Shown here in pieces: positions 1 to 64,000 of a stretch of DNA of 64,000 bases. The stretch covers positions 32,001 to 96,000 of the IMG/VR virus record IMGVR_UViG_3300046777_002658. The stretch is one strand, 5' to 3'. The notes under the pieces were generated by a model. That model saw only the letters and a list, made by a program, of their open reading frames with translations, made no database searches and was not told the DNA's origin. The translations under genes and the position numbers were made by a program. How positions within the stretch are numbered: the stretch's first letter is position 1; every line of letters starts with the position of its first letter. The DNA is from a virus.

Positions 1-1400
1 ATTTCTAATATATCTATTACTACATAAGTATTAAACCTAGATAAAGTCCAAGCCAAAAGCTCTACACCAGCTATAGGTAGTTGAGAACTTAGAGGGTCAT
101 TTCTGACTATTGCTCCGGTTAAACCACTACTATTTCTTGTCACCGTCAGAGCAGCAAGAAGAGCGATCGCAATCTGAGAAAACCTTAGATTATCCGCTTC
201 TGTTTGTTCTGCTGGGTCAGTTTTTATAACTCTTGGAATATTAATATCTGTAAAATCCTCTGTGGGGTTACTCTCTCCAGCAGCCCAAAACTGGACTCTG
301 ATTTTTAGGTTAGAGGTGGTAGGAGCAGATAGCTCTTCTGTATACCGAAGTTTGTTCCTTAAATAAAGGACAGTTGGTTGGTGAGTCTTTTGATTAACAG
401 TTGATGAAGCTTTGTTATCCTTCAGTAAAATAATCATACCGTTGAGAACTCTGTTACTTAAGGAGTTCCAGCGCAAACCCCAGTCAAAAGGAGCTTCACC
501 AGTTTTGACACCCGCTACAGACTTTTCTACTTTTATACTAAGCGAGTAAGCAACTACTCCTCTTGTAGGGGTTCTAGGATAAAAGTTTAAGTAGTGAAGA
601 TCATTTAACTCAAATGTACCCCCTGCTAACTCTGCTACAGCAATTAATGAATGTTCATTAAACATAAGACTGACTGAGTTTATAGACTCAGCTAGTTCAG
701 CTACTATCTGCCACGCTGTTGTACTAGAGGTGTATAGCCTGGATTCCACCCAAGTAGAAGTTAAACCAGGAGAGTACCAGCTAACTTTCACTGTACTACC
801 AGACTCTAGAACAATATCTTTAGCACTAAATATAAAATTAGGGTCAGCTCTGTCATCATTAGAAGTAGAATTAGAACCAGAGTTAGAGAACTCATAGGTT
901 AGGCAAACTCTATCTAAGTCAGCTAATGCTTGTTGTTCTATCTTATGAGACTGCTCTGCTTGCTCTGGTACTTGCGAAAGCTGACCTATCAGCAGAGCAG
1001 CTGTTAAGGCTGCACTAACTCTTCTTATACCATCAGAAAATATAGTTCTGTTAACTAAACCAGAAGCATCAATGTTAGGGTCAGCGTACATAACTTCTTT
1101 TACTTGGTCTAAGTCTGTAAAAAGAAAAGTGTTATCCAGCTTTCTTCTAGCAGAAGCCAGCACTAACGCTATTCTGGGGTCTGCTTCTGTTGTAGCTACA
1201 TTAAAAATTTCTAAGGTAGTTCTTCTTTTTAAAAGAACGGAGTAGCGCCTTACCATCTCTGAGTAAGCAACTAATTCTGGAGAGGCAGCTACAATCTGTG
1301 CCTCAGTTAAACTAGCTGCCTCTTGAGCTGAAATTGTTGGGGAAATACCATTAGGCTGAGGAAAGCTAAAGCGGTCAGCAAAGTTTAACGTGGTGGGCAT
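1..1400 (-). CDS. Partial virion protein (>466 aa, runs off the left edge); N-terminus resembles a Mu gp36/DUF1320-like head-tail adaptor
   Basis: Not in the ORF track. I translated it by hand from the ATG at 1400 (MPTTLNFADRF...) and found no stop to base 1. The segment IRRVSAALTAALLIGQL...EQQALADLDRV resembles the adaptor helical pattern; it follows the capsid genes. ORF is solid, function is tentative. Confidence 0.5.
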   Translation of the reverse strand, partial: MPTTLNFADRFSFPQPNGISPTISAQEAASLTEAQIVAASPELVAYSEMVRRYSVLLKRRTTLEIFNVATTEADPRIALVLASARRKLDNTFLFTDLDQVKEVMYADPNIDASGLVNRTIFSDGIRRVSAALTAALLIGQLSQVPEQAEQSHKIEQQALADLDRVCLTYEFSNSGSNSTSNDDRADPNFIFSAKDIVLESGSTVKVSWYSPGLTSTWVESRLYTSSTTAWQIVAELAESINSVSLMFNEHSLIAVAELAGGTFELNDLHYLNFYPRTPTRGVVAYSLSIKVEKSVAGVKTGEAPFDWGLRWNSLSNRVLNGMIILLKDNKASSTVNQKTHQPTVLYLRNKLRYTEELSAPTTSNLKIRVQFWAAGESNPTEDFTDINIPRVIKTDPAEQTEADNLRFSQIAIALLAALTVTRNSSGLTGAIVRNDPLSSQLPIAGVELLAWTLSRFNTYVVIDILE

Positions 1401-1402
1401 TA

Positions 1403-1987
1403 TTACTCTTCAACTCCAAGAATAAGATTACATTCTTTTACGACACTTGCCAGTCCTTTAAACTTCTCCTTGATATAAGCAACAAGTTCAACTTGTAAAG
1501 GCTCTTCTTCTTTAAGCTTTCCTAAATAAGCAACAATTGACCTCCAGTTATAGTTATCTGGCAGAGCTTCTTTTATAACCTTGTCAAAGTTGTTTAAGCT
1601 TGAGTCTAAAACTACCTTGACCTCATCTACAGGGTCAACAAGACCATTCAAGAGATTATTACCTTCAGCAGCATACTCAGAGTAAATCTCATGTAAAGGG
1701 TTTGCAGCAGCATCTTTAATAGGAGTAGCAAACACATCTTTGTTATCTGGAAAAGCCGGTCTAACAGGAGAAAGTTCTGGCACTACCTCTTGGAAGCTTA
1801 GTTTTGCATAGCTAGGTTCTACAGGCTCAGAGTTGGATATAACAGTAAAATCACTAGCTACAGGGGAATTGATAATCTTTAGACCATCTTGCTCAGAAAG
1901 GTGAAGACGATCTCCCGCCTCCACCTTTCTGGTTGTTCCCCCTATCTGTACTAAACCAGGTCGGTTAGCAATAAGACGATAGGACAT
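1403..1987 (-). CDS. Hypothetical virion-module protein
   Basis: 194-aa ORF tightly packed and co-oriented with capsid genes. Confidence 0.6.
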   Translation of the reverse strand: MSYRLIANRPGLVQIGGTTRKVEAGDRLHLSEQDGLKIINSPVASDFTVISNSEPVEPSYAKLSFQEVVPELSPVRPAFPDNKDVFATPIKDAAANPLHEIYSEYAAEGNNLLNGLVDPVDEVKVVLDSSLNNFDKVIKEALPDNYNWRSIVAYLGKLKEEEPLQVELVAYIKEKFKGLASVVKECNLILGVEE

Positions 1988-1993
1988 ATTTGT

Positions 1994-2782
1994 TTAAGGG
2001 TTGGCAAAGTTATTGTTAACAATCAAAGAGCTAGTTGCAGTTAGAAGGCTTCCAGCGCCAGAGCTTGCACCATCAGTATCATAAGATAAAACTAAAGTTG
2101 CAAGATGCAAAGAAGCACAGTCTCTTAACTCAGCCATAGAGTTAGAGCTAGTGTAAGGAGGATAGTTTGTCCCTACGTAGATTTTCTTCTCTACTGCGTT
2201 GATAGACAGATTTGACAGTGTAATAACTGGGCTTGACTCACCACCCCATGTTCTATTCTTACCTGTTTGAGCAGGAACTGGAGGAGCTTCAAAAATAGGA
2301 TTGTAAGCAACCCACTGACCAGCAACTCTTTTATAAAAGGTATCGGTGGTTAAATACTCACCAATATCATTACACAAAGCATACTTGTCACCGTTAGAAA
2401 CCGCAACTCCGTTTAGCAAGGTTGTTGGAGCAGAAGAACCTCTAACAATAGGTACTAGTTTGCGAGTTGGGTTCAGAAAGATGTGGTAGTAGTTTAAACC
2501 TGGTGAAACACCTAACGTATTAGGATTAATCACTAAAGAAACATCTGAGGCTAATGTAGATAACTCGCTATCTAAGTAAGCTTTACCAGAGCTGATATTC
2601 ACAGTTTGTGCAGCAGGAACTTTAGGGGTTGTTCCTGTACTAGCTGTAGGAGTCCAAGTAGGGTTTAAACCAGTAAAAACAGAACTATAAGGGTAGTAGG
2701 ATAAACCCATGCCACGAGCATCAGGGTAAATATCCTTAAGAGTGCGAAAGCCTGGTGCGGCTAAAGATTCAACTGGTGTCAT
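1994..2782 (-). CDS. Putative virion structural protein (capsid decoration or head-associated)
   Basis: 262 aa, Ser/Thr/Gly-rich, directly downstream of the major capsid gene; function inferred from position only. Confidence 0.45.
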   Translation of the reverse strand: MTPVESLAAPGFRTLKDIYPDARGMGLSYYPYSSVFTGLNPTWTPTASTGTTPKVPAAQTVNISSGKAYLDSELSTLASDVSLVINPNTLGVSPGLNYYHIFLNPTRKLVPIVRGSSAPTTLLNGVAVSNGDKYALCNDIGEYLTTDTFYKRVAGQWVAYNPIFEAPPVPAQTGKNRTWGGESSPVITLSNLSINAVEKKIYVGTNYPPYTSSNSMAELRDCASLHLATLVLSYDTDGASSGAGSLLTATSSLIVNNNFANP

Positions 2783-2856
2783 TTAAAGCCTCTTTTAAAT
2801 AATTTGTTTTGGTTTCTAGCTTATGCGCTAGAAACCAGATTAAGAAAAAACAGATA

Positions 2857-4170
2857 CTAGAACGTACCGTAGTTTAGGTTTGACTGCAAGATTTGTTTAG
2901 CAAACACATCTTCAGGTTCGCACACATCTAAAATGCAAATCCAGTGGGGGTATGTAACAACTGGGAGAAAAGCATCACCCAACTGCATAGTCATACCTGT
3001 AGTGGCGGGAGGAGGAGCAATATCAGAAGAGCGCATAAATAAACCAGGAGCCCCATCAATAGCTTCTCCACTACAGTGGTAGGTATAGCCTAAGGAGGCG
3101 CTGGAGTCGTTCATAGCAGTTCTAGCAACTACAGCCACCTTGTTAACTGGCCAGAAAGTCTGAATAGTACCTGTAACAGGGTCACGGTATAGACCATCCA
3201 TGATGCGGATTCTTAAACCAGCAATAGAAGAGATGTCACCACCTGGTCCCATAGTAATAAAGGAAGCAGGAGCCGCACCAGTTCCTAAAGCAGCGTTACC
3301 AGCCACAGTAGTTGTAGGTTGGTTTAACACTAACAAGCTTGGTATACCCATCAATGACTTGATGTAGTCGTTCTGCATAATGATGGTCATCAAGTCAGAA
3401 GAAATAACCAGCTCAGTAAAGCGGTTTTTGTTGGTATTATATAACCATTGTTTAATTAACTGTAAGCAGCTTATTAAATCAGCTTTTGGGTCAGTCCATT
3501 TTACTCCTGCACGACCGTCAGTAGACTTAAATAGTAAGGCTTCTGGACGACCTTTATCATTGACCAAATTACTGGCAGCCACAAGACCAGTACCAGTAAT
3601 AGAAGCATTAGCAGCTACAGTGGCATTAAAGCCATTGTAAGAAAAGAAGTTGTGAGTGGGGATGTTTGTACTAGCATTGATACTAACGTTAGTGCGAGGG
3701 TCTTTGTAGACAATACCACCCAATAAAGCCTTAGCTCGGAAAAGATCTTTAACACGAGCATGACGATTTAACAACTGTTGAACACGTTGTTTAACAATGT
3801 CTGCTGGGTTCCAAGCCTGATTAACAGTACCAACCTTTCTTAACTGGTTGATTAAATGTTGGTCAATAAAGTCATTTTCACGAACTACCGCTGGGTGAGC
3901 CATAAAAGACTGAACCCGGTTTGGCTCCATGTATCCACCGCTGGGAACACCAAACTTAACAATAGGAGTGATACCTAAACCTTCAATGACCTGTTCTGTA
4001 ACGATTGTTCGTTCGGGGATGTTTCTGTCAGGGAAGAAATCAGTTAAAGGAGTAATCTCTAACTGTTCAAAGGATTTAGCTAACTCAGTTAGCTGTAAAC
4101 TGCCAAGTGCAGGGATATCGCCTATATACTTATACTCACTAGCACCAGCATCAAACTCTTGAAGACCCAT
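2857..4170 (-). CDS. Major capsid protein (lambda gpE / Phage_cap_E-like, HK97 fold)
   Basis: 437 aa, follows the protease. LTDFFPDR, GITPIVKFG, P..VRENDFI, QRVQQLLNRHARVKDLFRAKALLGG and C-terminal AFLPVV match gpE-family patterns. Confidence 0.75.
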   Translation of the reverse strand: MGLQEFDAGASEYKYIGDIPALGSLQLTELAKSFEQLEITPLTDFFPDRNIPERTIVTEQVIEGLGITPIVKFGVPSGGYMEPNRVQSFMAHPAVVRENDFIDQHLINQLRKVGTVNQAWNPADIVKQRVQQLLNRHARVKDLFRAKALLGGIVYKDPRTNVSINASTNIPTHNFFSYNGFNATVAANASITGTGLVAASNLVNDKGRPEALLFKSTDGRAGVKWTDPKADLISCLQLIKQWLYNTNKNRFTELVISSDLMTIIMQNDYIKSLMGIPSLLVLNQPTTTVAGNAALGTGAAPASFITMGPGGDISSIAGLRIRIMDGLYRDPVTGTIQTFWPVNKVAVVARTAMNDSSASLGYTYHCSGEAIDGAPGLFMRSSDIAPPPATTGMTMQLGDAFLPVVTYPHWICILDVCEPEDVFAKQILQSNLNYGTF

Positions 4171-4210
4171 TAGGTTGTTTCCTATTAATTAATAAAAATT
4201 CGATTTAGTA

Positions 4211-5281
4211 TCAAACGTATTGACGATTTTGAGCCTGGCGTTCTGCTAACATTTGGTTGTTGGCAGCAATTACAGAGGCGTAAGGATTAGGAGCTGGAGC
4301 GTCTGGCTTAACAGCTTCGCTATCAACAGCACCCTTTGGTTCAGTAAACAATTGAACATTGTTAGCAGATTGTGCTTCATACATCTTCCAAAATTTCTCG
4401 CGCTGTTCCAAACTCAAGCCACCAGTTTTAATCATCTCAGAGAAGGTTTCTTTGCTTTCTGCGGAGATATTTAAAAGAGAGACTTTAGCAAGTAGATTTT
4501 CTTCGTCCTGCTTTTCCAGGCGTAGGTTAGCTTCACTAAGCTTTTGCTCAGTTGTAGCCAACTTAGTGTTTAAACCTTCAACAGTCAAAGTTAACGCAAT
4601 AACCTTTTCAGAAAGAGCTTGGTATTGATCTTCTAAAGCTTTAGAAGAATCAAGCGTAGTAGTTTCCAATTGAGTTGTCATTTCTTTTTCAGTAGTTAAG
4701 GGAAATAAGATAGTTAAGTTATTTTCAACGCTCTCAGAAAATTGTTGGGTTACAGCCTCTACTCTGGGCATACCAGTCAAAAAAGGACGATTAGTTAAGG
4801 CTGCTCCTCTGAGAACAGTACCTATAGGCTGTCCAGTCTTTTTGCTAATAGCATTTCTAGATACTTCTGCACTGGAGTAGCGGTATGAGCCTTTAGCAGC
4901 GTCTTCATAGGCTTTTTCATCCACAGGATCATACAAAGCATAAAGAGTGTCTGACTGCTGGTAAAGCTTCTCTAAAAAAGCTACAGAAGGAGCTCCTTCG
5001 ACTGTAGAATTATCAGTAGGATGCCCAAGAAATAATGGGGGTTCGTACCCAAGAACATTTCCATCCCAGTTTTGGAGCATAGAGTCAAAGTCTGTCTGGT
5101 CAAACTTTACTTCTCCATAATCAGGATGAAACCATTTCCCTAGAACAGCAATGGGAACCTTCAGGTAATTCTTCTGTTTAGAAAATACCTGCTTGATACT
5201 CCACAGACCATAAGTTATTTCAATAGAATTACCCATAGACTTTCTAGTGTTATAAAACAAACGTAGCTTGTAAATATACAA
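4211..5281 (-). CDS. Capsid maturation protease/scaffold (Mu gpI-like); probable start ATG 5236
   Basis: PPLFLGH, YRYSSAEV and GAALTNRPFLTGM are Mu-like protease motifs; C-terminal coiled coil fits a scaffold. Confidence 0.8.
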   Translation of the reverse strand: MYIYKLRLFYNTRKSMGNSIEITYGLWSIKQVFSKQKNYLKVPIAVLGKWFHPDYGEVKFDQTDFDSMLQNWDGNVLGYEPPLFLGHPTDNSTVEGAPSVAFLEKLYQQSDTLYALYDPVDEKAYEDAAKGSYRYSSAEVSRNAISKKTGQPIGTVLRGAALTNRPFLTGMPRVEAVTQQFSESVENNLTILFPLTTEKEMTTQLETTTLDSSKALEDQYQALSEKVIALTLTVEGLNTKLATTEQKLSEANLRLEKQDEENLLAKVSLLNISAESKETFSEMIKTGGLSLEQREKFWKMYEAQSANNVQLFTEPKGAVDSEAVKPDAPAPNPYASVIAANNQMLAERQAQNRQYV

Positions 5282-5311
5282 GAACCAAGAAAAAAGAATA
5301 GAAAATAAGAA

Positions 5312-6001
5312 TTAAATAACTTGTGAGCTTTTTTGCTTAACAAGTTGTTCGTACTTTCTCTTTATGTAAAGGTTAGTGAGAGTTTCATCCTTTACCCCGT
5401 CTTGAGTCATAAAAGAGGGAGCTGCTAACAAAGCTTCAACATATAGCTCTTGATCAGAAAACTCAGAGTTAACAGGAACAATAGCGTCTTGTGACTGAAC
5501 TACAGTTGCTAAAGCAGGTTGGGCAGTCTCTGAAAACATCTCTTTGGAGTCAGAAGAACCAAGAAGAGTAGCAGGGTCAACATGACTATCACAGTAGTAA
5601 AAAGGAATAACTCTTTGGTTCCACTTCTTACAAATAGCGTGTTCCTCAACAGGCTCATACGTCGAGAAAGCACAGTTAGAGCAACTAGCAGGTAAACGAT
5701 AGTTAGGTATCTTGGAGCAGCACTCTTCCTTAACCCAAGTATTCAAATAACCGTAGGAAGAGTAGTCACTAAACTTCTGCTCTTGCTGAGGCAACAAACG
5801 GTTCGTTGAAATTGCTGCTGCAGAAGCAGCAGGTTCAGTTGGCACAGGTTGGGTAACTGCAGCAACTGGTTCTTGTGCAATAGGAACTCTTGCTACTAAA
5901 GCAGGCTTTGGTGCTTCTTGACCGCTTGCTAAAATAGGTTCGATAGTAGGGGTAAAGTTGGGACTAACGTTAAGAGATTGTAGAAGATCAAGTTCTTGCA
6001 T
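5312..6001 (-). CDS. Hypothetical head-module protein with a Cys cluster
   Basis: 229 aa; CSNCAFS...ICKKW...YCDSH embedded in low-complexity Pro/Ala/Gln sequence. Confidence 0.6.
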   Translation of the reverse strand: MQELDLLQSLNVSPNFTPTIEPILASGQEAPKPALVARVPIAQEPVAAVTQPVPTEPAASAAAISTNRLLPQQEQKFSDYSSYGYLNTWVKEECCSKIPNYRLPASCSNCAFSTYEPVEEHAICKKWNQRVIPFYYCDSHVDPATLLGSSDSKEMFSETAQPALATVVQSQDAIVPVNSEFSDQELYVEALLAAPSFMTQDGVKDETLTNLYIKRKYEQLVKQKSSQVI

Positions 6002-6053
6002 AGGAATTAAGTAAGTCTAGATTCAAAGTACAGTAGGTTTTGGAATAAACAAA

Positions 6054-6680
6054 ATGGAAAGTTACGCTTTTTTAGTAGCACAAAGAGATTATTTAAAAAA
6101 GTTTAAGCTACTCTCTTTCCCAATAGAAAAGGAAGATGACAGTAAAAAAGGAATAACAACTATTAGCATGAGCGTAGTTTTTGGTGATGAAAGCCACTTA
6201 ATTTCTAGATCGTCAAGAACTATTCCTGACTTTTGGGCTAATGCTGTAAAAATAGAATCTGCTAGGCAGACTATTTTGTACAATCACAAGAATAATGAGA
6301 TTAGCTTTCTGGAAGCTGTGGGAAACATGGTGCTAGAGGAGTTTTCTAATAGTCTGGTTAAGTCTGCTTCTATAAAAAACTACTTAGTAACTTATTGGGT
6401 TGGCTTGAATAGGTATATAGTACCCCTACAGCCCAACAAGTCTCACTTGATTCAAGACTACGAAAACTTAGTAGCTTCTAGAGCCTTGTTAAAAGGCTAC
6501 ACAATCAAAGAGATAAAAGGCAGTCACTTCGAGGTTACTTCTGCTTCTGGTAGAGTTCAAGCTACGTCTCTTAACAACTGCACTTGTAGGGAATTTACAG
6601 ACTTTAACGACTGCTTACACAACAAGTTTGCCAGAGCAGTAGCAAGAAATAGACCGCATCTAAGTTACTTACTGAGGTGA
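6054..6680 (+). CDS. SWIM zinc-finger protein
   Basis: C-terminal CTCREFTDFNDCLH matches CxC-x(n)-CxH SWIM. Confidence 0.7.
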   Translation: MESYAFLVAQRDYLKKFKLLSFPIEKEDDSKKGITTISMSVVFGDESHLISRSSRTIPDFWANAVKIESARQTILYNHKNNEISFLEAVGNMVLEEFSNSLVKSASIKNYLVTYWVGLNRYIVPLQPNKSHLIQDYENLVASRALLKGYTIKEIKGSHFEVTSASGRVQATSLNNCTCREFTDFNDCLHNKFARAVARNRPHLSYLLR

Positions 6681-8096
6681 GCGGCTATTAACTTGTTTGG
6701 TGGTGGAGCCTGTTGCTCTACCTGCTTTACCGGCTCCGTTTGGTCCCACGTCAGAGTTATTAGTTTTCTGGCGGGGATTAATAAGCATTTCCTTAATGAA
6801 CTTAGAGTCATCTGCACTCATATGTCTGTCAGCAAGTTTAACCATCTGCCTAACCATGTTCCAGTCAGCCTGGTTTCTGGGGTTAAGGTAGCCATTCTCT
6901 GTGAGACCCTTAACCATTTGCATGGTAGCTACTCTATCCTCAGAGCGATCGCTGTAGACTCTAGCAAAAGTAGGTGGTATTTTGGCAGAAGCTCTATTAA
7001 AGTTCCACTTAACAAGTAGAGTTAGAATCTGTTTGATAACTGCAGTGGTTAACTCTTCACGCTTTTTATCCTTGATAGCACTAAAAACCTCCATTCTTCT
7101 TTCTACTACTTCAGGTGTCAGCCCACTAGCTCTATCACTAATCAAAAAGTAGGGGCAGATATGTTTGATACTCTCCTCATCAGCAAAACCAATAGCATCT
7201 AAAAATACGTTTCCTACCAAGTCTGACTGAGGAACAGAACCAACTTCCGGTTTAGCTCCATCAACAGTAAAAGGTAGCAAGAGAGTTTCTTGGATACCTT
7301 CATCACTTTCTAGCTGTTCTCTCAAAACATCTAAAGTAGTAACAGGTTCTTCTTCTCCCGTAGAAGGATTAACCCTCAGCTGAGAAGTAGAGTGAGAGGG
7401 ACTGACAATAAAGGTAGTTCTGTGACCTGCTTTCTGAAGGTAAATCATCATAAGGTCAATCAAAGCCTCTTTTAGCCTTTGCCACTTATAGCCTGGAGAA
7501 ACTATTGACTGACCATAGTAGTTACCATACTGGTTATCATTAGCTAAAAATAGGACTTTCCAAAGGTCTAGCTTAGTCTCTGCTGCATTAAAACCTATAG
7601 AGCTTTGGTAGATGCCAGCTTTGTGATACCCATCGTAACTGGTTGAACCTTCTTTAAGTCTTCCTTTTTTATCTGTGTAGATAGTAATTCCAGACGGGTG
7701 GTAAGTGATTAGATCTTCCAAAGTTAGAGTACCAAACTCTAACTTAAACATAATTTCTGAAACACTAGCTCCCGCCCAATCAGAAGTAAACTGAGCAGTC
7801 TCTAAACAAGACTTCCAGCTTACTCCAAGACTGTCTTCCATAGTCTTGAGGTTATTGTTTAGAAACTCAGCTATTTCGGCATCTGGATGGCATATCTCTC
7901 CAATAGTAGAGATTATGTAGTTGTCGTAAGTGTTGACTGCTGACTTAATAGTTAAGTCTTGTCTTACTAACCTTTCATTAAGCTTAAGGCGAACTTGGGG
8001 TAGTTTTCTGCTAAATTGATTTTGGTTAAAACCCCCTTGTTGGGTAAACTTACCTTTAGCTGCTCTTTTATCTTCATATACAATATCTGTTGCCAT
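6669..8096 (-). CDS. Portal protein (Mu gp29/DUF935-like)
   Basis: 475 aa, upstream of protease and capsid; AGASVSEIMF and NQYGNYYGQSIVSPGY resemble DUF935 portal segments. Confidence 0.7.
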   Translation of the reverse strand: MATDIVYEDKRAAKGKFTQQGGFNQNQFSRKLPQVRLKLNERLVRQDLTIKSAVNTYDNYIISTIGEICHPDAEIAEFLNNNLKTMEDSLGVSWKSCLETAQFTSDWAGASVSEIMFKLEFGTLTLEDLITYHPSGITIYTDKKGRLKEGSTSYDGYHKAGIYQSSIGFNAAETKLDLWKVLFLANDNQYGNYYGQSIVSPGYKWQRLKEALIDLMMIYLQKAGHRTTFIVSPSHSTSQLRVNPSTGEEEPVTTLDVLREQLESDEGIQETLLLPFTVDGAKPEVGSVPQSDLVGNVFLDAIGFADEESIKHICPYFLISDRASGLTPEVVERRMEVFSAIKDKKREELTTAVIKQILTLLVKWNFNRASAKIPPTFARVYSDRSEDRVATMQMVKGLTENGYLNPRNQADWNMVRQMVKLADRHMSADDSKFIKEMLINPRQKTNNSDVGPNGAGKAGRATGSTTKQVNSRSPQ

Positions 8097-8107
8097 TACT
8101 TACTTAC

Positions 8108-8518
8108 TTATTTAAATAGTTTTTGGATTGTATTGTTAGAAGAACCAAAGTTTAGTTGTCCATTAAATTTTTCTCTAGCCATCTTAGCCTCTTGCTCCTG
8201 CTTTCTTAGATCTCTGCTGCGTTCTTCTCCTATCCTTGTAACTTCAAAAGCTATAGCTTTCTTGATCGCATCAGGCAAACCGTAATGCTTGTAAAAAGTA
8301 TCTTCGTTAAGACCAAACCAGTCTGCAACTGAGACTGGCATTAGTTGGTTTATAGCTACTAAACTAGCAATGTCATACTTTTTAGCAAGCCTCTCAGCAT
8401 CGTTTTGAGAACGAAAATAGTGCTGTGCAGAAAATATCTCTGCTTCCTTACTAGTGTTAAAGAAATGTTTGGGATTTAGAGGATACCAATCAGGAAAACA
8501 AGAAAGCTTCCCTCCCAA
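8108..8518 (-). CDS. Downstream (gpT-like) frame of the tail assembly chaperone, probably expressed by -1 frameshift
   Basis: Its frame is open back to the GGGAAAG at 8644-8650; in-frame stops lie just upstream of that site; the track start is only a TTG. Confidence 0.65.
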   Translation of the reverse strand: MGGKLSCFPDWYPLNPKHFFNTSKEAEIFSAQHYFRSQNDAERLAKKYDIASLVAINQLMPVSVADWFGLNEDTFYKHYGLPDAIKKAIAFEVTRIGEERSRDLRKQEQEAKMAREKFNGQLNFGSSNNTIQKLFK

Positions 8519-8568
8519 CCTAGCACTAGATGTTATGGGTATAGGAGGTATGTACTTGCAGAATGGTA

Positions 8569-9345
8569 CTAAGCTGAGGTAACAGTTGTAGTGCTTGCTT
8601 TTTTGGATGGAGATTTCTTCTTCCCAAGCGCGGCTTTCTTCAGCTTTCCCCGCGCTTTAGCTGCTTCAGCACCATCATTGTCTAATAAAAATAAGTTAAC
8701 AAAAACTGTAGAAATAAACTGTACATCATCAATACGCTCTTCATCTAACAAGCACATTACATCTTTAGGCAGTTCTATAATAGGTGCTTGGTCAATAGAC
8801 TCTAGACACATCGCCACCAGCATTTCATCAAGAGTACAACCATTTTCTTGAGGACTCTTGTAAGAATTGTCAGCTTTCCATTGGGTAGAGGTGTTAGGAC
8901 GATTCAGAACATAACTCTTGCCAGAAGGAGTAATAGAACCAGGAATTAAAGTAGTCTGAGTTAAAGGCTTAACACGCTCTTCAACAGCAAAGTTTTTTGC
9001 AGAGCGAGAGTAGTCTTTGTCCAAAAAGCAAGTTTCAATAAACTCAATCATCATTGCCTGACGATCATCAATAGGAAAGGAAGCCAAACGTGATGGTAGG
9101 TCTTGTGCCTCCATAGGAATCTCTTTCTTACCTGTTTCGGTTTTAGCTTCTATTTTGGTCAACATAGAAGCAAACAGTAACTCCTCAACGCTGTAGTTGG
9201 GTCCTACTTCGCCCTCTCTGGTGGGATAAGGATAAATACGTTTAGCTTTTCTGTAATCTCCATAGTTAGGAGCTTGGTAGGTAATAGTTAGCTTCCGGTT
9301 TGGTAAGTCTGCTGCGTCAATAACTAATAGCTGTTTATCAAGCAT
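8569..9345 (-). CDS. Tail assembly chaperone (gpG-like)
   Basis: 258 aa with a slippery G GGA AAG near the 3-prime end, adjacent to the giant tape-measure-like gene. Confidence 0.65.
   Translation of the reverse strand: MLDKQLLVIDAADLPNRKLTITYQAPNYGDYRKAKRIYPYPTREGEVGPNYSVEELLFASMLTKIEAKTETGKKEIPMEAQDLPSRLASFPIDDRQAMMIEFIETCFLDKDYSRSAKNFAVEERVKPLTQTTLIPGSITPSGKSYVLNRPNTSTQWKADNSYKSPQENGCTLDEMLVAMCLESIDQAPIIELPKDVMCLLDEERIDDVQFISTVFVNLFLLDNDGAEAAKARGKLKKAALGKKKSPSKKASTTTVTSA
8644..8650 (-). other. -1 programmed ribosomal frameshift heptamer GGGAAAG
   Basis: Minus strand reads GCG CGG GGA AAG CTG; the heptamer is the same as the lambda G/GT site; the -1 frame continues without a stop into 8108-8518. 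Confidence 0.75.
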
Positions 9346-9424
9346 AGTAATAAGCTAGTAAGTTGGATACAAACTCAATGTAGCTTGATAAACAGAATGG
9401 AAGAAGAAGTTATAGGCTTGAAGA

Positions 9425-12400
9425 ATGGAAGAAAATAGTAATTTACTAGACAACAACAATGATTATGATGATTACTCTGAGGAGCTCTACAATAATAACA
9501 CCTTAACAGAAGCTCCAACAGAGCAAGAGATAAGAGAGAACCCCTTCAGAAGTCTTATTGAATACAATATTAATCATGGCGGGGGAATTAATAAATTCTT
9601 TGACAGCTCAGACTATAACCAGTCTGACCCCTTTAAAGCCGCCGCAAACTTGAGTATTAGTTTTAACCAAAAGATGCTGGGGGTTGAAGCTAGAACTCAA
9701 AGAGAGTATTTAGAGTTTGCTGTGCAGGTACAAGCGGATAGACTGTCTTCTGCGATAGGTAGCTATGAAGCTGATATGCAGAGAGCAACAGGACATAACC
9801 TAGCTGGCGAGAGAGTAGAAACCTATAAATCTCCAAACGGCTTCCTGACTAGACCTACTCAATATGATACCTACTCCTTGTTCTCTAATCAAGAGGCTAG
9901 AGAAATGGGGCTAAGGTTGTCTATGTACCAACTACCAGAGACAAACACAGTAGTTGGTATCTCACAGCGCAGCAGAAGCAGCACAGAAATAGTAACCCAA
10001 AGCTTTTTAAACTCTGATCAATCAAGAAGAGACTTGTCCTCCACAAACTCACAAAGGTCTATGAGAGTCTTAGTGGGTAACGAGGTAGCTAGTAATATTC
10101 TTAATAGAAATGAGAATATAAATGTTTATGGTGTAGGAATGCCTCAAGGAGCTAACTTACACGCTAAGGTTGGGTATTTATATACTAATAATAGTCTTGA
10201 GACTGACTACAAAGATACTTTAAGAAACCAGAAAGCGCAAACAGCTTTTATATCTACACAAAATATTACCTCTGCCCTTCCAAAAGCTAATACCTCCGAG
10301 GAGATGTTAGTTCTTTCTAGAGGAGACATATACAGAAGCAATAACCAAAATCCGCTTACTTATAGAGACTCTATTCTTGACGAAAGAGAAGAAATTAGAA
10401 ATCGCTTAATAGATCAGTTAAAAGGTGTCACAGATGCTATAGCTAGTCTAGCTAAGTCTCAACAAAGACAGGTAGAAAAAAGCTTTAGAGAAAGTGTTAA
10501 ACAAGTTACAAAAGATAATATAACAAGCTTAGAAAGCATGAGAGCGGGTGCTAACTCCTCTGTGTTTGTAAATGAAGATATTTTAATAGAGATTAAAAAT
10601 AAAGTTAAAGATGCTGCTGAAAAAAGCAGCACTAAAAAGGTAGTTTTATCAATCCAGTATTTAGAGAATATATTTCTTGACAATAGCTCAAACTCTTCTA
10701 GCAGGTATGATAACGATGTAAGAATACCCATGCTAAACGCTCTGGAATTGTTATCAAAACAAGGTAGGTTAAGTCTTGCTACATCCAGCGTTAGTTTTGC
10801 TCCTGACCAAGGGTTGTTTAACATTTTAGATAAATTTCACTCCAATGAGATAACCGGTTATAGCAAAACAGTTTTAAAAACCCTTTTAGACAATAACTCC
10901 TTTTCAATTCTGCCTACTAGTTTTGCTCACAGTAAGACGTTTGCCATCTTTGATATGCCAGAATCTAGACCAGACTTAAATAAGCTTAAACTAGATAGTT
11001 TTGGTATAAGTTCTGCTAACTTCACCCGCAACGCTTTCGAGAATAATATTGAGACTGGTTTAATTCTTGATAGGGACAGCCTAAGAGGATTAACAGACCG
11101 AGAACAGCAAGATATAACAAACTACTATTATTATGGTGTCAGTAATTTTAATAGGCTAAGAGCTCAAGGTTCATTTGTAGAAAGTAGAGGCAATGCAGAG
11201 CAAACAGAAAAATTAATAGGTATTCTGACATCTATGGGAGGTCAGGAGTCCAGAGAAAGAGTATCCGGCTCTCCCTTTGTTTTTAGTAGACGTTATGACA
11301 TTAACAGAGGTGTTGAGCTATCTGGGTTAGATATACAAATAAGGGGTTTAGGACAGGGTGCTAAGGGTTACTCGTTCTCTGTCACTGTAGGACAGGAGTA
11401 TGGTCAGAATGGCTATGAACCGATTGTTTATCTTTCTAAAAACAATCGTGTGATCAACGGGATGATCTATAAAAATGATTCATCTCAAGCTTTACAACTT
11501 TACAACGGTGAGTACCTGGCTCCAGGAGAAACTAGACAGTTTAGTGCTTTGGAAGTAGTGGCTGGTTTAGTTGACACACTGCGCCACACAACGCTTTTTG
11601 AGGCTTCTAGAGGATCTTTACAGACAGCTATAAAATCAATGACGACTGCTACCAGACTGCAAGGTTTGAGTAGAGTTTTGGGTAACCTACTGTTTGAGCA
11701 AGCTCAGTTGAAGAACTATATGAGCTGGTTAGACAGTCAGGGTTCAGGTTTTACTGATGTAATGACAAACCTGCACCAAAGAGATGCTGGAGCCAGAGGT
11801 TGGTTAAACAATATTCTTAACGATGGGAAAGATCAGAACATAGCTACAAAAACACTAGCTTCTTTAGCAGAAAGACTTAGTATTCCTTTGAGTCAATCTA
11901 GTTTAGGAACTGAAGTAGCAAGTAGACTACCTGAACGTACAGCACAAATTCTGGATATTCTGAATAAGGAAATTGGAGGCGATCGCAGAGATGTCGCTAC
12001 AACTACTGCTGGAATGGTAAAAGCTTTAGACAGACTATTAATGAATAGTTTAGATAATAGCCAAACAGCAACTCTCTACACTGACCTCTTAAGAATGATA
12101 GTTCAGCAAGATGCTGTGGCTAATGATATATACGAAAGAAGTCAGCAGAGAGCTAAACAAGAGTTGTTTTCACAAATGACTAGTGCTTTCATGCAGCCTC
12201 ATGAGTTGAGATACTCATTTGGGCAAGCATTGTATAAAAGACCAGTTTTTAGCATTAATAATGATTTATCTAAACTAGCAAGGTCACAAAATACTCTAGG
12301 GCTGCTTCTTTCCCCTCATGGCTTGAGGCATGGTGAATCTTTGGGTGACACTTACATTAGAGCGATAGCTGATAGTGTGAGATTCACTGAAAGAGATTTA

Positions 12401-15400
12401 TACAGCAATCAAGGTGGTATTTATAAAGCAGAAGGTGGAGCAGCGACTATTCGTCATGCTGAATCAATGCTGGGAACTATGAGAGGTATAGGTATTCTCA
12501 GAAGGAGTGAGTATAGAGACAGATCTTTAGCTGCTTATATTGCTGTTGGTCTGTCTGATGAACAAGCAAGAAGGAGAACAGAAGAGCAAGAAAAAGAAGT
12601 ATTCAAATTACAAGAGTTGTCTGGTAATAGTTCAAGCAACCTGTTCTTCTTTCCTTATAGAGTCACAGAGCAAATCTCTGGACGATTAAAGAACCTACAG
12701 AGCGGTAGACCTCTAGAAGCTGCTTCTGCTAGATTTGCTACCTATGCCCATACTTTAGGAGTTGTTGGTAACGACAGTTATAGTGATTTATCTAATATGT
12801 TGTCTGGTAACATCTTTACAAGCCTACCAGAACATCAATATAAGTATCTGCAACAGTTAATTATAGACCACGGCAGTTATGAAAATGTTTTAAATTATAT
12901 TCGTACTAATATTCATGGTGATTCTTTAAGTCTAGTCAGAGGTTTACTTGGAGGATCAGCGCCTAAAAGAGTTTTACAGAGCATGGGTATCTCAACAATG
13001 TCTGACTTTGCTTATGTAAACTCAGAGTATAAGGACGCAGATAAAAACTCTTTAGAGTATGCTTACTTGCACAAAACCTCTATGAGTTTTGATACTACCC
13101 AAATTCTTAGTAACGTCGAGTTTGCTGGTAAAGTAGCCAGAACTTTAACTAAAGGTGTAACCTTCCTTGCTAAAGATACTCTTATAGATAATGTTAGTTT
13201 AAACAAACATCTGCAAGATAAGGTTCTAGAAGATATTGCAGCCATTGACTCAACTATCACTGGTAGTTTTAAAGAGCAGTTGCAAAAGTTGGATAAGGGG
13301 CAACTAAAAGATCTAGAAAAACTAGTTGCGCTGAAGTATAACACTGTCCAGTTTAAAGCCTCCAAAGGTCTGTTCTTCTTTAAGAAAGGTGTTCACTCAG
13401 CAGCAGAAGGCAGCAGCATAGAGGAAAGGCTGCATAGCAAAAGGCTGATAGGTGAGTTTCAAGAGACTAAAGGAACTTTTACTATTAATGGTTTTTACCA
13501 GTATGAAAGTATGGGCGGTCAAGAAAAGGCTGCTAAACTAATATCCTTTAAACTACCAGCTACCAGTCAAAGAATATATGGTGGTGTGACTGTTTTGCAC
13601 GAACAACCGAGAGTTTATTTTAGTGGTTCCTCTACTCTAAACCTAGAAATGGAGACCTCAACCATCGGTAGAGATAGTTCTGGTAGGAGACCAGGTAGCG
13701 ATACTAATAAAGGACCAAACTTATATCTTGCTGGAGACTTGTTTGACTTCTTAGACAAGTACAGTGGAACAAATAAAAACCTACTGCCTGACAGAGTTAA
13801 AGATCAAAAGATTTATTCAGTTATCTCCCCATCCCAGATTAAAGGTTTTAATTTTGAGCAAGGGTTGATGCTAATAGAGCAGAGACATGGTAATAGGTTT
13901 TTAGACCTAATAGAAAGTGATAGAGGTGGCAGAGCTGTCGCAGAAGGTCTAGCCTTGATGATGCTACAGTCTAAGGATAGCAATGAAGTGACCATCTCTG
14001 AGCTGCTTGGTCAAAGTTTAATTGATGAGGGTGGGGACAGAAAATCAGTAGGCTACTCTTTTCTTATGAAGCCTGGTGGAAAAGCTGTTGGTAAGAAACT
14101 ACCAGAGAAGGATAACAACCCAACAATCTCTTCTGCTTTACAAGGCAGCTTTCTTCTGTATGACCAGTTTGGATCTTTGGCTTTACCAGAGTTTTTGAAT
14201 AGTAACATGACTATAAGCCAAGCTCTCACTAAAACTGTAGCCCTAGCTCTTGGTACTGGTAATGATTCAGAGAAAGCAAGGCTGCACTTGAAGAATAGAA
14301 GTGCTGAAATCTTTAGGCAAGTTCAAAGAAAAAGTGATAAGGAATTAGGTGTTTTAGACCCTTCTAGATATATCTTCAGTGATGGGTTTGATAGTAGGTC
14401 AGCGAGCGTTCTGGCTTATCTAGTAAAAGCTGGGCAAGATTTGTTAGGTAAAGTTGATACAAATGCTAGGTTATCAGGCAACTCTATCAGTGAGGTAAAC
14501 CCTGCTTACTTTATGGGTACTGAAAATAGAAGAAGGTATCTAGGTGAAGTAGCAGGAGAAGACTCTAAAACCAGAAGAGCAATGTTAGCTTCTGTTAGAA
14601 GAGTGGCTGCTGGCTTAGGAGTACATCTACCAGCGCCAGAAGAAATTAATAATGCCAACGATGCTGAAAGAGGCATACTTGAAAGAAGACTAGAATACGG
14701 TCTTTCTCAAGTTAATGCTATGCTGCGCTTGAATAGATTCTTGGAGTTTGGTATGGAACAACTACCAAGCAAAGTATCTGTGGCAGTTGGTATGCAGAAC
14801 ATGACTAAACTAGAAGGTCAGTATGCCTTAGAACTATCTCAGCGGGAGTTAGGTTTGTTTACCAACACTTTGCAAGAGAAGCAAGATGTTTTGACCATTC
14901 AAAAGGCTGTTCTTTTACTAGGTAGTTTAATGGAAGGACATCTGCCAGACCCCTATAAAGCTTCTAAACTGTACAGTTTAAAAGTTACTAATCTTGCTTC
15001 TGCTAATGAAGAGGCAGGGTTTAGTAAAAGTTTACACTTCTCAACTAAATTCCTGAGTAACTTTAGTAGAGTAGCAGAGAAGACCTTGCCAACAGTTGTA
15101 AAAGGAAAAAGAGGATTTAGCACTCCCTTAGCGGAAGATGCTGTTCTAGCTTATATGTTTGGTGCAGATGCCACTAATGCTAACAACTTAGTAGATAAGA
15201 TGGGTTTAGTAAGAAGTCAAGTTAGCGGGATGGTGTTACCTTCAGCTCAAGATGCCGAGTTTGGTGTAGACCACAGAAGAAGATTGTTAGAGCAGACTAT
15301 CCTCAGCGAACTAAAGATTGATCCAGAGCAAAGAAAAGCAATCCAAAACGAAGTTATAGGAATTATAAAAGACTTTGAGCCTACAACTCGACTAAAGGCT

Positions 15401-18400
15401 ATTAGAGGTAGCAACCCTGGTAGACAAGACTTTATTAATAGAAACCTTAGAAACGTTATTATAGAGCGTGCAGAAAGAACTTTGCAAAAAGGTGAGAAGC
15501 TCATAGCTCCAGTCTCTTACTACGAAGACTTTTTCTACAATTTAACAAGAGGATTAGTTGATAAAGAGCCAGCAGTTTTAAAAGAGTTTTCTGACCCAGA
15601 CACACAAAAAGTTGCTACTTACCTAACAGACGACTTGCTTAGAGCAAGTGGTGTATATAAGCATTACCAAGGAGAACTAAATGAGAGAATCAGAGCTTCT
15701 CAAACAACTGGTACTGGGCTAGAGTATATCAGCTACGGTCTAGAAGTTTTGAGAAGTGTAAGCAGTAAGTTCTTGAGCGGAACTGAACCAGAGAAAAAGA
15801 AAGCTCAAAGCTTGTATGACTCTATAACCAAAACCCAAAGGTTGGTTCTGCCAGTGCTGACTGGTTATGGAATGAAAGAAGGTCGCTACGAAGTCAGCTA
15901 TGCTTCTACAAGAACTGAAAGCCCCAACCAGGGTTTGCTGTTAGGGTTAGACCTAATGCAGAAACTTTCTTTGGTATTCCAAGGTGAAAGCCACGCTGCG
16001 CTGGATACACAAGTTGCTTTGGTAAGACAACTAGACGCTACAAAAGGCATCTTACAGAAGCTTAGGTCTGGAGGAAAAGTAGAGTTAGATGACTATGAAC
16101 TAACTCAGTACCGCAGACTAGAGTTTTTAATGAGAGAATCTGTTGAAACCACTGCTCAACTGTTAAATAATCAAGAGACTATCAGACAAGCCGGGAATGA
16201 CAGACTGAAGTTATCAGGTATTAGTGCGATCGCTATGTCAAGCTTGTTATTAGCTGATGATGAAGTTGGCTTTGGCTCAAGATTTGATGAAGTGACTTCT
16301 ACAGGTGATAGATCTAAGTTTGGGTTAAGAGGGCAGATTGGTAGAATGCACAGAGAGCTTGTTAGTCGAGCTAATCAGGTGTCAAATGCTCAAAGAGAGC
16401 TTGACAATATGTCAATCCAATTAGCAAAAGAAACTGGGACTGGGATAAGTGGTAGAGAAGTAGAGCTTTTAGTAGGTACAGAGCACAGGAAGATGAGCTC
16501 TTTAATCAATGAATGGAAAGACAACCAAAGAAAACTAAAAACCGTTGAGAGGCTTGCTGCTTCAGCCAGACAAAACAGAAGTTTAACACAACGTGAAGCT
16601 CAAGAGATAGAACAACTTGGGGCTACAGATAAACAAGCGGGAAACCGTCTTGTAAAAATCAACTCCTATGTAACTAAAAAGCTTTTAAAGGCATTTGGTT
16701 TAGTCTACAGAAAAATAAGAGAAGCACCAGAAGTAGAAGGTGAAAGATATAATTTAGTCGAAGTAACCAAAACTAGACCTCTTATTATAGGAGGAGAGGT
16801 AGAGTCTTACGCTAAAGACGGCAGTAGAATTAAACGCTATAAAGAGTATGGAGACTTAGAAGTTGGCTTAAAGGATTCTAATCATATTATAGCCTTCAGT
16901 GATATTGATGAATTTGAGAAAATAGCCACAGGTAAATTAAGAAAAGAAGGTATTGCTATTGGAAAAAGAATAAAAGCTCAAGAATCTTATATACAAAAAC
17001 TAGAGACTAAACTTAGAGAAGCTCCTTTTATACTAGCTAATAAGCAAAGTGAACTTGAGTTATATTTACAAGACACAGCAACCAAACTAAACAACCTTAA
17101 GTCAGCCTTTTTAAAAGAAGAGTTAAAACCTAATCAATTAATAGCTGTTACAGACTTAAGACCATTAATATCCTCAGACAACAGAGTTGATTTCTTAGAG
17201 TTTGCTAACGAGTATATCTTGAAGCTCTTAATGTCTGATAATACTAAGGCTACCTCCAAAGAATATGAGAAAGACAGAATATTAAGAGAGAAGCTAAAAA
17301 CTATTCCTTTGTTTGAGAGGCTTTTAGCTGCAAAAAGAAGAGATGCAAAAGCCTCAGCCAGAGCAAATTTTAATCTTATTGAAGGTGTTTACTATAATGA
17401 TGCTACTAACGTTAGACAAGGTAGCCCTTCTGGGGCTTCTGTACCAGCTGATAGTGGGACAAGATTTGTTAGTATAGTTCCTGTAGAGACAGAACTGGCT
17501 GGTAGAGCCGAGGCAACAAAAACTTTTATAACTCCTGCCCAGCAGCAATCTAGTACAGTAATGCTGGTAGCTGCTTTAGGGCAACATTATACGCAATTAG
17601 GGGATAATGACGGTGACAGTTTCCAAGGTGCTGTTACTCAGTTAGCAAGCATAACAAGACTAATCCAGCAGCAGCAAGAGAAGATTCAAAAGTTAGCTGC
17701 TTCTAAGAAAGACTATTCACATGATGTTTCTTTATCTGATGAGCAGATAGAACACTTTAACAATCTTAATGAAAAAGCTGTCAGAGCAGAGTTAGCAGAG
17801 TTAGAGGTCCACAGAGATGTGTTGCTAAAAGCTTATCAAGAGAAGAAGTCTAATGCTAGTGCTAAAGCTGCTGAAGGAATGAGAAGGTTTACTGCTACCT
17901 ATACAGCAGTGCCAGAAGAAATGATGGGACCCAGCGGAGTTCTAAGAGATGAGCAACATCAACCACTAGTTAAGCAATATAGAGACACCTTAGATGGTGT
18001 TTATGGAAATACTAAACACGCTGTAGATGCTATTGGAAATTTAAATGCTGACGTGTTATCTAAATTAGAGTTAACACAATCTGGTACTGGCTTTAGGGTT
18101 GATAATCTTACTGATTTAAATTTAACACAAGAACAGCAAGATGGGGTTAGAGCCGAAATTGATTGGTATAACCAACAGTTTGGTAGAGACCATCAAGACC
18201 AACAATCCTTTAAAGAAGCTATCATCATCCAGCAAGCTACTAAAGCTAACGTTAACGCTGCTGTGAGCAACGTTAGTAACAAACAAATTCCAGCTGCTTT
18301 AGGGTCAATAGTTGATGACCAAAGACTAACAGAACTACAGTCAATTCTTGGTGCTTCTGGTTCAGGTTTGTTGGGTACTACATATAATACTGTAGTTCCT

Positions 18401-21187
18401 TTAGTAGCCCTAAAGATGGGTGAGTTGACAGCTCAACAAACTTTAAAAGGTGAGCAAGGTAGGTTCTACAGAATGTCACTGGCTGCCGGTCTTACAAAGG
18501 AAATAGCCAAGGTTGAGAAAGAATTAGTTCTTGACCGCCAAAATAAAACACTACTAGCTATAAAAAACGAACTAGAAGCAAAAAGAAATACCTACTTTTT
18601 CTCTACTGAGTCTATGGCTACCAAGCTAAGACTACAAGAAGGTAAAAAACAGGTTGAAGTGGCTATGAGATTTGTTATCACCACTCAACAGTTCTTAAGA
18701 GACGCTGGTATCAAACCCAAAGAAGATAAAAGTAGTGCTGTTAAAACTACAATCCTAGAAGAAGCTGATAACTTTACTCTGTCAGGTAGTGACTTAGAAA
18801 AGTATGGCATCAGAGTAGATGAAGGAGAAACTAGCGTCCGAGGTTTGACAAACATTTTTAATAGACTTACTGGTGAAGACGTAGCGGTAAGAAATAACAG
18901 AGAAAATATTCTAACCAGATTCTTAGGAGACAAGGTTGGTAATAATCTAGATATTTACCTTGATGGGGAAGACAGACCGGACGGAGATATATCTAATAAG
19001 CAAATTAGAGCCTTCACAGCCTTAAAACTGATGACAGAATATGTCTCTGGTAGGTTTGAAGATACCTCTTCAATGATTGCTGGAAGCGTATTTTCAGGCG
19101 TTTTAAGCTCTCTAAGAACTAATAAGAAGTATAGTAGTTTGTCGGATGACGAGTTTATACCTAAACTGATTGCTAACCTGACTAGTAGTTTTCAATCTGA
19201 GTATATTCTCAAGAACACAATAGAAATAGAAAACCAATTATCTTTTGCCAGCACAGGTAAAGAGATACTAAACTTTTATGGAATAGAAGCTGACGGAAGT
19301 TTAAACAGAACTGCCATAGATAGTATTGTTGATAAAAAGAGAGCTTCTCTTTCTGGTGAGGATAAGTACACAGGAGAAGAGTTAGACAAGTTAGAGAAGT
19401 ATTTAAAGGGCTATAGAGATGAACAACTAGACCGACAGCAGGCTATTGCAGAAGCAACAGTTAGAAAAGGGCTGACAGATGACTTCAAAATATTTGAGGC
19501 TGCTTTAGCAACCAGTATCAACAAAACACTAGAGTATGACCAGCAAAGACTAGAGAATCAAATAGTAGAACTAAAAAGTCTGCATTCTACGCTAGGTCAA
19601 ATAAGAGAAGGTGGAGTTCCAAATGACCTAGAACAAAACTTAAATCTTTATACAACTGCTTTTGCTAACCAACTAGGAGCTGGCAAGATTGACTCTACTA
19701 TGTGGTCTGGCTTCTTTGCTGAGTCGTTACCAGAAGTCGCTAGGTTAGCCAAAGAGCATGGTGACGGTTCTGAGTCATCATATAAAGCCTTCTTTTCTTT
19801 ACTGGGTCTTGAAGGCACATCTATACAGGGAGATTTAACAGATAGTAATAGTAAGGAAGTCAACAATAAAGTTTTGGCAGCAGCAGTCAGTCAAGGTATG
19901 ACACCAGCAGACAAGCTAGAGCTGGCCAAAGAGTACACAAGGTTTATGGGTGGCAATGTTGACTCTACAGCTTTACAAGTCGAGCTTGATAGCCTGGATA
20001 AAGAAGGTAGATACTTATCAAAGGATGCTGAAAGAGTATTGCTACAGCAGTCAGGTCTGTCTGTCAAAGCAGCTGAGACCTTTGCTGCTGGTATAGACAC
20101 AATTAGAAACCTCTCAGAAACAGCTTCCGCTGCTGAGTATGCTGCCAGCCAGAGTGCTTTTAACTATACTAAAGCTGACTTAAACTTACAATACACAAAT
20201 TTGATAGCTCAACAAGTAGAAACTGCTAATAATACAGACATATCACTAGAAGAGAGGGAAAGGCTAAACGTTGAGTACGAAGCTACTAAAAATCATATAG
20301 AAACTCAGATGTTACAAGCTCAACAGGCTGTCAGAACAGGTGAAGTGGTTAATAGTCTTAAAGAAAGAAGAGCAGTTTTAAATGACACCGTTAACCAACT
20401 GCAGGCATCTCTTAACCAAACTGTTGAGGCTACTATCAAAAAGTCTCAGGAGGATTATGTCACCAAAACTACTAAAGAACTGACAAGAGTTAACGCTGCT
20501 TCTGAAGCAGTTAGCATATTTACTATTCCTATTCTGTTTGCTCTAATGCAAGGTAAGTCATCAGCTTCAGAGCAGGTTATACAAGGGGTAACAGATACTG
20601 CTCAAGCTTACCTTGGCTCTAGTTTTGCTCCTGGGCACAACTTAGAAAAAACAGCTGAGAAAATGAGAGAAGCCAGAATAAGAAGTAGCTTAAATATGAG
20701 CGGTAGCAGCACAGCATCCTTACTAGGAGCTACAGCTTTTGAAGCTATTTTTAACGCTAGTTCTGTTATCTCTAATAAAGCAGTACAAGCTATATCTGAT
20801 AAGATCGGTGGTTTTGCTGCTACACCAGGAGGTAGATTTGCTGGAGAGTTGATTGGTGGTGTCTTGGGCATAAGTTTAGCTGGTCTTGTTACTAACAGAA
20901 AAGCTGGTCTACCAGGAGAAAAAACAACAGAGCAAGATGTTGCTGACAGAATTATTGAAGGTATTAAGCAGTCAGCTCAAGCTGCTTCTGCTAGATACAG
21001 TGAAATGATTATTGCTAAAGCAAGTGTTGAAGTGGAGGGAGAGGATAATGCTAGTGTTGAAAGTCATTTAATAACGTCAGATTATCGAGAGGATGGTCAC
21101 TTATCTATTATGGAGAAAGACGAGCTTACTGGAGTAACTGCTAGAACTTATGAAGGTGACCAAATACAAACTTGGATGGAGGGCTAA
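9425..21187 (+). CDS. Giant 3920-aa virion protein: putative tape measure protein fused to a PLD-family domain and a single-chain two-barrel RNA polymerase
   Basis: HAK (10160) and HSK...SSANFT..N.E (10928-11060) PLD half-sites; RRPGSDTNKG (13685-13714); SGISAIAMSSLLLADDEVGF (16214-16273); DNDGD (17603-17617); helical C-terminus with hydrophobic segments; flanked by chaperones and baseplate-like genes. Confidence 0.65.
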   Translation: MEENSNLLDNNNDYDDYSEELYNNNTLTEAPTEQEIRENPFRSLIEYNINHGGGINKFFDSSDYNQSDPFKAAANLSISFNQKMLGVEARTQREYLEFAVQVQADRLSSAIGSYEADMQRATGHNLAGERVETYKSPNGFLTRPTQYDTYSLFSNQEAREMGLRLSMYQLPETNTVVGISQRSRSSTEIVTQSFLNSDQSRRDLSSTNSQRSMRVLVGNEVASNILNRNENINVYGVGMPQGANLHAKVGYLYTNNSLETDYKDTLRNQKAQTAFISTQNITSALPKANTSEEMLVLSRGDIYRSNNQNPLTYRDSILDEREEIRNRLIDQLKGVTDAIASLAKSQQRQVEKSFRESVKQVTKDNITSLESMRAGANSSVFVNEDILIEIKNKVKDAAEKSSTKKVVLSIQYLENIFLDNSSNSSSRYDNDVRIPMLNALELLSKQGRLSLATSSVSFAPDQGLFNILDKFHSNEITGYSKTVLKTLLDNNSFSILPTSFAHSKTFAIFDMPESRPDLNKLKLDSFGISSANFTRNAFENNIETGLILDRDSLRGLTDREQQDITNYYYYGVSNFNRLRAQGSFVESRGNAEQTEKLIGILTSMGGQESRERVSGSPFVFSRRYDINRGVELSGLDIQIRGLGQGAKGYSFSVTVGQEYGQNGYEPIVYLSKNNRVINGMIYKNDSSQALQLYNGEYLAPGETRQFSALEVVAGLVDTLRHTTLFEASRGSLQTAIKSMTTATRLQGLSRVLGNLLFEQAQLKNYMSWLDSQGSGFTDVMTNLHQRDAGARGWLNNILNDGKDQNIATKTLASLAERLSIPLSQSSLGTEVASRLPERTAQILDILNKEIGGDRRDVATTTAGMVKALDRLLMNSLDNSQTATLYTDLLRMIVQQDAVANDIYERSQQRAKQELFSQMTSAFMQPHELRYSFGQALYKRPVFSINNDLSKLARSQNTLGLLLSPHGLRHGESLGDTYIRAIADSVRFTERDLYSNQGGIYKAEGGAATIRHAESMLGTMRGIGILRRSEYRDRSLAAYIAVGLSDEQARRRTEEQEKEVFKLQELSGNSSSNLFFFPYRVTEQISGRLKNLQSGRPLEAASARFATYAHTLGVVGNDSYSDLSNMLSGNIFTSLPEHQYKYLQQLIIDHGSYENVLNYIRTNIHGDSLSLVRGLLGGSAPKRVLQSMGISTMSDFAYVNSEYKDADKNSLEYAYLHKTSMSFDTTQILSNVEFAGKVARTLTKGVTFLAKDTLIDNVSLNKHLQDKVLEDIAAIDSTITGSFKEQLQKLDKGQLKDLEKLVALKYNTVQFKASKGLFFFKKGVHSAAEGSSIEERLHSKRLIGEFQETKGTFTINGFYQYESMGGQEKAAKLISFKLPATSQRIYGGVTVLHEQPRVYFSGSSTLNLEMETSTIGRDSSGRRPGSDTNKGPNLYLAGDLFDFLDKYSGTNKNLLPDRVKDQKIYSVISPSQIKGFNFEQGLMLIEQRHGNRFLDLIESDRGGRAVAEGLALMMLQSKDSNEVTISELLGQSLIDEGGDRKSVGYSFLMKPGGKAVGKKLPEKDNNPTISSALQGSFLLYDQFGSLALPEFLNSNMTISQALTKTVALALGTGNDSEKARLHLKNRSAEIFRQVQRKSDKELGVLDPSRYIFSDGFDSRSASVLAYLVKAGQDLLGKVDTNARLSGNSISEVNPAYFMGTENRRRYLGEVAGEDSKTRRAMLASVRRVAAGLGVHLPAPEEINNANDAERGILERRLEYGLSQVNAMLRLNRFLEFGMEQLPSKVSVAVGMQNMTKLEGQYALELSQRELGLFTNTLQEKQDVLTIQKAVLLLGSLMEGHLPDPYKASKLYSLKVTNLASANEEAGFSKSLHFSTKFLSNFSRVAEKTLPTVVKGKRGFSTPLAEDAVLAYMFGADATNANNLVDKMGLVRSQVSGMVLPSAQDAEFGVDHRRRLLEQTILSELKIDPEQRKAIQNEVIGIIKDFEPTTRLKAIRGSNPGRQDFINRNLRNVIIERAERTLQKGEKLIAPVSYYEDFFYNLTRGLVDKEPAVLKEFSDPDTQKVATYLTDDLLRASGVYKHYQGELNERIRASQTTGTGLEYISYGLEVLRSVSSKFLSGTEPEKKKAQSLYDSITKTQRLVLPVLTGYGMKEGRYEVSYASTRTESPNQGLLLGLDLMQKLSLVFQGESHAALDTQVALVRQLDATKGILQKLRSGGKVELDDYELTQYRRLEFLMRESVETTAQLLNNQETIRQAGNDRLKLSGISAIAMSSLLLADDEVGFGSRFDEVTSTGDRSKFGLRGQIGRMHRELVSRANQVSNAQRELDNMSIQLAKETGTGISGREVELLVGTEHRKMSSLINEWKDNQRKLKTVERLAASARQNRSLTQREAQEIEQLGATDKQAGNRLVKINSYVTKKLLKAFGLVYRKIREAPEVEGERYNLVEVTKTRPLIIGGEVESYAKDGSRIKRYKEYGDLEVGLKDSNHIIAFSDIDEFEKIATGKLRKEGIAIGKRIKAQESYIQKLETKLREAPFILANKQSELELYLQDTATKLNNLKSAFLKEELKPNQLIAVTDLRPLISSDNRVDFLEFANEYILKLLMSDNTKATSKEYEKDRILREKLKTIPLFERLLAAKRRDAKASARANFNLIEGVYYNDATNVRQGSPSGASVPADSGTRFVSIVPVETELAGRAEATKTFITPAQQQSSTVMLVAALGQHYTQLGDNDGDSFQGAVTQLASITRLIQQQQEKIQKLAASKKDYSHDVSLSDEQIEHFNNLNEKAVRAELAELEVHRDVLLKAYQEKKSNASAKAAEGMRRFTATYTAVPEEMMGPSGVLRDEQHQPLVKQYRDTLDGVYGNTKHAVDAIGNLNADVLSKLELTQSGTGFRVDNLTDLNLTQEQQDGVRAEIDWYNQQFGRDHQDQQSFKEAIIIQQATKANVNAAVSNVSNKQIPAALGSIVDDQRLTELQSILGASGSGLLGTTYNTVVPLVALKMGELTAQQTLKGEQGRFYRMSLAAGLTKEIAKVEKELVLDRQNKTLLAIKNELEAKRNTYFFSTESMATKLRLQEGKKQVEVAMRFVITTQQFLRDAGIKPKEDKSSAVKTTILEEADNFTLSGSDLEKYGIRVDEGETSVRGLTNIFNRLTGEDVAVRNNRENILTRFLGDKVGNNLDIYLDGEDRPDGDISNKQIRAFTALKLMTEYVSGRFEDTSSMIAGSVFSGVLSSLRTNKKYSSLSDDEFIPKLIANLTSSFQSEYILKNTIEIENQLSFASTGKEILNFYGIEADGSLNRTAIDSIVDKKRASLSGEDKYTGEELDKLEKYLKGYRDEQLDRQQAIAEATVRKGLTDDFKIFEAALATSINKTLEYDQQRLENQIVELKSLHSTLGQIREGGVPNDLEQNLNLYTTAFANQLGAGKIDSTMWSGFFAESLPEVARLAKEHGDGSESSYKAFFSLLGLEGTSIQGDLTDSNSKEVNNKVLAAAVSQGMTPADKLELAKEYTRFMGGNVDSTALQVELDSLDKEGRYLSKDAERVLLQQSGLSVKAAETFAAGIDTIRNLSETASAAEYAASQSAFNYTKADLNLQYTNLIAQQVETANNTDISLEERERLNVEYEATKNHIETQMLQAQQAVRTGEVVNSLKERRAVLNDTVNQLQASLNQTVEATIKKSQEDYVTKTTKELTRVNAASEAVSIFTIPILFALMQGKSSASEQVIQGVTDTAQAYLGSSFAPGHNLEKTAEKMREARIRSSLNMSGSSTASLLGATAFEAIFNASSVISNKAVQAISDKIGGFAATPGGRFAGELIGGVLGISLAGLVTNRKAGLPGEKTTEQDVADRIIEGIKQSAQAASARYSEMIIAKASVEVEGEDNASVESHLITSDYREDGHLSIMEKDELTGVTARTYEGDQIQTWMEG

Positions 21188-21711
21188 AGATGACTAGCGG
21201 GTCATTTGTGGAAAGTAACAGGTATAAAAAGATTTTAGCTCTAACAAGCAAGGCTAATTACTATGTTCTAGGATTTGGAAGATATACACCTTGGACTTTA
21301 GACTTAACGCCTCCTGTTGTATCAGGAGTAGAAACTAGCGTAGACGAATTATTTGGTTTTATTAGAGTTATACAAATTACTGGTGTTGCTAAAACAACTC
21401 AACAGCTATCTGATTTTAGTGTGAATGGTGATTATTATAAAAAATTACCAAATACTGTACAAGATTTATCTACTGCTAAGTGTAAAGAACTATGCTTTGA
21501 AGGAACTCTGACTCATTCTGAAATAACTCAACCTAGCTGGAGGTCATTGAGCTTACATGAGTCACCTACAGCTCTCACACTTACAGGATTTATTACTGCT
21601 ACTTTAGCAGGCTTATCTTTAACTTACCTAGCACACTTTAGACCTAGAACTAAAGAGAGTGGTGCAATAGAGACTATCCGATTGATACTTCCTATTGATG
21701 GAGGGCTGTAA
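21172..21711 (+). CDS. Putative baseplate wedge-like protein; probable start ATG 21190
   Basis: YYVLGFGRYTPW...PP resembles the N-terminal motif of T4 gp8-like wedge proteins; follows the giant tail gene. Confidence 0.45.
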   Translation: MDGGLKMTSGSFVESNRYKKILALTSKANYYVLGFGRYTPWTLDLTPPVVSGVETSVDELFGFIRVIQITGVAKTTQQLSDFSVNGDYYKKLPNTVQDLSTAKCKELCFEGTLTHSEITQPSWRSLSLHESPTALTLTGFITATLAGLSLTYLAHFRPRTKESGAIETIRLILPIDGGL

Positions 21712-22850
21712 TGGCACAACTATTTGGTTCTAATAACCCCTTAACAGCCCAACTAATAGCTCTAGCACTCCCAAAAAGTGATAGTAAAAAACCTAACAAA
21801 TCTACAGGTGCAGCATCCAGAGTCATAACGCCAGCTATTGTTGGTAATGACTTGGTTAATGCAAACGCTCGAAGAAATAAAAAAGACTCTTTTACAGTTG
21901 ATTATTACGTTGGGGAAAAAGAAGGTCAAGCAAATTATTTAAAGTTTACGTTTGCTTTGCTACCAGCTATAGATAATATTGTTAACTACTCAGCTTCTAG
22001 TCCATTCAGGGGTAATGAGAGCGTACCTGAAGTGAAGCCAGGTATTCCTATCAGAACTGCTATGAAGCATAGAAATACTGTTATTCCTGGTGGTACCAAC
22101 GTTATTCAGACAATTGGAATAGATAGTAAGTACATTGTTTTGGTAGGGGCTTTTGTTGGCACTGAAAAGTCAACTAGTGGAGATTCAGTTGGGGCTACTT
22201 TCTACGACACTATATACCAAAGAGCTGGAAACCCTAAAGGGCCGCTACCTGAGTATAGCTCTTACAAACAAGCAAAGTTTTTTAACGATGAAGTTGTAGA
22301 AAAAGGAGCTCCTGTTACTATAACTATTCAGACAGAGGGACAAAAACCTGATGATTCTATTAAGGTAACTGGTGTAATAGTAGACTTTAAGATTCAGGCT
22401 GTTAGGGAAGCTAAGACCTACTATGCTATGACTATTCTTTATACCAACAGTCTCAGAAATAAAACTAAAGATGCAGCTGCTACCACCACTGAGCCTACCA
22501 CCACTGCGCCTACCACCACTGCGCCTGCTCCCTCGTCAAACATTCCTACTAGTAATAACTCCACCAAAACCACAAAACTGAAAACACTACCGGCAGGCGA
22601 GGTTGGAAAGCAGCTAATTGGTAGAGAGTGGAACCAATACTTAGCTAGAACCGTAGGAGAGGTATATGATTTTTGGGGCGAAGCAGATGGTTCTCATCGT
22701 GAAAAACTAAGTAATGATATGTATACCTTCAGATACAAAAGAAAAGACAAGAGCGGGAACGTACTACGTCCTAACAAGGATAATATTATTGTTATTACTG
22801 TCGAGTTTAGCTCGGATAAAAATAGTTGGTTTGTGACTGATGCGTATTAA
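21711..22850 (+). CDS. Hypothetical tail/baseplate-module protein with a Thr/Pro linker
   Basis: 379 aa, translationally coupled to the upstream gene; TTTEP-TTTAP-TTTAP repeats. Confidence 0.55.
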   Translation: MAQLFGSNNPLTAQLIALALPKSDSKKPNKSTGAASRVITPAIVGNDLVNANARRNKKDSFTVDYYVGEKEGQANYLKFTFALLPAIDNIVNYSASSPFRGNESVPEVKPGIPIRTAMKHRNTVIPGGTNVIQTIGIDSKYIVLVGAFVGTEKSTSGDSVGATFYDTIYQRAGNPKGPLPEYSSYKQAKFFNDEVVEKGAPVTITIQTEGQKPDDSIKVTGVIVDFKIQAVREAKTYYAMTILYTNSLRNKTKDAAATTTEPTTTAPTTTAPAPSSNIPTSNNSTKTTKLKTLPAGEVGKQLIGREWNQYLARTVGEVYDFWGEADGSHREKLSNDMYTFRYKRKDKSGNVLRPNKDNIIVITVEFSSDKNSWFVTDAY

Positions 22851-22884
22851 TTGGTTTGTGGCTGATGCGAAAAAGTTAGACTAG

Positions 22885-23916
22885 GTGGTAATAATTAAAA
22901 AAATGACTTTAACAATAAACACTCAACAGGAAGTAGATAATAAGTTTTTAGGTGTAGGAGGCTATCAACTGGTTCAAGAGTACCTTTCTGAACAAGAGTT
23001 AATAGACTCTGTACTATTTGGTGGTCAAACTATATTTCTATCACTTTTTTCAACAGCTGAAGGTAAGCCGACAATAGTAGAGAATTTAGTAGAGCATGGA
23101 TACCAGCCTGATTCTTTGCTGGCAGTCTTAAACTCTAAGTTTGAACTTCTAGCCCAGAAAGTTCTTGAACCCACTGTTATTGCTGGAGAGACCATCTATC
23201 AATATGGCTTAACAGAAGATGAACGCCTTTTACTTTTTAGAAAACATCTAGGAAGGTTTTTCTTCTCATTTGAAACTAGACAAGGTGTAAAGGTTATCCA
23301 AGTCTTTAGCCTGACAGAAATACCTCCTAGTGAGCAGAACGCTTTGCTAAGTCTATGGAGAACCCAAGCGGAGTCCTTGTCTAACCAACAATCAAATATT
23401 GATGAACTTTTTATTAAACCAGTTACACAAAACCAGGTAAATTTATTTATATCTGAAACACAAAGTATATCTCTTCTATCGCCTGTAAATGAGCAAGTGT
23501 TTCTCAAGGGAGATTCTATTTACATCTCTACTAGTAATAGTGTAGTAATAGCTTTTAAAGCTGTGCATCAGGAACTTGATGAGGAATATCTGCAACTAAC
23601 AGAAAACTCCTTAACAGCTGTACTGTCATCTTTAAACTACACACTAATTCATAGAGACTTAGTTGACAACTCACAGTATTGGCTTTTAAGTGGAGGGGAT
23701 ACAAGACTAGACGTTCATTTCAACGCTGGGTTAGTTGATAAAGTCTATAAGTTGCAGTTTACCACTCTACGTTTAAGCAACACTGAAGGAAGTGGCTTAA
23801 GCAGATTAAAATACAGAGACGGGCTTTATATTTTAAAAGCTGCGAGTAAGTTTGACCCACTGCAGCCTTCAAAAACTATTAAGTTGTCAGCTACAGCTAG
23901 TCTACTAGAAGGATAA
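22885..23916 (+). CDS. Hypothetical protein (tail module)
   Basis: 343-aa ORF continuing the plus-strand structural block. Confidence 0.55.
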   Translation: MVIIKKMTLTINTQQEVDNKFLGVGGYQLVQEYLSEQELIDSVLFGGQTIFLSLFSTAEGKPTIVENLVEHGYQPDSLLAVLNSKFELLAQKVLEPTVIAGETIYQYGLTEDERLLLFRKHLGRFFFSFETRQGVKVIQVFSLTEIPPSEQNALLSLWRTQAESLSNQQSNIDELFIKPVTQNQVNLFISETQSISLLSPVNEQVFLKGDSIYISTSNSVVIAFKAVHQELDEEYLQLTENSLTAVLSSLNYTLIHRDLVDNSQYWLLSGGDTRLDVHFNAGLVDKVYKLQFTTLRLSNTEGSGLSRLKYRDGLYILKAASKFDPLQPSKTIKLSATASLLEG

Positions 23917-24177
23917 TCTATCGTTTACTGCAGAGAGGTAACTATAAAGAACAGATAGATTAGCTTTATGCAAGGGAGTTAGACCTGTGTTTAGTAAAAC
24001 CCTGATGTTTGCTATTAAAAGGTCTAATTTTTTTAGTTCGTAAAAGTCTAGCAAAAACTCAACTAACTCGCTCTGCGTCAAACCTTTCTCTGCTGCCAGA
24101 CTTTTCAATGATTGAGTTGTATCTGGGGTTAGAGCAATCACAAATTTGCTGGTACGCTTTGTCTCTTTCCTGCCCAT
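23905..24177 (-). CDS. Ribbon-helix-helix (CopG-like) DNA-binding protein
   Basis: FVIALTPDTTQSLKSLAAEKGLTQSELVEFLL matches the RHH strand-helix-helix pattern. Confidence 0.6.
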   Translation of the reverse strand: MGRKETKRTSKFVIALTPDTTQSLKSLAAEKGLTQSELVEFLLDFYELKKLDLLIANIRVLLNTGLTPLHKANLSVLYSYLSAVNDRLSF

Positions 24178-24439
24178 CTAAGTTTACTATTTCTCTATAT
24201 AATTCAACTATTTTTCTAGTGTCTTCCCGGAGGATACTATTGCTAACAGAATCTTCTGCACAGAGAGAGTAAAACATAGGGTCTAGCAGCAAAAAGCCTT
24301 TAAACCTTAACTGTACCTCTGTGTCTTGTAGAAGAACCTGAAGGTTGTTATACTCTAAAATTGTGAGCCCACCTTTCTGTTCTACTTTTAGTTTACTAAT
24401 AAACTTAACAAACAAGAATATCTTCTTTAAAAAATTCAT
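24059..24439 (-). CDS. Hypothetical protein
   Basis: 126 aa, starts 4 nt after the PAAR stop; overlaps the RHH gene. Confidence 0.5.
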   Translation of the reverse strand: MNFLKKIFLFVKFISKLKVEQKGGLTILEYNNLQVLLQDTEVQLRFKGFLLLDPMFYSLCAEDSVSNSILREDTRKIVELYREIVNLDGQERDKAYQQICDCSNPRYNSIIEKSGSRERFDAERVS

Positions 24440-24443
24440 GGTC

Positions 24444-24746
24444 TTAACCTACTAAAACGTTAGCTGCACCTGGTCCTCTTGTAGCTCCAGTACAATGATT
24501 GCGATCGCCTACTCTATGAGCAGGTGAACCCTGGATTAAAACTTTAGAAGAGCCTGTAGTTAAAAAGCAAGGTCCACCGCAGAAAGCTAGGTCTCCAACT
24601 GTAGCAGGAGGTCTCCCAGCGACTAAAACCAGAGAAGCCTTACAGGAAGATATAAAACCACCAGGTACGTATGGTCCTCTTTTAGGATGAGGACAAACAG
24701 TAGTGTTAGGACAGCCAATTCCGTCAAACAGCAAAGCTTGAAACAT
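24444..24746 (-). CDS. PAAR-domain tail spike tip protein
   Basis: 100 aa; VLVAGRPPATVGD and VLIQGSPAHRVGD PAAR repeats plus Cys/His ligands. Confidence 0.85.
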   Translation of the reverse strand: MFQALLFDGIGCPNTTVCPHPKRGPYVPGGFISSCKASLVLVAGRPPATVGDLAFCGGPCFLTTGSSKVLIQGSPAHRVGDRNHCTGATRGPGAANVLVG

Positions 24747-25573
24747 TAGCTTCCTCCCTCTGTATCAGTGGATAAATAAGCAACCCATTTAACAAAGTAA
24801 TCTCCATCTAACAGAGCGGCTATCTGTGAGTTAAGAAGGCTGGTCTCTAGAACATCACCTTCTGGCTCCAAAGTTAAGGGCAAAAATGTAGTAGGTAAAT
24901 CTGGTATTTCGATAGCATTATAGTTCTCATTTAAAAACCTCTGAAGAGTTATCTGATATTGATTTTGGTTTAAAGTTGGTGGGTAATCCCCTGGCTTTTT
25001 AGTCTGGCTAAAGTTGGCTAGAGGAATAGTAAACTTTGGCATCCCAGGATTAGAAATAGCACTCCGGGCTTCCCCTTGTACTTTTGGTATTCTGTCAGAG
25101 CTATCAATTATTTCCCTAGCCTCGTTTACACATATATTATGTCTACCATCCCACACCTTGCTACTCTTTTGAGGAACAGGTACACCAGGAAATACATACA
25201 TAGAGCTGGTTCTTGAAAAATAACTGTCAGCCCCCCAATCGTAGTTAAAAGGGTTAGCAGGCGGGTACAACAACTCTTCTGCTTTAGGAGCCGGCGCTGG
25301 CTGTACAAAAGAGTAGCAATCAGAGTATAACTCAAGGTCAACAGCAAACCCAAGATGTCTTAGTTTAATGGGATTACTAGAAAGCCTGTAAAACACATGG
25401 CTTCTTTGATAAGTAATCAGGGTTCCATCCGGAGCTGCTAGATTTGAAGCTGTAACAGTCTCTACTTCCTCTAAGAAAGAAAGTTGGGGTGCTGGACTAG
25501 AAAAAGTTCTAGAACCTAAATATACGTCCTGCAAGGTTGGAGTAACAATCGGAGATATTGGTTTGTATTCCAT
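24746..25573 (-). CDS. Hypothetical virion protein upstream of PAAR
   Basis: 275 aa, coupled to the PAAR gene. Confidence 0.55.
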   Translation of the reverse strand: MEYKPISPIVTPTLQDVYLGSRTFSSPAPQLSFLEEVETVTASNLAAPDGTLITYQRSHVFYRLSSNPIKLRHLGFAVDLELYSDCYSFVQPAPAPKAEELLYPPANPFNYDWGADSYFSRTSSMYVFPGVPVPQKSSKVWDGRHNICVNEAREIIDSSDRIPKVQGEARSAISNPGMPKFTIPLANFSQTKKPGDYPPTLNQNQYQITLQRFLNENYNAIEIPDLPTTFLPLTLEPEGDVLETSLLNSQIAALLDGDYFVKWVAYLSTDTEGGS

Positions 25574-25717
25574 ATGTAAAAAAGATATTACCTACAAGTA
25601 TAGCTTATACAAGCTTTGCGATCACTCAAAGAAAAATATACGCAGATTTTTTGGGATTAAAAATAAGAAAAAAGAAAGCCGGGGTGTGTCTGGAAAAACA
25701 AATGAAGAGGTAAACAG

Positions 25718-25872
25718 AAAAGCAAAGGCGGAGCTGGGAGAAAAGCAAAGGCGGAGCTGGGAGAAAAGTAAGGTCGGAGCTGGGAGAAAAGTAAGGTCGG
25801 AGCTGGTAGAAGAATCAAAGGCGGAGCTGGGAGAAAAATTGATAGCTGGTAGAAAAATTGATAGCTGGTAGA
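25718..25872. repeat. Tandem array of about 7 degenerate 16-23 bp units (core GGAGCTGGGAGAAAA / TAGCTGGTAGA)
   Basis: Read directly: GCAAAGGCGGAGCTGGGAGAAAA x2, GTAAGGTCGGAGCTGG x2, then shorter variants; no unique spacers. Confidence 0.85.
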
Positions 25873-25939
25873 GGTTGATGAATAGTGCTTCCAGAAGGTA
25901 AGCCGGGGTTCTGAAAACGAACAATTCCTGGCTTGTTTT

Positions 25940-26743
25940 ATGGGAGCTACCAAGCCCCTGACGAACTGTTCGTCAGGGGTATTTTTTGTTCTTTATAGGC
26001 GCTTAGAGCGGTTTTGCATCATGTCTATTATCACTACTTCTTTCCTCTCTCTCTCTACCGACTCTTCCTACAGCATTTGGGTGTCAGCACCCAAAGCTGT
26101 GGGCATACACGCCCTCCACAACGGTCTAGCCCCAGCAGGGGGGTATGACCGTAAAAGCAAAGCTAGAGTAAAATCTAGCGGTACTTTAGAGTACCGCTGG
26201 AGTTTGGAGGACAGAGTTCTCCGCCCGGCTCATGCTCGCACTCTCTCGCCCCTTTACGGAGCCTTCACTAACCGACCAGAGCAGTCTTCCCTCGACCGTA
26301 GTAGTCGAGGGAACGGTAGAGTATGCCTAAAGATTAATCTTCAGGCAGTCCTCCCTTGGACAACCTGCACGAAGGGAGACTCGTACTCCCAAGGTAGAAA
26401 GGCAGTGGTTCTGCCTCTCTCTAAGGTTAAATTAGAACTTAAAAGGGCTGGCAACCCTTGGTTCTATTCTGACCGTTGCGATAACGGCAGGCAGCCTGGC
26501 GAAGAGACGCTCACTAGGGAACTGTGGAGGCTAAACGAAAGCCTGCGCCAGTCTTGGAAAGAAGGCTCTATTACCAAGGAGCAGTACGAACTGCTCCTGG
26601 AAGAGGGGGAGAGAAAGCTTATTGAACAATGGGAGGAGGAGAGAAAAAGGAAATGGTGGGAGTATACGCTCCCGTATGTAGAAGTACAAATATGGAGGGA
26701 GGTCACTCCTTCCATGATTGAGGACTGGATAATATTCGACTAG
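25940..26743 (+). CDS. Hypothetical protein; probable start ATG 26021
   Basis: First plus-strand gene after the repeat array; no family recognised. Confidence 0.6.
   Translation: MGATKPLTNCSSGVFFVLYRRLERFCIMSIITTSFLSLSTDSSYSIWVSAPKAVGIHALHNGLAPAGGYDRKSKARVKSSGTLEYRWSLEDRVLRPAHARTLSPLYGAFTNRPEQSSLDRSSRGNGRVCLKINLQAVLPWTTCTKGDSYSQGRKAVVLPLSKVKLELKRAGNPWFYSDRCDNGRQPGEETLTRELWRLNESLRQSWKEGSITKEQYELLLEEGERKLIEQWEEERKRKWWEYTLPYVEVQIWREVTPSMIEDWIIFD
25955..25979. promoter_or_regulatory. Palindrome CCCCTGACGAAC-T-GTTCGTCAGGGG followed by a T tract
   Basis: 12-bp perfect arms; core GACGAAC-N-GTTCGTC recurs at 30007 and 50993. Confidence 0.55.
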
Positions 26744-26747
26744 TCCT

Positions 26748-26778
26748 AACCCCTACTCGTGTGAGTAGGGGTTTTTTC
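26748..26778 (+). terminator. Intrinsic terminator-like hairpin
   Basis: AACCCCTACTC-GTGT-GAGTAGGGGTT followed by Ts, right after a stop codon. Confidence 0.7.
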
Positions 26779-26812
26779 TTACAGAATTTTAAGCCTGTAA
26801 GGAGGCTTTAAA

Positions 26813-27325
26813 ATGTCAGTAAACGGTTTCGGATGCGAAAAAATGATAAAAGGACTTTTAGCAGAGGCTGGTTATAGCCTCAGCACCAAAATGGAAATTA
26901 AGAACCTGCTGGAGGCAGCAGGTTCTTACGTTGGTAGGTTTGAGAAATCCTACCAGCAGCGAACAGGTAAGTGTGTTCGTTGGCAGTCTAAAACTGCAGA
27001 GTTTGTTTTAGACCACATCTACAAAATCGACATTTTAGTAGATGTTTGTGGTAAGAGCTACGGCGTGCAACTTACCACAAATCCCTACGCCGTAGAAGAA
27101 AAGGTAGAGGTCATAGAAAACCGATGGAAGGCTGGCCTTTACCATAGAGGTGGTATAGCCTCTATAAGCGTAGTGCTTGTGAAAGAGGGACAGCTCGACT
27201 CGTTGTTGAGCTGGACTGACCAACAGCGCGACTCTGTTAAAGAGCAGATCTATGACTTAATAGACTTGCTGATTGACTGTGAAGATACTGGTCAAGTCGG
27301 TCAGTTTACTATAAGACTTCCTTAA
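26813..27325 (+). CDS. PD-(D/E)XK-fold nuclease-like protein
   Basis: LDHIYKIDILV...YGVQLT matches a D...D-x(n)-QxT variant of the PD-(D/E)XK core. Confidence 0.5.
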   Translation: MSVNGFGCEKMIKGLLAEAGYSLSTKMEIKNLLEAAGSYVGRFEKSYQQRTGKCVRWQSKTAEFVLDHIYKIDILVDVCGKSYGVQLTTNPYAVEEKVEVIENRWKAGLYHRGGIASISVVLVKEGQLDSLLSWTDQQRDSVKEQIYDLIDLLIDCEDTGQVGQFTIRLP

Positions 27326-27327
27326 AT

Positions 27328-27358
27328 AAAAACCCACTCAATCTTGAGTGGGTTTTTC
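27328..27358 (+). terminator. Intrinsic terminator-like hairpin
   Basis: AAAACCCACTCAA-TC-TTGAGTGGGTTTT followed by Ts. Confidence 0.7.
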
Positions 27359-27418
27359 TTGAAAACTACAGCCGCGTAGGAAGATTAACCCCCCCTCCCC
27401 TCATATTGAGGGGTTTTT

Positions 27419-27742
27419 ATGTTTTTTTACAGCCGCTTAGGAGGCTTTATGTCCCACAAGAATATAGAAAAGAACCCAGCGGGGTTTCTCAAGACTTTCC
27501 GCTGTAAGGCGGAAGCTATCCTGAACCAAGCTTCAAAGCTTGGCTACTCCTACTCTCAGCCTGAGAAGAGGGAGTTAACTCTTGAGGAGTTATTCAAAGA
27601 CTCAAGAAGGTTACTACACCTGCTCACTCTCTGCAGAGAGTGGTGTACAAGAAAGTACGACTTAGAAACTGATGATGCTTTTATAGACATCATCAACAAG
27701 ATAGACTACCTCGCTAAGAGGTATGGAAACGGCGTGTTCTAG
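27419..27742 (+). CDS. Hypothetical protein; probable start ATG 27449
   Basis: AGGAGG ribosome-binding site precedes ATG 27449. Confidence 0.65.
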   Translation: MFFYSRLGGFMSHKNIEKNPAGFLKTFRCKAEAILNQASKLGYSYSQPEKRELTLEELFKDSRRLLHLLTLCREWCTRKYDLETDDAFIDIINKIDYLAKRYGNGVF

Positions 27743-27810
27743 CAATTTACCCCAACTAATCAGTTGGGGTATTTTCTGTCATTTACAGCCGCTTAGAGCG
27801 GCGTGAACCC

Positions 27811-28464
27811 GTGTCTTTTATCAAGAAATTGTTTGGCTTCTTTTCTTCTAACTCTTCAGCCCCTAAAGAGGTTGACTTGCTGGAAATTGCCCAGCAGAAC
27901 CTGGATAAGGTTAAGGCAGAAGCCGCTACCTTGAAAGATGTTGAAGCTAAAAAGAAAGCTGAAGAGCTAAGGCTGATTGAAAGAGCGGCTAAACTAGCCT
28001 CGATTGACAGAGAGCTAGAGTCCACCTTTGACTATATGTCTAAAGGTCATAAGAGGCTGAAGAAGATTGAGAAGCGGATTGCTACTCAAAAGCAGGAGGA
28101 GCAAGAGCAGCTCCAAGCTCACTTCTCCAAAGCTAGGGAGCTGAGAATGAAGTTTGAAGCCTCCCTCTGGGAGGAGGATGAGGACGAGTCTCAAACTCCT
28201 CCACCCGCAAAACCAGCACCAGCACCCGCACCAGCACCAGCACCAGCACCAGCACCCGCACCCGCACCCGCTCCAGCACCCGCACCCGCAAAACCAGCAT
28301 CTGTACCCGCACCCGCACCCGCTCCCGTTGCTCCACCCGCAGCTGCAGTTTCTTCTCAGGCTCCCGAAGAGCCTGAAGAAAGGCCAAAAGCGGAAAAGAG
28401 CGTAATAAAGGAGAGAGGAAAGAACCCCAATGTTGGGGAAATTCCTCCAGTGAATCTTAGATAG
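27811..28464 (+). CDS. Coiled-coil protein with a Pro-Ala repeat linker
   Basis: N-terminal coiled coil, then (PA)n encoded by GCACCA/GCACCC repeats at about 28210-28325. Confidence 0.7.
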   Translation: MSFIKKLFGFFSSNSSAPKEVDLLEIAQQNLDKVKAEAATLKDVEAKKKAEELRLIERAAKLASIDRELESTFDYMSKGHKRLKKIEKRIATQKQEEQEQLQAHFSKARELRMKFEASLWEEDEDESQTPPPAKPAPAPAPAPAPAPAPAPAPAPAPAPAKPASVPAPAPAPVAPPAAAVSSQAPEEPEERPKAEKSVIKERGKNPNVGEIPPVNLR

Positions 28465-28795
28465 ATAACTTAACCCCTATAAGGCGCATGACCCCTTATA
28501 GGGGTTATTTTTTTATGTCCAACAGGACAGTGCGCTGACTCAGCACCCTAGCCCCCAGTGGCAGGAATCCGGGATTTAATTGACCGGGAAGTTAGCGACA
28601 AATGGGATGTAAGTCCAAGAAACTGAACCCCGGTAAGGTACAGCCGCGCTAGTACAGCCGCACCCCAAAATCATTTCTGCAACGAAGAGTTCGTCGTGGG
28701 TTATTTTTACTATTTATAAGACTACTTTAAACATAAAGATAGCGCGAAGCCGTAAGCCCTGCGCTATAATCAGTATAGTAATTGAGTTTCTTACT

Positions 28796-29902
28796 ATGAT
28801 TGATTATAGCATTGTTTCCCGGCATCCGGTGTTTGGTTTTCCTGATAACCAAGATATTTGGAAACAGACAGATAAGCTGCACACACGTCGTCCTAAATCC
28901 TGGTTACGCTATAAGTGGGTGAAGGATAAAGTTGCTCTAGTTTGTCAAAGGTTAGGGTTGCCAGCGGAAGACGTAATGATTTCTAGACCTCCTAACTACT
29001 TCTTTAGTCCTCACATTGCTTACCTCTACGTGGGTTGGCTTCTTGGAGAAGATGAAGCAGTAAGATTCTACAAACATTATCTGATCACACCAGCAGAGCC
29101 AGAGTACAGAGAGTTTAACAAAGATAGGTCTTTAGCAGCAAGCTCCAGCAATCTAAAAAGATATGCGACACCCGAGATATTAAGCTTAGTACCCAATAGT
29201 TTTGAGGGGATTAGTTTCCAGACTTATGGTACTGCTGAAAAACCTTTTTGGTATGCAGATGATGTAGCAAGAGCTTTAGGTCTTACACATCAAAGAGATA
29301 TGTTGAGGTATTTAGAGGAGGATGAAAAGGGGACGGTTTTAACCCACACCCCTGGGGGACCTCAGCAAAAGACCATCGTGTATGAGCCTGGTCTTTACAC
29401 TTGTATATTAAGAGCTAGAGCAGCTACTACTAAAGGAACTCTAGCCTACAAGTTTAGAAGATGGGTGACTCACGAAGTGTTACCTTCTATAAGGATGTAT
29501 GGTTCTTACAGAAATAACATAAGAAAGAATTACATAGACGTAAACAATTTGTTTGCTAACTCACCTTCTCACCCAAATGCTCTTTTATTACATGATTTAG
29601 CTAGTAAGATACAAGCAGATGACAAGGAGGGGCTGCAGGCTTTGTTTGAACTGGCTAAGAGGTTAATGCCCGGTAATGATGAGTTGTTTGATAGTATGCT
29701 ACCTAAAGTAAGACAAGCAAAAAACCCTACAAGAGTAGGAGAAGCAATAACTTGGGAAGGAAGAACACAGACTATACCAGAATGGGCTAGAGAAATGGGT
29801 ATGACAGACTGTAACCTCAGAATACGAATTAGAAACTGGGGTTTGGAGAGAGCTATGTCAACACCTAAAGAAGAGAGGTTTGACAGAACAAAAGCAAGTT
29901 AA
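28796..29902 (+). CDS. BRO-N (antirepressor-like) DNA-binding protein with KilA-N-like N-terminus
   Basis: PFWYADDVARALGL...EPGLYTCILRAR...FRRWVTHEVLPSIR is BRO-N; FSPHIAYLYVGWL resembles KilA-N; C-terminal WEGRTQTIPEWAREMG is a small helical DNA-binding motif. Confidence 0.75.
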   Translation: MIDYSIVSRHPVFGFPDNQDIWKQTDKLHTRRPKSWLRYKWVKDKVALVCQRLGLPAEDVMISRPPNYFFSPHIAYLYVGWLLGEDEAVRFYKHYLITPAEPEYREFNKDRSLAASSSNLKRYATPEILSLVPNSFEGISFQTYGTAEKPFWYADDVARALGLTHQRDMLRYLEEDEKGTVLTHTPGGPQQKTIVYEPGLYTCILRARAATTKGTLAYKFRRWVTHEVLPSIRMYGSYRNNIRKNYIDVNNLFANSPSHPNALLLHDLASKIQADDKEGLQALFELAKRLMPGNDELFDSMLPKVRQAKNPTRVGEAITWEGRTQTIPEWAREMGMTDCNLRIRIRNWGLERAMSTPKEERFDRTKAS

Positions 29903-29926
29903 TAACCGTAACTAACTAATTAAATA

Positions 29927-29958
29927 ACCCCTTGAGTTTTTACTCAAGGGGATTTTTT
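29927..29958 (+). terminator. Intrinsic terminator-like hairpin
   Basis: CCCCTTGAGT-TTTT-ACTCAAGGGG followed by ATTTTTT after the BRO gene. Confidence 0.65.
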
Positions 29959-30069
29959 GTTGTTTACAAACGATAGGTACTACAAGCTATAAAGCACCAT
30001 ACTCACGACGAACGGTTCGTCGTGGGTATTTTTTATAGTCCGACAGCCGCTTAGACCAAGGAGGTTCGC

Positions 30070-33000
30070 ATGGCTTATCGACAACAACAAACCCTAGTTT
30101 GTTCAGCTAAGGCAGAGGTTCGCCAGAATCAACCCAGCCATAGCGCCGTTGATACAGCCGCGCCTTCTGGTCAAACTAACTGTTCGGGTAACGAAAACAA
30201 TTCTTCAAAGGTTTTAACCATGTCTTATTCCATGTCCGCTTTGTTACTTTCGTTGTCTATTGTCGTTAAAAGCGTAAAGAAGGTCGCTCCTTCTATGTCT
30301 ATGAGAAATAAAGTAGCAAGAGCCTCCAGGAAGGCTCAACAACGTTTGGCACGAGCCAAGCGCCAAGCCAGACAAGTCAAGAATGGCTGGCTGCGCTCCT
30401 CAGCGTATCAGAAGCTGTGTAGAGAGGCTGATCACGCCTCTCGTATCAGCTGCATCACTCCACCCGCCAGTAGTGCTGGTAAAGCTGGTTCATCCAGCAG
30501 ACCTATTGTTAAATACTCCCGCCTATCAGATGGCGAAGGGGTATATGCCTTGACCCCAGCAATCCGAGTGCACAGAACCTTTGTGGCGCCGGTCACACGC
30601 AGGGAACGACACCTTGCAGCTAGAGAGCAGCTTAAGGCTGCGGGACTGCTGCCTAACCAAGCCCCTGCTCTAGGCAAAGCTCTCAAGGAGCAACGTAAGG
30701 CTAAAGCCAAAGTTAAGTCCTTAACCTTTAGTCCCGTCGCACGTCCACGGGATATAGAAAAAGCTGCCCAGCAGCTAGAGAAAGCTGCTGCCAAAGCAGC
30801 AAGGCTTTCTGAAGTGGTTAAGGTTGCTGGGCACGCAGTAAGCAAGAAAAAAGAACAGAGAGAGGAAATCTTTGTTCAGAAAGTTGAGGCAGTAACCGCC
30901 CCTCCAACTCTCTTAAAACTGGCCGCAAGATGCCAACGGCTAAGACAGAGATATTACAAAAGTCAAGACGAGCAAGACTACAAAGTCTGGCAAGAAGCAG
31001 AGGAAGATTATGCCTTTCTCTGCAAGAAAAAAGAACAGAGAGAGGAAATCTTTGTTCAAGAGGTTGTCACTCCAGATGACTTCCTAGCGCAGTTGGAGTT
31101 CTTAAGAACTCAGCTAGACCAAAATATGGCGCCTCCTGTTGTGCCACAAGAGTTTGCTACTGCAGCAGCAGAGATTGTGGATGACTACAAAGCCCAGGCA
31201 GAAGCCACAGGCACAAAGGATATGACCATGCTTATGTCCCTTTCATCCCCCATCAAAAACTCTGCTGGAGAGGATGTACAGGTTATAACCATTACAGGTA
31301 ACTGGAGTGGCAACGAGATTGACCCACAACTAAAAGCAGCCAGTAAAGATGTGATGGTGAACTTAGTGGGCAAGAACAAACTGCAAAAAGCAGAGTTCAC
31401 AAAACGAGGCTTTGTTCTTGTTACACAAGAGTGGTATTGTTTACCACTAGAGCAAAATAAACAACTAATTAAGGAAACACCAGTGAGACCACCAATTGTT
31501 TCCAGAACCAGCTCAAACCCACCAAAGCTGGTTAAAACAGACAGGGCTGATGGTGTTAAGTACCTGCACCTTTACCCTAACAGTGTTACACCCAAAAACA
31601 TTAAGGAACTTCTAGCCGAGCCCAAAGAGCTAGAAGTGCTTGTTAACATTAGCTCTGAACGGCTAATAGTTGAGAACCGGGATAAGTTTGTAGAGTTTCT
31701 CAGAGCTAATGGCTTTGAGAATTACTCTACTCACGCTGACTGGTTAGTCCTGCCAGCAGGTAGAAAGTTTGCAGAAAGAGTAGTTAAAGCTGGGGTTGTT
31801 TTCTCTGAAGAAGAGGAGTCATTTAACAAACTGTGGGTAACAGTTGATGGGGTTGACTTAGTAGAAGCTACCTTAGCTCCTCGCAAACCAACAGAAAATA
31901 TGGATGATATAGAAAATGAAGAGTTGTGGAACCGATTGGGTATAGCAGAAGCTGTACGCCAAGCAGTTGCTACAGCTCTTTCTGATTATCTGTATGCTGA
32001 TGTTTGGTTTAGCTATGACACAAGCATATCTCTGGAAGTAACTGAGCTTTTAGCAGAGTTTGGCTTTGCTTCTAAGTATGACTGCTTCTTGTTAAAACCA
32101 GCATTAAGAGAGCCAGTTAACAAGGATGTCAAATCTATGTACATCACAGTACATACAAAAACCAAAGCTGGTGTAGCTTCAGGTTCTTTCACTGTGGGTG
32201 ACACCACTATCCCAGTGGAAGTAGACCAAAAAGCTACAGAGCCAGCTAACAGACTGCTCTGTGTTAAGCAAGCAATCGCTTACGCTATTAACGCTGGGGC
32301 AAAGGCTGTTTCGGTAGAAGTCAGCCACGCTAACTATGACCTGAACAAGTTAGCTGCATGGAAAGCTGCTGGCTTTAAAGGCAAGTCTAATGTTGAGTTG
32401 CTAAAAGATATTGAGTCTCTGACTCACTACCTTTCTGTTACCTGGGTAAACCCTAAGAACAAAGCCAAAGAAGTGGCTAATACTGTAGTAAGAGAAACTG
32501 TGGCACAAGTAACAAAGGTGCAGGCTTCCGTAACCACATCCCATAAAGTAATTGGTGGAGAGGCTTATGCAGAAGAAGGCTTACTGTATTACCCTAAAAT
32601 CCTGTTTAAAGAAACCAGAGACTTACTGCTTGAAGATCTTCAAGCAGTTCTTGACAGTGGTGCTGTTGAGAAAACCAGCTTTGGTCCCTACCAGTACACC
32701 TGTTTAGGTGACTACTACTGGACATGGGAAAACAAGAAGGGTGTCTACTCTACCACTCAACCAAATGGCTCTCCTGTCGCAGCTGTACCAAAGCGGCTGA
32801 GAGAAATTGTTGAAGTCTGGTTAAATGGAGAGTTAAAAGTTTGGGAGGGTCAGTACGTAGTAGAATCTTGCCTTGTAAACTTCTACGAAGGCAAGCAGAA
32901 GCTAAACTGCCATCAAGACATCTCTGAAGAGATTGATGCTCCTATTGTCTCTTTCTCCTTTGGTGCTACTGGTCGTTTCCTCATTCGTGAGGGAGCTCGC

Positions 33001-36000
33001 ACTGGTCGTATCTCTCATGAGTTCACTTTAAGTGACTCTGACTTACTTGTTATGTATGGCAAGCACAGATACTGCTGGCATGAGTATGCTGGCAACATTG
33101 AATCTGGTACAAGGATAAACTTAACCTTCCGCATGGTTAAGAAGCCTGTAGTAACCCAACCAGAGGTAAGAACTGTGGAGCAAAGGACTGTAAAAACAGA
33201 ACGTCTTGTTGATACTACTGCAGTGAAGCAGAATCAACAGCCTGCAGCAAGAACTGTTCAGGATAGAGTAAGGGTTAACCCAGACTTCAAGCCTCAACCC
33301 AGAGCAAAAACCTTGCCGGAGCCTGGTTTGCTACCTCAGTCAGAGGTTGGCAGAATCAGTGGCACTCCTCAAGGTTGCTCTCACATCTTTGACTTTAAAA
33401 ACAATGAGTCTAAGAAAGGTCTTGATGAGGTTATTGTAGCAGCTTTCGCTGTAAGGTTAGACCCCGTTAAAGGGCAGCCTGTAGAGTGTAACATTAACAC
33501 TCCCTCATATGCTTATAACGATGAGTTTACTCACTACGGGTATGAAGATACTCTTACCACTAAAAAGGGTGAGAATATGAATGTTATAAGCTTGGGTGCA
33601 GCCGCTACAAAGGCTCTACCAGCTCATCTGACACCAATTATACTTTCTGTTTGCAACCACTGTTTAAATGGTGTGCGAGAAGAGTTTATACCCACAGCTC
33701 TATCATCAGTGAACAGAGTTAACAAGAAGGCTAATCTGCAGATTATTCTTGGGCAACCAGGTGGTGAATCCTGCTTGACCAAAGAGAAAGCCATCCAGGC
33801 ACCAGAATCTAGCTCTAGACAAAAGATGGGAGCAGCTATACTAGAAGGTGAGTCTAAAGAAATCCCTTCCGTAATATTCCACGATGACGGACAGGGACAT
33901 ACTCCCACGTTTGTTAAGTTAGAATTTTCTGGAGATGGTCTAGAAACTATTCTTGCAGACGGTAAGAGACACATCTTTATCGTAGTTGCTTGGTACGACA
34001 AGAGCAAGCAAACTTACTTTGAGAAGGGGGGTAAGCAGTACAGAATCTACCCCCACACTGCTAGTGTCTTCCATGTTGATGACTTAGAAGCTGTCTTTGG
34101 TGGTCAGAAAGTATTTAAGTTTGATGAAAGAGCTCTTCTAGGGTTATCAGCAGAGCCTGTAGTTGAGGCTAAAGCTGTTAAACCAGAGGTTAAAGCTCTT
34201 AACAGACCTCTTATCAAACCAGAACCAACAAAAGCAACCTCTGAAGAGGTTACAGAAGTTCAACAGTCTGTTGATAAGGCAAATCTAGCCAAAGAGCTGG
34301 CAGATCTTCACAAAGCCACCAGATTAAAAGGTCTTCCACTGACCAAAGGTCTAACAGAAGAAGACTTAGAGAGCATATTTGTTTGCATGAGTCCTGATGG
34401 TCAGATAGCTCACAGAACTCTAAGCTACATCAAGTCCAGAACCGATGGCAAACCTGTGCAGCTGTTTGATTGGACTAAAGCTGATGTTCTTAAGGTAGCA
34501 AAAGTTTTTGTAGACCTTTTATCGCCTACAAAAGCAACAGCAGATCAACAGGTGTTCCGCTACCGCAATACTGAAGAGGGCTTGTTGCTTTCCTTTGACG
34601 CTGGAACTATTGAGTTCTTGATAGGCAATGATGGTCGTGCTTATAATGCTGCTGATGGTCGTGCCTTTGAGCAAGGCATGGAGCTGATAGGGTACAACGC
34701 TTTAGATATGTCTTGGTGGGACTCTCCAGAGTATGCTAAAGCTAAAGCAGCACTAGCCGCTGCGGGTAAGAAAGAACCTGAAAAAGATGTTTCTTACTTC
34801 CAAATAGTTAATGGAGAGGTTCAGACCAGAGAGGAGTACAAACCTGAAATCACAGATGTTTGTTTCTCCTCCTCCATCGGTAAGTTCATGCAGGCTTTCT
34901 GTGCTTACTTATTGATGTTTGCTCAAAGCAAGAACAACACTCGGGGGGGCTTGGGTGACAACTTTAAGATTCTTTTGAACAAGTGCGAGAGTGTTATCTC
35001 TATGACCGAAGGAGATATCCTTGGTCAAAATGGAGGTTTCTTGTACTCTGTGCAAAACAGTCCTAAACTGTACGTTCACAGAGAGCAGTGTGACATATTT
35101 GCACTAGAAGAAGACAAGCTGAAAGACTTGGCTAATTCAGTGGCAACAGTAGTCAAGGGTTATGATAAAAAGCCACCAGAAGAGATGCTCAAAGTGTCTT
35201 CCACTGACACTCAGTCTCTAGCTATGAAAGAAGCTTTCAAGAAGTATCCTGCTTTGGGCTTCCACTTTGCTAAGGGTACTTTTATCAATGGTCTGACCCA
35301 TCTCAGACTAGCTACTCTTCAAAAGTATGCTCCAAACTTGTTTAATAAGACTCTGCAACTAACAGGGTTATCAGTTGAGGCTGCTGTTGAAAGTGTTGTC
35401 TCTTTAACTCTAAAAGCTTCTAAGGGTGCTAAACGAGCAACTTTAGCCTTAGCCAGAGCTGTTGAAGTGTTAGGAGAAGTGAAAGCTGGCTGGGCTTTCT
35501 ATGGTCAAGAGAAGGTGCTGACAGGCTGGCTTGTGCAAGAGTGTATGGCTCCTACATTTGTCATGGCTCCTGGTATGTCCTTCTTCTTAGGCAATGAGGA
35601 GGAGAAACCAGTTGCTTTAGTCAAGAAGACTCAGACACAAAACTACCCCAAGTTCTTGGCTAGTAACCTTGCTGAGGCTGTGAGCATGACAGGCGTTACT
35701 GAGTATCAAAGATGCCTGGCAGATCACAGACCCACTCAAACCTATGATGAGGTTTCAGCAACCTACCGCATCACCTTTGATAAAGAGGTAAAGCTAATCA
35801 AAGGCACAGAAATTGCTTTTGTTAAAAAGGAAGAGGGTCAGGGAGCCGATGCCGTCATTATTTTCAATGACAACGAGAGAGCCACTCTCAATGAGATAAC
35901 CTGGAGAGTCCATAAGGATCTTGTAGGTGAGTCAGTCTTGGTAGTCAACTACTCTTACACCCTACACCACCGCAACCCTAAACTGCGTGGTGTCATCAAA

Positions 36001-39000
36001 ACCATGATGGCTTCCTGCAGTAAAGAGTTGTTGTACAACTTCTTTAATGAGCCAAAGTTAACAGCTTTGGGATTAAAGGACATCAAGCTAGTATGCCCGC
36101 AGGATACTATCAAGTCTGATATGCTGTACTCTTGGCTAATGGTGATAGGTAACACTATCAGACACAACGACCCAACTAACCCTCACATTGCTAAGTTGAT
36201 TAGCTTAAGAGATCAACTCAATGAAGAGATGATGGGTGGTGCTGATTACGACCCTGACACCATTGTCATTAACCCAGCAGCAGTAGTAGCTGGTCTCTAC
36301 TCTGACTTGATTGCTTATTTTGTTAAGCACTTTGGTCATTCCTTATGGATGCACGTTCAACAACCAGAAGACCAAGGAGAGATCATGAATCGCCTGTATG
36401 TTGACCGCGTTGCCCAAAAAGCTGGCTGGGTAGAAGTACCTAAGATAGCTTGGGGTGAGTATGAGGAGGCTCTAGCTACAGCTAGACGTATGGAAGGCTA
36501 TACAGTCAAGCTATACGCAGAGTCAGTTGATTATCTAAAGAATGACAAGCAGAATGCTTTGTTGTTTACTTTAGACGCTGATGGAGTGGTAGTTGAATAC
36601 TTCCATCGTTCGTTCTGTTTTGTGGGTGCTGAAGGAGCACCTGTCTATGGTGTAGAGCTATTCGAGTCTAGCACTGTGGCTGAGGCTATCTCTGACTCCA
36701 GACATATGCCACCATCTGTGCGTTCACTCTCTCGCATGGAAGGAGTTGCTTTTGATGATGCTTGGGCGCTTCTAAACGCTGGTAAAGAGAAGATGTTTAT
36801 GTCTTTGGTGATTGCTGGAATGTCATCCTGTGACAAGTTCAACTGCTCTAAGACAATAACAATCCTAGAGCGTGGTGCTGAGAAGGACAAGAACCTGATT
36901 CTCTCTCCAGAAGACAAGGATTATTTCAATAGCATTTTAGTTGAGAACAAAATCAGCTTGGATTTCCATGAAGAGGAGCAGTTTAAAGCTGTAGCTTATG
37001 CGTTCAGAGATATTGTGTTTGTAGCTAAAGGCAAGACCTACTGGCTACCTGCTTTGTTTGCTATCAACAGCTTGAAGTCTGAAAACTCTACAAACAACCT
37101 TGCTCAACAGTTCTTTAGAGATATTCTTGTTGAGTGTCTAGCTGGCAGAACTGTGCCCGCAATAGAAGGTTCAAGAGCTGCTGGTATCTTGGATAGTCTA
37201 TGTGACTCTGCTTCTACCAAGAAGTTAATCACTGCTGCTGATAATATGGCAGCCAAGCGGATTGCTCTGGCTCACATTCCTGCTGGAGAGATTCATATTC
37301 TCAAGAGTACACATCCTGCCAGTAACTACCAAAACCTGCTCAGACACAAGTTTGACTTGAAGAGCGTAGAGGCTGGTAAGTCTACTATCTTTGTTCACAA
37401 CTCTCGCGCTCCTCTAACAGATGGTTGTCTGTTAAAGCTTGTAATAGTAACAGAAGAGCAAAACAGTAAGAACTTCTGGAAGTTAGACTCTGACAGCTTT
37501 GCTCTTGGGAGTATGGGTAACGGCATGGACTTTGGTGACTTTGACGGTGACGGTCACTATTTTGTTCAGCTTGTGGGCACTGACTATACAGTATCTACCT
37601 TTGACAGCATTGCTGACTTTATCACTGATGCTGTTGGGTACAACATTTTCAACACCTATGCCAACCCAGAGAATAAGAAAGGAGAGCCAAACGAAGCTTA
37701 CCTAGCTGACCACTACAACATCAAGAAGTGGTCTAAGGTTGATGAAACCTTATGCAATATGGGAGTCAAGAAGGCTACAAAGTCTAGTGCTACCTACTTG
37801 ATGTATAACCAGAATGCGCGTGAGATGCAAGCCAAAGCAACTGGCATTGCATACTCTGTGTATATGTGGTCTGAACACCTTGTAGACATCCTTCTAGCGT
37901 ACAAGAAGCTAGGCGGTGTTTTACCATTTGGTTTTGAAGCTGCTGCTGATGGTAGTTTAGTAGCCCCTATCTCTCAAGTGTACGAAGTTATTCTTGGTGG
38001 ATTTTCAGACCCTGCTTGGGCAGTCTACACCAAATACTTCCTCAAAATGAAGGAAGGTGAGCGCACAGTGTTTGACCATAACTTAGCCGAGTTTAACAAA
38101 GACTTGATGGCTATGGGCATCACTGGTCAAAAGCAAGCAGGGTTTAGTGCTCTGATGTTTGCTTCTTACCACTTATTCTTTTTAGAGAAGTGGGGTGAGT
38201 TCAATGACTATGAAGTAGACATGGTTACTAAGAACCCACTACCTTTAGAACTAAAAGGTATGTTAGCCTGCGCGTTGGTTTCCTTTGAGCTGATGCGAGG
38301 TAAGTTCCAAGGGTTTGTTGGTGCTCTGGAAGTCGAGAAAGGTGGTAAGGTGACAGGTCACAAGACTGCTATGAACTTTGCTAGAACCTTCCTATTAAAC
38401 AATCCAGGCATGGTGAGTGAGTCATTAGTTTGTAAACAACTAGCTCAAACTATTGAGGTTTGTAATCACCTGCTAGAAGGTAAGCCTCGCCCAGAAAGAA
38501 CTCTTGCAACACCAGGAGTTATTCAAGAGCGCACTGTAGCTGTTCCTACTTCTAACTTGTCTGATGAGGCTTTACAGTATTTCTTAACTAAAGTAGGTGC
38601 ATCTGCTGTGGTTAAGGAGACTAATGACTCTGATGATGAAGGTGGCAGCAAGGTTAGTGCAGAACCTAATACTCCTGACAATGGAGATGGTGGTGCAGCT
38701 GTAGAAGCTATAGACTATGCTGCTTATCTAGAAACTGAAGAAGTTGCTGCTCCTACAATTGAAGAGCTTGTGTCTGTTAGTTCTGCGGTAGTTGAAGAAT
38801 ACTACTCTGAGTCAGAGCTAGAAGAGCCAGAGTTTGCTGCTACCCCAGCTGTTCTTACAACATCTGAACCAAGCAGCTCACAGTATGAGTTTGATGCAGA
38901 TGGTTTTCTTGTAAATTGGCTAGACCACGCGCTTGCCACTATAAACTGGCAAGAAGAAACTCTTGTGATTGACTACACAGGTTCTAAACCTTGTTACTTA

Positions 39001-41826
39001 CTCAAGGGTGAAGGTCTCAAGTTGCACTCTTTAGTATCAAAAGGTTGGGGAGGAGCCTACTACTTTGAGGGCTTAGGAGAAGATAAAAAGGCTCCAGTCA
39101 TCTTTATGGATCAAAGTGTTGAAAGAACCGTGAAGGCAGACCAAGAGTTTAATGAGTTAGTGAGTTCTTGGGCTGAGTGGGCTGGAGAAACTATCGAGGC
39201 GCCAGAAGAGTTCTCAAAAGTCCTGATGGTCAGAGGTGAGGTAATAATCATTGAAGATGAAGATGAAGAAGAGCCAGTACAATCAGAGGTAATAGAGAAT
39301 GGAACAAAACAGAAGATGGCGACGTTAATGCAAGTGGTAGAACAACTACCAGAGTCTGCTTTAGATAAGCTACTAGCTGAGGGTGAAAGGCTACTAGCAG
39401 AATTAACCAAAACTAAAGAGCCAGTAAGAGAGGCTCTTAAAACAATAGAACCTACTGTTACCTGTACTTCCTGCTTAACAGTAGCAGAACCAGTTACTGA
39501 TGAAGCACCCTCTATAGACATACCTAGTGAAGGGACACAAAAGCAGTCAATAGTTAGTTTTACCTCCAGAACTAAGAGGGCTGACAAACCAGAAGTAACG
39601 AACAGTTCGTCAAGAGAGATTCTTCAAGCTGAGTCTGTTGTAGAAAATGTTGAAGTTGTAAAAGCTCATCCTTTAGATGGTCTTGCACCTTTGAGGTCTT
39701 CCACAGCAAAACACATGATTAAAGACATAGCTATGGCTGCTGTGGCTACTCAGTTCATTGGTACAAGTGCTGTATCTAAACCTTCTAGCACAGAGCTTTA
39801 CAGACAAGCCTGGGCTGATTGGAAAAGTGGTTGTGCCAACACAGGTGTCTACACTGCTGCTGACGTAGTAATGGTATCTGGTAACGGCTTGGGGAGGGCT
39901 ACAGAGGCTCAAATAGTAGAAACCTTTGCAAAGAGCTATATCCCCTACCTGTTGTTGGTAATCAATGCCAAAGCCACAGTAGTAGTTGGTGACTGTCCTG
40001 GTATGGACTGTTGTGTCAGAGATTACTTAGTGGGGCATGGCTATCAAAATACATGGGTTGCTGCCAAGATTGGTGGTTATAACAGACTCACACCTCCCAC
40101 CCAGCGAGAAAGAAAACTTGAGAGAGCTGTAGTTAAACAGTCTGTAGAAGCTGTAAAGATTCAACCAGAAGGAGACTGGGTTGAGGCTCTTGTTAGTAAG
40201 TTAGAGCCTTGGACTGGTAACCAGATAAAGAAAGCTCTAGCAACTCTTAGCTCTGAGCAGTTAGAGGCTGCTAGAATCATCATCCAACACGCTCTAAGCA
40301 ACACTACCGCTAAAGTTGCAGAGTTAGACCCTAAAGACGTGGTGGGTGGTCACATCCTCACTGGTAAAGCTGGTACTGGTAAAACCTACGCTACTCTTGT
40401 AATCATCATAGTCCTAGACTTGCTAGGCTTTCGTGTGGTAGCTTGCGGAACCACGGGTCTGGCTAGTCAAAATCTCAAAAACTCTTCTGGTACAATAAAC
40501 AGGGTTTTAAGCTTGGGTACAGGCTTTGAAGAGAGAAAAGATACTGAGGGAAACCTGCTGCCAAGAACTGAGGCAGACATTAGCCAGATAATACTCAAAA
40601 TGAGTAAGGATGGTAAAGTAGCCAAAAGACTATCTGAGCAAAGCAACAACAAGAACTATATAGGAGTAGTTCTGCTAGTTGATGAAGCCTTTATGCTTGG
40701 AGGAGATTTAGGTATCGCCGCTGCTGAGGGCTTAAAGACCATTGTTGGGCTAGAAGCTCAAAATGGTAAAGTCCGTCAGAGACCTATTCAGTTATTAATG
40801 GTTGGAGATCCTAAGCAGCTAGAACCAGTAAAAGACAGAATGATATTCGAGGAAGGTGAGTTCCTAGAATATTCTGACAGCACAGAAGTTCAGAAATACC
40901 ACGCTTTTACAGACCGTCTGAATCTAAAGGTTATTAAGCTAGAGAAGAACGAAAGGCAGTCTGGTGATACTGCTTTTGGCTTAGAGTTGGACTTGCTGGG
41001 AGAGGGTAAAGCTAAAACAGACCTGAGTAACTGTCCTGTTTTGTTGAGTAGATTTAAGGCTTCTCTCTCATGCCAACCCGCAGATGCTTTGCATATCATC
41101 TACAATAATGATGAAGTTGCCAAGTTTAATAAGTCTAAGCTAGACGAGCTTGTCAAAAAAGGTGCTTTCAAAAGAAAGTTTGAGGCAATTATTGACTCTA
41201 GTAGATGTGGCGAGAGTGAATTGCTATCTTACGTTGCTCCTACTCCTAGAACTTTAGAGTTAGTAGTGGGTGCTCCTGTCAGAGTAACCCAAAACATCCC
41301 TAAGAACGATGGCACAGACAATCTGTTAGTAGCTAATGGCGAGCGCGGAGTTGTGGCAAGCATGACCAAAGACAAAGTGACCGTCAAGTTCAAGGATGGT
41401 CGCTTTGAGGAGCTAGAAGCTGTAGAATCCAGAAAAATTCCGGTAGACGAAAATGGTGCACCAATAGGATCTTTCAGACAGCTTCCCTTATGCTTGTGTT
41501 GGGCTACTACTTTTCATGGTAGCCAAGGTCAAACCTACCCTAAAGGTGAACCTGTCATAGTGCATATGTACTCTCGTAAGGGAGGTAAGCATGATGGAGA
41601 GCTTCAAAGAGTATGGTCTAACAACGCGTTCTACGTTGCTTGTAGCCGCGTAACCCGCTCTAAAGACTTATTCTTTTACACCGGGTTGGGTGTTGATGAA
41701 AAAGCTGAAGGAGTGACTGATGAGGAGTTCACCAAGCAAAGGATGAACACTTACTTCAATCACTTCAAGCAAAGCTACAGATTCAATGAGAAGGCTATTG
41801 CTTGGTTAAACAAGCAGTCCTGCTAG
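30070..41826 (+). CDS. Giant 3918-aa multidomain protein: AlkB-like dioxygenase + single-chain two-barrel RNA polymerase + possible SLOG domain + Pif1/RecD-like SF1B helicase
   Basis: AAGGAGG RBS. HQD (32911), H (33079), RINLTFR (33112-33132) = AlkB. SRAP (37402-37413) 44 aa before DFDGD (37537-37551) = RNAP active centre. GKAGTGKT (40363-40386), DEAFM (40681), GDPKQLEPV, HGSQGQT, YVACSRV = helicase motifs. Confidence 0.8.
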   Translation: MAYRQQQTLVCSAKAEVRQNQPSHSAVDTAAPSGQTNCSGNENNSSKVLTMSYSMSALLLSLSIVVKSVKKVAPSMSMRNKVARASRKAQQRLARAKRQARQVKNGWLRSSAYQKLCREADHASRISCITPPASSAGKAGSSSRPIVKYSRLSDGEGVYALTPAIRVHRTFVAPVTRRERHLAAREQLKAAGLLPNQAPALGKALKEQRKAKAKVKSLTFSPVARPRDIEKAAQQLEKAAAKAARLSEVVKVAGHAVSKKKEQREEIFVQKVEAVTAPPTLLKLAARCQRLRQRYYKSQDEQDYKVWQEAEEDYAFLCKKKEQREEIFVQEVVTPDDFLAQLEFLRTQLDQNMAPPVVPQEFATAAAEIVDDYKAQAEATGTKDMTMLMSLSSPIKNSAGEDVQVITITGNWSGNEIDPQLKAASKDVMVNLVGKNKLQKAEFTKRGFVLVTQEWYCLPLEQNKQLIKETPVRPPIVSRTSSNPPKLVKTDRADGVKYLHLYPNSVTPKNIKELLAEPKELEVLVNISSERLIVENRDKFVEFLRANGFENYSTHADWLVLPAGRKFAERVVKAGVVFSEEEESFNKLWVTVDGVDLVEATLAPRKPTENMDDIENEELWNRLGIAEAVRQAVATALSDYLYADVWFSYDTSISLEVTELLAEFGFASKYDCFLLKPALREPVNKDVKSMYITVHTKTKAGVASGSFTVGDTTIPVEVDQKATEPANRLLCVKQAIAYAINAGAKAVSVEVSHANYDLNKLAAWKAAGFKGKSNVELLKDIESLTHYLSVTWVNPKNKAKEVANTVVRETVAQVTKVQASVTTSHKVIGGEAYAEEGLLYYPKILFKETRDLLLEDLQAVLDSGAVEKTSFGPYQYTCLGDYYWTWENKKGVYSTTQPNGSPVAAVPKRLREIVEVWLNGELKVWEGQYVVESCLVNFYEGKQKLNCHQDISEEIDAPIVSFSFGATGRFLIREGARTGRISHEFTLSDSDLLVMYGKHRYCWHEYAGNIESGTRINLTFRMVKKPVVTQPEVRTVEQRTVKTERLVDTTAVKQNQQPAARTVQDRVRVNPDFKPQPRAKTLPEPGLLPQSEVGRISGTPQGCSHIFDFKNNESKKGLDEVIVAAFAVRLDPVKGQPVECNINTPSYAYNDEFTHYGYEDTLTTKKGENMNVISLGAAATKALPAHLTPIILSVCNHCLNGVREEFIPTALSSVNRVNKKANLQIILGQPGGESCLTKEKAIQAPESSSRQKMGAAILEGESKEIPSVIFHDDGQGHTPTFVKLEFSGDGLETILADGKRHIFIVVAWYDKSKQTYFEKGGKQYRIYPHTASVFHVDDLEAVFGGQKVFKFDERALLGLSAEPVVEAKAVKPEVKALNRPLIKPEPTKATSEEVTEVQQSVDKANLAKELADLHKATRLKGLPLTKGLTEEDLESIFVCMSPDGQIAHRTLSYIKSRTDGKPVQLFDWTKADVLKVAKVFVDLLSPTKATADQQVFRYRNTEEGLLLSFDAGTIEFLIGNDGRAYNAADGRAFEQGMELIGYNALDMSWWDSPEYAKAKAALAAAGKKEPEKDVSYFQIVNGEVQTREEYKPEITDVCFSSSIGKFMQAFCAYLLMFAQSKNNTRGGLGDNFKILLNKCESVISMTEGDILGQNGGFLYSVQNSPKLYVHREQCDIFALEEDKLKDLANSVATVVKGYDKKPPEEMLKVSSTDTQSLAMKEAFKKYPALGFHFAKGTFINGLTHLRLATLQKYAPNLFNKTLQLTGLSVEAAVESVVSLTLKASKGAKRATLALARAVEVLGEVKAGWAFYGQEKVLTGWLVQECMAPTFVMAPGMSFFLGNEEEKPVALVKKTQTQNYPKFLASNLAEAVSMTGVTEYQRCLADHRPTQTYDEVSATYRITFDKEVKLIKGTEIAFVKKEEGQGADAVIIFNDNERATLNEITWRVHKDLVGESVLVVNYSYTLHHRNPKLRGVIKTMMASCSKELLYNFFNEPKLTALGLKDIKLVCPQDTIKSDMLYSWLMVIGNTIRHNDPTNPHIAKLISLRDQLNEEMMGGADYDPDTIVINPAAVVAGLYSDLIAYFVKHFGHSLWMHVQQPEDQGEIMNRLYVDRVAQKAGWVEVPKIAWGEYEEALATARRMEGYTVKLYAESVDYLKNDKQNALLFTLDADGVVVEYFHRSFCFVGAEGAPVYGVELFESSTVAEAISDSRHMPPSVRSLSRMEGVAFDDAWALLNAGKEKMFMSLVIAGMSSCDKFNCSKTITILERGAEKDKNLILSPEDKDYFNSILVENKISLDFHEEEQFKAVAYAFRDIVFVAKGKTYWLPALFAINSLKSENSTNNLAQQFFRDILVECLAGRTVPAIEGSRAAGILDSLCDSASTKKLITAADNMAAKRIALAHIPAGEIHILKSTHPASNYQNLLRHKFDLKSVEAGKSTIFVHNSRAPLTDGCLLKLVIVTEEQNSKNFWKLDSDSFALGSMGNGMDFGDFDGDGHYFVQLVGTDYTVSTFDSIADFITDAVGYNIFNTYANPENKKGEPNEAYLADHYNIKKWSKVDETLCNMGVKKATKSSATYLMYNQNAREMQAKATGIAYSVYMWSEHLVDILLAYKKLGGVLPFGFEAAADGSLVAPISQVYEVILGGFSDPAWAVYTKYFLKMKEGERTVFDHNLAEFNKDLMAMGITGQKQAGFSALMFASYHLFFLEKWGEFNDYEVDMVTKNPLPLELKGMLACALVSFELMRGKFQGFVGALEVEKGGKVTGHKTAMNFARTFLLNNPGMVSESLVCKQLAQTIEVCNHLLEGKPRPERTLATPGVIQERTVAVPTSNLSDEALQYFLTKVGASAVVKETNDSDDEGGSKVSAEPNTPDNGDGGAAVEAIDYAAYLETEEVAAPTIEELVSVSSAVVEEYYSESELEEPEFAATPAVLTTSEPSSSQYEFDADGFLVNWLDHALATINWQEETLVIDYTGSKPCYLLKGEGLKLHSLVSKGWGGAYYFEGLGEDKKAPVIFMDQSVERTVKADQEFNELVSSWAEWAGETIEAPEEFSKVLMVRGEVIIIEDEDEEEPVQSEVIENGTKQKMATLMQVVEQLPESALDKLLAEGERLLAELTKTKEPVREALKTIEPTVTCTSCLTVAEPVTDEAPSIDIPSEGTQKQSIVSFTSRTKRADKPEVTNSSSREILQAESVVENVEVVKAHPLDGLAPLRSSTAKHMIKDIAMAAVATQFIGTSAVSKPSSTELYRQAWADWKSGCANTGVYTAADVVMVSGNGLGRATEAQIVETFAKSYIPYLLLVINAKATVVVGDCPGMDCCVRDYLVGHGYQNTWVAAKIGGYNRLTPPTQRERKLERAVVKQSVEAVKIQPEGDWVEALVSKLEPWTGNQIKKALATLSSEQLEAARIIIQHALSNTTAKVAELDPKDVVGGHILTGKAGTGKTYATLVIIIVLDLLGFRVVACGTTGLASQNLKNSSGTINRVLSLGTGFEERKDTEGNLLPRTEADISQIILKMSKDGKVAKRLSEQSNNKNYIGVVLLVDEAFMLGGDLGIAAAEGLKTIVGLEAQNGKVRQRPIQLLMVGDPKQLEPVKDRMIFEEGEFLEYSDSTEVQKYHAFTDRLNLKVIKLEKNERQSGDTAFGLELDLLGEGKAKTDLSNCPVLLSRFKASLSCQPADALHIIYNNDEVAKFNKSKLDELVKKGAFKRKFEAIIDSSRCGESELLSYVAPTPRTLELVVGAPVRVTQNIPKNDGTDNLLVANGERGVVASMTKDKVTVKFKDGRFEELEAVESRKIPVDENGAPIGSFRQLPLCLCWATTFHGSQGQTYPKGEPVIVHMYSRKGGKHDGELQRVWSNNAFYVACSRVTRSKDLFFYTGLGVDEKAEGVTDEEFTKQRMNTYFNHFKQSYRFNEKAIAWLNKQSC

Positions 41827-42054
41827 TAAACTGAGGGGTTCCTCAACCCCTCCTGTCCAGCTTTATTAAACACCATTGACAGAAAGTCCCAATGTCCTGT
41901 ACCCTTAATATAGAAAAAAAGAATAAAGAGTGTAAACACCACTTTGAGAAGCTAGTTTGATATCTTTCACCCCTCAGATATCTGGTGATAACTAGCTTCT
42001 CTTTCTTTAGAAAAAAAGAAGAGTGTTTGCAATATTCTTTAAAGGTTTCAAATC

Positions 42055-42684
42055 ATGTCTTTATTACAATTGTCTCTAGAAGCTGGTGTTCCAAAATTCT
42101 GTGTTGACCAAATTGCTCAAGGTGATGGTCGCATTACTTTTGAGGCATCTGATTTGGAAATGTTGACCTTTAAGGTCTGGAACGTCTATGAGGACACACC
42201 AGGTCAATTCCAGATGATGGTGACCTTCCAAGGTCATTGTCTTGGTGAGTATGAGTTGCAAAGTCTACCTGAAGACCTTCACACCTTAGAGCAGCAGCCT
42301 GGGTATTTTAAACTATCTGGGTATATCCTGGAAGTTGCGGAAGACGTGCCTGCTGAGGTAGCTGCAGCAATGTCTGCTTTTGCTCAATGGAGCAAAGAAA
42401 ACAAGGGTGTCAAAAACCCTGCTAATCGTCCTCACTTATTTTATAAAGTGGCTAGTGCAGAAGCGTTAATTCAGTTAGTTGTGTGTTCTAGCTATAACAA
42501 GTCTACCAAAGTTAACGAGCTCAGCTTTAACGGCTGGGCTTACCAAGGCCTGGAATGGGCTGGAAACGGAATAGGTAGCATCAAAGCTACCAAGACTGGT
42601 ATAAGTGGTTATACCAGAAAGGTGCTGCCTCCAGCACCTGTAGCTCCCCCAGCTCCCCCAGCTCTTACTCTTAAGTCACGATAG
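42055..42684 (+). CDS. Hypothetical protein
   Basis: 209 aa, ATG 44 bp after the class II motif at 42011. Confidence 0.7.
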   Translation: MSLLQLSLEAGVPKFCVDQIAQGDGRITFEASDLEMLTFKVWNVYEDTPGQFQMMVTFQGHCLGEYELQSLPEDLHTLEQQPGYFKLSGYILEVAEDVPAEVAAAMSAFAQWSKENKGVKNPANRPHLFYKVASAEALIQLVVCSSYNKSTKVNELSFNGWAYQGLEWAGNGIGSIKATKTGISGYTRKVLPPAPVAPPAPPALTLKSR

Positions 42685-42880
42685 GGGGTAATAAACCAAT
42701 TGATCTACTAAAGACCAATTGGTTTATTATTATTTTGTTGTACACAGCCCGGCGGGGACTACAGAGCCTCCAGCGATCGCTCTTTGGACAGGTGACAGAG
42801 AGAAAGGGGTGTACATCTAAATCTTCCTTTCTTAGAAAAAAAGAAGAGGGAATGGAATTATTAGTATTAAAGGAACAATC

Positions 42881-43294
42881 ATGACTAACGTATACTTCTT
42901 CTCCCGCCACGAAGCTCAAGAAGCAATGGTATCTGACTTGGGTGGAACTATCACTCAACAGTTCCGAGGCACAATCTCTAATGTTAAGCGTGTTGGTGAC
43001 GGCATTGAGTTCCAAGAGATTCCATTAGGTGAAACAGCTCCTGTGGTACACACAATTCCTGCCGATTCTATAGTCGTTGCTGTAGCTCCTCTGCCTTTAC
43101 AAGAGGCTTGGCTGAGAGCTGGTGTTTCTGTGTTCCTTGCGCCACAGAACAAGCGCGAGACCACAGAGTCTGGTGAAGTAGTTTTTAACTACGCAGGGCT
43201 GTTACAAGTCCTGAAGATTGAAGTAGTAACCCAACAGTGGGTTGGTACTGCTGTTAGTCTAGAGGACAAGCACGCCGAGCGTAGTGCTTTATAA
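42881..43294 (+). CDS. Hypothetical protein
   Basis: 137 aa, AAGGA RBS, 45 bp after a class II motif. Confidence 0.7.
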   Translation: MTNVYFFSRHEAQEAMVSDLGGTITQQFRGTISNVKRVGDGIEFQEIPLGETAPVVHTIPADSIVVAVAPLPLQEAWLRAGVSVFLAPQNKRETTESGEVVFNYAGLLQVLKIEVVTQQWVGTAVSLEDKHAERSAL

Positions 43295-43375
43295 AGAATG
43301 TTGGGAGCGATCGCGCTCTCACTTTCTTTTAAAGAAAAAAAGAATAGTGAGTGGAACTTATTTTTTTAAAAGTAT

Positions 43376-43585
43376 ATGTGGTCAACAACTATATCCAACC
43401 CACCTCTACCAGGATGGGTGCTACCAGATGGTAGCAAAATACTTGAAGTATTTGATGGAGATGTAAACGCCCTCCACCAGGTGTACATGGGTATAGCAAA
43501 GGTTGAATCCCCAACGGGGGAAGTAAGAATTGTGAGGGCTGACTGGTGGGTATCACCGGATGGCTCTCTGTTTATTGAGCTTTGA
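43376..43585 (+). CDS. Hypothetical small protein
   Basis: 69 aa, 41 bp after a class II motif. Confidence 0.55.
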   Translation: MWSTTISNPPLPGWVLPDGSKILEVFDGDVNALHQVYMGIAKVESPTGEVRIVRADWWVSPDGSLFIEL

Positions 43586-43651
43586 ATTTAGTTAACTCAT
43601 TAGAGTATTAACCTAATGAGTTAACTCTTTTTTTTGATATAAAAAAGAATA

Positions 43652-43861
43652 GTGAATGAAATTATTAGTATTAAAGGAACAATCATGACAGAGCAAGAAA
43701 TTTTACAATTGGCTTCTCTTTTAGAAAGAGCCAAACAAGCATTAACCTCTCCCTCAGGCTGTTTGCCTGAGTTCATTTATGTAGAGAAAGGTAAGGGGGA
43801 AATAAAGGGTTACACACCCTATATTGCAAATGGGGGGGCAAACTTTCTTTTCCCTCTCTGA
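43652..43861 (+). CDS. Hypothetical small protein; probable start ATG 43685
   Basis: Leader identical to that of 42881. Confidence 0.55.
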   Translation: MNEIISIKGTIMTEQEILQLASLLERAKQALTSPSGCLPEFIYVEKGKGEIKGYTPYIANGGANFLFPL

Positions 43862-43991
43862 GGAGGGAGAGGTAATTAAAGTAGAATCCGCAATCTACTA
43901 ATATTAATGGTTAAAGAAGAAGAAAAGAATTAACTCCTTCTTTAACCATTAATATTTTTTTTGTAAAAAAAAGAATAGTGGGTGCAATATT

Positions 43992-44192
43992 ATGGAGTTT
44001 TCTATGACTCGCGAAGAAGCTTTAAACACTAACTTAGTGCAAACCGGCGACTACTTCGTCTACAAAGTGGTCCAGGTTAAAGAAACAACAGTAGTTGTAA
44101 CTCCCTACAAGGGGGAGCAGTGGGGTGAGCAGTGGGGTGAGCACAATGAGTACAGGCTAGACAGCCTGTACCCCTACGATGGGGCTTTATAG
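43992..44192 (+). CDS. Hypothetical small protein
   Basis: 66 aa after a class II motif; EQWG repeated. Confidence 0.55.
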   Translation: MEFSMTREEALNTNLVQTGDYFVYKVVQVKETTVVVTPYKGEQWGEQWGEHNEYRLDSLYPYDGAL

Positions 44193-44316
44193 TAACTGGG
44201 GGAAGCAATCCCCTTTTAAGAAAAAAAAGATAAATGAATGAAGTTTGTAACTCTAGGAGTTATCATGACCGCATTTATTTATATTCTCTTAGTTTACTTT
44301 TATCTGTGGGCTATGG

Positions 44317-44559
44317 ATGCCCACACTCGAGATTAAAGGGAAAAAGAAAGTAATGAGAAAAGTAAGTAATTTAGAGTTTAACCTAGCAACCAGCGGACAC
44401 GCCTGGCTGCTGGAATTAGAAGTAAACAACCAGGTAGTAGCCTCCCAGCTACTACTACTTGAGGAGCCGCCGCTCCTCAAACAGCAGAGGGAGTTTCGTG
44501 CGGAACACCCCCTTCAACATGGGGGTGTTGTGAAGTTTCATCCTGTAGTAAGGGAGTAA
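44317..44559 (+). CDS. Hypothetical small protein
   Basis: 80 aa, followed by a hairpin. Confidence 0.45.
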   Translation: MPTLEIKGKKKVMRKVSNLEFNLATSGHAWLLELEVNNQVVASQLLLLEEPPLLKQQREFRAEHPLQHGGVVKFHPVVRE

Positions 44560-44623
44560 CTTTGATTGCCTATCTAATCTCTGGATAGGCAATCGCGCTC
44601 TCTTTCAAAGAAAAAAAAGAATA

Positions 44624-44977
44624 GTGGATGGAATTGTCACACCAAAACTTACAATGAGAAAAACATCAGAAGAGTTGAAAGAAATAAGAAAACAGAAGAG
44701 AATAGCAGCCTGTCAAGCTGCTATAGAAAAATATAACAGGTTGGACAAACCTGTTTATGCTTACACCACAAGTTGTGGTGACCCGTGGGTTCCAGAAAAG
44801 GAAGTTGCCCTTCCCCTATATTGGGAGGAGGAACACAAGGAACTAAAGTTTTACACAGATTTTCTGTGGGGGATACTCAATGCTATTAACTATGAAATCC
44901 CTGACTGTGATTCTTCAACAGTAGTATTTAGGGAAAGAGGGGAGGGGGGAAAGATTGAAGAAATTATAACGGAGTGA
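44624..44977 (+). CDS. Hypothetical protein; probable start ATG 44654
   Basis: ATG 43 bp after a class II motif. Confidence 0.6.
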   Translation: MDGIVTPKLTMRKTSEELKEIRKQKRIAACQAAIEKYNRLDKPVYAYTTSCGDPWVPEKEVALPLYWEEEHKELKFYTDFLWGILNAINYEIPDCDSSTVVFRERGEGGKIEEIITE

Positions 44978-45058
44978 AGGAGGGGCTGGCGCGGGCTGGC
45001 TCTTTTTCTTCAAAAAAAGATAAGTGAATGAAATAATATTTTCTAAGGAGAAGCAATC

Positions 45059-45592
45059 ATGGCTATTTTAAACTTTAGAGGTCACACACAAGAAGTAGAG
45101 ACTCTTAACAACCAAGAGTTCACTGCTCCCGTTGTTAGAGTAGTAAACTCCAACAGTTACTGGTATAGAGCTTACTTAGAAGATGGCAGTATAGTTCAGT
45201 TCATACTTCCCCAAGTAGAAGACAGTTTTAAGTTTATAAACTGTCTTTTAAAATATAAAGGACATGAACTTCATGTCCTTCTCAAAGAGGAAGAGTTTCC
45301 TGACTCTTCGATAGTCTCCATCTCCTTTACTAAAAGATACTGCAAAGCAGTATATAAAAATGGAGAGGCAGTGGAGTTTAGGTTTTTCAAGTACGAAGAT
45401 TCTATCCCGTTTAGGGATAACTTTCCGCTTGAAAAATACAAAGCAGCCCTAGCTGCAAAAACAATGGTTGAGCAGGCTATCTTTGAATACCAAAAGGAGA
45501 TGGAAAAACTAGGAGCCGTGAACTGCTATGACTCGACAGAGTCGTGGTTAGAGATAGAAGATATTCCAGACTATGAGTGGAATCTCTTTTAA
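45059..45592 (+). CDS. Hypothetical protein
   Basis: 177 aa, AGGAG RBS, after a class II motif. Confidence 0.7.
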   Translation: MAILNFRGHTQEVETLNNQEFTAPVVRVVNSNSYWYRAYLEDGSIVQFILPQVEDSFKFINCLLKYKGHELHVLLKEEEFPDSSIVSISFTKRYCKAVYKNGEAVEFRFFKYEDSIPFRDNFPLEKYKAALAAKTMVEQAIFEYQKEMEKLGAVNCYDSTESWLEIEDIPDYEWNLF

Positions 45593-45702
45593 TCTGCGGA
45601 GTGCTGCAAGAACACCTTTTCTACCTATCTTCCATCACCAAGATAGGTAGAAGGCTTCCAGCCCTTTAAAGAAAAAAGATAAGTGAATGATAAGAAGAAG
45701 CA

Positions 45703-45963
45703 ATGATGTATAAACCTACAGCTTTTGAGAATGTAACTTATACATATACAGGTTATGACCTTGATGGTCAGCCTGTATATCAAAACGAACAGGGGGAGAG
45801 AACAACCCCCGAAGCTTTAATAGAGCAAGGGGCAACTGTGCCTCTTGGCAACACTGTTGTTCTAAAAGAACAACATGATGTCTGTGTCTACTGCGGCACA
45901 GACAACGGGCTCCACGGGGTTAGGAGGAGAGGCTACGAATGCTGCTCCTGCGGCAGTGCTTAA
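45703..45963 (+). CDS. Small zinc-ribbon protein
   Basis: CVYCG...CCSCGS C-terminal Cys pairs. Confidence 0.6.
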   Translation: MMYKPTAFENVTYTYTGYDLDGQPVYQNEQGERTTPEALIEQGATVPLGNTVVLKEQHDVCVYCGTDNGLHGVRRRGYECCSCGSA

Positions 45964-46005
45964 CCTCCCCTCCCTCTAACTCAACGTAAGGTAAAGGAAG
46001 AAATA

Positions 46006-46257
46006 ATGAACACTATCCGCGTGAAAGAAGAAAATTTATCATCTATTGTTCAAGGTTTACAAGAAGCTGGCTTTTCAGCCAAGGCTTCTAAATGCACCCC
46101 TCTGAGTCAGTGGGAGCATGATCAAAACTCTGATTATGACTTCGAGCATTGGACGTTCAATTCCCTCATTGGTATGAGGGGTATTGAAACCAATGCAAGT
46201 GGGAAGCAAGCCCACAAAGTCATTAAAGCCCTCAAAAAGGAGGGCAAAGCAAAATAA
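46006..46257 (+). CDS. Hypothetical small protein
   Basis: 83 aa, AAGGA RBS. Confidence 0.6.
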   Translation: MNTIRVKEENLSSIVQGLQEAGFSAKASKCTPLSQWEHDQNSDYDFEHWTFNSLIGMRGIETNASGKQAHKVIKALKKEGKAK

Positions 46258-46368
46258 TAAACATTGATTAGGGTTTAGGTAGTAGTTAGACCTCTTTAAC
46301 TACTACCTAAACCTTATTCTTTAGAAAAAAAAAGAATAGTGAGTGGAACTTATTAGTAAATTACAGCC

Positions 46369-47196
46369 ATGTCCATCAAGATAAAATTTCCCCAATTCTC
46401 ACACCACTCAGATGGCACTGTTTGGGTGCACCTTGATGGTGTGTATTGGCTAGACAAAAGTAACGAAAGATGGTTTGTATCGGGGGTTCACCCCCAAGGT
46501 ACCAACAGCCTTAGTTCTTGCAAAGGAGAGGTTGCCTCTCCGTTTTTCTTCAACCAGGAAACTGAAGAAGCTTTCCCTCTTTTCTTAGCTGCTATTGCGG
46601 CTAAGAAAGCAGAATTAAAAGCTTTCTCCCTCCAGACAGAGGGGATGGATAAGTTAGAAGCCATTAAGTTGGCAAGGGAACAGTTTGACATGAGTCTCAA
46701 AGAAGCCAAGGAATTGGTAGAAGGGTGCCCCAGAACTCGCTACTCTGTCACACCTCTCCCCGTAGAAGTTTTTCGGGTTGAGGAAAGCAACCACCCTACC
46801 GCAGAGGAGGATCAACTCTGCAGCGTGAAGGGTCTCTGGAGTGGGAAGATGACCCTTCCAGCTTCTCTACTGGCACAAGTAGAGGAACTGATTGATTGGC
46901 AAGAGCCGTTGCTTTCTGCAGACTTCGAGCCCTCCTTAGTCCAACTGTTGGACACAGGAGAATGCGTTGGAGAGACTGAAAAACTACTCCTGCGCTTCAA
47001 AGTTGATACAGAGGAGGAAACCACAAGCCTCTGTAGTTGGAAAATACGTGAAGAAGGAAAAGATTTGGCTCCTGACTTTTCCTGCCTGCGGGTAACCACG
47101 CTCGATGCAGCACCAGCCTTGTACTCTATGTACTTGGCAGGGAAAGCAGATGAAGCTGAACGTTGGAAACAGCGTTTAGCCCTATTAATCAAATAG
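46369..47196 (+). CDS. Protein containing a ribosomal bL12 C-terminal-like motif
   Basis: DKLEAIKLAREQFDMSLKEAKELVEGCP resembles the bL12 segment [27 protein letters not shown]. Confidence 0.55.
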   Translation: MSIKIKFPQFSHHSDGTVWVHLDGVYWLDKSNERWFVSGVHPQGTNSLSSCKGEVASPFFFNQETEEAFPLFLAAIAAKKAELKAFSLQTEGMDKLEAIKLAREQFDMSLKEAKELVEGCPRTRYSVTPLPVEVFRVEESNHPTAEEDQLCSVKGLWSGKMTLPASLLAQVEELIDWQEPLLSADFEPSLVQLLDTGECVGETEKLLLRFKVDTEEETTSLCSWKIREEGKDLAPDFSCLRVTTLDAAPALYSMYLAGKADEAERWKQRLALLIK

Positions 47197-47262
47197 ATAT
47201 TAAGGGGAGGGGGGGGCTATCCCCCTTTTTCTTATAAAAAAGATAAGTCAGGGAGAAAGTCA

Positions 47263-47484
47263 ATGAGGCTGAACAAGAATAAACAACCTTCCCATATTGA
47301 GAAAGTGTTATCAGCTTTAGAAAGTCAGACTCATGGTGCTACAAGAGAGCACTTGAGAGTAATAACTGACCTTCCTAATGATGTTGTTGAAAGAAGATTA
47401 AAAGAGCTCGTTGAGCAAGGAGAGGTTGAGTTAATCAAACGCCCGGGCAGGAAAGGCTACCTTTATCTTAAAAAAGAAGAGTGA
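47263..47484 (+). CDS. Small winged-helix DNA-binding protein
   Basis: GATREHLRVITDLPNDVVERRLKELVEQGEVELIKRPGRKGYLY fits a wHTH. Confidence 0.6.
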   Translation: MRLNKNKQPSHIEKVLSALESQTHGATREHLRVITDLPNDVVERRLKELVEQGEVELIKRPGRKGYLYLKKEE

Positions 47485-47511
47485 AGGGAATTTTGTTAAA
47501 GAGAGGGAAGC

Positions 47512-47763
47512 ATGGAAATAGTAGTAATTCTAAAGAAAATTGGCAAGCACAGCGAAGTGCAGCCAATAGTATTCTTTGACCCAGCAGAGGGTCATAAATA
47601 CTGGGAAGAGATTAAAGCAGACTTCTTACGGGACGAAGACAGTCGTTATTACGACTGTGAGCTCTGGCAAGGAAAGCCAGACTCTCTGAGAAGGATAGAA
47701 TACTTACAGGGGGCTTATAACATTAAAAGACTGGTCAACCTATCAAGGCAACCAGTCTTTTAA
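47512..47763 (+). CDS. Hypothetical small protein
   Basis: 83 aa, 42 bp after a class II motif. Confidence 0.6.
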   Translation: MEIVVILKKIGKHSEVQPIVFFDPAEGHKYWEEIKADFLRDEDSRYYDCELWQGKPDSLRRIEYLQGAYNIKRLVNLSRQPVF

Positions 47764-47784
47764 TTTAAAAAAGTATAGAGTAGC

Positions 47785-48597
47785 TTACAGGGCAAAGCTC
47801 TCTTCTAAGGAAAGCAGCCGGCGCAGTCTTATGATTTCTTGATTAGATTCTTGAAGCATTACTCTTTCACTCTTAAAATGCTTGCATCTAAGGCGCAGTC
47901 TTATGATTTCTTGATTAGATTCTTGAAGCTTATCACTAAGTTCTTCTAGTTTATATGTTAGCTCATCAACCTTCTTTTCCAACTGAGCATAGGTTGGCTT
48001 GCTAGTCCTTTCTTGTTGAGCAGCTAGTTCTTCTCTCTCTTTAAAGTAGAGATGATGATCTAGTTCTTTAAGGTTATAGCCTGCTTCCCTCTTTTTAATG
48101 CCCCAAGTGATAATCTTGAGAGTAATCTGCAGTCTATAGCAAGCTTCGCTTTCTTGTAGCTTTAAGTCTTCTACTATATCCCAATTTTCTGCCAGCCTCA
48201 TGTAGTTCCAAGCCTGCGATCGCTTCAGACTAGCATTAGAGTTCTTACCATAAAAGGTTTGAAGATAGTGCTCAAAAGAGTTAAACACCCCTATGTCTGA
48301 GACAATAGGTTTCTCTTTTGAAGCACCCCGCAGAGCTTCTCTTATCTTTATCAGAAACTCACCAGAGTTCTTATAGTGAGTAAGGCTTTTAAAGCGATAG
48401 CTCTGGGATGTCTCATAAGCTTCCTTAGCAACTAGAAGTTCATTCATGCTGGCATTGTGATAAGATAGTAGGTATACGGAAGGCACCGGCTCATCCATAA
48501 ATTCTAACTCTTCGATGAAAAAGTCGTTCGTATCAATCATAATAAACCTTTGGTACTTTTGATAGGTAGTCCATTTCGCTGGACTACCTATTTCCAT
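47785..48597 (-). CDS. DUF3102-like putative DNA-binding coiled-coil protein (paralog of 54488-55123); probable start ATG 48540
   Basis: SQAWNYMRLAENWDIVEDLKL...ELDHHLYF shared with the paralog; 38-bp direct repeat at 47820-47857 and 47892-47929. Confidence 0.55.
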   Translation of the reverse strand: MEIGSPAKWTTYQKYQRFIMIDTNDFFIEELEFMDEPVPSVYLLSYHNASMNELLVAKEAYETSQSYRFKSLTHYKNSGEFLIKIREALRGASKEKPIVSDIGVFNSFEHYLQTFYGKNSNASLKRSQAWNYMRLAENWDIVEDLKLQESEACYRLQITLKIITWGIKKREAGYNLKELDHHLYFKEREELAAQQERTSKPTYAQLEKKVDELTYKLEELSDKLQESNQEIIRLRLRCKHFKSERVMLQESNQEIIRLRRLLSLEESFAL

Positions 48598-49563
48598 ATT
48601 AACAGCTTATTAGCAGAAGTGTGTGCGATCGCTCTTTCAAAGAAAAAAAGAAGAGTGAGTGAAGTTATTTGTTGTTTAAGGGGGATTACCGTGGAATTAC
48701 TTAAAAGAAAATTTGAGAGCTTTGAAGATGCTAACTACTGGGTAGCTGGCTTGTCTAAAGCCATCAACACTACCTATATTCCTAGTGGTAATAGCATAGA
48801 GGAAGTGTATGCTTCCTTCCTGAAGATACAACTGGGTCGGAGCTTCAACCATAACTGTGGGTTTGGCTCTGCTAACCTTGAGATGGTATTCAACGAGGGT
48901 GCCATGACCTTTCACTACTCCAGCACGTCTGGTACGTATGTCTTCTTGCAGTATTGCTTCTCCGACAAGATGGAGTTTAAGGGTGGAAGCGTCGAGTGTT
49001 CCATACCAGACCACAGAGTAGGCGGACAGCACTATGAGTTAATCACTCAACTCATCTATGACTACAAGTGGTCTAAAGATGGTGAGGTAGTTGTTCCCTT
49101 AGAGCTAATAAGCTTGAACCCTGAAGGTACAGAGTTTCCAACTCCTACTTGGGTTCTGGATGACTTAGCTAACCGAAGAGCTCAGAACAACCCAGAAGAG
49201 CGGGATGCTCAACTGCTGGAGTTTGGTTACACTCCTGTAGCTAAACCTATAGGCTTTGAGAGAGCCTGGGAGAATCCTAACCCTGAAGTCTATTATCCTT
49301 ATATAGTTCTCTCTGAGCAGTACAGTCATAACAGCAAGAACTACTTCATTCTGAGGGAGGGTAGTTGTGTGGAGCGTGACTACTCTGTCTCCTATAGGAG
49401 ACTACTGGAGATTCTGGCTGAACCTCCTAAAGAGAGCCGCCGAGCTCGCAGGACTAGAAGGTCAAAGTCAGAGGAAGTGGTAGAAGTAGAAGTAGAAGAC
49501 TACGACTACGACTACGACTACAACTATGAAGAGTCTGAATACACTGACGAGGATGAGAGTTAA
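48550..49563 (+). CDS. Hypothetical protein with acidic tail; probable start GTG 48691
   Basis: GTG 48 bp after a class II motif; (DY)n acidic C-terminus. Confidence 0.65.
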   Translation: MVLLIGSPFRWTTYFHINSLLAEVCAIALSKKKRRVSEVICCLRGITVELLKRKFESFEDANYWVAGLSKAINTTYIPSGNSIEEVYASFLKIQLGRSFNHNCGFGSANLEMVFNEGAMTFHYSSTSGTYVFLQYCFSDKMEFKGGSVECSIPDHRVGGQHYELITQLIYDYKWSKDGEVVVPLELISLNPEGTEFPTPTWVLDDLANRRAQNNPEERDAQLLEFGYTPVAKPIGFERAWENPNPEVYYPYIVLSEQYSHNSKNYFILREGSCVERDYSVSYRRLLEILAEPPKESRRARRTRRSKSEEVVEVEVEDYDYDYDYNYEESEYTDEDES

Positions 49564-49626
49564 GGTAAGGAGGGGGCATCAAGCCCCCCTTTTCTTAAGG
49601 AAAAAAGAATAGAGTGTGTATAAACT

Positions 49627-50148
49627 ATGCTTGTGAAAAGAGAAATGATTGAACAATTAAAGCTAACTCTTCCTGTACATCTGTATGGTGTAGGTAAAGC
49701 TAAGTCTTTTGAAGGGCTCCTGAAAGAAATAGAAGACGGGGAGACCCAGATGGTCTTTGAAAACGACCTGCCAGTCAGACTAATCCAGGTTGCTAGAGTA
49801 TATGTCTTCCACAAAGACCAACAGCTTGTAGAAAGCAAGCAGACCATCAAGGGTCAGGGAGATAGACTCAGAAACCTTGAATGTGTTTCTGAGAAGTTTA
49901 AGTTATCAGAGTCTGCTCTAGATGCAGCGTGTCGTGGCATTCAGGAGGAGTTGGGAGTGAGCGTGTCATATTCTGAATTACAGTTTTTAGGTAAAAAGAC
50001 AGGGGAGCGGGTGAGTCCCAGCTATCCAGGATTGATGACCCGGTATGATTTCTTTGACTTCAAGTGGGATATGCCAGAACGGCTTTACAAGTCTGAAGGG
50101 TATATAGCTGACGAAGGGGATTGTATAACCTTTTTTAACTGGAAGTAG
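49627..50148 (+). CDS. Nudix-fold hydrolase-like protein
   Basis: ESALDAACRGIQEELGV is a degenerate Nudix box. Confidence 0.6.
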   Translation: MLVKREMIEQLKLTLPVHLYGVGKAKSFEGLLKEIEDGETQMVFENDLPVRLIQVARVYVFHKDQQLVESKQTIKGQGDRLRNLECVSEKFKLSESALDAACRGIQEELGVSVSYSELQFLGKKTGERVSPSYPGLMTRYDFFDFKWDMPERLYKSEGYIADEGDCITFFNWK

Positions 50149-50196
50149 GCGGAAGGGGCTTGATGCCCCTTTTCTTAAAGAAAAAAAGAATAGCGT

Positions 50197-50661
50197 ATGA
50201 AAGTGTTTACCACTATTAATCCTATGAACGTTACCTACGAACTCACCCTCCTAAACTCAATAGTAACCAACCAAGCTAAGGAGCTAGAGCTCCTTAGACA
50301 ACAGATAGAAGAAATGTCTACACCAAAGTCTCATGACTACAGTAAGTGTTGGAAGACAAAGGATGGCAAATTGCTCTCCTACTGTGAGATGACCGACTAC
50401 CACTTGTTCTGTGCTATCCAGAAAGTGTGGTCTACAAGTCCATCAGTAGCTCCTCTGTTAAAAGAGGCACAAGCTAGATGGCACAGCATCCTTATTGACG
50501 AGACAGACAAAAACAGAAGTTGTTTAGAGTTTAGTGGAGACTTTAGAATCTCAGACCTTTTGTCAACAGAATACGTTTTCTCTCCTTTAAGAAGGAAAGC
50601 TATCTTGCTGGCTTATAAAAGCCTAAGGCAAGCCGGGGTGGATGTGGCTTTGACTATCTAG
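50197..50661 (+). CDS. Hypothetical protein
   Basis: 154 aa after a class II motif; WKTKDGKLLSYCEMTDYHL segment. Confidence 0.65.
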   Translation: MKVFTTINPMNVTYELTLLNSIVTNQAKELELLRQQIEEMSTPKSHDYSKCWKTKDGKLLSYCEMTDYHLFCAIQKVWSTSPSVAPLLKEAQARWHSILIDETDKNRSCLEFSGDFRISDLLSTEYVFSPLRRKAILLAYKSLRQAGVDVALTI

Positions 50662-50727
50662 AAGCGGTGTAGGTAGAGGGTTTACGCTCACCTACTCTTA
50701 ACCTTTTCCTTTCTAGTAAATTGTAAA

Positions 50728-50991
50728 ATGACAACAACTTATAAGCTATGCCAAGCAGTTGGCACTTACAGCATTGACTCTTACTTGCATGAGTCAATCA
50801 AGCTCAATCCTGGTAAACCTCATTACCTGAGGGTGAGCCTGACATCCACTGCCTATAGAAATGTAGTGACAGTGATTAGAGTTAAAGTAGATTCTATGAA
50901 GAGTCTACATGGGAAAATCATTAACTTGAGAGCACTATACCAAAAGAAATGGGGTGTCCCCCCGGATGAGGTGGTAGTAAGCCGGGGTTAG
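50728..50991 (+). CDS. Hypothetical small protein
   Basis: 87-aa co-oriented ORF. Confidence 0.55.
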   Translation: MTTTYKLCQAVGTYSIDSYLHESIKLNPGKPHYLRVSLTSTAYRNVVTVIRVKVDSMKSLHGKIINLRALYQKKWGVPPDEVVVSRG

Positions 50992-51049
50992 TGACGAACA
51001 GTTCGTCAAGAGAGCATTAAGCCTCTCTTCATGGAAAAAAGAATAGTGG

Positions 51050-51610
51050 GTGAGTTTCAAGTACACAACTGCTGCAGCAGTTTTAACCATGCCTTATATT
51101 CATATCAAGATATCAGACAACGTGGCAGCTCTCCTAGAGGAAGCTAGATCCACTGGTAGTGGATTTGAGTTCAAGTCCAACTTACATGGGTTAGACATAC
51201 AGGTCAGCCCAGGAGTAAAACCTACCCTCACAGGTTCTTTCAGCAACTTTAAGGTTGTTGCCGAACCACAAATAGTAGTAGAGGACAGAGTGCTCATAGA
51301 ACAACCTCCAGAACAACCACAACCCTCTAACGTTGTTTCTATCAAGCTACCTCACAGCAAAGAAGCAGAAATAGAGAATCGCAGGAATCTGTTAGTAGCT
51401 TTACTACAGAGGGGTTACCGACCAGGTATGACTCAAGCAGAAATAAGGGAGCTAATGCTCCAAGACTGCGGGGTTGAGTGTTCAGTTACTACTGTAAACA
51501 ATGATCTTAATGAACTCAAGAAAAGAGGCACAATCACCTCTTATACCGAGCGGGGCGTGGGCATAGTTTATAAAGTAGTGGAGCCCCCAACTAAAGCTTT
51601 ACCTTTTTAG
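51050..51610 (+). CDS. Protein with C-terminal winged HTH; probable start ATG 51089
   Basis: MTQAEIRELM...CSVTTVNNDLNELKKRGTI resembles DeoR/ArgR-type wHTH. Confidence 0.6.
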   Translation: MSFKYTTAAAVLTMPYIHIKISDNVAALLEEARSTGSGFEFKSNLHGLDIQVSPGVKPTLTGSFSNFKVVAEPQIVVEDRVLIEQPPEQPQPSNVVSIKLPHSKEAEIENRRNLLVALLQRGYRPGMTQAEIRELMLQDCGVECSVTTVNNDLNELKKRGTITSYTERGVGIVYKVVEPPTKALPF

Positions 51611-51808
51611 GGTAATCAAGGGAGTGTAACAGCTCCCTATCTCTTTAAAAGAAAAAAAGAATAGGGAATGAGTATAAAACTCTCTCTGTGTACTGGGTAG
51701 TTATTTCAGAAATAACTACCCATTTTTTATATCATCTGCTGATCGTTTTTATAAGAAAAAAGAATAGTGGATGAATTAGTAAACACTCAACAATCTTTAA
51801 GGTAAAAA

Positions 51809-52558
51809 ATGACTACTAACACAAGCACCGCTTCCTCTTCCTCTTTAGACCAAGCTGAATACTCTCCGCTAGAATTTGTAGCTATGCTACAGAACGATCC
51901 TCAAAGGGCACACTTGGTACATCAAATTCCAGAGATATTCTTTCAGCAGGCAAAGGCAAACTGCTCAACGTTCATAATCACCCCCGATATGATTGCTGAC
52001 CGTCTGCTGAACATTCAAGTAGCAGAACCCTTAGTGGAAGGAGACTCAGCAGTCAACATCAAACTGCGCCTTGTAGCTAGAGTAGATGAGCACTTCAACT
52101 TTATTCCTTTAGCCAAACAGGGTGAAGCTGATGAAAACGAGGACATTCCTTCAGCTTGGCTAAAAGGATTCAACTCTACTTTTATATCTTTAAACAACTC
52201 TTCTGTTAAAGCAGGACTTTTAACAGACAGAGAGTTGAAGTCTCTTGTAAACCACGCTGAGTTTTACGAGACCATTCCATTGGATGAAACAGGTCTCAGG
52301 TCTGCTTACTACAAAGACCCAAAGTACAAAAAAAACAAAATGAACCTCTCTGGAGTAGAAGGAGCAGAGGGTCAGTTCCAGTTCTTAATGGAAGTAAGAC
52401 AAAAAGGTAATAATGCCGGGGAGGAAACTCTTGGCATTGTTGTTAAGTTCTGGACTCCGGGAGCGTTTAAGTTCCTCGGTGGTGGTAATGCACGGGTAGT
52501 CTCCCTTAATGCTGTAACACCTGCCACTGGTTGGACATATAAATCTGCTAAGAAATAA
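51809..52558 (+). CDS. Hypothetical protein
   Basis: 249 aa, AAGGT RBS, after a class II motif; no family recognised. Confidence 0.7.
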   Translation: MTTNTSTASSSSLDQAEYSPLEFVAMLQNDPQRAHLVHQIPEIFFQQAKANCSTFIITPDMIADRLLNIQVAEPLVEGDSAVNIKLRLVARVDEHFNFIPLAKQGEADENEDIPSAWLKGFNSTFISLNNSSVKAGLLTDRELKSLVNHAEFYETIPLDETGLRSAYYKDPKYKKNKMNLSGVEGAEGQFQFLMEVRQKGNNAGEETLGIVVKFWTPGAFKFLGGGNARVVSLNAVTPATGWTYKSAKK

Positions 52559-52678
52559 TCCTGTTAGACCTGGTTCACTAAACCAGGTCTGACTTTCTTT
52601 CTTCTCTCTCAACTAACTCTTTTAAATAAGAAAAAAGAACAGAGAAGGATTACCTTATAAGTACCAAAGGCAAATCCC

Positions 52679-53302
52679 ATGTCTGATCGAATCTTGCATC
52701 GTGGTTGGGTTAAGTCTATACGTGAGCTCAAGTCCCATAAAGTAGAGCTTGCTATCAAGTCTAAGTACCCAGCCATCCCTATTATAGGTCTGTTAGCAGT
52801 CCACCTAGCAGTAGAGTGGTTCAGACCAACTGACTGTGTTGAATACAGAAGAGCATCGGAGTTAAAAGACGAAAAGCTAGGTCAGAGCTTTGATGACTTA
52901 ACTGTAGAGTTAGTCATTCCGGTGCTAGAGAGACTGGCTGGTGATCGCTGGTTGGTATGGTTTCCTAATGTAGAAGTAGAGCTTTCAACAGCTCCTACAG
53001 AGATAACTATAGAGCATGACAACCTGGAGTTAAAGTACAAGTGGAGTAAGTACAAACAAGACTATCTTCGCACTGCTAAACCAGAGCTGGGGGGGCGCAT
53101 CCTGTTCTTCCCACCTAGTGAGGTTTCCTTACACTCTATCTTAGAGCAGCCAGCTCAACTGGGAGCTAACGTGGCTGACATTCCTTTTGTGTACCCAAGT
53201 GATGATGAAGAGGACATAGCTAGGAATGCTGAGAGAGAGGAAAAAGACTACTTCTCCAGAGAGATTAGTGCGACAGAGGCTTGGGAGTTAGTGCGCTCTT
53301 AG
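52679..53302 (+). CDS. Hypothetical protein
   Basis: 207 aa, 48 bp after a class II variant. Confidence 0.65.
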   Translation: MSDRILHRGWVKSIRELKSHKVELAIKSKYPAIPIIGLLAVHLAVEWFRPTDCVEYRRASELKDEKLGQSFDDLTVELVIPVLERLAGDRWLVWFPNVEVELSTAPTEITIEHDNLELKYKWSKYKQDYLRTAKPELGGRILFFPPSEVSLHSILEQPAQLGANVADIPFVYPSDDEEDIARNAEREEKDYFSREISATEAWELVRS

Positions 53303-53336
53303 TGGGGTACACTAAATCTAGTAAATCTAGAGAGCT

Positions 53337-53696
53337 ATGCACCCCATAAAGATAATAGGGTTGTTATTTGCAGCCCTAACCACTCCAGCCCTTGCTTGGG
53401 TGAGTGTCGGTCTAGGCAGTGGTGTTTACCCATTAGTGAAGCATTCTGCCTACCCCGCTCCAGGAACTTATACTCTCAAAACCAAAGTATTAGGGTTCTG
53501 CGGGGGTAAAGATTATATAACGTTCTCCTACAAATTCTCGAAGGAGAACTGTGTGGTTGTCTTCTTGTCAGATGATGAAAGGTTGAGAGTAGAAGACCCT
53601 CGCAACTTGTTAACCCACCAAGACCAGAAAGGTCAAGCCACCCTAGCAGTTGATGGGTTTAACAGACCCACATTGGTGGGGTGGAGTAATGAGTGA
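53337..53696 (+). CDS. Putative exported protein
   Basis: MHPIKIIGLLFAALTTPALA-W resembles a Sec signal peptide with an AxA cleavage site. Confidence 0.55.
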   Translation: MHPIKIIGLLFAALTTPALAWVSVGLGSGVYPLVKHSAYPAPGTYTLKTKVLGFCGGKDYITFSYKFSKENCVVVFLSDDERLRVEDPRNLLTHQDQKGQATLAVDGFNRPTLVGWSNE

Positions 53697-54174
53697 GGAG
53701 CAACCGCCATCCACTAGAGAAAGTATAGTAAGGTGCTGCTTTGGTATGTTCTTACTTACTGTCAGTCTGCATGGTGTAGCAGGTGAGTTTCCCAACCCAC
53801 TACCAACTCTAGCAAGTGACTGGATGCCAAAGCCCATAGAACAACCTAGAATAGGGTTCTACAAGTACATCAAAGTCCTCGGCTCAGGTGATCGCTATTA
53901 CCTTCTCAACCTAAATACAGATAGGGGAGTTGTCAAGAACGTTAGAGCAACTTTAATGCCGGGTAGCTACTGGAAGAATGTTACTATTAACTCAGAAGGT
54001 AGAGTAACCCGTAAGGAGCTATCAAAGTCTAGAGACACAGGCTGCCTTGAGAGGGCTGTTATTATGCGAAGGTCTGGCATAGTAAGCGTAGGTGGTATAC
54101 AAGTGACTGACGCGCAAGGGAACTTCTACGGGAATGTTGATTTAGTTAATTGTGAGAAGAAGGAAGTGGAGTAA
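53650..54174 (+). CDS. Putative exported or membrane-anchored protein
   Basis: Hydrophobic N-terminal segment CCFGMFLLTVSLHGVAG. Confidence 0.5.
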   Translation: MMGLTDPHWWGGVMSEEQPPSTRESIVRCCFGMFLLTVSLHGVAGEFPNPLPTLASDWMPKPIEQPRIGFYKYIKVLGSGDRYYLLNLNTDRGVVKNVRATLMPGSYWKNVTINSEGRVTRKELSKSRDTGCLERAVIMRRSGIVSVGGIQVTDAQGNFYGNVDLVNCEKKEVE

Positions 54175-54412
54175 CACTATGAAAATAACAGTCAGCATAG
54201 AGATTGATGCAGAAGACGCTGGACACCTTATTGCTTTTGCTCACTTGTTATCAGATTGGGAGGAAGCAATAGACAATCAGATGGATGATGTTCTGAAAGC
54301 TTTCTGTTATGCCTCAGACCATCTAGTAGGTATAGAGAATAAAGAGATAGAAATGAAATGTAGTGAGCAGCAAGCTAACAGGTACAAGAAGCTTTTAGAG
54401 AAGTTAAGGTAA
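54152..54412 (+). CDS. Hypothetical small protein; probable start ATG 54179
   Basis: Coupled to the upstream gene; followed by a hairpin at about 54420-54452. Confidence 0.55.
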   Translation: MRRRKWSNTMKITVSIEIDAEDAGHLIAFAHLLSDWEEAIDNQMDDVLKAFCYASDHLVGIENKEIEMKCSEQQANRYKKLLEKLR

Positions 54413-54487
54413 AGGGAAGGGGGCTGGTTATTTCATTAATAACCAGCCCCCTTCAGCCCCGCCTTGCTTGCCCTAAAAGAAAAAAGA

Positions 54488-55123
54488 TTATGAGTTTTTC
54501 AAACAGAGTTCAGCCTTGAGTCTGTCATTCTCCAACATTAGATGTTGGTTCTTCTCTGTTACGTCCTGTAAGAGAGCTCTCAATGCACTAACCTCTATTT
54601 GTAACTCTTTCTTTGAAGGTACTTTAGGGTCGGGCTCTCCCTTACCTCTTTTCTCATCAAAATAAAGATGGTGGTCTAACTCTTTGAGATCGTAACCTTG
54701 CGACCGCTTCTCAAGTCCCCATCTAATGATATCCATAGTGATCTCAAGCCGATAAGCTGCATTTTCCTCCATGAGCTTTAGCTCTTCAACTACGTCCCAG
54801 TTCTCAGCCAGCTTGATATACTTGTATATCTGAGTTTTCTTCAAGCCAGACTCATAAGACTGATGTTCGCGCAGGAAGTGGTCAAAGGAAGTAAACTCTC
54901 CCATATCCGAAGAGACTGGGTGTAGCTTACTTGCTCCAGCAAGACTGTTTTTAATGTGAAGAAATTCAACCCCACAGTCTTTGTACATCACTAAGCTTTT
55001 CTTACGATGCTTTTGAGAAGTGCTATACTCCTTCTGTCCTTCTAGCCAGTTATTCATACCTTGTTTGTAGTATACTGAAAGAAGGACTTGCTCTCCTGGA
55101 AAAGAAAACTGATTAGCTGTCAT
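54488..55123 (-). CDS. DUF3102-like putative DNA-binding protein (paralog of 47785-48597)
   Basis: TQIYKYIKLAENWDVVEELKL...ELDHHLYF. Confidence 0.6.
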   Translation of the reverse strand: MTANQFSFPGEQVLLSVYYKQGMNNWLEGQKEYSTSQKHRKKSLVMYKDCGVEFLHIKNSLAGASKLHPVSSDMGEFTSFDHFLREHQSYESGLKKTQIYKYIKLAENWDVVEELKLMEENAAYRLEITMDIIRWGLEKRSQGYDLKELDHHLYFDEKRGKGEPDPKVPSKKELQIEVSALRALLQDVTEKNQHLMLENDRLKAELCLKNS

Positions 55124-55257
55124 AGCTCTAAGTTAATAAGGTTTACTATTAGTCGTTTAGTTGTTTAGTAAAAAAAAATAACTGAACGACTATTTCAATA
55201 GTAACTCTTTTCCACAAGAAAAAAGAATAGTGAGAGTAATCAAGTGAGAGACCAGCC

Positions 55258-56013
55258 ATGTCAGAACCCAACCCAGTAGACAAAGATATTAAAAAGACTA
55301 TTGATAGTTGGCTTCTCTCTTTACCTTATAAAGAGGGAGACGTAGTGAAGTGTTACTATCCCGATGGGTTACTGCAACCAAAAGAATTAGAAATAGAAGA
55401 GTTAGAAATCTCCTCTAACTGTGCAAGTGGAGTAAGAGTACAGCTCAAAGGAATTAGAACGCGAACAGGCACAGAGTTATGGTTAGACTCTGATTGGATA
55501 GAACCTACCCGAGTAGAAGTAAAAGCAGCAGAGGCAGAGGAGTCAAAAGCAATAACAGATACCAAATGGATTGCTGTAGACCCAGATAACTTACCAGAGG
55601 GTGAGGTGTTGGCTATCAGTAAAGATAGACTGAGACCAGTAATAGGTGAGATTAAAATCCACAAGAACGGGGGTTTATACTGCCAGGATGATGAGGGACA
55701 TTCCATTACTCCTGAGGCTTACCAGCCTTTAGAAGCTGTTCACCAACTATGGGAAGGTCATAATCCATCTGCTGGATATTCTAAAGATAGTGATGCCTTC
55801 AAGTTACTAGAGTGGATTATTGAGTCTGATAGTAGTTTAGGTAAAGCATTAGAAGAAATACCTATCAAAGCTGGACACACAATAAAGATACTAGCTCAAC
55901 AGATAATTAAACTGTCGAGGCTTGTAGAAGATGCCCCTCAGAGTCCTGAGAGAAACTCAAGTGACTTCTTTCAAGAATTAATTTACTGGATTAAAGATTA
56001 CATAGCTGATTAG
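55258..56013 (+). CDS. Hypothetical protein (paralog of 57314-57812)
   Basis: 251 aa; KWIAVDPDNLPEGEVLAI...QDDEG...ELIYWIKDYIA. Confidence 0.7.
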   Translation: MSEPNPVDKDIKKTIDSWLLSLPYKEGDVVKCYYPDGLLQPKELEIEELEISSNCASGVRVQLKGIRTRTGTELWLDSDWIEPTRVEVKAAEAEESKAITDTKWIAVDPDNLPEGEVLAISKDRLRPVIGEIKIHKNGGLYCQDDEGHSITPEAYQPLEAVHQLWEGHNPSAGYSKDSDAFKLLEWIIESDSSLGKALEEIPIKAGHTIKILAQQIIKLSRLVEDAPQSPERNSSDFFQELIYWIKDYIAD

Positions 56014-56063
56014 AGTTAAGAGGGAGGCAACTCTCTACCCTAGTAACCAACTCATGAGATAGT

Positions 56064-57239
56064 TTGTGTAACTCTGCTGGTAAGAAAAAAAGCCAAAAGA
56101 GAGGATTCCTCACACAAATTACTATGAGCATTCACTTTCTAGTTACCTTTAGCTTATTCTGCTGGGTAGTCTTACACCTAGCTAGGCATTCTTTGATAAC
56201 TCCTTATATAGCCGGGGGAGCAGCCATGACTCTGTGTTCCTACTTTCAAACCAAAGCAGTAGTCTTTCTGGTTGCCGTAGTCCTTGCCTACTTCACTGTT
56301 TATCTCCTGAATGAGGATGTAGACCCCAACCAACTGTTAGTAAGAGATAGAGAGAGTGCGGCTGCCCTGACAGAGGAGATAGGTGGCAACATTAAAGTAG
56401 TGAAAGTAGTGACTTTGCTACTGTTCTGCTTCCTACCAATCCCCAGCCCTCCTGGTTTTATTACAGGAATACTCCCAGTAGTGATTATCTCTTTGCTGAT
56501 ATTCCTCAACAAGGATGCAGGGAAAGGCAACCTGGTAGGTTATCTGGTTTTGGTTATGGGAGCAGTAGGAGGAGCCAGTTTTACTCTATGGTTAGTCAAA
56601 ACCTTCCTACCAATCCAAGTGAGTGTAATACCAATATTAACCGGGCTGGCTATCCCTTCCTTGCTGGGCTGTGACCCACCACCTACCAAGAGCTTGAGAG
56701 AAAGAGGGTTGAACTCCCCACCAGGGATAAACAACATTCTGTGGACATTCCTGCTCACTTGGGTAACACCAGGTTTATCTCTGAGTGCTACCACGTCTGC
56801 GCTCATAGCTCCTGGTGCTTACAGGTTAGTAATTGCTAACCTAACTTCTGTAGCTATAGAAGGCTGGAATCTAGGTCTGTTGTTTAGGGATGGGAGTTCT
56901 ACTAAAACTCCTCTAGGAGACTTATTACTCAGACCAGACCGCTGGTATCAAACCCCAACCTTGCAAGTTTCAGGAGCGGGGCTGGACCACCTGTTCTTTG
57001 TAGTCCTGCTGGGAGTAATGCCAGCGGTCGCAATGTACCTCTGGTGTAACTCAAAGTTTGAGCCAGACCCTTCCATAATCATTGTGGTGATGCTATTGCA
57101 GTCTGCCGTGATAGCAGGTTGGTCATCCTTAGTTTTAGTACCTCTGGGATTTGGGTTTGCTATATTGCAGATGGCGTTGATGCCAAACTATTCAGAGATT
57201 AGAAGCTTGACTATCATGGCTCCAATGCTTGTACCTTAA
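56064..57239 (+). CDS. Polytopic membrane protein, possibly TctA/DUF112-like; probable start ATG 56124
   Basis: About 10 hydrophobic segments; ILTGLAIPSLL and TPGLSLSA recall TctA-type proteins. Membrane protein is clear, family is tentative. Confidence 0.5.
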   Translation: MCNSAGKKKSQKRGFLTQITMSIHFLVTFSLFCWVVLHLARHSLITPYIAGGAAMTLCSYFQTKAVVFLVAVVLAYFTVYLLNEDVDPNQLLVRDRESAAALTEEIGGNIKVVKVVTLLLFCFLPIPSPPGFITGILPVVIISLLIFLNKDAGKGNLVGYLVLVMGAVGGASFTLWLVKTFLPIQVSVIPILTGLAIPSLLGCDPPPTKSLRERGLNSPPGINNILWTFLLTWVTPGLSLSATTSALIAPGAYRLVIANLTSVAIEGWNLGLLFRDGSSTKTPLGDLLLRPDRWYQTPTLQVSGAGLDHLFFVVLLGVMPAVAMYLWCNSKFEPDPSIIIVVMLLQSAVIAGWSSLVLVPLGFGFAILQMALMPNYSEIRSLTIMAPMLVP

Positions 57240-57313
57240 AGGAGATTGTATGACTGAAGTAACAAGAGTTAATAAATCACTGATGATTTTAGAAAACAAA
57301 GGAGCGCAGCAGT

Positions 57314-57812
57314 ATGAGTATTAAATGGATTCTAGTTGATGCTAACAATCTACCAGAGGATGAGGTAATAGCTATTGATAAAGAAGGGCACATAGTGGTA
57401 GGATTCTTTATGCCCTCTTCACGCTCTTATTCCCCCCCCTCATCAACTTGTTGTTGCAGTACAAGATGATGAAGGGAGAGTGGTGAAAGATGTACACTCC
57501 TTCATACCTATGAAACATCTAACAAAGCTATGGAGAGAACAAAACCAGGTAGTACCAAATTACTACTCCAAAAAGAGTAAAGCTTACGAGATTCTCTCGT
57601 GGCATATGGAAGAGGGTGTGCTGAAAGAACCTTGGAACTCTGGACTACTAGAGTGTCCTTTAAAGGCTACTAAGCTTATAAGGTGTTTAGCCAATTCTAT
57701 GGTTCTTAACTACTTCATTTACCCATCCAAAGCAAAGCTAATAGCTGGCGATACGCAAATAATGGATGAGCTTGTCTACTGGCTAAAAGAATACATTGCT
57801 GCTAATAAGTAA
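57314..57812 (+). pseudogene. Frameshifted paralog of 55258-56013, split at a C8 tract (57432-57439)
   Basis: ATG 57314 gives MSIKWILVDANNLPEDEVIAI and stops at 57475; removing one C joins it to the 57480-57812 frame (QDDEG...ELVYWLKEYIA). Confidence 0.65.
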
Positions 57813-57930
57813 AATAAAGAGGGCTGCCCCTCTTTATTTCTATAAGCTATAACCTCCCAATCACATTACAATAACTCTCCACCACAGAACTAGCAGTAAA
57901 CGCTTCCAGAGAGTTGTTAAAGAAAAAACA

Positions 57931-58188
57931 GTGACCTTTACAGCAGAAAATTTTGTAGAAATGGAAAAAGCAAAACTAAAAAGCGGGACTGGCTATTCTT
58001 CTAAAAAGACTTTCTATTACCATGTCTGTAAAGGAGAAGACCAAGAGATTACTTTTAACCAAGAGGATTTAGGAGAGGCAGTAGAGTTAAGCAACATCTA
58101 TTCCAATCTTGGAGACTTTGAAGAAGAGCCTTCTCTTAAAGATGTAATAGAAAGACTATTAGAGCTAGAAAGAGGCTATGAAAGTTAG
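57931..58188 (+). CDS. Hypothetical small acidic protein
   Basis: 85-aa co-oriented ORF. Confidence 0.5.
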   Translation: MTFTAENFVEMEKAKLKSGTGYSSKKTFYYHVCKGEDQEITFNQEDLGEAVELSNIYSNLGDFEEEPSLKDVIERLLELERGYES

Positions 58189-58375
58189 AGGAGTCTAACA
58201 TTTAAAGAATGGATGGAGCAAGAAAAAAGAACAAAGAAAGTATATCAACAGAGAGCTCAAACAAGCTCTCCTTTTCATTTTTAAAAAAGATAAGGTGCAC
58301 TACTACAATGATCTAATTAAAAGCTACACAGTCAATCACTAACAAAGCAAATGATAAAGAAAATAACAAACAAAG

Positions 58376-58798
58376 ATGGCACGCGCAACACTATATACAG
58401 ATGGTTCAGGATTAGGTGGTTATGGAATCTATGGAGTCAGTGACCACGGCAGGATAGAATGTGGGGGCAGGTGCGAATACAGAGATTCTGTAGCTTGCGA
58501 ACTGTATGCTATTCTGGAAGGCATCAGAACCTGCCTAAACCAGTGGGGGGAGAACATTGACAGAATTTTAGTCCACTCAGACTCCCAACAAGCCCTCAAA
58601 TTAACTAAAAATTCTTTCAGAAACAAGCTGTCCCCCAGAGAAGACTTAAGAGAACTCCAAAAACACTTTCAAGCCCTGTCTAAACAAGTGAGAGTAGACA
58701 TTCGCTGGGTGCCTGGACATCAGACAGGAAACTCTACAGAAGCTTACCTCAACAGGAAAGTTGACCAGATAGCATCCAGACACAACAGAGCAGCATGA
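58376..58798 (+). CDS. Ribonuclease HI-like protein
   Basis: LYTDGS, ELYAILEG, VHSDS, WVPGH and N..VD..A give the D-E-D-D catalytic set. Confidence 0.85.
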   Translation: MARATLYTDGSGLGGYGIYGVSDHGRIECGGRCEYRDSVACELYAILEGIRTCLNQWGENIDRILVHSDSQQALKLTKNSFRNKLSPREDLRELQKHFQALSKQVRVDIRWVPGHQTGNSTEAYLNRKVDQIASRHNRAA

Positions 58799-59293
58799 CA
58801 AAAGTTTTTCTCTGGCTTTAGACAGCCGAAACAAACAACCAATGCACAACATCCCTTCCTTCCTTGCATAACTTTAGTCTTACCTGCAAAGCCAACAAGC
58901 TTTAGACATGACAAATCACCCTCAAGTTCAAGTGACTTTAAGAGTGTCTAAACCAAGCTAGTTGGCTGCTCTGCTATTGATGGTAATTTACTGAATCATG
59001 TCTTCAGCGGGAGACTAAAAGTGGCCTTGGCTCTCACCCAGCGTCACTCGACTGTTAGATAAGTTGACCCTTGAACTGTCATGCACTTGGTCTCCGCCTG
59101 CAATGTTAAGGTGGTCTGTCTATCTACTCTTATTGTACCCTGATTAACAAAAAGAAAGAAATAATTTCTAAAAAAGTTTGACAGCCGACCTCAAAACACA
59201 ACTTTATTATTTCTTAACAATCTCTGTAAAGCCTGCTGCGTAAGAGTTTGAGAGGTTAGATAAAAAATATTTAGAAATTCTTTGGAAAAACAC

Positions 59294-59322
59294 TTGTCAT
59301 TATTGTTTTATTACTGTATGAT
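59294..59322 (+). promoter_or_regulatory. Host sigma70-type promoter TTGTCA-N17-TATGAT
   Basis: One mismatch per box, 17-bp spacer, AT-rich upstream sequence, intergenic. Confidence 0.55.
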
Positions 59323-59614
59323 GATAGTAGAAGAACTAAATATAGATTAAACCTCTAAGTACAGAGCTGGTATAGAAAATGACTAAACATACCCTATATC
59401 CCATCTTCATTATTTGAATTTTTTATTTGTACTTCTTAATAAGCTATTTAATACCCCTTGTTGTAAAACAAGGGGTATTTTAGTATTTAACCTCTTTCTA
59501 CTCTATCCTACCCTTTCCAAGAGGCGCTACCAAAGTTTATTTTGGGGACTAGTGTTATTATGCAAGAAAAGAGAATAGAGAGAGAGTAGTGAAACAAAAA
59601 GTATACTAGCGAGT

Positions 59615-60049
59615 ATGGTAAATAAGAAAGAAGCTGAGAGAAGTTTAGATTTAAAGAAAGCAGCTTTGATTGCTTTCAGGGCATGGAGATACAAAGGGTC
59701 TTTATACCTTAGAGTCGTGGAGCAGACAAATGGGTTAGCAGTCATTCTTTCGGATGTGTGTAGAGAAGATCACAAGATTAAAGAAGGGGAGGAGGGCTGG
59801 GCTTACAAGATGTGCGTCGGTTGGGGGAATTATTTGTTACCTCCTGGTCTTTTGCATTATGGAGGAGAGAGCTGGTTTAGTGATAAAGAGGATAGTTTAA
59901 TAAAATTGCTGACAGTGATCGCTCGTGAATGGTATGAACCCACAGTTGTTATACACTGTGAGGAGAATAGTTCTTCTAGAGAGGATGTATTAGAAGGAGA
60001 AGGGAGGGTGGCTTTAATGAGATACCTTGCTGCTTTTCGTCAGCGTTAA
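59615..60049 (+). CDS. Hypothetical protein
   Basis: 144-aa ORF. Confidence 0.6.
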   Translation: MVNKKEAERSLDLKKAALIAFRAWRYKGSLYLRVVEQTNGLAVILSDVCREDHKIKEGEEGWAYKMCVGWGNYLLPPGLLHYGGESWFSDKEDSLIKLLTVIAREWYEPTVVIHCEENSSSREDVLEGEGRVALMRYLAAFRQR

Positions 60050-60398
60050 GAAGAGGAGTTGCTATGACTACAAGTTTTAGGAAACAAGAAAAAAGAATAA
60101 AGAAAGAGTCTAAGATTACTAAAATGAACTACAGCAACTAGCCCTGACACAGAGCTAGTTGGCTAATTGTCCATTAAAAGAGATAAAAGCTTCTAGGGAG
60201 CCGGCAGTCACTTTATGCCTGCTTGCTAGTTAATAGCCTTTAAAAAAAAGTTAAAACATGGAGGAGCCGGCTTCCTAAAGGAGGAGCCGGCTTCCTAAAA
60301 GAACTGAAGTCTGGCTTTGCAGAGAGTGGAAAAACTTTGAGATAGAAGGAGTAATCAGATAATGACTAGTACAAAGCAATTTAAACAACAGGAGATTT

Positions 60399-60773
60399 AT
60401 GAAAAGAGATTTAAGACGCCTGACTGAGTTAGTTAATGTAGTGCTGCCACAAGTAAAAGATGAAGAGTTTAATTTATTTTCATGGAAAAGCGAAAGCAAC
60501 TGCGGGACAGTAGCTTGTGCTGTTGGTCATGCTTGCTTACACCCACCTTTTCAAAAAGCTGGACTGTCCCTCTCTTTTTATGAGATTCCTTATCCAATAT
60601 ATAATGGTGTCACAGGTACATCTGCCGTAGCTCAGTTCTTTAACTTGTCAGCAGTTGAGGTAGAAGACTTGTTCTTTGTACAGTCATACCCAAACAGAAA
60701 GGACACCACTAAGCAAGAGGTGATGCAAAGGATTAAAGAGTTGCTGGCAACAAACAGTTCGTCAGAAAGCTAG
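60399..60773 (+). CDS. Conserved-looking phage protein with a CGTVAC motif
   Basis: AGGAG RBS; FNLFSW...CGTVACAVGH pattern seen in small phage proteins of unknown function. Confidence 0.65.
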   Translation: MKRDLRRLTELVNVVLPQVKDEEFNLFSWKSESNCGTVACAVGHACLHPPFQKAGLSLSFYEIPYPIYNGVTGTSAVAQFFNLSAVEVEDLFFVQSYPNRKDTTKQEVMQRIKELLATNSSSES

Positions 60774-60946
60774 AATAGTAACAAAAGGAGCTGTGTTGTG
60801 TTAGGACTAATTAAGGTAGTTAGAGATTGAAACAAAACAAGGATTAAAACAAAAAGGAGATTTTGTGATGATTTACTTAAACAGTGGAGACGAGAAAGAC
60901 CACAACCAGCCAATTAAAAGACCACCAGGTGGTAGATAGTAAAAAA

Positions 60947-60974
60947 GTGAGGGAGGTCGAGACCTCCCTTTTTG
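60947..60974 (+). terminator. Intrinsic terminator-like hairpin
   Basis: AGGGAGGTC-GA-GACCTCCCT followed by Ts. Confidence 0.65.
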
Positions 60975-61026
60975 TTTCAATAAACTTAGTAATGACTTAA
61001 ACCTAGAGTTAAGAAAATAAGAGAAG

Positions 61027-61794
61027 ATGAATAACTTGATAATTCTTGGTGGCAGAAAGGGTAGTGGTAAGTCAACTTGTGGAGCTATTCTTGAGAAGAA
61101 ACTGGGCTACAAGCAGGTTAGTTTTGCCAGTAAGCTAAAAGAAGTAGTTGCTAAAGTGTATAACCTAGATAGGACTAAGCTAGAAGGCTTGACAGAGGAG
61201 GATAGAAAGTGGCGTGAGACTCCTTTGGTCAATTTGAGAGGAGAGAAAGCTATAAACCACCAAACCTTTTGGGAAGAAAAGTACAAAAACGCTATCCAAG
61301 ATGTTTATGGAATTGAGCTGACAGATTACTACCAAGACTGCCAAACTCTACAAAACAGAACTGCTTTAGATGTTTTTAGTGAGTTAAAATGTGCAGTTGA
61401 TAAGCTAAACAGGTATAGAGACCTCACTCCCAGACAGTTGATGCAGTATGTAGGAACAGAAGTATTTAGAACAATAAGCAAAAACACTTGGTGTGAAGCT
61501 TTAGGTAGAGAGATTGAACCAGACTTAGATGCTGGGCAGAAATTTGTAGTCACAGATGGCAGATTTGAGAATGAGGCGCTGTGGGGTAAATCTAAAGGTG
61601 CATTGATTGTTTTCATAAGTAGAGGACTAGAGCCTGAATACAATGATGAGCACTCTAGTGAGAACTTAAAGGAGTTTGAGCAGCTTGCGGATGTAGTTAT
61701 AACTAATAACTCAAGTGTAGAAGAGCTAGAAGGGTTTTGGGTGTCCTTCTTTTCATTAGGTAAGCAGAATTTAAGACAGCCTTTGATAGTATAG
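61027..61794 (+). CDS. Deoxynucleoside monophosphate kinase (T4 gp1-like)
   Basis: GRKGSGKST P-loop, SFASKLKE, TPRQLMQYVGTEVFR, VVTDGRFENE. Confidence 0.85.
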   Translation: MNNLIILGGRKGSGKSTCGAILEKKLGYKQVSFASKLKEVVAKVYNLDRTKLEGLTEEDRKWRETPLVNLRGEKAINHQTFWEEKYKNAIQDVYGIELTDYYQDCQTLQNRTALDVFSELKCAVDKLNRYRDLTPRQLMQYVGTEVFRTISKNTWCEALGREIEPDLDAGQKFVVTDGRFENEALWGKSKGALIVFISRGLEPEYNDEHSSENLKEFEQLADVVITNNSSVEELEGFWVSFFSLGKQNLRQPLIV

Positions 61795-61879
61795 CAAGAA
61801 GGAAAGTTTAACTCTTTGAAAGGTGATGTTAACTAGCTTCTAATCTACTATCCTGTAAGAATTTAAGAAGAAATAAACT

Positions 61880-62677
61880 ATGGACATCCAAAAACTGAAC
61901 AGCGCGACAAAGTACCCTTCCATTTTGTCCTATCACCAGCATGGGCAGAAAGGGCTTCTAACAGAGAAGCTAAACTGTACTCCTCCCACTTGCTTTCACG
62001 CGCTTCCTCTGGGCTGCACAGAGAAGATAAACGGTAGTAATGCTAGAATCATCCTCTTTTTAGATAAAGACCAATGGAGGTTTGTTATAGGCAGCCGTGA
62101 GACTTTACTTTATACTAATGGCGACTTTTTACTAAGAGAAGAGTATAGTATTGTAGAAACCTTACAAGCTACAGCAGCACGACTGCAGAGACAAAAGGTT
62201 TATGCGTTCAATGAGAACGCCATCACAACCTTCTATTTTGAGGTGTTCGGTGACGCTTCTCAGCCAGAAAGTAAAAACTACAGCAGCTTTCATAATCCTA
62301 CTTTTAGATTATTTGATGTGTCTAGAGTAGATATAGACTTCTTTGAGAAACAGTCTATTGAGGAAATAGCTGCTTGGAGAGAACGCGGTGGTCAGCATTT
62401 CTTGGATGAGTTAGAGTTGCAACATATAAAGGATAAACTCTTTCTAAACCTAGTGCCTCGTAGATGGAATGTACAGCTACCCACAAGTATTGAAGATACA
62501 TATAGTTGGCTTCAAGAAATTATGCCTGAAACTCGTTGCTTGTTAGACAACACAGGTAAAGGTAAAGCAGAAGGAGTGGTGGTGAGGAATAGCGATCGCT
62601 CTTTTATCGCAAAGATTAGGTTTGAAGATTACGAGAGACACTTCAGAAAAATAGAACTACAGGGAAAGGGAAAATGA
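61880..62677 (+). CDS. RNA ligase (Rnl2-like nucleotidyltransferase)
   Basis: TEKINGSN (motif I), FEVFG, FRLFDV, AEGVVVR, AKI. Confidence 0.75.
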   Translation: MDIQKLNSATKYPSILSYHQHGQKGLLTEKLNCTPPTCFHALPLGCTEKINGSNARIILFLDKDQWRFVIGSRETLLYTNGDFLLREEYSIVETLQATAARLQRQKVYAFNENAITTFYFEVFGDASQPESKNYSSFHNPTFRLFDVSRVDIDFFEKQSIEEIAAWRERGGQHFLDELELQHIKDKLFLNLVPRRWNVQLPTSIEDTYSWLQEIMPETRCLLDNTGKGKAEGVVVRNSDRSFIAKIRFEDYERHFRKIELQGKGK

Positions 62678-63639
62678 GTAACACAAAAATCATCTACCAT
62701 AAAATAAACCAAAATACCAACTGTCCAGACGGCTATTCGGCAGCGTGGATTGCTCTTAAGAAATATCCTGATGCTGAAATAATAGGGTGGGAGTATCAGA
62801 CTGAACCACCCTTAACATCTGACAAACTAACAAATCTGTTCAAGTTATTAGTTAGAAGTTTTTCTAAGAATGTAAAACATCCTCAGAAAACTCTTATAAC
62901 CCCTGGAGACAGAATTGTGATAGTTGACTTCTCCTTCCCTAAAGAAGTTCTTGACTCTTGGGTGGCTATAGGTGTTGAGGTAATAGTAATAGACCACCAC
63001 AAGACAGCACAAAAGATGCTTGAAGGGTTTGCTGGTGGTATCCTGCGTTTTGACATGGAGAAATGTGGGGCTATGCTAACTTGGGAATACTTTTTCCCAG
63101 ACAAGCCAGTTCCAGAGTTTATCAAGTATGTCCAAGACCAAGACTTATGGCAGTGGTCTTTACGCTACTCAAAAGAGGTAAGAGAGGCTTTTGGTAGTCT
63201 GGGTAGAAACTTTAAGACCTTTAACTTTCTAGAAACTCTTTCAGGCGATGAGTTTGTAGAGTATATGCTTTCAATAGGAGAGCCACTTGTTAAGGCTAGA
63301 GAAGAAAAGGTCAAGGCGATCGCTAGTAGGCACAAGGATACATTTCTTGATGAGTATATTATCAAGGCTGTAGAGCTGACTGAAGATGAGCTGCCTTTAA
63401 CTTCAGATGTTTGTGCCTTCTTGTATAATCAGTTTCCAGACGTTCCTTTTACTGCTTGCTACAACTATGAGCCTCAGAACTTGCTGCAAAAGCTTCTGAG
63501 AAAAACTAAAACTGTAAAGTGGAGTCTGAGGTCTAGCAACAAGAATCCTAACGCTGTAGATGTCTCAGCCGTTGCAAAAAAACGGGGTGGAGGGGGACAT
63601 CACTCGGCAGCAGGTTTCAGTACAAAAGAAGAAAAGTGA
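62674..63639 (+). CDS. DHH/DHHA1 phosphoesterase
   Basis: CPDG, IVDF, IDHHKT and GGGGHHSAAGF. Confidence 0.85.
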   Translation: MSNTKIIYHKINQNTNCPDGYSAAWIALKKYPDAEIIGWEYQTEPPLTSDKLTNLFKLLVRSFSKNVKHPQKTLITPGDRIVIVDFSFPKEVLDSWVAIGVEVIVIDHHKTAQKMLEGFAGGILRFDMEKCGAMLTWEYFFPDKPVPEFIKYVQDQDLWQWSLRYSKEVREAFGSLGRNFKTFNFLETLSGDEFVEYMLSIGEPLVKAREEKVKAIASRHKDTFLDEYIIKAVELTEDELPLTSDVCAFLYNQFPDVPFTACYNYEPQNLLQKLLRKTKTVKWSLRSSNKNPNAVDVSAVAKKRGGGGHHSAAGFSTKEEK

Positions 63640-63752
63640 GTAAAGATTGTGTGCAGCAAGAGATAAAATTATCCTTGCCAGCACAGCAAAGAGCAAAGCT
63701 GAGTAAGCTATAATAAACTAAGAATTAAAAACTTTTAGTCTATACGCTATCT

Positions 63753-64000
63753 ATGAATTACCAAGAATACTCTCCACTAGCTCTACGCACCCTGTCCCCC
63801 TCTTTTGATGGTGATAGAGTGAGCGCAGAAGAGTTTTACAAGCTTGTTAAAGGTCTTAGTGTAAGCGGAGAGCTTATTACTCTATTTAAAAAAGCTTTGT
63901 TCTACGGTAAACCTCAAGAAGCTTTAAAAACTCCAGAGAGAGAAAAAAGCTTAACTTTTCACTTCCCACAGTTAAACAACTCAGACAAGTTTAACACCCT
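63753..64000 (+). CDS. Partial MazG-like NTP pyrophosphohydrolase (runs off the right edge)
   Basis: Not in the track; MNYQEYSPLALRT...GELITLFKKALFYGK, open to the window end. Confidence 0.5.
   Translation, partial: MNYQEYSPLALRTLSPSFDGDRVSAEEFYKLVKGLSVSGELITLFKKALFYGKPQEALKTPEREKSLTFHFPQLNNSDKFNT

Follow-up and report, generated by a model that had tools for sequence, protein, structure and literature searches.

Two giant DxDGD proteins and two promoter-like motif classes suggest a phage-run transcription cascade in a large, probably cyanobacterial phage

What do two proteins of about 3,900 residues, each with a single DxDGD motif, do in a large contractile-tailed phage, and could they transcribe the genes that surround them? 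The window, that is, the whole 64-kb stretch of DNA that was analysed, belongs to the ~197-kb genome of a jumbo phage whose host is probably a cyanobacterium. No match was found among GenBank phages by DNA or tblastn search, and Rfam and tRNA scans of the 64-kb window returned nothing. The original prediction described two giants of 3920 and 3918 aa with one DxDGD each, and both coordinates and lengths proved exact, the motif being DNDGD at aa 2727 in the first protein (ORF-A) and DFDGD at aa 2490 in the second (ORF-B). D.DGD occurs only three times in all open frames of at least 100 aa in the 197-kb genome, and these two proteins account for two of the three; from residue frequencies we estimate a chance expectation of ~0.05 per 3,900-aa protein. 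The motif is invariant among the relatives of each giant (13-14 of 13-14). Our reading, to which we give a probability of roughly 0.4, is that the window holds an early-transcription machinery in which ORF-A would act as a virion RNAP, followed by ORF-B as a non-virion RNAP and then by host RNAP via a sigma factor.

9425..21187, + strand: ORF-A (P0001), 3920 aa, candidate virion-delivered two-barrel RNAP (ORF and translation)
30070..41826, + strand: ORF-B (P0002), 3918 aa, candidate non-virion two-barrel RNAP with accessory domains (ORF and translation)

Is there anything in ORF-B, besides its motif, that points to a polymerase? A PDB sequence search with the single sequence and with the family profile returned AlkB and Pif1 only, and both domains are readily placed. 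ORF-B relatives carry DUF4326 and NADAR domains. Of the PLD, AlkB and helicase decoration that had been described for these proteins, AlkB (E 1.9e-28) and the helicase are indeed present in ORF-B, whereas PLD, in ORF-A, is found below threshold only. The conserved core of ORF-B belongs to a superfamily of 84 representative clusters (E < 1e-3) that is unannotated, and Pfam searches of 30 members found no domain in the core.

32578..33132, + strand: AlkB-type 2OG-Fe(II) dioxygenase domain of ORF-B, aa 837-1021 (PF13532 1.9e-28; PDB AlkB chains ~1e-4)
34417..38619, + strand: conserved core of ORF-B, aa ~1450-2850 (conservation profile)
35980..36000, + strand: K1971-x-R1973-x3-K1977, candidate barrel-B basic residues of ORF-B (50/50 invariant)
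37405..37551, + strand: R2446-A-P2448, 41 aa, G-D2490-F-D-G-D2494, candidate barrel-A catalytic loop of ORF-B (50/50 invariant)
40351..41772, + strand: SF1B Pif1/Dda-like helicase domain of ORF-B, aa 3428-3901 (phrog_325 1.6e-35; AAA_30, AAA_19; PDB Pif1 6e-16 with the family profile)

Across 50 superfamily sequences of ~20% identity, K1971, R1973, K1977, D2012, K2015, R2446, P2448 and G-D-x-D-G-D are kept in every one. R-x-P, D-x-D-x-D and two basic residues are among the “eight invariant residues” of all two-barrel RNAPs, in which R-x-P corresponds to Rpb1 R446/P448 and stands about 35-45 aa upstream of D-x-D-x-D, and barrel B supplies Rpb2 K979, K987 and D837 (PMC2919709). Judged by sequence, the conserved residues of ORF-B appear to fit most of this catalytic signature, and the context of its motif parallels that in beta-prime, P23-45 gp64/gp96 and YonO. 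One element is out of order: D2012, the only invariant acidic residue near the basic trio, sits after the trio, whereas in beta and QDE-1 the barrel-B Asp precedes the basic residues (PMC2919709).

Profile comparisons of ORF-B with known RNAPs by hhalign gave P = 0.03-0.15, at the motif only, and those with rpoC, gp64 and gp96 were in register there (P = 0.03-0.04). Full-length hhalign of either giant's family against YonO, phi14:2 gp66, P23-45 gp64, gp96, rpoB and rpoC was not significant. Weak profile scores are to be expected because RNAP families are alike only in the DxDxD region and share nothing beyond it (Chaban et al., 2024, PMC10770324). When the ORF-A and ORF-B families were compared with each other, the full-length alignment was not significant, and in a motif-centred window ORF-A matched the ORF-B superfamily with P = 3.4e-4 over 25 columns; homology between the two is undemonstrated beyond those ~25 columns. 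The Pfam models PF05183, PF00623 and PF00562 had no match in the whole genome even at E <= 10, and no multisubunit RNAP was found in it with Pfam models; PF00940 (T7-like RNAP) had no match either, in a search whose control was also silent. In an ESM feature search the ORF-B core had a weak connection with viral clusters, 16-19% of whose members have PF05183 (RdRP).

The two-barrel context that the original prediction assigned to both motifs was, as a fold, not borne out by any profile or fold method at a significant level. Structure prediction and a fold search had been proposed as a check, and AlphaFold2 models built on shallow alignments reached a pLDDT of 43 for ORF-B (aa 1680-2879; 14-sequence alignment) and 57 for ORF-A (aa 2050-3249), falling below 50 around DxDGD in both. 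Foldseek matches of the ORF-B model were noise, and the ORF-A model, which has helices around the motif, matched only generic helical hairpins.

If the giants are polymerases, what would direct them to their genes? Two strand-specific, non-sigma70 motif classes had been described as partitioning the adjacent genes, and this claim holds: their copy counts are far above chance, they are not sigma70-like (class I by a scan of its region, class II by reading), and they recur in a relative (L018). Class I (ACAGCCGC), a GC-cored element, is present in seven copies against 0.6 expected, all on the + strand between 27368 and 30161, with variants at 25995 and ~26789. Class II (AAAAAAGAWWRR), which is A-rich, is present in 19 copies against 1.15 expected, again all on the + strand.

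25700..25940, + strand: head of the class I block, with tandem repeats and 45 nt that are unchanged in L018 (85% DNA identity over 200 nt; proteins ~50%)
25995..30050, + strand: class I units at 25995, ~26789, 27368, 27429, 27785, 28640/28654 and 30043, most after a hairpin with a T-run
41913..60100, + strand: class II units, consensus tttt-a-AAAAAAGAatAGtGa-tG (23 copies at 41921-60095 by a looser pattern)

Most class I units lie 10-35 nt upstream of a start codon, the last of them 19 nt upstream of ORF-B, and class II units are mostly 20-50 nt upstream of small-gene starts; both classes follow hairpins, and ORF-B stands at the junction of the two, outside the replication module. Class I is without a -35/-10 pair, and its region has no enrichment of sigma70-like sites (3 against 4.7 expected) and 19 terminator-like hairpins against 4.9 expected. 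By reading, class II has no recognisable -10 hexamer and is not sigma70-like. In L018, the proteins of which are only ~50% identical, the two classes divide the neighbouring genes in the same positions: the class I layout recurs there ahead of the ORF-B homologue and of six small genes, and 17 class II copies stand at equivalent places. A second relative (L017) has equivalents as well, including nine class II copies. The DNA of both motifs is extremely conserved although the proteins have diverged to 50%. Because class I, at 10-35 nt from starts, lies over the Shine-Dalgarno region, it could also be an RNA-level or translational element. A late-promoter element (AAGCTAYRTTGAGTTT) was seen in two good copies only.

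The case for ORF-A is different in kind. It has 12 full-length relatives (35-97% identity) and one split form, and neither the single sequence nor, against the PDB, the family profile gave a Pfam, PHROG or PDB sequence match except a weak PLD-like one. The latter, to PLDc_2, is sub-threshold and falls in the same place in three family members, P0001, P0013 and P0012 (E 0.056, 0.0025 and 0.00019, respectively). The JGI name of another relative, P0014, is that of a PLD-type synthase-like enzyme. A search of the IMG/VR contig of L011 for an ORF-A homologue was empty, but that contig stops within its ORF-B homologue and is uninformative on this point.

10142..11104, + strand: PLD-like region of ORF-A, aa ~240-560, with HAK and HSK motifs (PLDc_2 sub-threshold)
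13547..13924, + strand: conserved “beta-like” block of ORF-A, aa 1375-1500, R1424..K1431-G, then KGFNFEQGLMLIE (invariant in all 13-14 members)
16322..17374, + strand: variable helix-rich insert of ORF-A, aa ~2300-2650 (conservation 0.20-0.47; long helices in the model; the gene is split here in L021)
17414..17629, + strand: beta-prime-like stretch of ORF-A, R2664-Q-G-S-P2668, 58 aa, G-D2727-N-D-G-D2731-SFQ (unvaried in all 14 members, the distant P0112 among them)
20492..20914, + strand: C-terminal hydrophobic, Gly-rich segments of ORF-A, candidate membrane segments (read from the translation by eye)

The conserved residues of ORF-A fit the two-barrel signature less well than those of ORF-B. 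Its loop, in the form G-D-N/Y-D-G-D-S-F-Q, is invariant in 14 members, and the canonical R-x-P is absent; in its place, 58 aa upstream of the loop, is an invariant R2664-x-G-x-P2668 (R-x3-P). The beta-like block can be mapped onto beta in two incompatible ways. By hhalign it aligns best with residues 795-820 of E. coli beta (NGYNFEDSILVSE), short of significance at P = 0.077; this alignment would place the conserved GFNFE(Q/A/S)G on NGYNFEDS of beta, with the order reversed, and leave Q, A or S where the Asp of Rpb2 D837 is expected. In one relative (L021) two proteins take the place of ORF-A, one of 2607 aa that corresponds to aa 14-2313 and one of 2052 aa that corresponds to aa 2548-3910, and this natural split point falls between the beta-like and beta-prime-like blocks.

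The position of ORF-A, first described as that of a tape measure within a tail module, was not confirmed as such. The gene diverges from the head operon, and the baseplate-like and PAAR-like genes come after it; sheath, tube and baseplate wedge belong to another module, the sheath (1149 aa) and the gp6-like wedge lying on the minus strand 10-25 kb from ORF-A. A third giant, P0028 (4239 aa, with an M23 peptidase and with hydrophobic stretches of the kind found in membrane segments), resembles a tape measure more than ORF-A does, and no further tape measure was identified in the genome. P0028 was also considered as an ORF-A paralogue and rejected, being without BLASTP similarity and without DxDGD.

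21172..21711, + strand: immediately downstream of ORF-A, a virion/baseplate-like protein of 179 aa (phrog_1394 virion structural protein 3.6e-7; Pfam BW3TFN 9.7e-5, below cut-off)
24444..24746, - strand: PAAR-like spike-tip protein (phrog_281 1.5e-6; weak PAAR_motif in the syntenic L018 gene)

Might ORF-B then be the sole polymerase? ORF-A would in that case be an ejected or tail-associated structural giant, its GDNDGDSFQ a metal or ligand loop, and class I would be read by host RNAP via an unusual promoter or a packaged factor. The wrong R-x-P spacing and the ambiguous barrel-B region are what such a protein would have, as are the helices around the motif in the low-confidence model, the PLD-like domain, the helix-rich regions, the hydrophobic C-terminus and the lack of a profile link to any RNAP; that class I could be read without a virion enzyme has a parallel in relatives of P23-45 that have no virion RNAP and express their pre-early genes another way (PMC10770324). 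We nevertheless consider this rather unlikely. A purely structural ORF-A sits poorly with the 25 columns at GDxDGD that it has in common with the ORF-B superfamily, with an L021 split that mimics beta and beta-prime, and with a synteny of ORF-A and ORF-B that is kept in a distant relative, while host RNAP would have to find class I units that have no -35/-10 pair in a region where sigma70-like sites are not enriched.

Could the core of ORF-B instead be a two-barrel DNA enzyme, serving priming, repair synthesis or replication restart together with the Pif1-type helicase and AlkB of the same protein, with class II as the site of a phage activator of host RNAP, like the T4 MotA box? Two-barrel cores can be DNA polymerases, archaeal PolD being the precedent, the fused partners are of the repair/replication type (AlkB and the SF1B helicase here, DUF4326 and NADAR in relatives), and a search turned up no canonical DnaB helicase. 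We judge this improbable all the same: other genes provide a DnaG-type primase (with a Zn ribbon), an SF2 helicase and a family A DNA polymerase, which leaves replication with no need of the ORF-B core, RecA is also a separate gene, and ORF-B sits between promoter-like classes and not in the replication module. Class II, for its part, shows on reading no recognisable -10 hexamer, and the only phage sigma gene lies downstream of class II-type motifs.

Quite improbable, finally, is that neither giant is a polymerase, DxDGD being convergent acidic loops and the motifs terminator-linked leader, translation or RNA-processing signals of host-RNAP operons. In favour of this, the homology evidence is all motif-level, hairpins precede both classes, and the ribosome-binding site lies within reach of class I and is overlapped by it. 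Against it, the basic trio, R-x-P and GDxDGD are jointly invariant over 50 very diverged sequences, D.DGD is estimated to be rare by chance (~0.05 per giant), and the motif DNA has stayed extremely conserved where proteins diverged to 50%.

We return to the reading in which both giants are polymerases. ORF-B would be a single-chain two-barrel (beta/beta-prime-like) nucleotide polymerase inside a giant with AlkB and a Pif1-type helicase, most likely the non-virion RNAP, initiating at class II before some 25-40 early and middle genes. Because ORF-B itself sits behind class I, the class I genes, namely ORF-B and the 5-7 small genes upstream of it, would have to be read by a factor present at infection. 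The best candidate for this reader is ORF-A; apart from ORF-B, no other large protein of this genome carries DxDGD. With its gene located among those of the virion and its C-terminal segments hydrophobic, ORF-A would be packaged and ejected in the manner of N4 gp50, crAss-like gp66 or P23-45 gp96. The phage genome also contains a gene for a sigma70-family factor, which would then direct host RNAP to the late genes and add a third tier. This gene had been missed in the earlier reading. What remains of the cascade as originally proposed is a layout of genes and motifs like that of P23-45, kept in a relative of ~50% identity, and a fit of the ORF-B residues; the barrel folds did not emerge from the structure models, and ORF-A has R-x3-P. 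A phage-run two-polymerase cascade is plausible, and we infer it together with the polymerase folds, virion packaging and polymerase-promoter pairing; which polymerase would read which motif class is pure conjecture.

Still more tentatively, the phage may stand for an undescribed lineage of ~200-kb cyanophage-like myoviruses with a three-tier programme and two giant, mutually unrelated two-barrel RNAPs: an ejected one of ~3,900 aa that also exists in a natural beta-like/beta-prime-like split form, and an early one of ~3,900 aa that couples transcription to AlkB and a Pif1-type helicase (in relatives, other repair-type domains) and founds a superfamily of at least 84 clusters. If true, the scheme of virion and non-virion RNAPs would extend beyond N4, phiKZ/AR9, crAss-like phages and P23-45 to large cyanobacterial phages, and two new, highly diverged families would join the two-barrel polymerase superfamily, the early evolution of which is debated. 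ORF-B would also be the first transcriptase fused to AlkB and a Pif1-type helicase, a fusion that hints at transcription-coupled repair or counter-defence on DNA that is possibly hypermodified, since the genome encodes a 5-hmdU DNA kinase. The compact, conserved promoter-like elements and the 84-cluster superfamily could, in addition, give orthogonal expression tools for cyanobacteria.

How does this arrangement compare with known systems? In N4, the ejected protein gp50 has ~3,500 aa, and its polymerase domain, in the middle of the chain, transcribes the early genes encoding a second phage RNAP, host RNAP being used late. The N4 RNAPs are T7-like single-subunit enzymes and not two-barrel ones, and here no T7-like match was found with a model whose control was silent. 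SPbeta YonO, from a Bacillus prophage, is a phage-encoded single-chain two-barrel RNAP with its own promoters, and its motif is DNDGD as in ORF-A; unlike the giants, it has 839 aa and is non-virion, and no homology to it is detectable. With crAss-like phi14:2 gp66 (PDB 6VR4) and the QDE-1-type RdRPs (PF05183) the giants have in common that the enzyme is a large single chain. gp66 is two-barrel, is encoded among giant virion “cargo” proteins and was found through its DFDxD motif. PF05183, however, misses our genome, hhalign against gp66 was negative, and gp66 is a virion enzyme whereas ORF-B lies among early genes.

P23-45, cited as precedent in the original prediction, is a real case of two RNAPs: gp96 is a virion RNAP fused to the tape measure, gp64 is the non-virion RNAP, and the cascade was shown experimentally (Chaban et al., 2024, PMC10770324). 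There are clear differences. P23-45 is a long-tailed siphovirus and the tail here is contractile; no sequence homology to gp96 or gp64 is detectable; the RNAP of gp96 is N-terminal (aa 327-1124) and shares its chain with a metallopeptidase, whereas here the M23 peptidase is in the separate P0028; gp64 has 616 aa against the 3918 aa of ORF-B with its AlkB and helicase; and in P23-45 it is the pre-early motif that is rich in AT and the early motif that is rich in GC, a composition that is reversed here. In both phages, nonetheless, a giant DxDGD protein is encoded among virion genes and a second DxDGD protein is present, the gene for the latter closes a short pre-early block that has a motif to itself, the early and middle genes come under another motif class, the late genes are left to host RNAP (as the sigma factor implies here), and resemblance in sequence to other RNAPs does not go beyond the DxDxD region.

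The two giant open reading frames of the original prediction, ORF-A (the candidate virion RNAP) and ORF-B (the candidate non-virion RNAP), have exactly the lengths and coordinates claimed. The features considered here are:

window 9425-21187, plus strand: ORF-A, 3920 aa, single D.DGD (DNDGD) at aa 2727
window 30070-41826, plus strand: ORF-B, 3918 aa, single D.DGD (DFDGD) at aa 2490
window 2857-8096, minus strand: head operon, with major head protein, protease and portal
genome 183614-196333 (L010:117-12833), minus strand: third giant, P0028, 4239 aa, outside the window
genome 117453-118535 (L019), plus strand: sigma70-family protein (Sigma70_r2 1.5e-17, also r3), directly ahead of the minus-strand tail-fibre block

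The DxDGD expected in each giant is indeed there, and it and its neighbouring residues are unchanged in every full-length metagenome relative (about a dozen for ORF-A, a dozen for ORF-B); in all six frames of the whole genome, D.DGD occurs in just one further open frame of ≥100 aa. Pfam identifies AlkB (aa 837-1021) and SF1 helicase (aa 3428-3901) domains in ORF-B, while the sole trace in ORF-A is a sub-threshold PLD-like domain, which reappears at the equivalent place in two distantly related members of its family.

We consider it about 75% probable that the core of ORF-B is a two-barrel polymerase. Among 1.8 billion proteins, a profile built on aa 1880-2880 matched 84 representative clusters (216 to 4532 aa), and in an alignment at ~20% identity 14 residues are identical in 50/50 superfamily sequences (K1971, R1973, K1977, D2012, K2015, E2199, R2446, P2448, G2489, D2490, D2492, G2493, D2494 and D2547); none of 30 members tested has a Pfam RNAP domain. 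Every two-barrel RNAP shares eight residues: those of D-x-D-x-D and R-x-P and, in the second barrel, a basic pair and an Asp (Ruprich-Robert and Thuriaux, PMC2919709). ORF-B has five of these outright and good candidates for the basic pair, and the assignment of the Asp is ambiguous. Its motif lies in the order hydrophobic strand, N-S-R-A-P-L, 41 residues, GDFDGD, hydrophobic strand, which locally parallels that of beta-prime, the RNAPs gp64 and gp96 of Thermus phage P23-45, and YonO of SPbeta. The best profile-comparison matches to rpoC, gp64 and gp96 are in register at the motif with P of just 0.03-0.15, weak scores that are expected and decide nothing because RNAP families have no significant similarity outside this small motif region (Chaban et al., PMC10770324). 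In an ESM feature search the core was weakly linked (0.79-0.81) with viral clusters that have PF05183 in 16-19% of members. The AlphaFold model of part of ORF-B, which drew on 14 sequences and predates the deep alignment, was unusable (pLDDT 43). A replication role for ORF-B is weakened because replication genes are encoded separately; a DnaG-type primase zinc ribbon, SF2 helicase, RecA, ribonucleotide reductase and a family A DNA polymerase, whose gene carries inteins with HNH and LAGLIDADG domains (genome 132-172 kb; L007, L008), are also encoded. The same loci include genes for two enzymes that suggest hypermodified thymidine, a 5-hmdU DNA kinase and one that is thymidylate-synthase-like, as well as IS200/IS605 TnpA and TnpB copies.

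Is ORF-A also a polymerase? Here the evidence is thinner, and we would put the chance slightly below even. Every family member, the distant P0112 included, keeps GD(N/Y)DGDSFQ and, upstream of it, R-x-G-x-P, although the R-x3-P spacing departs from the canonical R-x-P. Motif-centred, the ORF-A and ORF-B families align over 25 columns (P = 3.4e-4). Similarity to beta is seen in a conserved block at aa 1375-1500; the original prediction had mapped it to the lysine-rich segment of beta and DIVLNPLGVPSRMN, whereas hhalign sets KGFNFEQGLMLIE opposite beta NGYNFEDSILVSE (P = 0.077), and the incompatibility of these mappings indicates that matching by eye is soft. The AlphaFold model of part of ORF-A reached pLDDT 57 (<50 around the motif), and its fold search returned only generic helical hairpins. 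The most suggestive new fact is that in a related contig (L021:91-16159; ENA NODE_224, 135.8 kb) the homologue is in two pieces, separated by a 460-aa ORF and a ~600-bp gap. Because the 2607-aa ORF spans ORF-A aa 14-2313 and the 2052-aa ORF aa 2548-3910, the break would separate the beta-like from the beta-prime-like part; it may reflect a genuine gene split, or else an intron or mobile insertion.

A virion role of ORF-A is likely from its surroundings. Its start is 79 bp away from that of the divergent head operon, a gene for a 179-aa virion/baseplate-like protein directly follows and a PAAR-like gene is close by, an order kept in the related contig L018. The tape-measure position proposed for it is not supported; the sheath, putative tube and wedge genes lie in another module. 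P0028 has neither DxDGD nor similarity to ORF-A; its features are a PLD-like domain at aa 469-582, an M23 peptidase at aa 3737-3838 and numerous hydrophobic stretches rich in Gly/Ala. Of the two proteins, it is the one that better resembles a tape measure or ejection protein.

The two motif classes said to partition the genes around ORF-B are far above chance in number and similarly arranged in L018. Class I, upstream, consists of a hairpin, a T-run and t-T-ACAGCCGC-tTAG ending 10-35 nt ahead of start codons. Exact ACAGCCGC occurs seven times within 2.8 kb (0.6 expected) and genome-wide eight times on the plus strand and once on the minus; variants lie at window 25995 and ~26789, and the final class I copy is 19 nt before ORF-B. 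Class II, downstream (tttt-a-AAAAAAGAatAGtGa-tG), has 23 copies at window 41921-60095, all on the plus strand and mostly 20-50 nt before starts, with related variants as far as genome position 164 kb. In L018, whose proteins are ~50% identical, TACAGCC-GTAAGGAGGC units precede six small genes and the ORF-B homologue, and class II precedes 17 downstream genes; another relative, L017, has nine class II copies. The class I region is enriched in terminator-like hairpins but not in sigma70-like sites. Class I may act at the RNA level, because it overlaps the ribosome-binding site. Within ORF-B itself, in the stretch that encodes its N-terminal part, lie one ACAGCCGC (window 30154-30161) and two class II-like AAGAAAAAAGAACAGAGA (30844-30860, 31024-31040); they may mark internal starts or have arisen by chance.

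Other elements lie nearby. Window 25700-25940, flanked by the divergent PAAR cluster and the first class I unit, contains 4-5 tandem copies of a 23-bp repeat (GGCGGAGCTGGGAGAAAAG-like) as well as GATAGCTGGTAGA repeats, then 45 nt identical in L018. Over 200 nt the DNA is 85% identical despite the ~50% at protein level, and the stretch might serve as a first promoter, as an origin or as a DNA-end signal. The 267-aa ORF at window 25940-26743 starts ahead of a strong terminator-like hairpin (25954-25980) and the 25995 variant; the real gene start is probably further downstream, with an ATG at 26022 in a different frame. A palindrome, GACGAACAGTTCGTC, with close variants has at least eight copies genome-wide (e.g., window 51000, 25954-25980 and 29999-30029), often as the stem of terminator-like hairpins, and is present in L018. 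AAGCTAYRTTGAGTTTRT, shared upstream of the head operon (window 9380, minus) and the sheath gene (genome 30895, minus), may be a late promoter, with just two good copies.

The parent IMG/VR virus record, of which the window covers bases 32001-96000, is 196,877 bp (estimated completeness 94%), and our search of GenBank phages found no related record. HIP1 (GCGATCGC), a palindrome typical of cyanobacteria, is present in 11 copies against 0.05 expected, so the label of cyanophage is reasonable. The minus-strand module with the large terminase also encodes a 1149-aa sheath homologue and a gp6-like baseplate wedge, which supports a contractile tail. The sigma70-family protein suggests that late genes would be read by the host RNAP, and it is probably the switch; besides the two candidates no RNAP was found, and Pfam PF05183, PF00623 and PF00562 had no match in the genome.

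That two giants accompany two motif classes is real. The cascade envisaged, in which an injected RNAP reads class I genes, including the second RNAP, which then reads class II genes, is plausible overall: its layout matches that of P23-45, but models at pLDDT 43 and 57 brought no fold match. In P23-45 the transcription logic was shown by experiment; the proteins described here are unrelated to those of P23-45, far larger and in a different kind of phage.

Follow-up and report, generated by a model that had tools for sequence, protein, structure and literature searches.

A family of cysteine-free giant proteins from contractile-tailed phages with a candidate, highly divergent two-barrel RNA polymerase core

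Giant gene 1, an intact open reading frame (ORF) of 3,920 aa at positions 9425–21187 of the window (the whole 64,000-nucleotide stretch of viral DNA analyzed; all features given below are on the plus strand), probably holds a highly divergent RNA polymerase (RNAP) core of the cellular, two-barrel type, as judged from its sequence. The reading that we favor, with moderate confidence, is that its product is a virion-carried multidomain protein, the central third of which (about aa 1370–3100) is a single-chain two-barrel polymerase, most likely a DNA-dependent RNAP. The source phage is uncultured and has a 197-kb genome and a contractile tail.

Proposed domain organization of the giant protein

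The protein contains 6 tryptophans and no cysteine. Its N-terminal PLD-type region (10142–11059), which would function as a phosphodiesterase, carries 2 HxK...S/T-x-N motifs (H246/K248 and H502/K504) that are kept family-wide; the Pfam PLDc_2 match is sub-threshold (E = 0.002), and one homologue bears the JGI name of a PLD/cardiolipin-synthase-like enzyme. Next comes block B (13538–13900, aa 1372–1492; RPGxDTxKGP ... SQIKGFNFE), a candidate beta-like barrel (DPBB-B) with invariant R1422, K1429, P1431, K1473, and G1480, to which R1422, K1429, and K1473 would contribute the basic residues. The conserved connector that follows (13901–16129, aa 1493–2235, approximately 740 residues) is predicted to be helical for the most part, with AF2 pLDDT of 60–88 across much of its length. 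In one subfamily, it houses an RNase H-fold/DEDD exonuclease-like insert (the RNase_H_2 match in the Pfam search is sub-threshold), and such an insert between the 2 putative barrels fits a nucleic-acid enzyme.

The predicted beta-prime-like barrel (DPBB-A) is split into a first half, block A1 (16130–16300, aa 2236–2292; IRQAGNDRLKLSGISAIAMSSLLLADDEVGFGSR), and a second half, block A2 (17402–17674, aa 2660–2750), by a lineage-specific, poorly conserved insertion of approximately 370 residues (16301–17401, aa 2293–2659). Block A2 contains the invariant R2664 and G2666, followed by LGDNDGDSFQ, so placed that the predicted catalytic, Mg-binding triad D2727, D2729, and D2731 (17603–17617) would lie at the end of the barrel. 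Two more conserved blocks are located downstream, one at 18287–18424 (aa 2955–3000; GASGSGLLGTTYNTVVP) and the other at 18647–18739 (aa 3075–3105; RFVITTQQFLRDAGIKPKE; invariant Q, Q, R, D, K, K), and the C-terminal part includes a membrane-span-like hydrophobic segment (20489–20545, aa 3689–3707) and a Gly-rich hydrophobic segment (20837–20893, aa 3805–3823).

Conservation of the motifs across the family

The original prediction was built on 5 strings, all of which were found in frame, in one ORF and at their predicted positions: RRPGSDTNKG (13685–13714, aa 1421–1430), IYSVISPSQIKGFN (13811–13852, aa 1463–1476), SGISAIAMSSLLLADDEVGF (16214–16273, aa 2264–2283), RQGSP (17414–17428, aa 2664–2668), and LGDNDGD (17597–17617, aa 2725–2731), the last containing the sole DxDxD of the protein. 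A profile search recovered relatives of giant gene 1 in 72 clusters; the homologues span 3,048–5,389 aa, with the gene neighborhood unchanged. All 5 blocks are present in 14 homologues, with identity down to 38%, and also in IMG/VR relatives at 24–29% identity; overall, the collinear blocks persist from 92% to about 17% identity. GDxDGD occupies one aligned place in every family member of at least 2,000 aa (76/76), with all 3 aspartates of the triad invariant. The contention that a chance DxDGD is unlikely is thus borne out, and so is the expectation that homologues conserve the Asp triad. Besides D2727/D2729/D2731, the positions invariant family-wide are R1422, K1429, K1473, and R2664, which would be the very residues that a two-barrel active site needs, namely, R, K, and K in block B and R.G together with GDxDGD in block A. 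As a conserved motif, RRPGSDTNKG is retained in its R1422/K1429 pair, but the first R of RRPG varies; the spacing of the pair is 7 in giant gene 1 and 5 in other members.

The length of the insertion between A1 and A2 ranges from about 10 to 1,100 aa among relatives. In P0060, L015, and L017, the 2 blocks are adjacent, approximately 10 residues apart, and the span from QRAFGEK to DFDGDxY is approximately 115 residues, as large as a single double-psi barrel. The site of the variable insertion is that at which beta-prime carries its own spacer.

Not a single cysteine is present among the 296,463 residues of the 76 members; this strict absence is a simple marker of the family and calls for explanation. 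The superfamily members come from contractile-tailed phages of roughly 150–220 kb with Mu-like portals. A metagenome scan added only one extra locus, and blastn and tblastn searches of a phage collection (50,697 records) revealed no relative of giant gene 1, hence no cultured one in that collection. This large family looks undescribed.

Similarity to cellular RNA polymerases

Comparison with the cellular references, Escherichia coli RpoC (beta-prime) and RpoB (beta), showed that the block preceding the triad (IRQ..DRLKLSGISAIAM) matches beta-prime profile-to-profile at the correct, collinear position. Block A1 aligned with beta-prime 323–359 (hhalign P = 0.007; 1 of 150 column shuffles), albeit with a probability of only about 5%, in agreement with the proposal that the SGISAIAMSSLLLADDEVGF region corresponds to the start of the beta-prime barrel; over the full length of RpoC, HMMER places its best match to A1 at 339–361. 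Block A2 aligned with DFDGDQMAVHVP of beta-prime (P = 0.003), collinearly with the A1 match, and the hhalign cross-controls gave P values of 0.25–0.81; throughout, the absolute hhalign probabilities stay low (4–10%) and the alignments are short. The likeness to beta-prime is thus a local, collinear similarity within the barrel, comprising the FRQ..KR...SGRSVI strand region and NADFDGD, with R2664 and D2727 separated by 63 residues versus 35 in beta-prime.

The beta-like assignment of block B is weaker, because hhalign pairs its GFNFE with GYNFE of beta (809–813) and not with NPLGVPSRMN. This weak match (P = 0.023; 7 of 150 shuffles) covers 5 columns and is non-collinear: in beta, GYNFE precedes GRHGNKG, whereas block B has the reverse order. 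Two pairings put forward originally were not supported: RPG..KG of RRPGSDTNKG gave no hhalign alignment with GRHGNKG of beta, and the only beta match just described leaves the equation of IYSVISPSQIKGFN with DIVLNPLGVPSRMN unsupported. The pairing of SPSQIKGFN with NPLGVPSRMN is likewise supported by no alignment and was rejected. We tentatively consider block B as a beta-like barrel. The two-barrel RNAP reading is supported in part, insofar as the motifs are real, collinear, and at the most conserved positions and the beta-prime-like half is backed statistically, but without the proposed beta pairing.

Unlike the cellular enzymes, giant gene 1 encodes a single chain with longer loops and without zinc or cysteine motifs, and the similarity is confined to the barrel blocks, the beta-like part being ambiguous. 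The 2 downstream blocks (aa 2955–3000 and 3075–3105) yielded no bridge-helix match in beta-prime 500–1359 with hhalign, and Pfam, PHROGs, and PDB-sequence searches with the whole protein and the cut-out blocks returned no RNAP family match.

Genomic context and other giant genes of the phage

Giant gene 1 belongs to the structural module of a myovirus, where it is placed between the portal genes and those of the baseplate. The capsid, protease, and Mu-like portal genes lie upstream on the opposite strand, the capsid protein being about 30% identical to those of Ma-LMM01-type phages, and the gene directly precedes the baseplate genes, with baseplate-wedge and PAAR genes downstream and sheath and wedge genes nearby. 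This placement in the structural module is seen in every relative examined, and the gene order of the module is preserved in distant relatives.

The phage encodes 2 further giants, neither of which shows significant BLASTP similarity to giant gene 1. Giant gene 2 (30070–41826; 3,918 aa, 52 Cys) combines AlkB, a more canonical beta-prime-like core (QNLL..GKSTIFV, SRAP, GDFDGD), and a PIF1-type helicase, making it a candidate non-virion polymerase. The third, encoded elsewhere in the genome, contains an M23 peptidase and approximately 12 hydrophobic segments, with no cysteine, and looks more tape-measure-like than the product of giant gene 1, which is devoid of a peptidase and has the 2 C-terminal hydrophobic segments. 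We infer the virion location of the latter from gene position and composition only; tail delivery is plausible, as it fits the gene position, the lack of cysteines, and the C-terminal hydrophobic segments.

Alternative explanations

Giant gene 1 might instead encode a protein with a solely structural or penetration function (a tape measure, an internal protein, or an ejection protein) that carries a PLD enzyme and in which GDxDGD forms a structural or regulatory metal loop, for example, for Ca2+. Loops of the DxDGD type bind Ca2+ in unrelated folds too, and RNAP matches by sequence, whether to families or to structures, are lacking. The predicted structures are also consistent with such a protein: the AF2 models of P0007 (aa 1361–2560; 12 sequences) and P0039 (aa 1181–2380; 28 sequences) are of low confidence (pLDDT of 55 and 56.5, respectively) and helical for the most part, without confident barrels. 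In both, the barrel segments score 30–60 and are partly modeled as helices. A1 appears in the AF2 model, with low confidence, as strand-strand-helix. Searches of these low-confidence models against the PDB (Foldseek) and with VIA-align recovered generic helical matches only, an outcome that is uninformative about two adjacent double-psi barrels and does not count against them. Nevertheless, a mere metal loop fits poorly with the invariance of GDxDGD in all 76 members and with the block that matches the beginning of the beta-prime barrel (P = 0.007) being located before it, in the right order. The remaining invariant residues (R, K, K, R) are basic, which is what nucleotide and nucleic-acid binding would call for, and one subfamily has acquired the exonuclease-like domain. 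We therefore regard a purely structural role as unlikely.

A similarly small probability attaches to a genuine two-barrel polymerase that is not an injected early transcriptase, such as a primase-like enzyme, an RNA-dependent polymerase, a PolD-type DNA polymerase, or an intracellular, unpackaged enzyme. Two-barrel cores are known to act also as RNA-dependent RNAPs (QDE-1) and DNA polymerases (PolD) (PMC10770324; PMC9508822), and the tape-measure-like hallmarks sit on another protein. Against this, the gene keeps to the structural module, the absence of cysteine is shared with both the M23-bearing giant and the virion RNAP gp96 of phage P23-45, unlike in the replication-type giant gene 2, and an intracellular role would already be filled by that second RNAP-like gene.

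Finally, coincidence in a long, compositionally simple protein can be dismissed as highly improbable: the motifs are each short and, with 0.043 D.DGD (0.003 GD.DGD) expected by composition in a protein of this size, a single occurrence could by itself be luck, but luck is ruled out because the motifs are conserved, position-specifically invariant among family members that share, at the extreme, less than 20% identity, and the shuffle controls contradict chance as well.

Proposed role and implications

Under the favored reading of a virion-carried, most likely DNA-dependent RNAP, the giant gene 1 protein would be packed in the particle, exit with the DNA upon tail contraction, and transcribe the first phage genes without the host RNAP. 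Together with giant gene 2, the phage may then be able to run its early program independently of the host enzyme.

To our knowledge, experimental demonstrations of virion-delivered two-barrel RNAPs come from 2 phage lineages only, the crAss-like phages and Thermus phage P23-45. There is about an even chance, in our estimate, that the superfamily described here, with 72 or more clusters (formed at 50% identity) of cysteine-free proteins of 3,000–5,400 aa in which a PLD-type enzyme would be fused to an extremely divergent single-chain two-barrel RNAP and, in some members, to an exonuclease, is a third lineage of cell-type RNAPs delivered by the particle, one that evolved independently. If so, packaging of a cell-type polymerase would be a strategy that recurs among large environmental myoviruses. 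The known sequence diversity of the RNAP catalytic core would be widened, with a barrel able to accommodate insertions of 10 to 1,100 residues in a cysteine-free enzyme apparently built for tail passage, and annotation pipelines would gain a means of recognizing dozens of giant ORFs that now lack annotation.

Comparison with known virion polymerases

The virion RNAP of phage N4, a giant injected polymerase of about 3,500 aa, has a central catalytic module flanked by N- and C-terminal delivery domains, similar to the organization proposed for giant gene 1; the analogy is restricted to layout, since the N4 enzyme has a T7-like right-hand fold rather than a two-barrel one.

Closer in kind is gp66 of phi14:2 (a crAss-like phage), a virion RNAP of known structure (PDB 6VR4; bioRxiv 10.1101/2020.03.07.982082). 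It is a large, virion-packaged, single-chain two-barrel RNAP that was identified through its Asp motif and whose gene lies among those for structural proteins, features that giant gene 1 shares or, in the case of packaging and the two-barrel fold, would share. However, phi14:2 belongs to the podovirus-like Crassvirales, the motif of gp66 is DFDxD rather than GDxDGD, and the 2 proteins differ in size and domain set (PLD, split barrel). A PDB-sequence search that included entry 6VR4 gave no match to gp66, and membership in that family was rejected given this lack of homology and a genome that is that of a myovirus (sheath, Mu-like portal), not of Crassvirales.

The most extensive parallels are with P23-45, which encodes a tape-measure-fused virion RNAP, gp96, and a non-virion RNAP, gp64 (PMC10770324). 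No detectable homology underlies them: when the family profile was compared by hhalign with aa 1–1200 of gp96, DxDGD alone aligned, and membership in the gp96 family was rejected. P23-45 is a long-tailed siphovirus, whereas the phage studied here is a myovirus, and the order of domains differs. The RNAP of gp96 occupies its N-terminal part (DFDGD at 779), after which comes a true tape measure bearing a metallopeptidase, whereas in giant gene 1 the putative core is central (triad at 2727), preceded by the PLD-type domain and split within the barrel, and the M23 peptidase resides on a separate giant. Yet gp96, a proven tail-delivered RNAP of 5,002 aa, is likewise a giant without cysteine, encoded among tail and structural genes and endowed with C-terminal membrane segments, and its sequence similarity to RNAPs is limited to DFDGD (PMC10770324), just as a motif of this type is the sole RNAP sequence clue shared with giant gene 1. 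In both phages, another part of the genome holds a second, more canonical RNAP gene. The logic proposed would be shared as well, with an injected enzyme starting transcription and a second one continuing it, the product of giant gene 2 taking over later from that of giant gene 1 as gp64 does from gp96.

Conserved polymerase-like motifs in giant 1

Giant 1 is an uninterrupted open reading frame (positions 9425-21187 of the window, plus strand; 3920 aa) with two hydrophobic segments near the C-terminus of its product. The original prediction read five ordered strings in this protein as beta and beta-prime motifs of an active, single-chain RNA polymerase (RNAP) delivered from the tail, and all five lie in the giant 1 frame at exactly the nucleotide positions claimed. 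LGDNDGD (aa 2725-2731) is the sole DxDxD in the protein. Since the composition of giant 1 alone predicts 0.043 D.DGD per protein by chance, a lone match is weak proof, and conservation was therefore the needed test.

A word-indexed search yielded 14 homologues (3589-4480 aa, 92-38% identity), all of which keep five blocks that are collinear family-wide: block B (aa 1372-1492), a candidate beta-like barrel; blocks A1 (aa 2236-2292) and A2 (aa 2660-2750), the putative halves of a beta-prime-like barrel; and two downstream blocks (aa 2955-3000 and 3075-3105). Scans of IMG/VR and metagenomes added loci L001-L008 at 24-51% identity, including proteins of 4756 and 5113 aa that still carry SQIKGFNF and LGD[FY]DGDS[FY]Q, and a HMMER profile of giant 1 aa 2640-3135 matched 72 clusters among 1.84 billion representatives, nearly all of them giants of 3000-5400 aa. 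GDxDGD is present in 76/76 members of the family with a length of 2000 aa or more. Across alignments of 28 to 59 sequences, with a mean column identity of 10-14%, the invariant positions (numbered as in the window protein) are R1422, K1429, P1431, K1473, G1480, an SG, R2664, G2666, G-D-x-D-G-D and a QQ..RD...K.K block. The earlier judgement that chance was an unlikely source of the motifs was thus borne out by their invariance across a diverged family; being conserved, collinear and invariant, the five motifs are the apparent functional heart of the family.

Similarity to the beta-prime and beta subunits

The E. coli subunits served as reference sequences for beta-prime and beta, and 72 beta-prime and 71 beta sequences went into the profiles. 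When the family profile spanning A1 to A2 was compared with beta-prime 293-505 using hhalign, exactly two local matches were obtained, which are mutually collinear: family DyDGDSyQ pairs with beta-prime DFDGDQMAVHVP, and GDRLK.SG.S.IA..S.L pairs with an 18-residue beta-prime stretch. Opposite beta-prime, giant 1 reads IRQAGND-RLKLSGISAIAM and, 15 residues on, EVGF opposite QCGLP. Compared singly with beta-prime, A1 and A2 gave P values of 0.007 and 0.003, respectively, against 0.25-0.81 in cross-controls (A blocks versus beta, B versus beta-prime); only 1 of 150 column-shuffled A1 profiles reached the observed A1 score, and the best HMMER match of A1 across the whole of RpoC is to residues 339-361. 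The beta-prime-like half of the predicted RNAP thus has statistical support, whereas the proposed equivalence of SPSQIK with NPLGVPSRMN of beta is supported by no alignment.

In giant 1, A1 and A2 are separated by 370 poorly conserved residues (aa 2293-2659), located at the site of the spacer of beta-prime itself. In the subfamily comprising P0060, L015 and L017, A1 adjoins A2, and QRAFGEK to GGDFDGDxY spans approximately 115 residues, which matches a single double-psi barrel in size; this makes aa 2293-2659 a lineage-specific insertion. The same subfamily carries, between the barrel blocks, an insert resembling an RNase H-fold/DEDD exonuclease (FFDIET ... H.A.AD), which is absent from giant 1. 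It maps to L018:8235-8897 (P0060 aa 1490-1710) and, as a Pfam match, to residues 592-717 of the translated segment L015:12587-15769; PF13482 scores below its cut-off here (E 0.002-0.02). Such an insert fits a nucleic-acid enzyme.

Block B holds the invariant basic residues expected of a beta-like barrel. Its sole pairing with beta is GFNFE/GYNFE (beta 809-813; hhalign P 0.023, 7 of 150 shuffles), which is not collinear with the RPG..KG/GRHGNKG pairing originally suggested. The downstream blocks gave no bridge-helix match against beta-prime in hhalign, and searches of Pfam, PHROGs and PDB sequences returned no RNAP match to giant 1. For gp96 of Thermus phage P23-45, a proven virion RNAP, its authors found no similarity beyond DFDGD (PMC10770324).

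The fold on which the original prediction hinged, two double-psi barrels, was examined in two AF2 models. Mean pLDDT was 55 for aa 1361-2560 of the homologue P0007 (both barrels, 12 sequences) and 56.5 for aa 1181-2380 of the homologue P0039 (five blocks within 1200 residues, 28 sequences), with values of 70-88 in the helical connector and 30-60 in the barrel segments. The A1 segment was modelled, at low confidence, as strand-strand-helix, as in a double-psi barrel's first half, and Foldseek and VIA-align searches with these low-confidence models returned generic helical matches only. These helical models speak for, and the invariant residues of the blocks against, the alternative that giant 1 is a non-catalytic structural protein, which we consider unlikely.

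Genomic context and possible delivery

The phage is a myovirus: its genome, a 196,877-bp IMG/VR record judged 94% complete, of which the window covers bases 32001-96000, has genes for the tail sheath (phrog_30392, E 5e-33), for a baseplate wedge (phrog_6, E 5e-41) and for the large terminase. The window also encodes a protease, a Mu-like portal and a capsid protein approximately 30% identical to those of Ma-LMM01-type Microcystis and Microcoleus phages. Giant 1 is oriented divergently to the portal block, which lies upstream on the other strand, and is followed by a baseplate-wedge-3 tail-fibre-network component (21172-21711, plus strand; PF25691, E 1e-4, below cut-off) and, slightly further, a PAAR-motif protein (24444-24746, minus strand; PF05488, E 2e-14). 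The order portal, two small genes, giant, network component and PAAR protein recurs even in such remote relatives as P0039 and P0060; the contigs that show it measure up to 205 kb. GC content climbs from ~0.39 to ~0.45 near 26 kb of the window.

Giant 3 (4239 aa, no cysteine; genome C1:183614-196333, L102:614-13333, minus strand, outside the window) contains a Peptidase_M23 domain (aa 3737-3838, E 1e-7, above the Pfam cut-off), a PLD-like domain (PLDc_2, E 7e-5) and ~12 hydrophobic segments. With these tape-measure hallmarks it is, judged from its sequence, the more tape-measure-like protein of the phage, and we infer that an all-helical ruler of 3920 residues would require a contractile tail of implausible length. 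For both reasons, giant 1 may not be the ruler itself but a cargo protein that is ejected. The same 76 family members contain no cysteine in 296,463 residues, like P23-45 gp96 (L014:17288-32296; none in 5002 residues), and the other genes of the phage carrying giant 1 have normal cysteine content; a strict lack of cysteine may mark proteins that pass through the tail or enter the periplasm. The N-terminal region of giant 1 (window 10142-11059, plus strand, aa 240-545) has a pair of PLD-type HxK...S/T-x-N motifs (H246/K248 and H502/K504) that are conserved across the whole superfamily, with a Pfam PLDc_2 match of E 0.002 only; the region may act as a nuclease or as a phospholipase.

Giant 2 (30070-41826, plus strand; 3918 aa, 52 cysteines) is preceded by a protein with an Ant-type anti-repressor domain (28796-29902, plus strand; phrog_130, E 4e-32), which lies between it and the structural block. 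It combines an AlkB domain (PF13532, E 2e-28), a beta-prime-like core and a C-terminal PIF1/RecD-type helicase. The core, more canonical than that of giant 1, contains QNLL..GKSTIFV, SRAP and GDFDGD (aa 2489-2494), the latter two at near-cellular spacing, and QNLLRHKFDLKSVEAGKSTIFV pairs with an 18-residue beta-prime stretch in hhalign; a 3903-aa homologue follows the same module in L009. Giant 2 is a good candidate for a non-virion polymerase or primase acting inside the cell, and the two giants would then be candidates for sharing the two-polymerase logic of P23-45 gp96 and gp64, its virion and non-virion RNAPs.

Interpretation and comparison with known virion RNAPs

Collectively, we regard it as fairly probable that giant 1 is a virion-carried single-chain two-barrel RNAP. 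A two-barrel enzyme that has a different role or acts elsewhere is as improbable as the structural reading; the cysteine-free composition and the position of the gene in the structural module speak against it. Fortuitous motif matches are barely credible, given the conserved motifs and the universal GDxDGD.

Giant virion proteins that hide a two-barrel RNAP are known from crAss-like phages (gp66) and P23-45 (gp96). Membership of giant 1 in either family was rejected for want of homology: hhalign of the family profile against gp96 aa 1-1200 aligned DxDGD alone, and the PDB-sequence search, which covers gp66 (6VR4), gave no match. Compared with gp96 and gp66, the core of giant 1 is central, with a PLD-type enzyme ahead of it; the beta-prime-like barrel of its family is split by insertions of ~10 to 1100 residues; its host virus is a ~200-kb myovirus; and the members of its large family, all strictly devoid of cysteine, are missing from cultured-phage records (50,697 phage records searched with blastn and tblastn).

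Follow-up and report, generated by a model that had tools for sequence, protein, structure and literature searches.

AlkB enzymes prefer single-stranded DNA (ssDNA) or RNA, and the N1 of adenine and the N3 of cytosine can be alkylated only when single-stranded. In E. coli AlkB, which is a free-standing enzyme, D135 contacts the substrate and reads the exocyclic amine of 1-methyladenine (1mA) and 3-methylcytosine (3mC). Some enzymes of the AlkB family demethylate N6-methyladenine (m6A). In the replicases of plant RNA viruses (Flexiviridae and related), a single polypeptide holds AlkB, a helicase, and the viral polymerase, which suggests protection of viral nucleic acid during synthesis (PMC544882).

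Single-chain two-barrel RNA polymerases (RNAPs), such as QDE-1 of N. crassa, RDR2 of plants, the SPbeta YonO-like enzymes, gp96 and gp64/P74 gp62 of Thermus phage P23-45, and gp66 of the crAss-like phage phi14:2, have two double-psi beta-barrels (DPBBs) per chain; one barrel holds RxP...DxDGD, and the other contributes conserved basic residues. Families of the two-barrel superfamily commonly share the DxDxD region alone; P23-45 gp96 is a virion RNAP fused to the tape measure, and gp64/P74 gp62 is a nonvirion RNAP (PMC10770324). In the Microcystis phage Ma-LMM01 (Fukuivirus), the small genes gp054-gp063 give the earliest transcripts and gp064 gives a middle-class transcript; the transcriptome paper took phage transcription to depend on host sigma-70 RNAP alone. 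Finally, the polyvalent proteins of phages and conjugative elements are very large and combine nucleic-acid enzymes with swappable modules that probably act early in infection (Iyer et al. 2017, PMC5512222). Here, we compare with these systems a giant protein of an uncultured freshwater phage, encoded in a stretch of 64,000 nucleotides (the window).

Architecture of the giant protein

The protein carries AlkB, a polymerase-like core, and a helicase, in this order. Its main parts are as follows.

30070..41826, plus strand: giant open reading frame (ORF) P0001, 3,918 aa, holding all domains; uninterrupted, with contigs of three independent studies spanning 31500-34500
32578..33132, plus strand: AlkB-type Fe(II)/2-oxoglutarate (2OG) dioxygenase domain, aa 837-1021 (Pfam PF13532, E 1.9e-28; matches to AlkB structures in the PDB)
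34396..38502, plus strand: conserved core of the giant-protein family, aa 1443-2811 (invariant columns of the family alignment; a profile search gave 87 cluster representatives)
38557..39639, plus strand: acidic, poorly conserved linker region, aa 2830-3190, which in relatives holds DUF4326, NADAR, or AlkB
39652..40104, plus strand: conserved domain with nearly invariant columns, aa 3195-3345
40351..41772, plus strand: C-terminal SF1B Pif1/Dda-like helicase, aa 3428-3901 (Walker A K3438, Walker B D3538)

The contigs of the three studies cover 31500-34500 whole, and thus both AlkB junctions, and their differences consist only of substitutions and indels that are multiples of three. Therefore, the fusion of AlkB to the giant protein is real and not an assembly artifact. 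The helicase was recognized by Pfam (AAA_30, 34 bits with a cutoff of 27; AAA_19, 30.7 bits with a cutoff of 25.1), by the PHROG Dda-like helicase family (E 1.6e-35), and, with the family profile, by Pif1 structures in the PDB (E 1.7e-15), and it has GKAGTGKT and DEAF motifs. The domain at aa 3195-3345 gave no match to Pfam, NCBIfam, or PDB profiles.

The architecture of AlkB, polymerase-like core, and helicase in one protein is thus well supported, and it was absent from the literature searched. The nearest parallel is that of the plant RNA virus replicases, which likewise unite AlkB, helicase, and polymerase in one chain. Here, however, the carrier is a DNA phage, the polymerase is of the two-barrel type rather than a palm RNA-dependent RNA polymerase, the helicase is of the SF1B Pif1/Dda-like kind, and the domains run AlkB-polymerase-helicase. 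Because the polymerase and helicase types differ, the likeness is convergent and not homologous, and the analogy with these replicases that had been drawn from the sequence alone is a fair one. In its size and in its combination of nucleic-acid enzymes with swappable modules, the protein also resembles the polyvalent proteins. The paper describing them (PMC5512222) does not mention AlkB, dioxygenase, DPBB, Pif1, or NADAR, and no MuF, portal, or other head-packaging domain was found in the giant protein.

The AlkB domain

The Pfam model 2OG-FeII_Oxy_2 (PF13532) matched aa 837-1021 from end to end (profile positions 1-194 of 194) with 100.5 bits, the cutoff being 31.2; judged by its score, this match is far above chance. 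The AlkB equivalog models NF011930 (NCBIfam) and TIGR00568 were not reached (55.5 and 54.1 bits, with cutoffs of 267 and 231). Profile scores thus indicate that the domain is a divergent member of PF13532 and not an AlkB orthologue. The residues expected of an active enzyme were located as follows.

32911..32919, plus strand: HxD iron ligands H948 and D950 (HQD), from the translation and the alignment to E. coli AlkB structures
33079..33081, plus strand: distal iron ligand H1004 (in CWHEY), from the same two sources
33112..33132, plus strand: RxNxTxR 2OG-binding motif (RINLTFR; R1015, N1017, and R1021), kept in 8/8 AlkB-bearing relatives

In the structure-sequence alignment, H948, D950, and H1004 correspond to H131, D133, and H187 of E. 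coli AlkB. The 2OG-contact residues N937 and Y939 correspond to N120 and Y122, and the lid residues W884 and Y893 correspond to W69 and Y76, which are the base-stacking and backbone residues. The domain therefore shares with E. coli AlkB and the bacterial AlkB types the fold family, HxD...H, RxNxTxR, the N/Y contacts to 2OG, and the equivalents of the W69/Y76 lid. The sequence-only reading had reported a full HxD...H triad with RxNLTFR in an AlkB domain of residues ~830-1025; the translation of 32560-33135 indeed contains H948, D950, H1004, and RINLTFR, and these limits agree with the Pfam envelope. In contrast to free-standing E. coli AlkB, the phage domain is embedded in a 3,918-aa protein, and the equivalent of D135 is Ser952. 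Since this position is Ser here and varies among the AlkB-bearing relatives, the substrate may differ from classical 1mA/3mC.

The catalytic residues were preserved in all eight AlkB-bearing relatives (8/8), and dN/dS of the domain was 0.23-0.30 among the copies in the window, L008, and L002. These ratios indicate that purifying selection acts on the AlkB domain. In the best explanation of the whole protein, the domain would be catalytically competent.

The polymerase-like core

The core is marked by motifs in two regions.

35980..36120, plus strand: putative first-barrel motifs K1971-x-R1973-xxx-K1977 and D2012-xx-K2015-x-D2017 (family counts; inside the model segment that matches QDE-1)
37234..37626, plus strand: beta'-like double-psi beta-barrel with R2446-x-P2448 and G-D2490-F-D2492-G-D2494, aa 2389-2519 (family conservation; DPBB structural matches)

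Among the family hits, the residues of KxRxxxK were conserved in 80/80 (K), 79/80 (R), and 76/80 (K) sequences, and those of DxxKxD were conserved in 83/84 (D), 82/84 (K), and 78/84 (D). For RxP, the counts were 84/87 (R) and 86/87 (P), and for the three aspartates of DxDGD, they were 82/83, 81/83, and 79/83. Across about 87 metagenomic protein clusters, KxRxxxK, DxxKxD, RxP, and GDxDGD hardly vary.

For aa 1930-2800, AlphaFold gave a model with a pLDDT of 90.2 and a pTM of 0.88. Its best PDB match was QDE-1 (7y7p_A; Z 9.1, root mean square deviation [rmsd] 5.7, 388 aligned, model residues 34-871), followed by cellular beta'/Rpb1 at a Z of about 8.5 (Pol I, 7aoc_A: Z 8.4, rmsd 4.0, 250 aligned) and RDR2 (Z 7.6); P23-45 gp96 (Z 7.1) and P74 gp62 (Z 6.5) came in the next group together with cellular RNAP largest subunits, and PolD had a Z of 5.5. 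The Z values of the core are moderate (7-9), and a best Z of 7-8 is common even for unmatched models. DPBB matches fell at model residues 460-590, and matches to RNAP largest subunits fell at 450-866. In a second structural search, 417/1000 chains had a Z of at least 5; among the 50 matches listed, 47 were RNAP largest subunits or QDE-1, and the other three were p97 N-domains. By alignment, K1971, R1973, and K1977 lie in the segment that QDE-1 matches, which starts at model residue 34. The core matched no curated RNAP family by sequence or profile in Pfam, PHROG, or the PDB, and hhalign of the core with phi14:2 gp66 gave nothing.

Moderate-Z fold likeness together with the motifs supports the view that the core (aa about 1440-2810) is probably a single-chain two-barrel RNA-polymerase-like enzyme. 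As in the known members, one barrel has RxP...DxDGD, and the conserved basic residues would belong to the other. An AlkB fused to an RNA polymerase had been proposed from the sequence. One polypeptide does carry AlkB together with DFDGD (aa 2490-2494), a two-barrel-like fold, and family-wide motifs, but the identity of the polymerase lacks any sequence-family match. Compared with the known single-chain enzymes, the phage protein is much larger and has a helicase and AlkB, with NADAR or DUF4326 in relatives; in the literature searched, we did not find helicase, AlkB, NADAR, or DUF4326 linked to those enzymes.

The closest cultured relatives of the core are ORF65L of MaMV-DC and gp064 of Ma-LMM01, both Microcystis phages (Fukuivirus). 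Foldseek matched the core to the Microcystis phage homologue with an E of 2e-15 and a TM of 0.54-0.55, hhalign gave an E of 2e-4 across the DxDGD barrel, and RTP...GDADGD is present. The MaMV-DC homologue is only 1,677 aa long and is annotated as hypothetical. No Walker A motif (G-x-G-K-S/T) was found in it, and the helicase therefore appears to be missing. Between these phages and the present one, the head and tail modules are syntenic, at 21-39% identity.

AlkB and variable modules in relatives

In P0001/3/6/7/8/12, AlkB is N-terminal to the core. Three distant members (P0018, P0021, and P0025) carry it between the core and the helicase, and in P0018, it directly adjoins a NADAR domain. P0013 carries NADAR, and DUF4326 occurs in the variable region of most relatives. 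The core-helicase fusion is kept in distant members. In relatives with about 71-77% overall identity, AlkB is missing by clean deletion, and it is therefore not needed for core function. This distribution indicates that AlkB is an optional cassette of the giant-protein family. The AlkB domains of the giant proteins matched one another with E values of 1e-33 to 1e-55 and were far closer to each other than to any free-standing AlkB found, the best of which had 33% identity. Between distant members, AlkB is better conserved than the polymerase core.

Gene layout and a second giant gene

The giant gene is preceded by a short motif.

30043..30054, plus strand: motif ACAGCCGCTTAG, 16 nt ahead of the start codon of the giant ORF; a GC hairpin with a T run lies upstream of the motif

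Only four copies of ACAGCCGCTTAG occur in the 197-kb genome, and L002 and L003 have a variant of it in the corresponding position. After the giant gene comes an array of small plus-strand genes with a second upstream motif in common; two upstream motif classes partition the genes. The layout of giant gene and small-gene array recurs in relatives, and the Microcystis phages likewise have the giant gene followed by small genes, which in Ma-LMM01 are the earliest-transcribed gp054-gp063. By analogy, the middle-class timing of Ma-LMM01 gp064 would allow virion packaging, although it is not evidence of packaging. A second giant gene (9425-21187), in the tape-measure position, encodes RQGSP...GDNDGD, which is conserved in L008 and in MaMV-DC ORF82L; its likeness to RNAP is by motif. 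Together with the two private upstream motifs, this second DxDGD giant resembles the two-polymerase scheme of P23-45 (PMC10770324).

Possible roles of the fused AlkB

The fusion suggests that the phage removes base damage or marks while copying or unwinding its DNA. We infer that AlkB serves oxidative dealkylation of exposed ssDNA or RNA, for repair or counter-defense. The best explanation of the whole, to which we give about an even chance, is repair in cis of the nucleic acid exposed by the polymerase and helicase. The AlkB domain (aa 837-1021) would be tethered by flexible linkers to the two-barrel RNA polymerase core and the Pif1/Dda-like 5'-3' helicase, which would expose ssDNA and produce RNA, the substrates of AlkB. 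With Fe(II), 2OG, and O2, the tethered domain would hydroxylate N-alkyl groups of the 1mA or 3mC type, the alkyl groups would leave as aldehyde, and the base would be restored in cis, which would keep phage transcription or replication from stalling or miscoding. The proposal of the sequence-only reading, that the fusion serves transcription-coupled repair or the removal of base modifications, is plausible, and it is made likelier by the purifying selection on AlkB and by its presence at two positions in the family.

Because AlkB is an optional cassette and NADAR and DUF4326 occur in relatives, counter-defense is a serious rival, which we consider possible rather than probable. The chemistry would be the same, but the lesions would be imposed by the host, through a defense methyltransferase or an alkylating toxin or metabolite, and AlkB, NADAR, and DUF4326 would be interchangeable demodification modules that act as infection begins. 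The optional, patchy occurrence of AlkB is what arms-race modules would show, and the NADARs, beside AlkB in P0018 and also in P0013, belong to a group of proteins that reverse guanine ADP-ribosylation by DarT (PMC11543638, PMC11125620). The DUF4326 of most relatives fits the same pattern, and Iyer et al. suggested that the sporadic AlkBs of phages serve to reset methyl marks and not to repair damage (PMC7824862). However, the literature searched gave no anti-phage system using N1-adenine/N3-cytosine methylation or alkylation, and the co-occurrence of domains is circumstantial. Tentatively, an exchangeable on-board toolkit, in which AlkB would act on N-alkyl groups and NADAR and DUF4326 would act on ADP-ribose adducts, may erase host-inflicted marks from exposed phage ssDNA or RNA. 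If so, counter-defense would be built into a transcription or unwinding machine, and freshwater hosts, possibly cyanobacteria, would be using nucleic-acid alkylation as a weapon against phages.

A role in replication is unlikely. The core would then be a primase or an origin-opening polymerase with a fused 5'-3' helicase, analogous to a primase-helicase, and AlkB would rid the unwound template of blocking lesions before the family A DNA polymerase of the phage reaches them. The conserved core-helicase fusion is consistent with such a role, two-barrel enzymes can be DNA polymerases (PolD), and the genome gave no Toprim, Prim-Pol, DnaB, or AAA_25 match. However, a DnaG-type zinc-ribbon ORF is present at genome position about 168 kb, the structural matches to RNAP and RNA interference polymerases are stronger than that to PolD, and the gene heads a small-gene array with a common upstream motif, as a transcriptase would. 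The missing Walker A motif of the MaMV-DC homologue also argues against it.

It is still less likely that AlkB is an epigenetic eraser, which would strip m6A or a different regulatory methyl group from the DNA or RNA of host or phage and so alter restriction-modification status or gene expression. Demethylation of m6A is known for some AlkB-family enzymes, and Ser952 may give a specificity different from that of E. coli AlkB. Iyer et al. raised the possibility for phage AlkBs (PMC7824862). However, the domain is closest to bacterial AlkB and keeps the W69- and Y76-type lid residues, no methyltransferase partner was seen beside it, and nothing further was found in favor of such a role. That AlkB is a noncatalytic or decaying passenger, acting only as a structural spacer or binding module, is hardly credible: the clean deletion in close relatives would suit it, but no copy has lost a catalytic residue despite deep divergence, dN/dS is low in the copies compared, and AlkB has changed less than the polymerase core between distant members.

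An intact AlkB domain in a giant phage protein

The sequence-only reading had placed an intact AlkB-like dioxygenase at 32560 to 33135, fused to an RNA polymerase. The translated stretch shows every motif named there, and the presence of an AlkB-type domain was borne out by Pfam: the 2OG-FeII_Oxy_2 profile matched aa 837 to 1021 of P0001, the giant protein of the window, over its whole length (E = 1.9e-28; 100.5 bits, with a cut-off of 31.2). The domain lies within a single reading frame:

30070-41826, plus strand: P0001 ORF, 3,918 codons without interruption, containing the AlkB stretch

In a HMMER alignment with AlkB structures from E. coli, the iron triad of P0001 consists of H948, D950, and H1004, the 2-oxoglutarate ligands are R1015, N1017, and R1021 together with N937 and Y939, and the lid aromatics W884 and Y893 are the equivalents of E. 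coli W69 and Y76. Ser952 stands at the place of E. coli AlkB D135, the residue that touches the exocyclic amine of 1mA and 3mC. The score was far under the NCBIfam equivalog cut-offs, which argues that the domain, as judged by sequence, is a divergent member of the AlkB family and not an orthologue of E. coli AlkB. An assembly chimera as the source of the fusion was ruled out, because contigs of three separate studies cover 31500 to 34500 unbroken; the only differences among these contigs are substitutions and indels of 9, 6, and 3 bases.

AlkB is an optional, recurring cassette

Co-occurrence of AlkB with the DxDGD core, proposed as a check in the sequence-only reading, was indeed found: the AlkB linkage recurs across the family of related giant proteins, at two positions. 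An N-terminal AlkB, placed as in P0001, is carried by P0003, P0006, P0007, P0008, and the more distant P0012 (~43% identity). In three far more distant members, AlkB instead follows the core and precedes the helicase:

P0018, aa 2893-3057: AlkB directly after a NADAR domain
P0021, aa 2740-2925: AlkB
P0025, aa 2881-3080: AlkB

P0004 and P0009, which are ~71 to 77% identical to P0001 outside the gap, are without exactly residues 821 to 1024 by pairwise mapping, and the linkers flanking the missing AlkB are joined directly. The HxD motif, the distal His, and RxNxTxR were kept in all eight AlkB copies of the relatives. The intact AlkB active site is under purifying selection, with a dN/dS of 0.23 to 0.30 when the copies of the window and of L008 and L002, two related loci, were compared. 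The AlkB domains of the giant proteins matched one another with E values of 1e-33 to 1e-55. A shared-word search of limited reach ("near" length) recovered one free-standing AlkB (33% identical; E = 3e-6), and a word-based search for this AlkB in larger proteins, up to 2,000 aa, found none. Given the kept catalytic motifs, the dN/dS values, and the mutual closeness of these domains, AlkB has long been associated with the polymerase-helicase family and is kept there by selection, yet it has been repeatedly lost or moved.

DUF4326 and NADAR occupy the same variable regions in relatives. In the region between core and helicase, DUF4326 is found in most relatives (P0003-P0015 and P0018; loci L002-L008) and NADAR in P0013 and P0018; P0001 has neither. 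In locus L004, two separate ORFs encode the giant protein: the first, truncated where the contig stops, has at least 1,055 aa, and the second has 3,054 aa. Apparent recoding of TAG as Q in L007 was a gene-caller artifact (a terminal TAG followed by TAA).

The core resembles two-barrel polymerases

Pfam, PHROGs, and PDB searches of P0001 recognized the AlkB domain, the C-terminal helicase, and nothing else, and sequence and profile searches of PDB with the core returned matches to the helicase and AlkB only. Neither the ORF nor the core had a DNA or protein match in the GenBank phage collection, a peptide-pattern search of IMG/VR gave no match, and no significant hhalign match connected the family profile with phi14:2 gp66. 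With core residues 2050 to 2800 as the query, a word-indexed search found 13 other giant proteins. The family profile, made from eight aligned core segments, recovered 87 clusters among 1.84 billion representatives, with proteins of roughly 1,200 to 4,500 aa. All 10 members looked up are encoded on metagenomic contigs of at most ~205 kb. Near-invariant motifs across the family (P0001 numbering) are as follows:

K1971-x-R1973-xxx-K1977
D2012-xx-K2015-x-D2017
R2446-x-P2448
G-D2490-x-D-G-D2494

The local context in P0001 is NSRAPLTDG, ~40 residues, and GDFDGD, which we take to resemble the beta' barrel of cellular RNAP.

A model of aa 1930 to 2800 made with 49 family members reached a pLDDT of 90.2 and a pTM of 0.88; an earlier one, built on eight aligned sequences, was too poor to use (pLDDT 47). 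Foldseek returned nothing at E<=0.001 against PDB, and its top 50 were nearly all RNAP largest subunits, phage non-virion RNAPs, RDR2, and QDE-1. In a search independent of Foldseek, the best match was QDE-1 7y7p_A (Z 9.1; rmsd 5.7 A; 388 aligned residues), the alignment covering model residues 34 to 871 and hence both barrels. Pol I came next (Z 8.4; rmsd 4.0; 250 aligned), and RDR2 (Z 7.6; 357 aligned) and Pol IV NRPD1 were also among the following matches, with Thermus phage P23-45 gp96 (Z 7.1), P74 gp62 (Z 6.5), and PolD (Z 5.5) further down. Isolated DPBB domains matched model residues 460 to 590, the barrel with RxP and DxDGD. A second-look run gave Z>=5 for 417 of 1,000 chains. Among its 50 listed matches, 47 were RNAP largest subunits or QDE-1 and the other 3 were p97 N-domains; the RNAP subunits aligned to model residues ~450 to 866.

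The moderate Z values, together with invariant catalytic motifs in the right barrel, argue for a single-chain two-barrel polymerase as the best reading of the modeled core, and we consider it highly probable. As for the RNA polymerase originally claimed from DFDGD (aa 2490 to 2494), the fold and the invariant motifs speak for it, and a sequence match was not obtained. A replication primase-helicase would be in keeping with a genome that has no Toprim, Prim-Pol, DnaB, or AAA_25 matches; however, a DnaG-type zinc-ribbon ORF is present elsewhere in this genome, and that reading is weakened. A weak DnaB_C match proved to be a UvsX-like recombinase, not DnaB. For a two-barrel polymerase, we infer from the nearest structural relatives that it would make RNA on DNA templates.

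Helicase and remaining regions of P0001

Residues 3428 to 3901 form a helicase of the SF1B Pif1/Dda-like type, and its Walker A and B motifs are intact. The same helicase was C-terminal in all five distant members examined in detail (P0018, P0021, P0022, P0050, and P0087); the core-helicase fusion therefore appears widespread in the family. In P0001, AlkB is covalently linked to both the two-barrel polymerase-like core and the SF1B helicase. Other features of the protein are the following:

30845-31040, plus strand: direct repeat encoding KKKEQREEIFVQ twice (aa ~259-331, N-terminal region)
39652-40104, plus strand: strongly conserved domain just before the helicase (aa 3195-3345), unmatched by Pfam, NCBIfam, and PDB profiles

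The N-terminal 820 aa contain no recognizable domain. SLOG and RNase H identities, considered for aa 3195 to 3345 and the N-terminal regions, had no support from Pfam, NCBIfam, or PDB profiles. The repeat DNA resembles the A-rich upstream motif described below by chance of coding.

Upstream motifs and a second giant protein

Two private motifs lie upstream of genes, and a second giant ORF is found in the same genome:

9425-21187, plus strand: first giant, 3,920 aa, in tape-measure position
27368, 27429, 27785, and 30043, plus strand: the four copies of ACAGCCGC[GT]TAG in the whole genome
42000-58300, plus strand: about 25 A-rich, AGAAAAAAGAATAGTG-like sites

The 30043 copy starts 27 nt and ends 16 nt before the P0001 start codon. 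The A-rich motif precedes about two dozen small plus-strand genes, most of those downstream of P0001. The same arrangement of genes and motif was seen in the related loci L003, L005, and L008, and a variant of the ACAGCCGC[GT]TAG motif is at the same place in L002 and L003. Both motifs are candidate promoters for phage-encoded polymerases. As candidate initiation sites for the core, the A-rich AGAAAAAAGAATAGTG and ACAGCCGCTTAG were named.

The first giant has RQGSP and, after ~60 residues, LGDNDGD at aa 2727, a motif kept in L008. It had no Pfam or PHROG match, and hhalign of the P0001-family profile against it was not significant, the motif alone being aligned. A possible identity for the first giant is a virion RNAP fused to the tape measure, as in P23-45 gp96.

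Homologues in Microcystis phages

In a viral structure library, the best match to the core model was an uncharacterized protein of MaMV-DC (E = 2e-15; TM 0.54 to 0.55), likely ORF65L (1,677 aa). This protein carries RTP...GDADGD, aligned to the family profile by hhalign (E = 2e-4), and has no Walker A (G-x-G-K-S/T) motif. ORF82L (3,560 aa) of the same phage matches the motif of the first giant with IQRSPPPG...GDFDGD. MaMV-DC (KF356199; loci L020 and L021) and Ma-LMM01 encode smaller homologues of the two giants, listed as hypothetical proteins: ORF65L and ORF82L in the former, gp064 and gp080 in the latter. Synteny with MaMV-DC extends over the head and tail genes, at 21 to 39% identity.

In the published Ma-LMM01 transcriptome, gp054 to gp063, ten small genes directly downstream of gp064, form the earliest class, and gp064, the homologous giant, belongs to the middle class; the published interpretation assumed transcription by host sigma-70 only. 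For P0001, early synthesis and carriage in the particle are both possible. These matches point to an unrecognized polymerase in Microcystis bloom phages: a likely RNA polymerase is thereby assigned to Ma-LMM01 and MaMV-DC, with a temporal program formerly credited to the host polymerase alone.

Possible role of the tethered AlkB domain

Adenine N1 and cytosine N3 are exposed in single strands only, and single-stranded DNA and RNA are the preferred substrates of AlkB enzymes. The polymerase and helicase of P0001 would generate exactly such substrates, and a tethered AlkB could clear the template, the displaced strand, or the new RNA of blocking N-alkyl groups. That the lesions come from environmental or metabolic methylation, with AlkB acting in repair, has in our estimate about an even chance. 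Host-imposed modification, which would make AlkB a counter-defense, is rather unlikely; it stays alive because the cassette is optional and accompanied by NADAR and DUF4326. In published work, these two domains are tied to ADP-ribose chemistry, and NADAR specifically to undoing DNA guanine ADP-ribosylation (PMC9503650, PMC11543638, PMC11125620). From the independent appearance of the fusion and its recurrence at two positions, it seems that phages in nature are truly hindered in expressing their genes by methylation-type damage or marking of single-stranded nucleic acid. The protein exists naturally in AlkB-plus and AlkB-minus versions, a matched pair on which the coupling of lesion removal to transcription or unwinding could be tested.

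To our knowledge, AlkB domains in viral replicases were formerly known from plant RNA viruses only. Their presence in those replicases is documented (PMC544882), as are free-standing AlkB-like genes in a few jumbo phages (PMC7824862) and phages with single-chain two-barrel RNAPs (PMC2919709, PMC10770324). Full-text literature searches turned up no account of a fusion that joins AlkB with a two-barrel polymerase or with a giant polymerase-helicase protein, and a survey of polyvalent proteins mentions none of AlkB, dioxygenase, DPBB, Pif1, and NADAR. Both the plant virus replicases and P0001 combine AlkB with a polymerase, but that of P0001 belongs to a different superfamily and to a DNA phage; the AlkB-replicase idea arose independently in a DNA phage.

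Phage genome and setting

The record, of which the window covers positions 32001 to 96000, totals 196,877 bp and is an estimated 94% complete in IMG/VR. It has genes of a contractile-tail phage (tail-sheath protein, long tail fibers, Mu-like portal, and HK97-type capsid) and also encodes a UvsX-like recombinase, an rIIA-like protein, and an intein-interrupted family A DNA polymerase. Near-identical DNA was found in freshwater, plankton, and aquatic metagenomes from several independent studies; of the public runs checked for it, none listed is RNA. Three smaller features were also noted:

Genome 12238-14457 (L017), beyond the window: second ORF with an intein splicing domain
Genome 135360-137768 (L015), beyond the window: intein with HNH endonuclease inside the family A DNA polymerase exonuclease ORF
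24444-24746, minus strand: ORF equal in size and position to a relatives' ORF with a PAAR-motif match

The last counterpart, a 100-aa minus-strand ORF between the two giants in L003 and L006, has a PAAR match that is consistent with the spike tip of a contractile tail.

Follow-up and report, generated by a model that had tools for sequence, protein, structure and literature searches.

The window analysed here, a stretch of 64,000 nucleotides from an uncultured phage with a genome of ~197 kb (196,877 bp), carries a giant open reading frame, P0001, in which an AlkB domain, a two-barrel polymerase and a helicase are joined in one chain, with catalysis predicted for the polymerase. The gene and its surroundings are laid out as follows.

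29996..30054, + strand: hairpin, T-run and ACAGCCGCTTAG element, 16 nt 5' of the P0001 ATG
30070..41826, + strand: giant ORF P0001, 3,918 aa, with an AAGGAGG Shine-Dalgarno sequence 5 nt 5' of the ATG
32578..33132, + strand: AlkB-type 2OG-Fe(II) oxygenase domain, aa 837-1021 (Pfam PF13532, E 1.9e-28; NCBIfam AlkB)
35392..38169, + strand: predicted two-barrel polymerase core, aa ~1775-2700 (65 representative clusters match; AlphaFold2 pLDDT 90.1; best structural matches RNA polymerases only)
39667..40104, + strand: DUF4326-type domain region, aa ~3200-3345 (PF14216 precomputed on close homologues)
40351..41772, + strand: SF1B helicase (Dda/RecD2/Pif1-like), aa 3428-3901 (PHROG 325, E 1.6e-35; Pfam AAA_30/AAA_19)
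42012..60100, + strand: ~25 copies, all on this strand, of an A-rich motif containing AAAAAAGAATAGTGAATGGAA, candidate promoter class of the phage polymerase

About 75% of P0001 falls outside the polymerase core, and no domain was assigned to its first 830 residues by searches that included Pfam and PHROGs. Homology searches retrieved 76 relatives (65 clusters at 50% identity), of which 38 carry the SF1B helicase C-terminal to the core. The AlkB domain is found in some relatives only and lies occasionally C-terminal to the core, and the DUF4326-type segment, not matched directly in the Pfam search of P0001 (PF14216), is common to 12 relatives. The large share of the chain outside the core and the unassigned N-terminal stretch would suit a degenerate, non-catalytic polymerase-like scaffold within a large injected or structural protein, but standalone core relatives of 1,400-1,500 aa with no further recognised domain also exist.

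Sequence searches offered little guidance to the nature of the core. Nothing in Pfam, NCBIfam or PHROGs matched this region, and PDB sequence searches linked it to no known polymerase. With hhalign, the motif regions alone aligned to YonO, gp66 and E. coli beta/beta' (P 0.013-0.27), R2446-A-P2448 falling onto E. coli beta' NRAPTLH at a weak P of 0.018; a 105-sequence YonO alignment gave no profile similarity (P 0.013-0.32), and the family profile did not match phi14:2 gp66. Across the 196,877-bp genome, PF05183, PF00562 and PF00623 had no matches, and neither a T7-type nor a Pfam-recognisable multisubunit RNA polymerase was found. Similarity to cellular RNA polymerases is equally faint in YonO, phi14:2 gp66 and P23-45 gp64/gp96, which are proven phage transcriptases (PMC5467207, PMC10770324).

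Within the core, the following elements were delimited from alignment and model.

35401..36696, + strand: beta/Rpb2-like module, aa 1778-2209, with predicted hybrid-binding region and double-psi barrel B (VIA Z 10.8; Foldseek)
35413..35436, + strand: basic helix K1782-x2-K1785-x2-K1788-R1789, 5' of barrel B (K/R in 50-52/56; model helix 24-33)
35614..35967, + strand: beta-rich insert in barrel B, aa 1849-1966 (model 90-207: 3tbi_B Z 5.5, 1bdo Z 5.3)
35977-36000, + strand: PKLRGVIK, aa 1970-1977
35980..36000, + strand: basic loop K1971-x-R1973-x3-K1977, directly after the beta-rich insert (56/56)
36082-36114, + strand: IKLVCPQDTIK, aa 2005-2015
36103..36120, + strand: D2012-x2-K2015-x-D2017 (D2012 and K2015 56/56; D2017 53/56)
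36604..36666, + strand: Q2179-R2180 ... E2199, last conserved strands of barrel B (R2180 55/56, E2199 56/56; model strands 415-425, 434-440)
37240..37593, + strand: predicted double-psi barrel A, beta'/Rpb1-like, aa 2391-2508 (generic DPBB Z 7.7-8.7; RNAP largest subunits Z 8.4-9.6)
37249-37299, + strand: AAKRIALAHIPAGEIHI, aa 2394-2410
37399-37413, + strand: NSRAP, aa 2444-2448, including R2446-A-P2448 (37405..37413), the R-x-P of barrel A (56/56)
37534..37551, + strand: G2489-D-F-D-G-D2494, candidate Mg-binding Asp triad (56/56)
37786..37908, + strand: 41-residue helix, aa 2573-2613, bridge-helix candidate (helix 814-854 in model 1, 215-255 in model 2)
37951..38052, + strand: two helices, aa 2628-2661, with invariant Y2638-E2639-x2-L2642-G-G (alignment and model)

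The five motifs from which a sequence-only reading had proposed a polymerase (PKLRGVIK, IKLVCPQDTIK, AAKRIALAHIPAGEIHI, NSRAP and GDFDGD) all stand where it had placed them, in frame in ORF 30070-41826 (+), and its numbering of D2490/D2492/D2494 is correct, GDFDGD being aa 2489-2494. Its span of aa 1961-2500 encloses only the basic loop, the Asp triad and what lies between them, but the conserved folded core is wider (aa ~1775-2700), and family conservation extends to ~aa 2810.

Conservation was assessed in 56 homologous segments of 20-86% identity, many at just 20-30%, in a local L-INS-i alignment. Invariant in all 56 are K1971, R1973, K1977, D2012, K2015, R2446, P2448, G2489, D2490, D2492, G2493 and D2494, together with G1835, E2199, Y2638, E2639 and L2642; MAFFT alignment A1 gives the same invariant columns. 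Taken singly, motifs this short would attract no notice in a chain of 3,918 residues, and the estimated probability of meeting one D-x-D-G-D by chance in ~3,900 residues is a few percent. Coincidence as the source of the motifs is nonetheless rejected, with practically no probability left to it, because the motifs are conserved across 56 homologues and the VIA matches of the fold are nearly all RNA polymerases. Catalytic-type residues kept this strictly in such divergent sequences also point to chemistry as the target of selection, making the scaffold reading highly improbable, although the barrel-B acid varies: no invariant counterpart of Rpb2 D837 or QDE-1 D709 stands at the expected place after P-G1835 in the 56 sequences, and D/E occurs within the 6-10 residues that follow in 45/56 only.

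The basic residues, flagged beforehand as less certain than the Asp triad, are invariant in the family and are placed after the beta-rich insert like Rpb2 K979/K987. By analogy, they may be the counterparts of Rpb2 K979/K987 and QDE-1 R738/K743 and are candidate contacts for the NTP and the RNA 3' end. The RAP-to-DFDGD spacing had been described as close to that of cellular beta', which does not hold: R2446 to D2490 spans 44 residues, against 35 in E. coli beta' (R425 to D460), 43 in YonO and 45 in QDE-1 (R962 to D1007) (PMC2919709). The P0001 spacing is therefore closer to single-chain enzymes than to cellular beta'.

The fold was predicted by AlphaFold2 for aa 1760-2700 (model 1, 941 residues) and for the C-terminal half alone (model 2). 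Model 1 has a pLDDT of 90.1 and a pTM of 0.88, and a VIA search of 48,161 PDB chains found 19 at Z of at least 8, nearly all RNA polymerases; Z values of 9-12 are clear yet not overwhelming given a 941-residue model. QDE-1 (11.8 in this search) and maize RDR2 match the whole model (Z 11.7-12.1, 317-386 residues aligned), as do the phage polymerases P74-26 gp62 (Z 9.5) and P23-45 gp96 (Z 9.4), and Pol I A135 (10.3), plastid beta (10.2), vaccinia Rpo132 (9.2) and Rpb1 (8.7) are also recovered. Foldseek returned 99 matches at E<=1e-3 (lowest 4e-5), those listed being all second-largest RNA polymerase subunits. Model residues 19-450 (aa 1778-2209) align to Rpb2 760-1105 (VIA Z 10.8, 268-286 residues), residues 618-941 to Rpb1-type subunits and residues 632-749 to generic double-psi beta-barrels. 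The C-terminal half alone matches largest subunits, beta' included, at Z 9-9.6 (Pol I A190 9.6, 278/342 aligned; Sulfolobus A' 9.5; Rpb1 9.1), as well as generic double-psi beta-barrels, and QDE-1 and gp62 at Z 6.2 and 6.5; each of its best 50 Foldseek matches is either a largest subunit or P23-45 gp96. The beta-like then beta'-like barrel order proposed for one chain is supported by these halves, and the barrel pair, put to AlphaFold2 with Foldseek and VIA, matches RNA polymerases almost exclusively. A single-chain two-barrel RNA polymerase fold is thus supported by the models for aa ~1775-2700, and the P0001 core is a member of a family of these predicted single-chain enzymes that had not been described before. 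The barrel B insert resembles the E. coli beta-flap (3tbi_B) and a biotinyl domain (1bdo) with moderate scores, only suggestive of a flap/SBHM-like element. Alignments to Rpb1-type chains run through the 41-residue helix, and the helices at aa 2628-2661 appear to occupy a trigger-loop-like position.

The same fold could also belong to a helicase-coupled RNA synthase acting on ssDNA or RNA, in replication priming or counter-defence RNA synthesis. QDE-1, which such an enzyme would resemble, has the QDE-3 helicase and RPA as its partners, and single-stranded nucleic acids are the substrates of AlkB. A preference for ssDNA templates is known for QDE-1 and gp66; over the whole model the closest matches are two RNAi enzymes, QDE-1 and RDR2, and half of the family sequences carry the fused helicase. 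By halves, however, the model is nearer to the DNA-dependent multisubunit enzymes, and the flap-like insert is reported missing from the RdRP/YonO group (PMC7824862). A PolD-like DNA polymerase or other dNTP-using enzyme, serving replication or repair with its fused helicase, would share the two-DPBB core known in PolD (PMC7281927), and fusion to a helicase and to AlkB hints at DNA repair. This is a very remote prospect, since neither VIA search of 48,161 chains, both dominated by RNA polymerases, lists a PolD chain among its best 50, and the genome has a PolA-like gene in a separate replication cluster.

Two strand-specific motif classes flank the P0001 gene. The ACAGCCGCTTAG element near its start is the last copy of a class spanning 25.9-30.1 kb. 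The AAAAAAGAATAGTGAATGGAA motif (25 matches vs 2.6 expected) has its first copy 186 nt 3' of the P0001 stop and lies mostly 25-45 nt before start codons; relative L006, whose core is ~50% identical, keeps it at the same place. Sigma70-like promoter matches around P0001 are not enriched (18 vs 22 expected). The phage has a sigma-70 r2 gene of its own at another place in the genome, so some of these private motifs could serve the host RNA polymerase with that factor. The genome also holds a DnaG-type zinc-ribbon ORF (genome position 168,067) and a DnaB-like gene; with the PolA-like gene, replication therefore has its own candidates. The genome yielded no Toprim or Prim-Pol domain, which would favour an RNA synthase for priming, but the zinc-ribbon ORF and a position between two motif regulons, which fits a transcription cascade, count against that alternative, which is unlikely.

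Altogether, aa ~1775-2700 probably form a two-barrel, DNA-dependent phage RNA polymerase that works without sigma, is insensitive to rifampicin and is produced after infection, and P0001 is most likely a non-virion, sigma-independent phage transcriptase. The predicted chain would run from the basic helix, a candidate duplex-binding helix (cf. PMC10770324), through barrel B with its flap-like insert and K1971/R1973/K1977 and a connector to barrel A (R2446-x-P2448 and the Asp triad), the bridge-helix-like helix and the trigger-loop-like helices. D2490/D2492/D2494 would hold the catalytic Mg2+, as in every studied superfamily member, and contacts to the incoming NTP and the RNA 3' end would fall to the basic residues. 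The polymerase would transcribe the downstream small-gene block, with the A-rich motif before each gene. Of its fused partners, the SF1B helicase would serve to open the template or keep it clear, and the AlkB domain would reverse alkylation damage in template or transcript.

Among known systems, phi14:2 gp66, a crAss-like virion RNA polymerase, is likewise a giant phage protein with a two-barrel core visible by motif and structure only, but it has DFDID in place of GDFDGD, is virion-packaged and has no hhalign match to the family; gp66 (6VR4) is absent among the best 50 structural matches listed, and it may nonetheless be similar in structure. Multisubunit polymerases provide the best per-half matches (Rpb2 760-1105, Z 10.8; A190, Rpb1 and beta', Z 8.6-9.6) and share the flap-like insert in barrel B, and the beta-then-beta' order in one chain recalls the Rpb2::Rpb1 fusion Orf6 of yeast killer plasmids (PMC2919709). 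They differ in core size (~2,500 residues vs ~900), in spacing (35 vs 44), in their PF00562/PF00623 matches and beta NGYNxED acid motif, absent from the P0001 core, and in alpha and omega partners, none being evident for P0001. QDE-1, RDR2 and YonO also hold both barrels in one chain, and the spacing agrees (43-45 in QDE-1 and YonO); they lack profile similarity to P0001 and are reported to lack the flap-like insert, and QDE-1 is matched poorly by the C-terminal half alone and has D709, whose equivalent is not conserved in P0001. In P23-45/P74-26, the non-virion enzyme is gp64/gp62, and the virion enzyme gp96 is fused to the tape measure (PMC10770324). Sequence similarity to the P0001 core was not detected, and P0001 differs in its flap-like insert, in a C-terminal half nearer to cellular largest subunits (Z 9-9.6) than to gp62 and in forming part of a 3,918-aa chain that also contains AlkB, DUF4326 and SF1B helicase. 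The likeness lies in a single chain that runs from barrel B through a connector to barrel A and the bridge helix (PMC10770324), and in genome logic. Upstream of P0001, a second giant ORF (9425-21187) has an invariant GDxDGD and, as had been noticed earlier, IYSVISPSQIK at aa 1463 as a parallel to IKLVCPQDTIK; it is a putative polymerase, and hhalign between the two giants did not show paralogy (P 0.03). As in P23-45/P74-26, a giant virion-module protein with GDxDGD would thus be accompanied by a second polymerase gene ~9 kb off, and the phage sigma r2 gene could serve late genes.

The central part of P0001, one of two giant proteins encoded in the window, is supported by residue conservation and by its predicted fold as a two-barrel polymerase core, held in a single chain and belonging to an undescribed family. 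The viral record from which the window comes is 196,877 bp long and is estimated to be 94% complete.

Features of the window and of its source genome (G000:C1; the last three lie outside the window)
2.8-8.1 kb: genes for the major head protein, head protease and portal
9425-21187 (+): P0002, the virion-module giant, 3,920 aa, adjoining the structural genes
30070-41826 (+): P0001, 3,918 aa
P0001 aa 837-1021: AlkB-type oxygenase domain, from domain searches
P0001 aa 3428-3901: C-terminal SF1B helicase (Dda/RecD2/Pif1-like), from domain searches
G000:C1 117822-118034: sigma-70 region-2 (r2) protein (E 1.5e-17)
G000:C1 134241-140394: replication cluster whose DnaB-like and split PolA-like matches are weak
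G000:C1 168067-168222: DnaG-type zinc-ribbon ORF, 427 aa

Between the AlkB and helicase domains of P0001, no domain is recognised by Pfam, PHROGs or NCBIfam. It is in this interval that the sequence-only reading had proposed a two-barrel RNAP core from a handful of short strings, every one of which is indeed present in frame.

Strings quoted in the sequence-only reading and their positions in P0001
aa 1970-1977: PKLRGVIK
aa 2005-2015: IKLVCPQDTIK
aa 2394-2410: AAKRIALAHIPAGEIHI
aa 2444-2448: NSRAP
aa 2489-2494: GDFDGD

Relatives were found by an exhaustive phmmer search (query aa 1620-2815), which returned 65 clusters by representative, defined at 50% identity (E <1e-30 for 23 of them), all unannotated and none within the phage reference set searched, and by a word-indexed search giving 16 long relatives, several from contigs of about 200 kb. 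No match was obtained by tblastn against 50,697 phage records, a scan of IMG/VR recovered no relative besides the window's own record, and an ESM-Atlas feature search returned noise (ankyrin matches at 0.78). The core common to the family corresponds to P0001 aa ~1775-2670. When 56 homologous segments, many of them only 20-30% identical, were aligned locally with L-INS-i, the columns invariant in all 56 were G1835, K1971, R1973, K1977, D2012, K2015 and E2199 in the beta-like half, and R2446, P2448, G2489, D2490, D2492, G2493, D2494, Y2638, E2639 and L2642 in the beta'-like half; the same columns were recovered in separate MAFFT alignments. The motifs first noticed from sequence alone are therefore the residues under strongest selection, and this invariance excludes their occurrence by chance.

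Sequence searches gave no link to known polymerases. Searches of PDB sequences with the protein (phmmer) and with the family HMM gave only a helicase match and nothing polymerase-related, and Pfam recognised only helicase families in 25 family members. PF00623 (RNA_pol_Rpb1_2), PF00562 (RNA_pol_Rpb2_6) and PF05183 (RdRP) had no match above the curated cut-off in the 196,877-bp genome while their controls were detected; PF00940 (T7-type) had none either, but its control was also detected nowhere, which makes that result uninformative. Profile alignments (hhalign) of the family with gp66 (the RNAP of phi14:2, a phage of crAss-like type), YonO of SPbeta, a 105-sequence YonO alignment and E. coli beta/beta' were never significant, and the parts that aligned to known polymerases were the motif regions, R-x-P and D-x-D-G-D. 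YonO and the P23-45 enzymes likewise have few residues in common with cellular RNAPs (PMC5467207, PMC10770324), and such faint similarity is usual for the two-barrel superfamily. No giant combining RNAP, helicase and AlkB was found described in the literature, and this family may already be one of the 23 aligned in PMC10770324 (its Supplementary Data 3).

The fold of aa 1760-2700 was predicted with AlphaFold2 from a 42-sequence alignment (mean pLDDT 90.1, pTM 0.88; model number = aa - 1759). Foldseek against the PDB returned 99 matches at E<=1e-3 (best 4e-5), and those listed are all second-largest RNAP subunits (Rpb2, A135, beta). Rescoring by VIA placed the RNAi polymerases maize RDR2 (Z 12.1) and QDE-1 (Z 11.7) ahead of Rpb2 (Z 10.8). 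The QDE-1 match comprises 386 residues and covers both barrels (model 19-941 with QDE-1 660-1144), and Rpb2 760-1105 aligns to model 19-450 over 268-286 residues at Z 10.8. A VIA search of 48,161 representative chains, independent of Foldseek, gave 19 chains at Z>=8, nearly all of them RNA polymerases: QDE-1 (11.8), Pol I A135 (10.3), plastid beta (10.2), Xanthomonas beta (9.6), P74-26 gp62 (9.5), P23-45 gp96 (9.4), vaccinia Rpo132 (9.2) and Rpb1 (8.7, on model 618-941). Barrel A (model 632-749, aa 2391-2508) is matched by the largest RNAP subunits at Z 8.4-9.6, and generic double-psi barrels (Cdc48-N, the designed 7dww) match the same segment at Z 7.7-8.7. Two moderate matches fall on model 90-207, one to the E. 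coli beta-flap (Z 5.5) and the other to a biotinyl domain of SBHM type (Z 5.3). A PolD-like DNA polymerase was also considered, and no PolD is among the top structural matches.

When aa 2359-2700 were folded alone (pLDDT 81), each of the top 50 Foldseek matches was either a largest RNAP subunit or gp96 (E 7e-3 to 7e-2). By VIA this half-model matches Pol I A190 at Z 9.6 with 278 of 342 residues aligned; at the level of segments, the alignment pairs 13-342 of the half-model with A190 422-1658 and spans a 41-residue helix and the helices that follow it. Sulfolobus A' (Z 9.5), Rpb1 (9.1) and M. tuberculosis beta' (8.6) come next, with gp62 at 6.5 and QDE-1 at 6.2. The fold searches recover both barrels, and the single-chain two-barrel core proposed by the sequence-only reading is supported.

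Elements of the P0001 core, in order
K1782/K1785/K1788/R1789: basic helix
P-G1835: in barrel-B strands
aa ~1849-1966: beta-rich insert in barrel B
K1971-x-R1973-x3-K1977: invariant basic loop immediately after the insert
D2012-x2-K2015-x-D2017: conserved string
Q-R2180 and E2199: last barrel-B strands
aa ~2210-2385: connector
aa 2391-2508: barrel A, with R2446-A-P2448 and the Asp triad
aa 2573-2613: 41-residue helix, candidate bridge helix by position
After this helix: two helices with Y2638-E-x2-L-G-G, candidate trigger-loop region

Single-chain two-barrel enzymes are described as running from barrel B through a connector to barrel A and a bridge helix (PMC10770324), and the P0001 core, with its candidate bridge helix, would have the same order. 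Eight 'universal' residues of two-barrel polymerases have been set out (PMC2919709); among them, R-x-P, the three Asp and two basic residues are found here. The triad D2490/D2492/D2494 lies in a loop preceding a barrel strand (model 736-742), and the R-x-P to triad spacing is 44 in P0001, compared with 43 in YonO, 39 in gp66, 45 in QDE-1 and 35 in E. coli beta'. In Rpb2, K979 and K987 directly follow the wall. We infer from position alone that K1971/R1973/K1977 are their counterparts; the basic residues, initially regarded as less certain than the triad, prove to be invariant, and a one-to-one correspondence with K979/K987 is suggested by position. The barrel-B acid (Rpb2 D837, QDE-1 D709) has no invariant column after P-G1835 in the 56 sequences. 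An Asp or Glu occurs at +6 to +10 after P-G1835 in 45 of the 56, where E. coli beta has NGYNFED, and D2012 and E2199 are invariant acids elsewhere in the beta-like module; E1843-1845, D2012 or E2199 may provide the barrel-B acid function.

P0001 is most likely a non-virion transcriptase that the phage itself supplies and that acts together with the helicase in the same chain; its enzymatic activity, template, timing and promoter assignment are putative. A role as primase is weakened by the separate DnaG zinc-ribbon ORF; Toprim and Prim-Pol domains were not found in the genome. When both searches are pooled, an SF1B helicase follows the core C-terminally in half of the family sequences (38/76), which makes the polymerase-helicase pair the recurrent unit; AlkB occurs in 8/76 at a variable position, before or after the core. 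Forms of ~1,400-1,500 aa carry the core with no recognisable partner.

P0002 is a candidate second two-barrel polymerase. Its 12 homologues all retain R1422, D1426, K1429-G-P, K1473, R2664..P2668 and G2726-D-x-D-G-D2731, the triad reading DNDGD, DYDGD or DFDGD; hhalign between the P0001 and P0002 families is not significant, and aa 499-553 of P0002 give weak PLD-like matches (Pfam, E 0.056; DrmC of NCBIfam, E 2e-4). The giants lie 8-10 kb apart, an arrangement kept in two relatives, L006 and L004. The P23-45-type scheme pairs a virion giant RNAP with a non-virion RNAP, and P0002, known here from sequence, adjoins the head, portal and protease genes; it may belong to such a two-polymerase scheme.

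Two classes of repeated motif flank P0001. Upstream, a composite element is present in five to six copies (25949-30054, +), the last just 5' of the P0001 ribosome-binding site and ending 16 nt before the ATG. It begins with a hairpin rich in GC, such as CGACGAACGGTTCGTCG, and continues with a T-run, ~8 nt and ACAGCCGCTTAG. Terminator-like hairpins number 43 in this region versus 16 expected, and the element might combine a terminator with a promoter or else be a hairpin promoter of the N4-like kind. Three other features were observed on this side:
25693-25854 (+): six tandem copies of the 23-nt unit AGAAAAGCAAAGGCGGAGCTGGG, intergenic, where minus-strand genes switch to plus; possibly iterons or a regulator-binding array
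28178-28347 (+): Pro/Ala-rich repeat of CCAGCA/CCCGCA units encoding (PA)n, within a 217-aa ORF (27811-28464) in the class-I motif region
28796-29902 (+): gene with an anti-repressor (Ant/KilAC-type) domain (PHROG 130, E 4e-32), immediately 5' of P0001

Downstream, an A-rich motif of ~30 nt (consensus ...AAAAAAGAATAGTGAATGGAA... / ...CTCTTT..AAAGAAAAAAAGAATAGTGAATGGAAT...) occurs in ~25 copies between 42012 and 60100, all on the plus strand. The block starts 186 nt after the P0001 stop codon and reaches ~60 kb, and the copies mostly stand 25-45 nt before start codons of small plus-strand genes (25 matches versus 2.6 expected). Exact copies number 21 in the genome, all on the plus strand, 15 of them inside the block. 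The small-gene block ends with genes for a deoxynucleoside monophosphate kinase (PHROG 139, E 6e-44) and a DHH phosphoesterase (PHROG 4771, E 2e-68) at 61027-63639 (+). In L006, whose core is ~50% identical, 18 copies of the motif fall within the 10 kb that follow the giant (L006:22351-32351) and three within the preceding 22 kb. In L004 (27% identical) it is absent from the 10 kb after the polymerase-helicase giant (L004:17122-27122), where six copies of a different repeat, CAAACATGTTTTT, are found instead; motif and polymerase may thus vary together. The A-rich motif is a candidate phage-polymerase promoter class, and matches to sigma-70-type promoters are not enriched.

A more far-reaching reading, which we regard as tentative and less likely than not, is that of a self-contained helicase-coupled transcription machine: a minimal beta-beta' fusion using SF1B and AlkB instead of sigma, within a two-polymerase cascade with private promoters. 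The core would then be structurally nearer to cellular RNAP than the YonO/QDE-1 clade is, through its flap-like insert and Rpb1-type C-terminal half; the covalent SF1B helicase would open the template and AlkB repair would clean it, together replacing a sigma factor; and P0001 and P0002, the latter at the tape-measure position, would form the cascade. If true, this would represent a new architectural solution to the opening of promoters, and it would offer a new intermediate from which to consider the origin or reduction of multisubunit RNAPs.

Sigma-less two-barrel enzymes prefer single-stranded templates in vitro, and how they reach double-stranded phage DNA is an old question that the helicase fusion makes directly testable; the neighbouring motif regulons supply candidate promoters for in vitro work.

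Among two-barrel enzymes, QDE-1 and RDR2 score highest on the whole model because each covers both barrels within a single chain; when the halves are compared separately, the closer resemblance is to multisubunit RNAPs. Membership of a crAss-like gp66 group was set aside (the gp66 triad reads DFDID, no profile match was obtained and it is not among the structural matches listed, which is not evidence of absence). RdRPs and YonO-like proteins reportedly lack a flap (SBHM) insert (PMC7824862); barrel B of P0001 contains a beta-rich insert that is flap-like at moderate Z scores. Given the multisubunit-like halves and this insert, the family is treated as a separate lineage, possibly nearer to the multisubunit-like clade as far as moderate Z scores on a predicted model suggest. 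To our knowledge, single-chain two-barrel RNAPs are few, namely YonO, crAss gp66, P23-45 gp64/gp96, and QDE-1 and its relatives, and each has altered views on the minimal size of a cellular-type polymerase and on how RNAi polymerases arose. To these the family adds a core of ~900 residues that is more beta/beta'-like in appearance than the known phage enzymes, a variant of an established polymerase type rather than a new principle.
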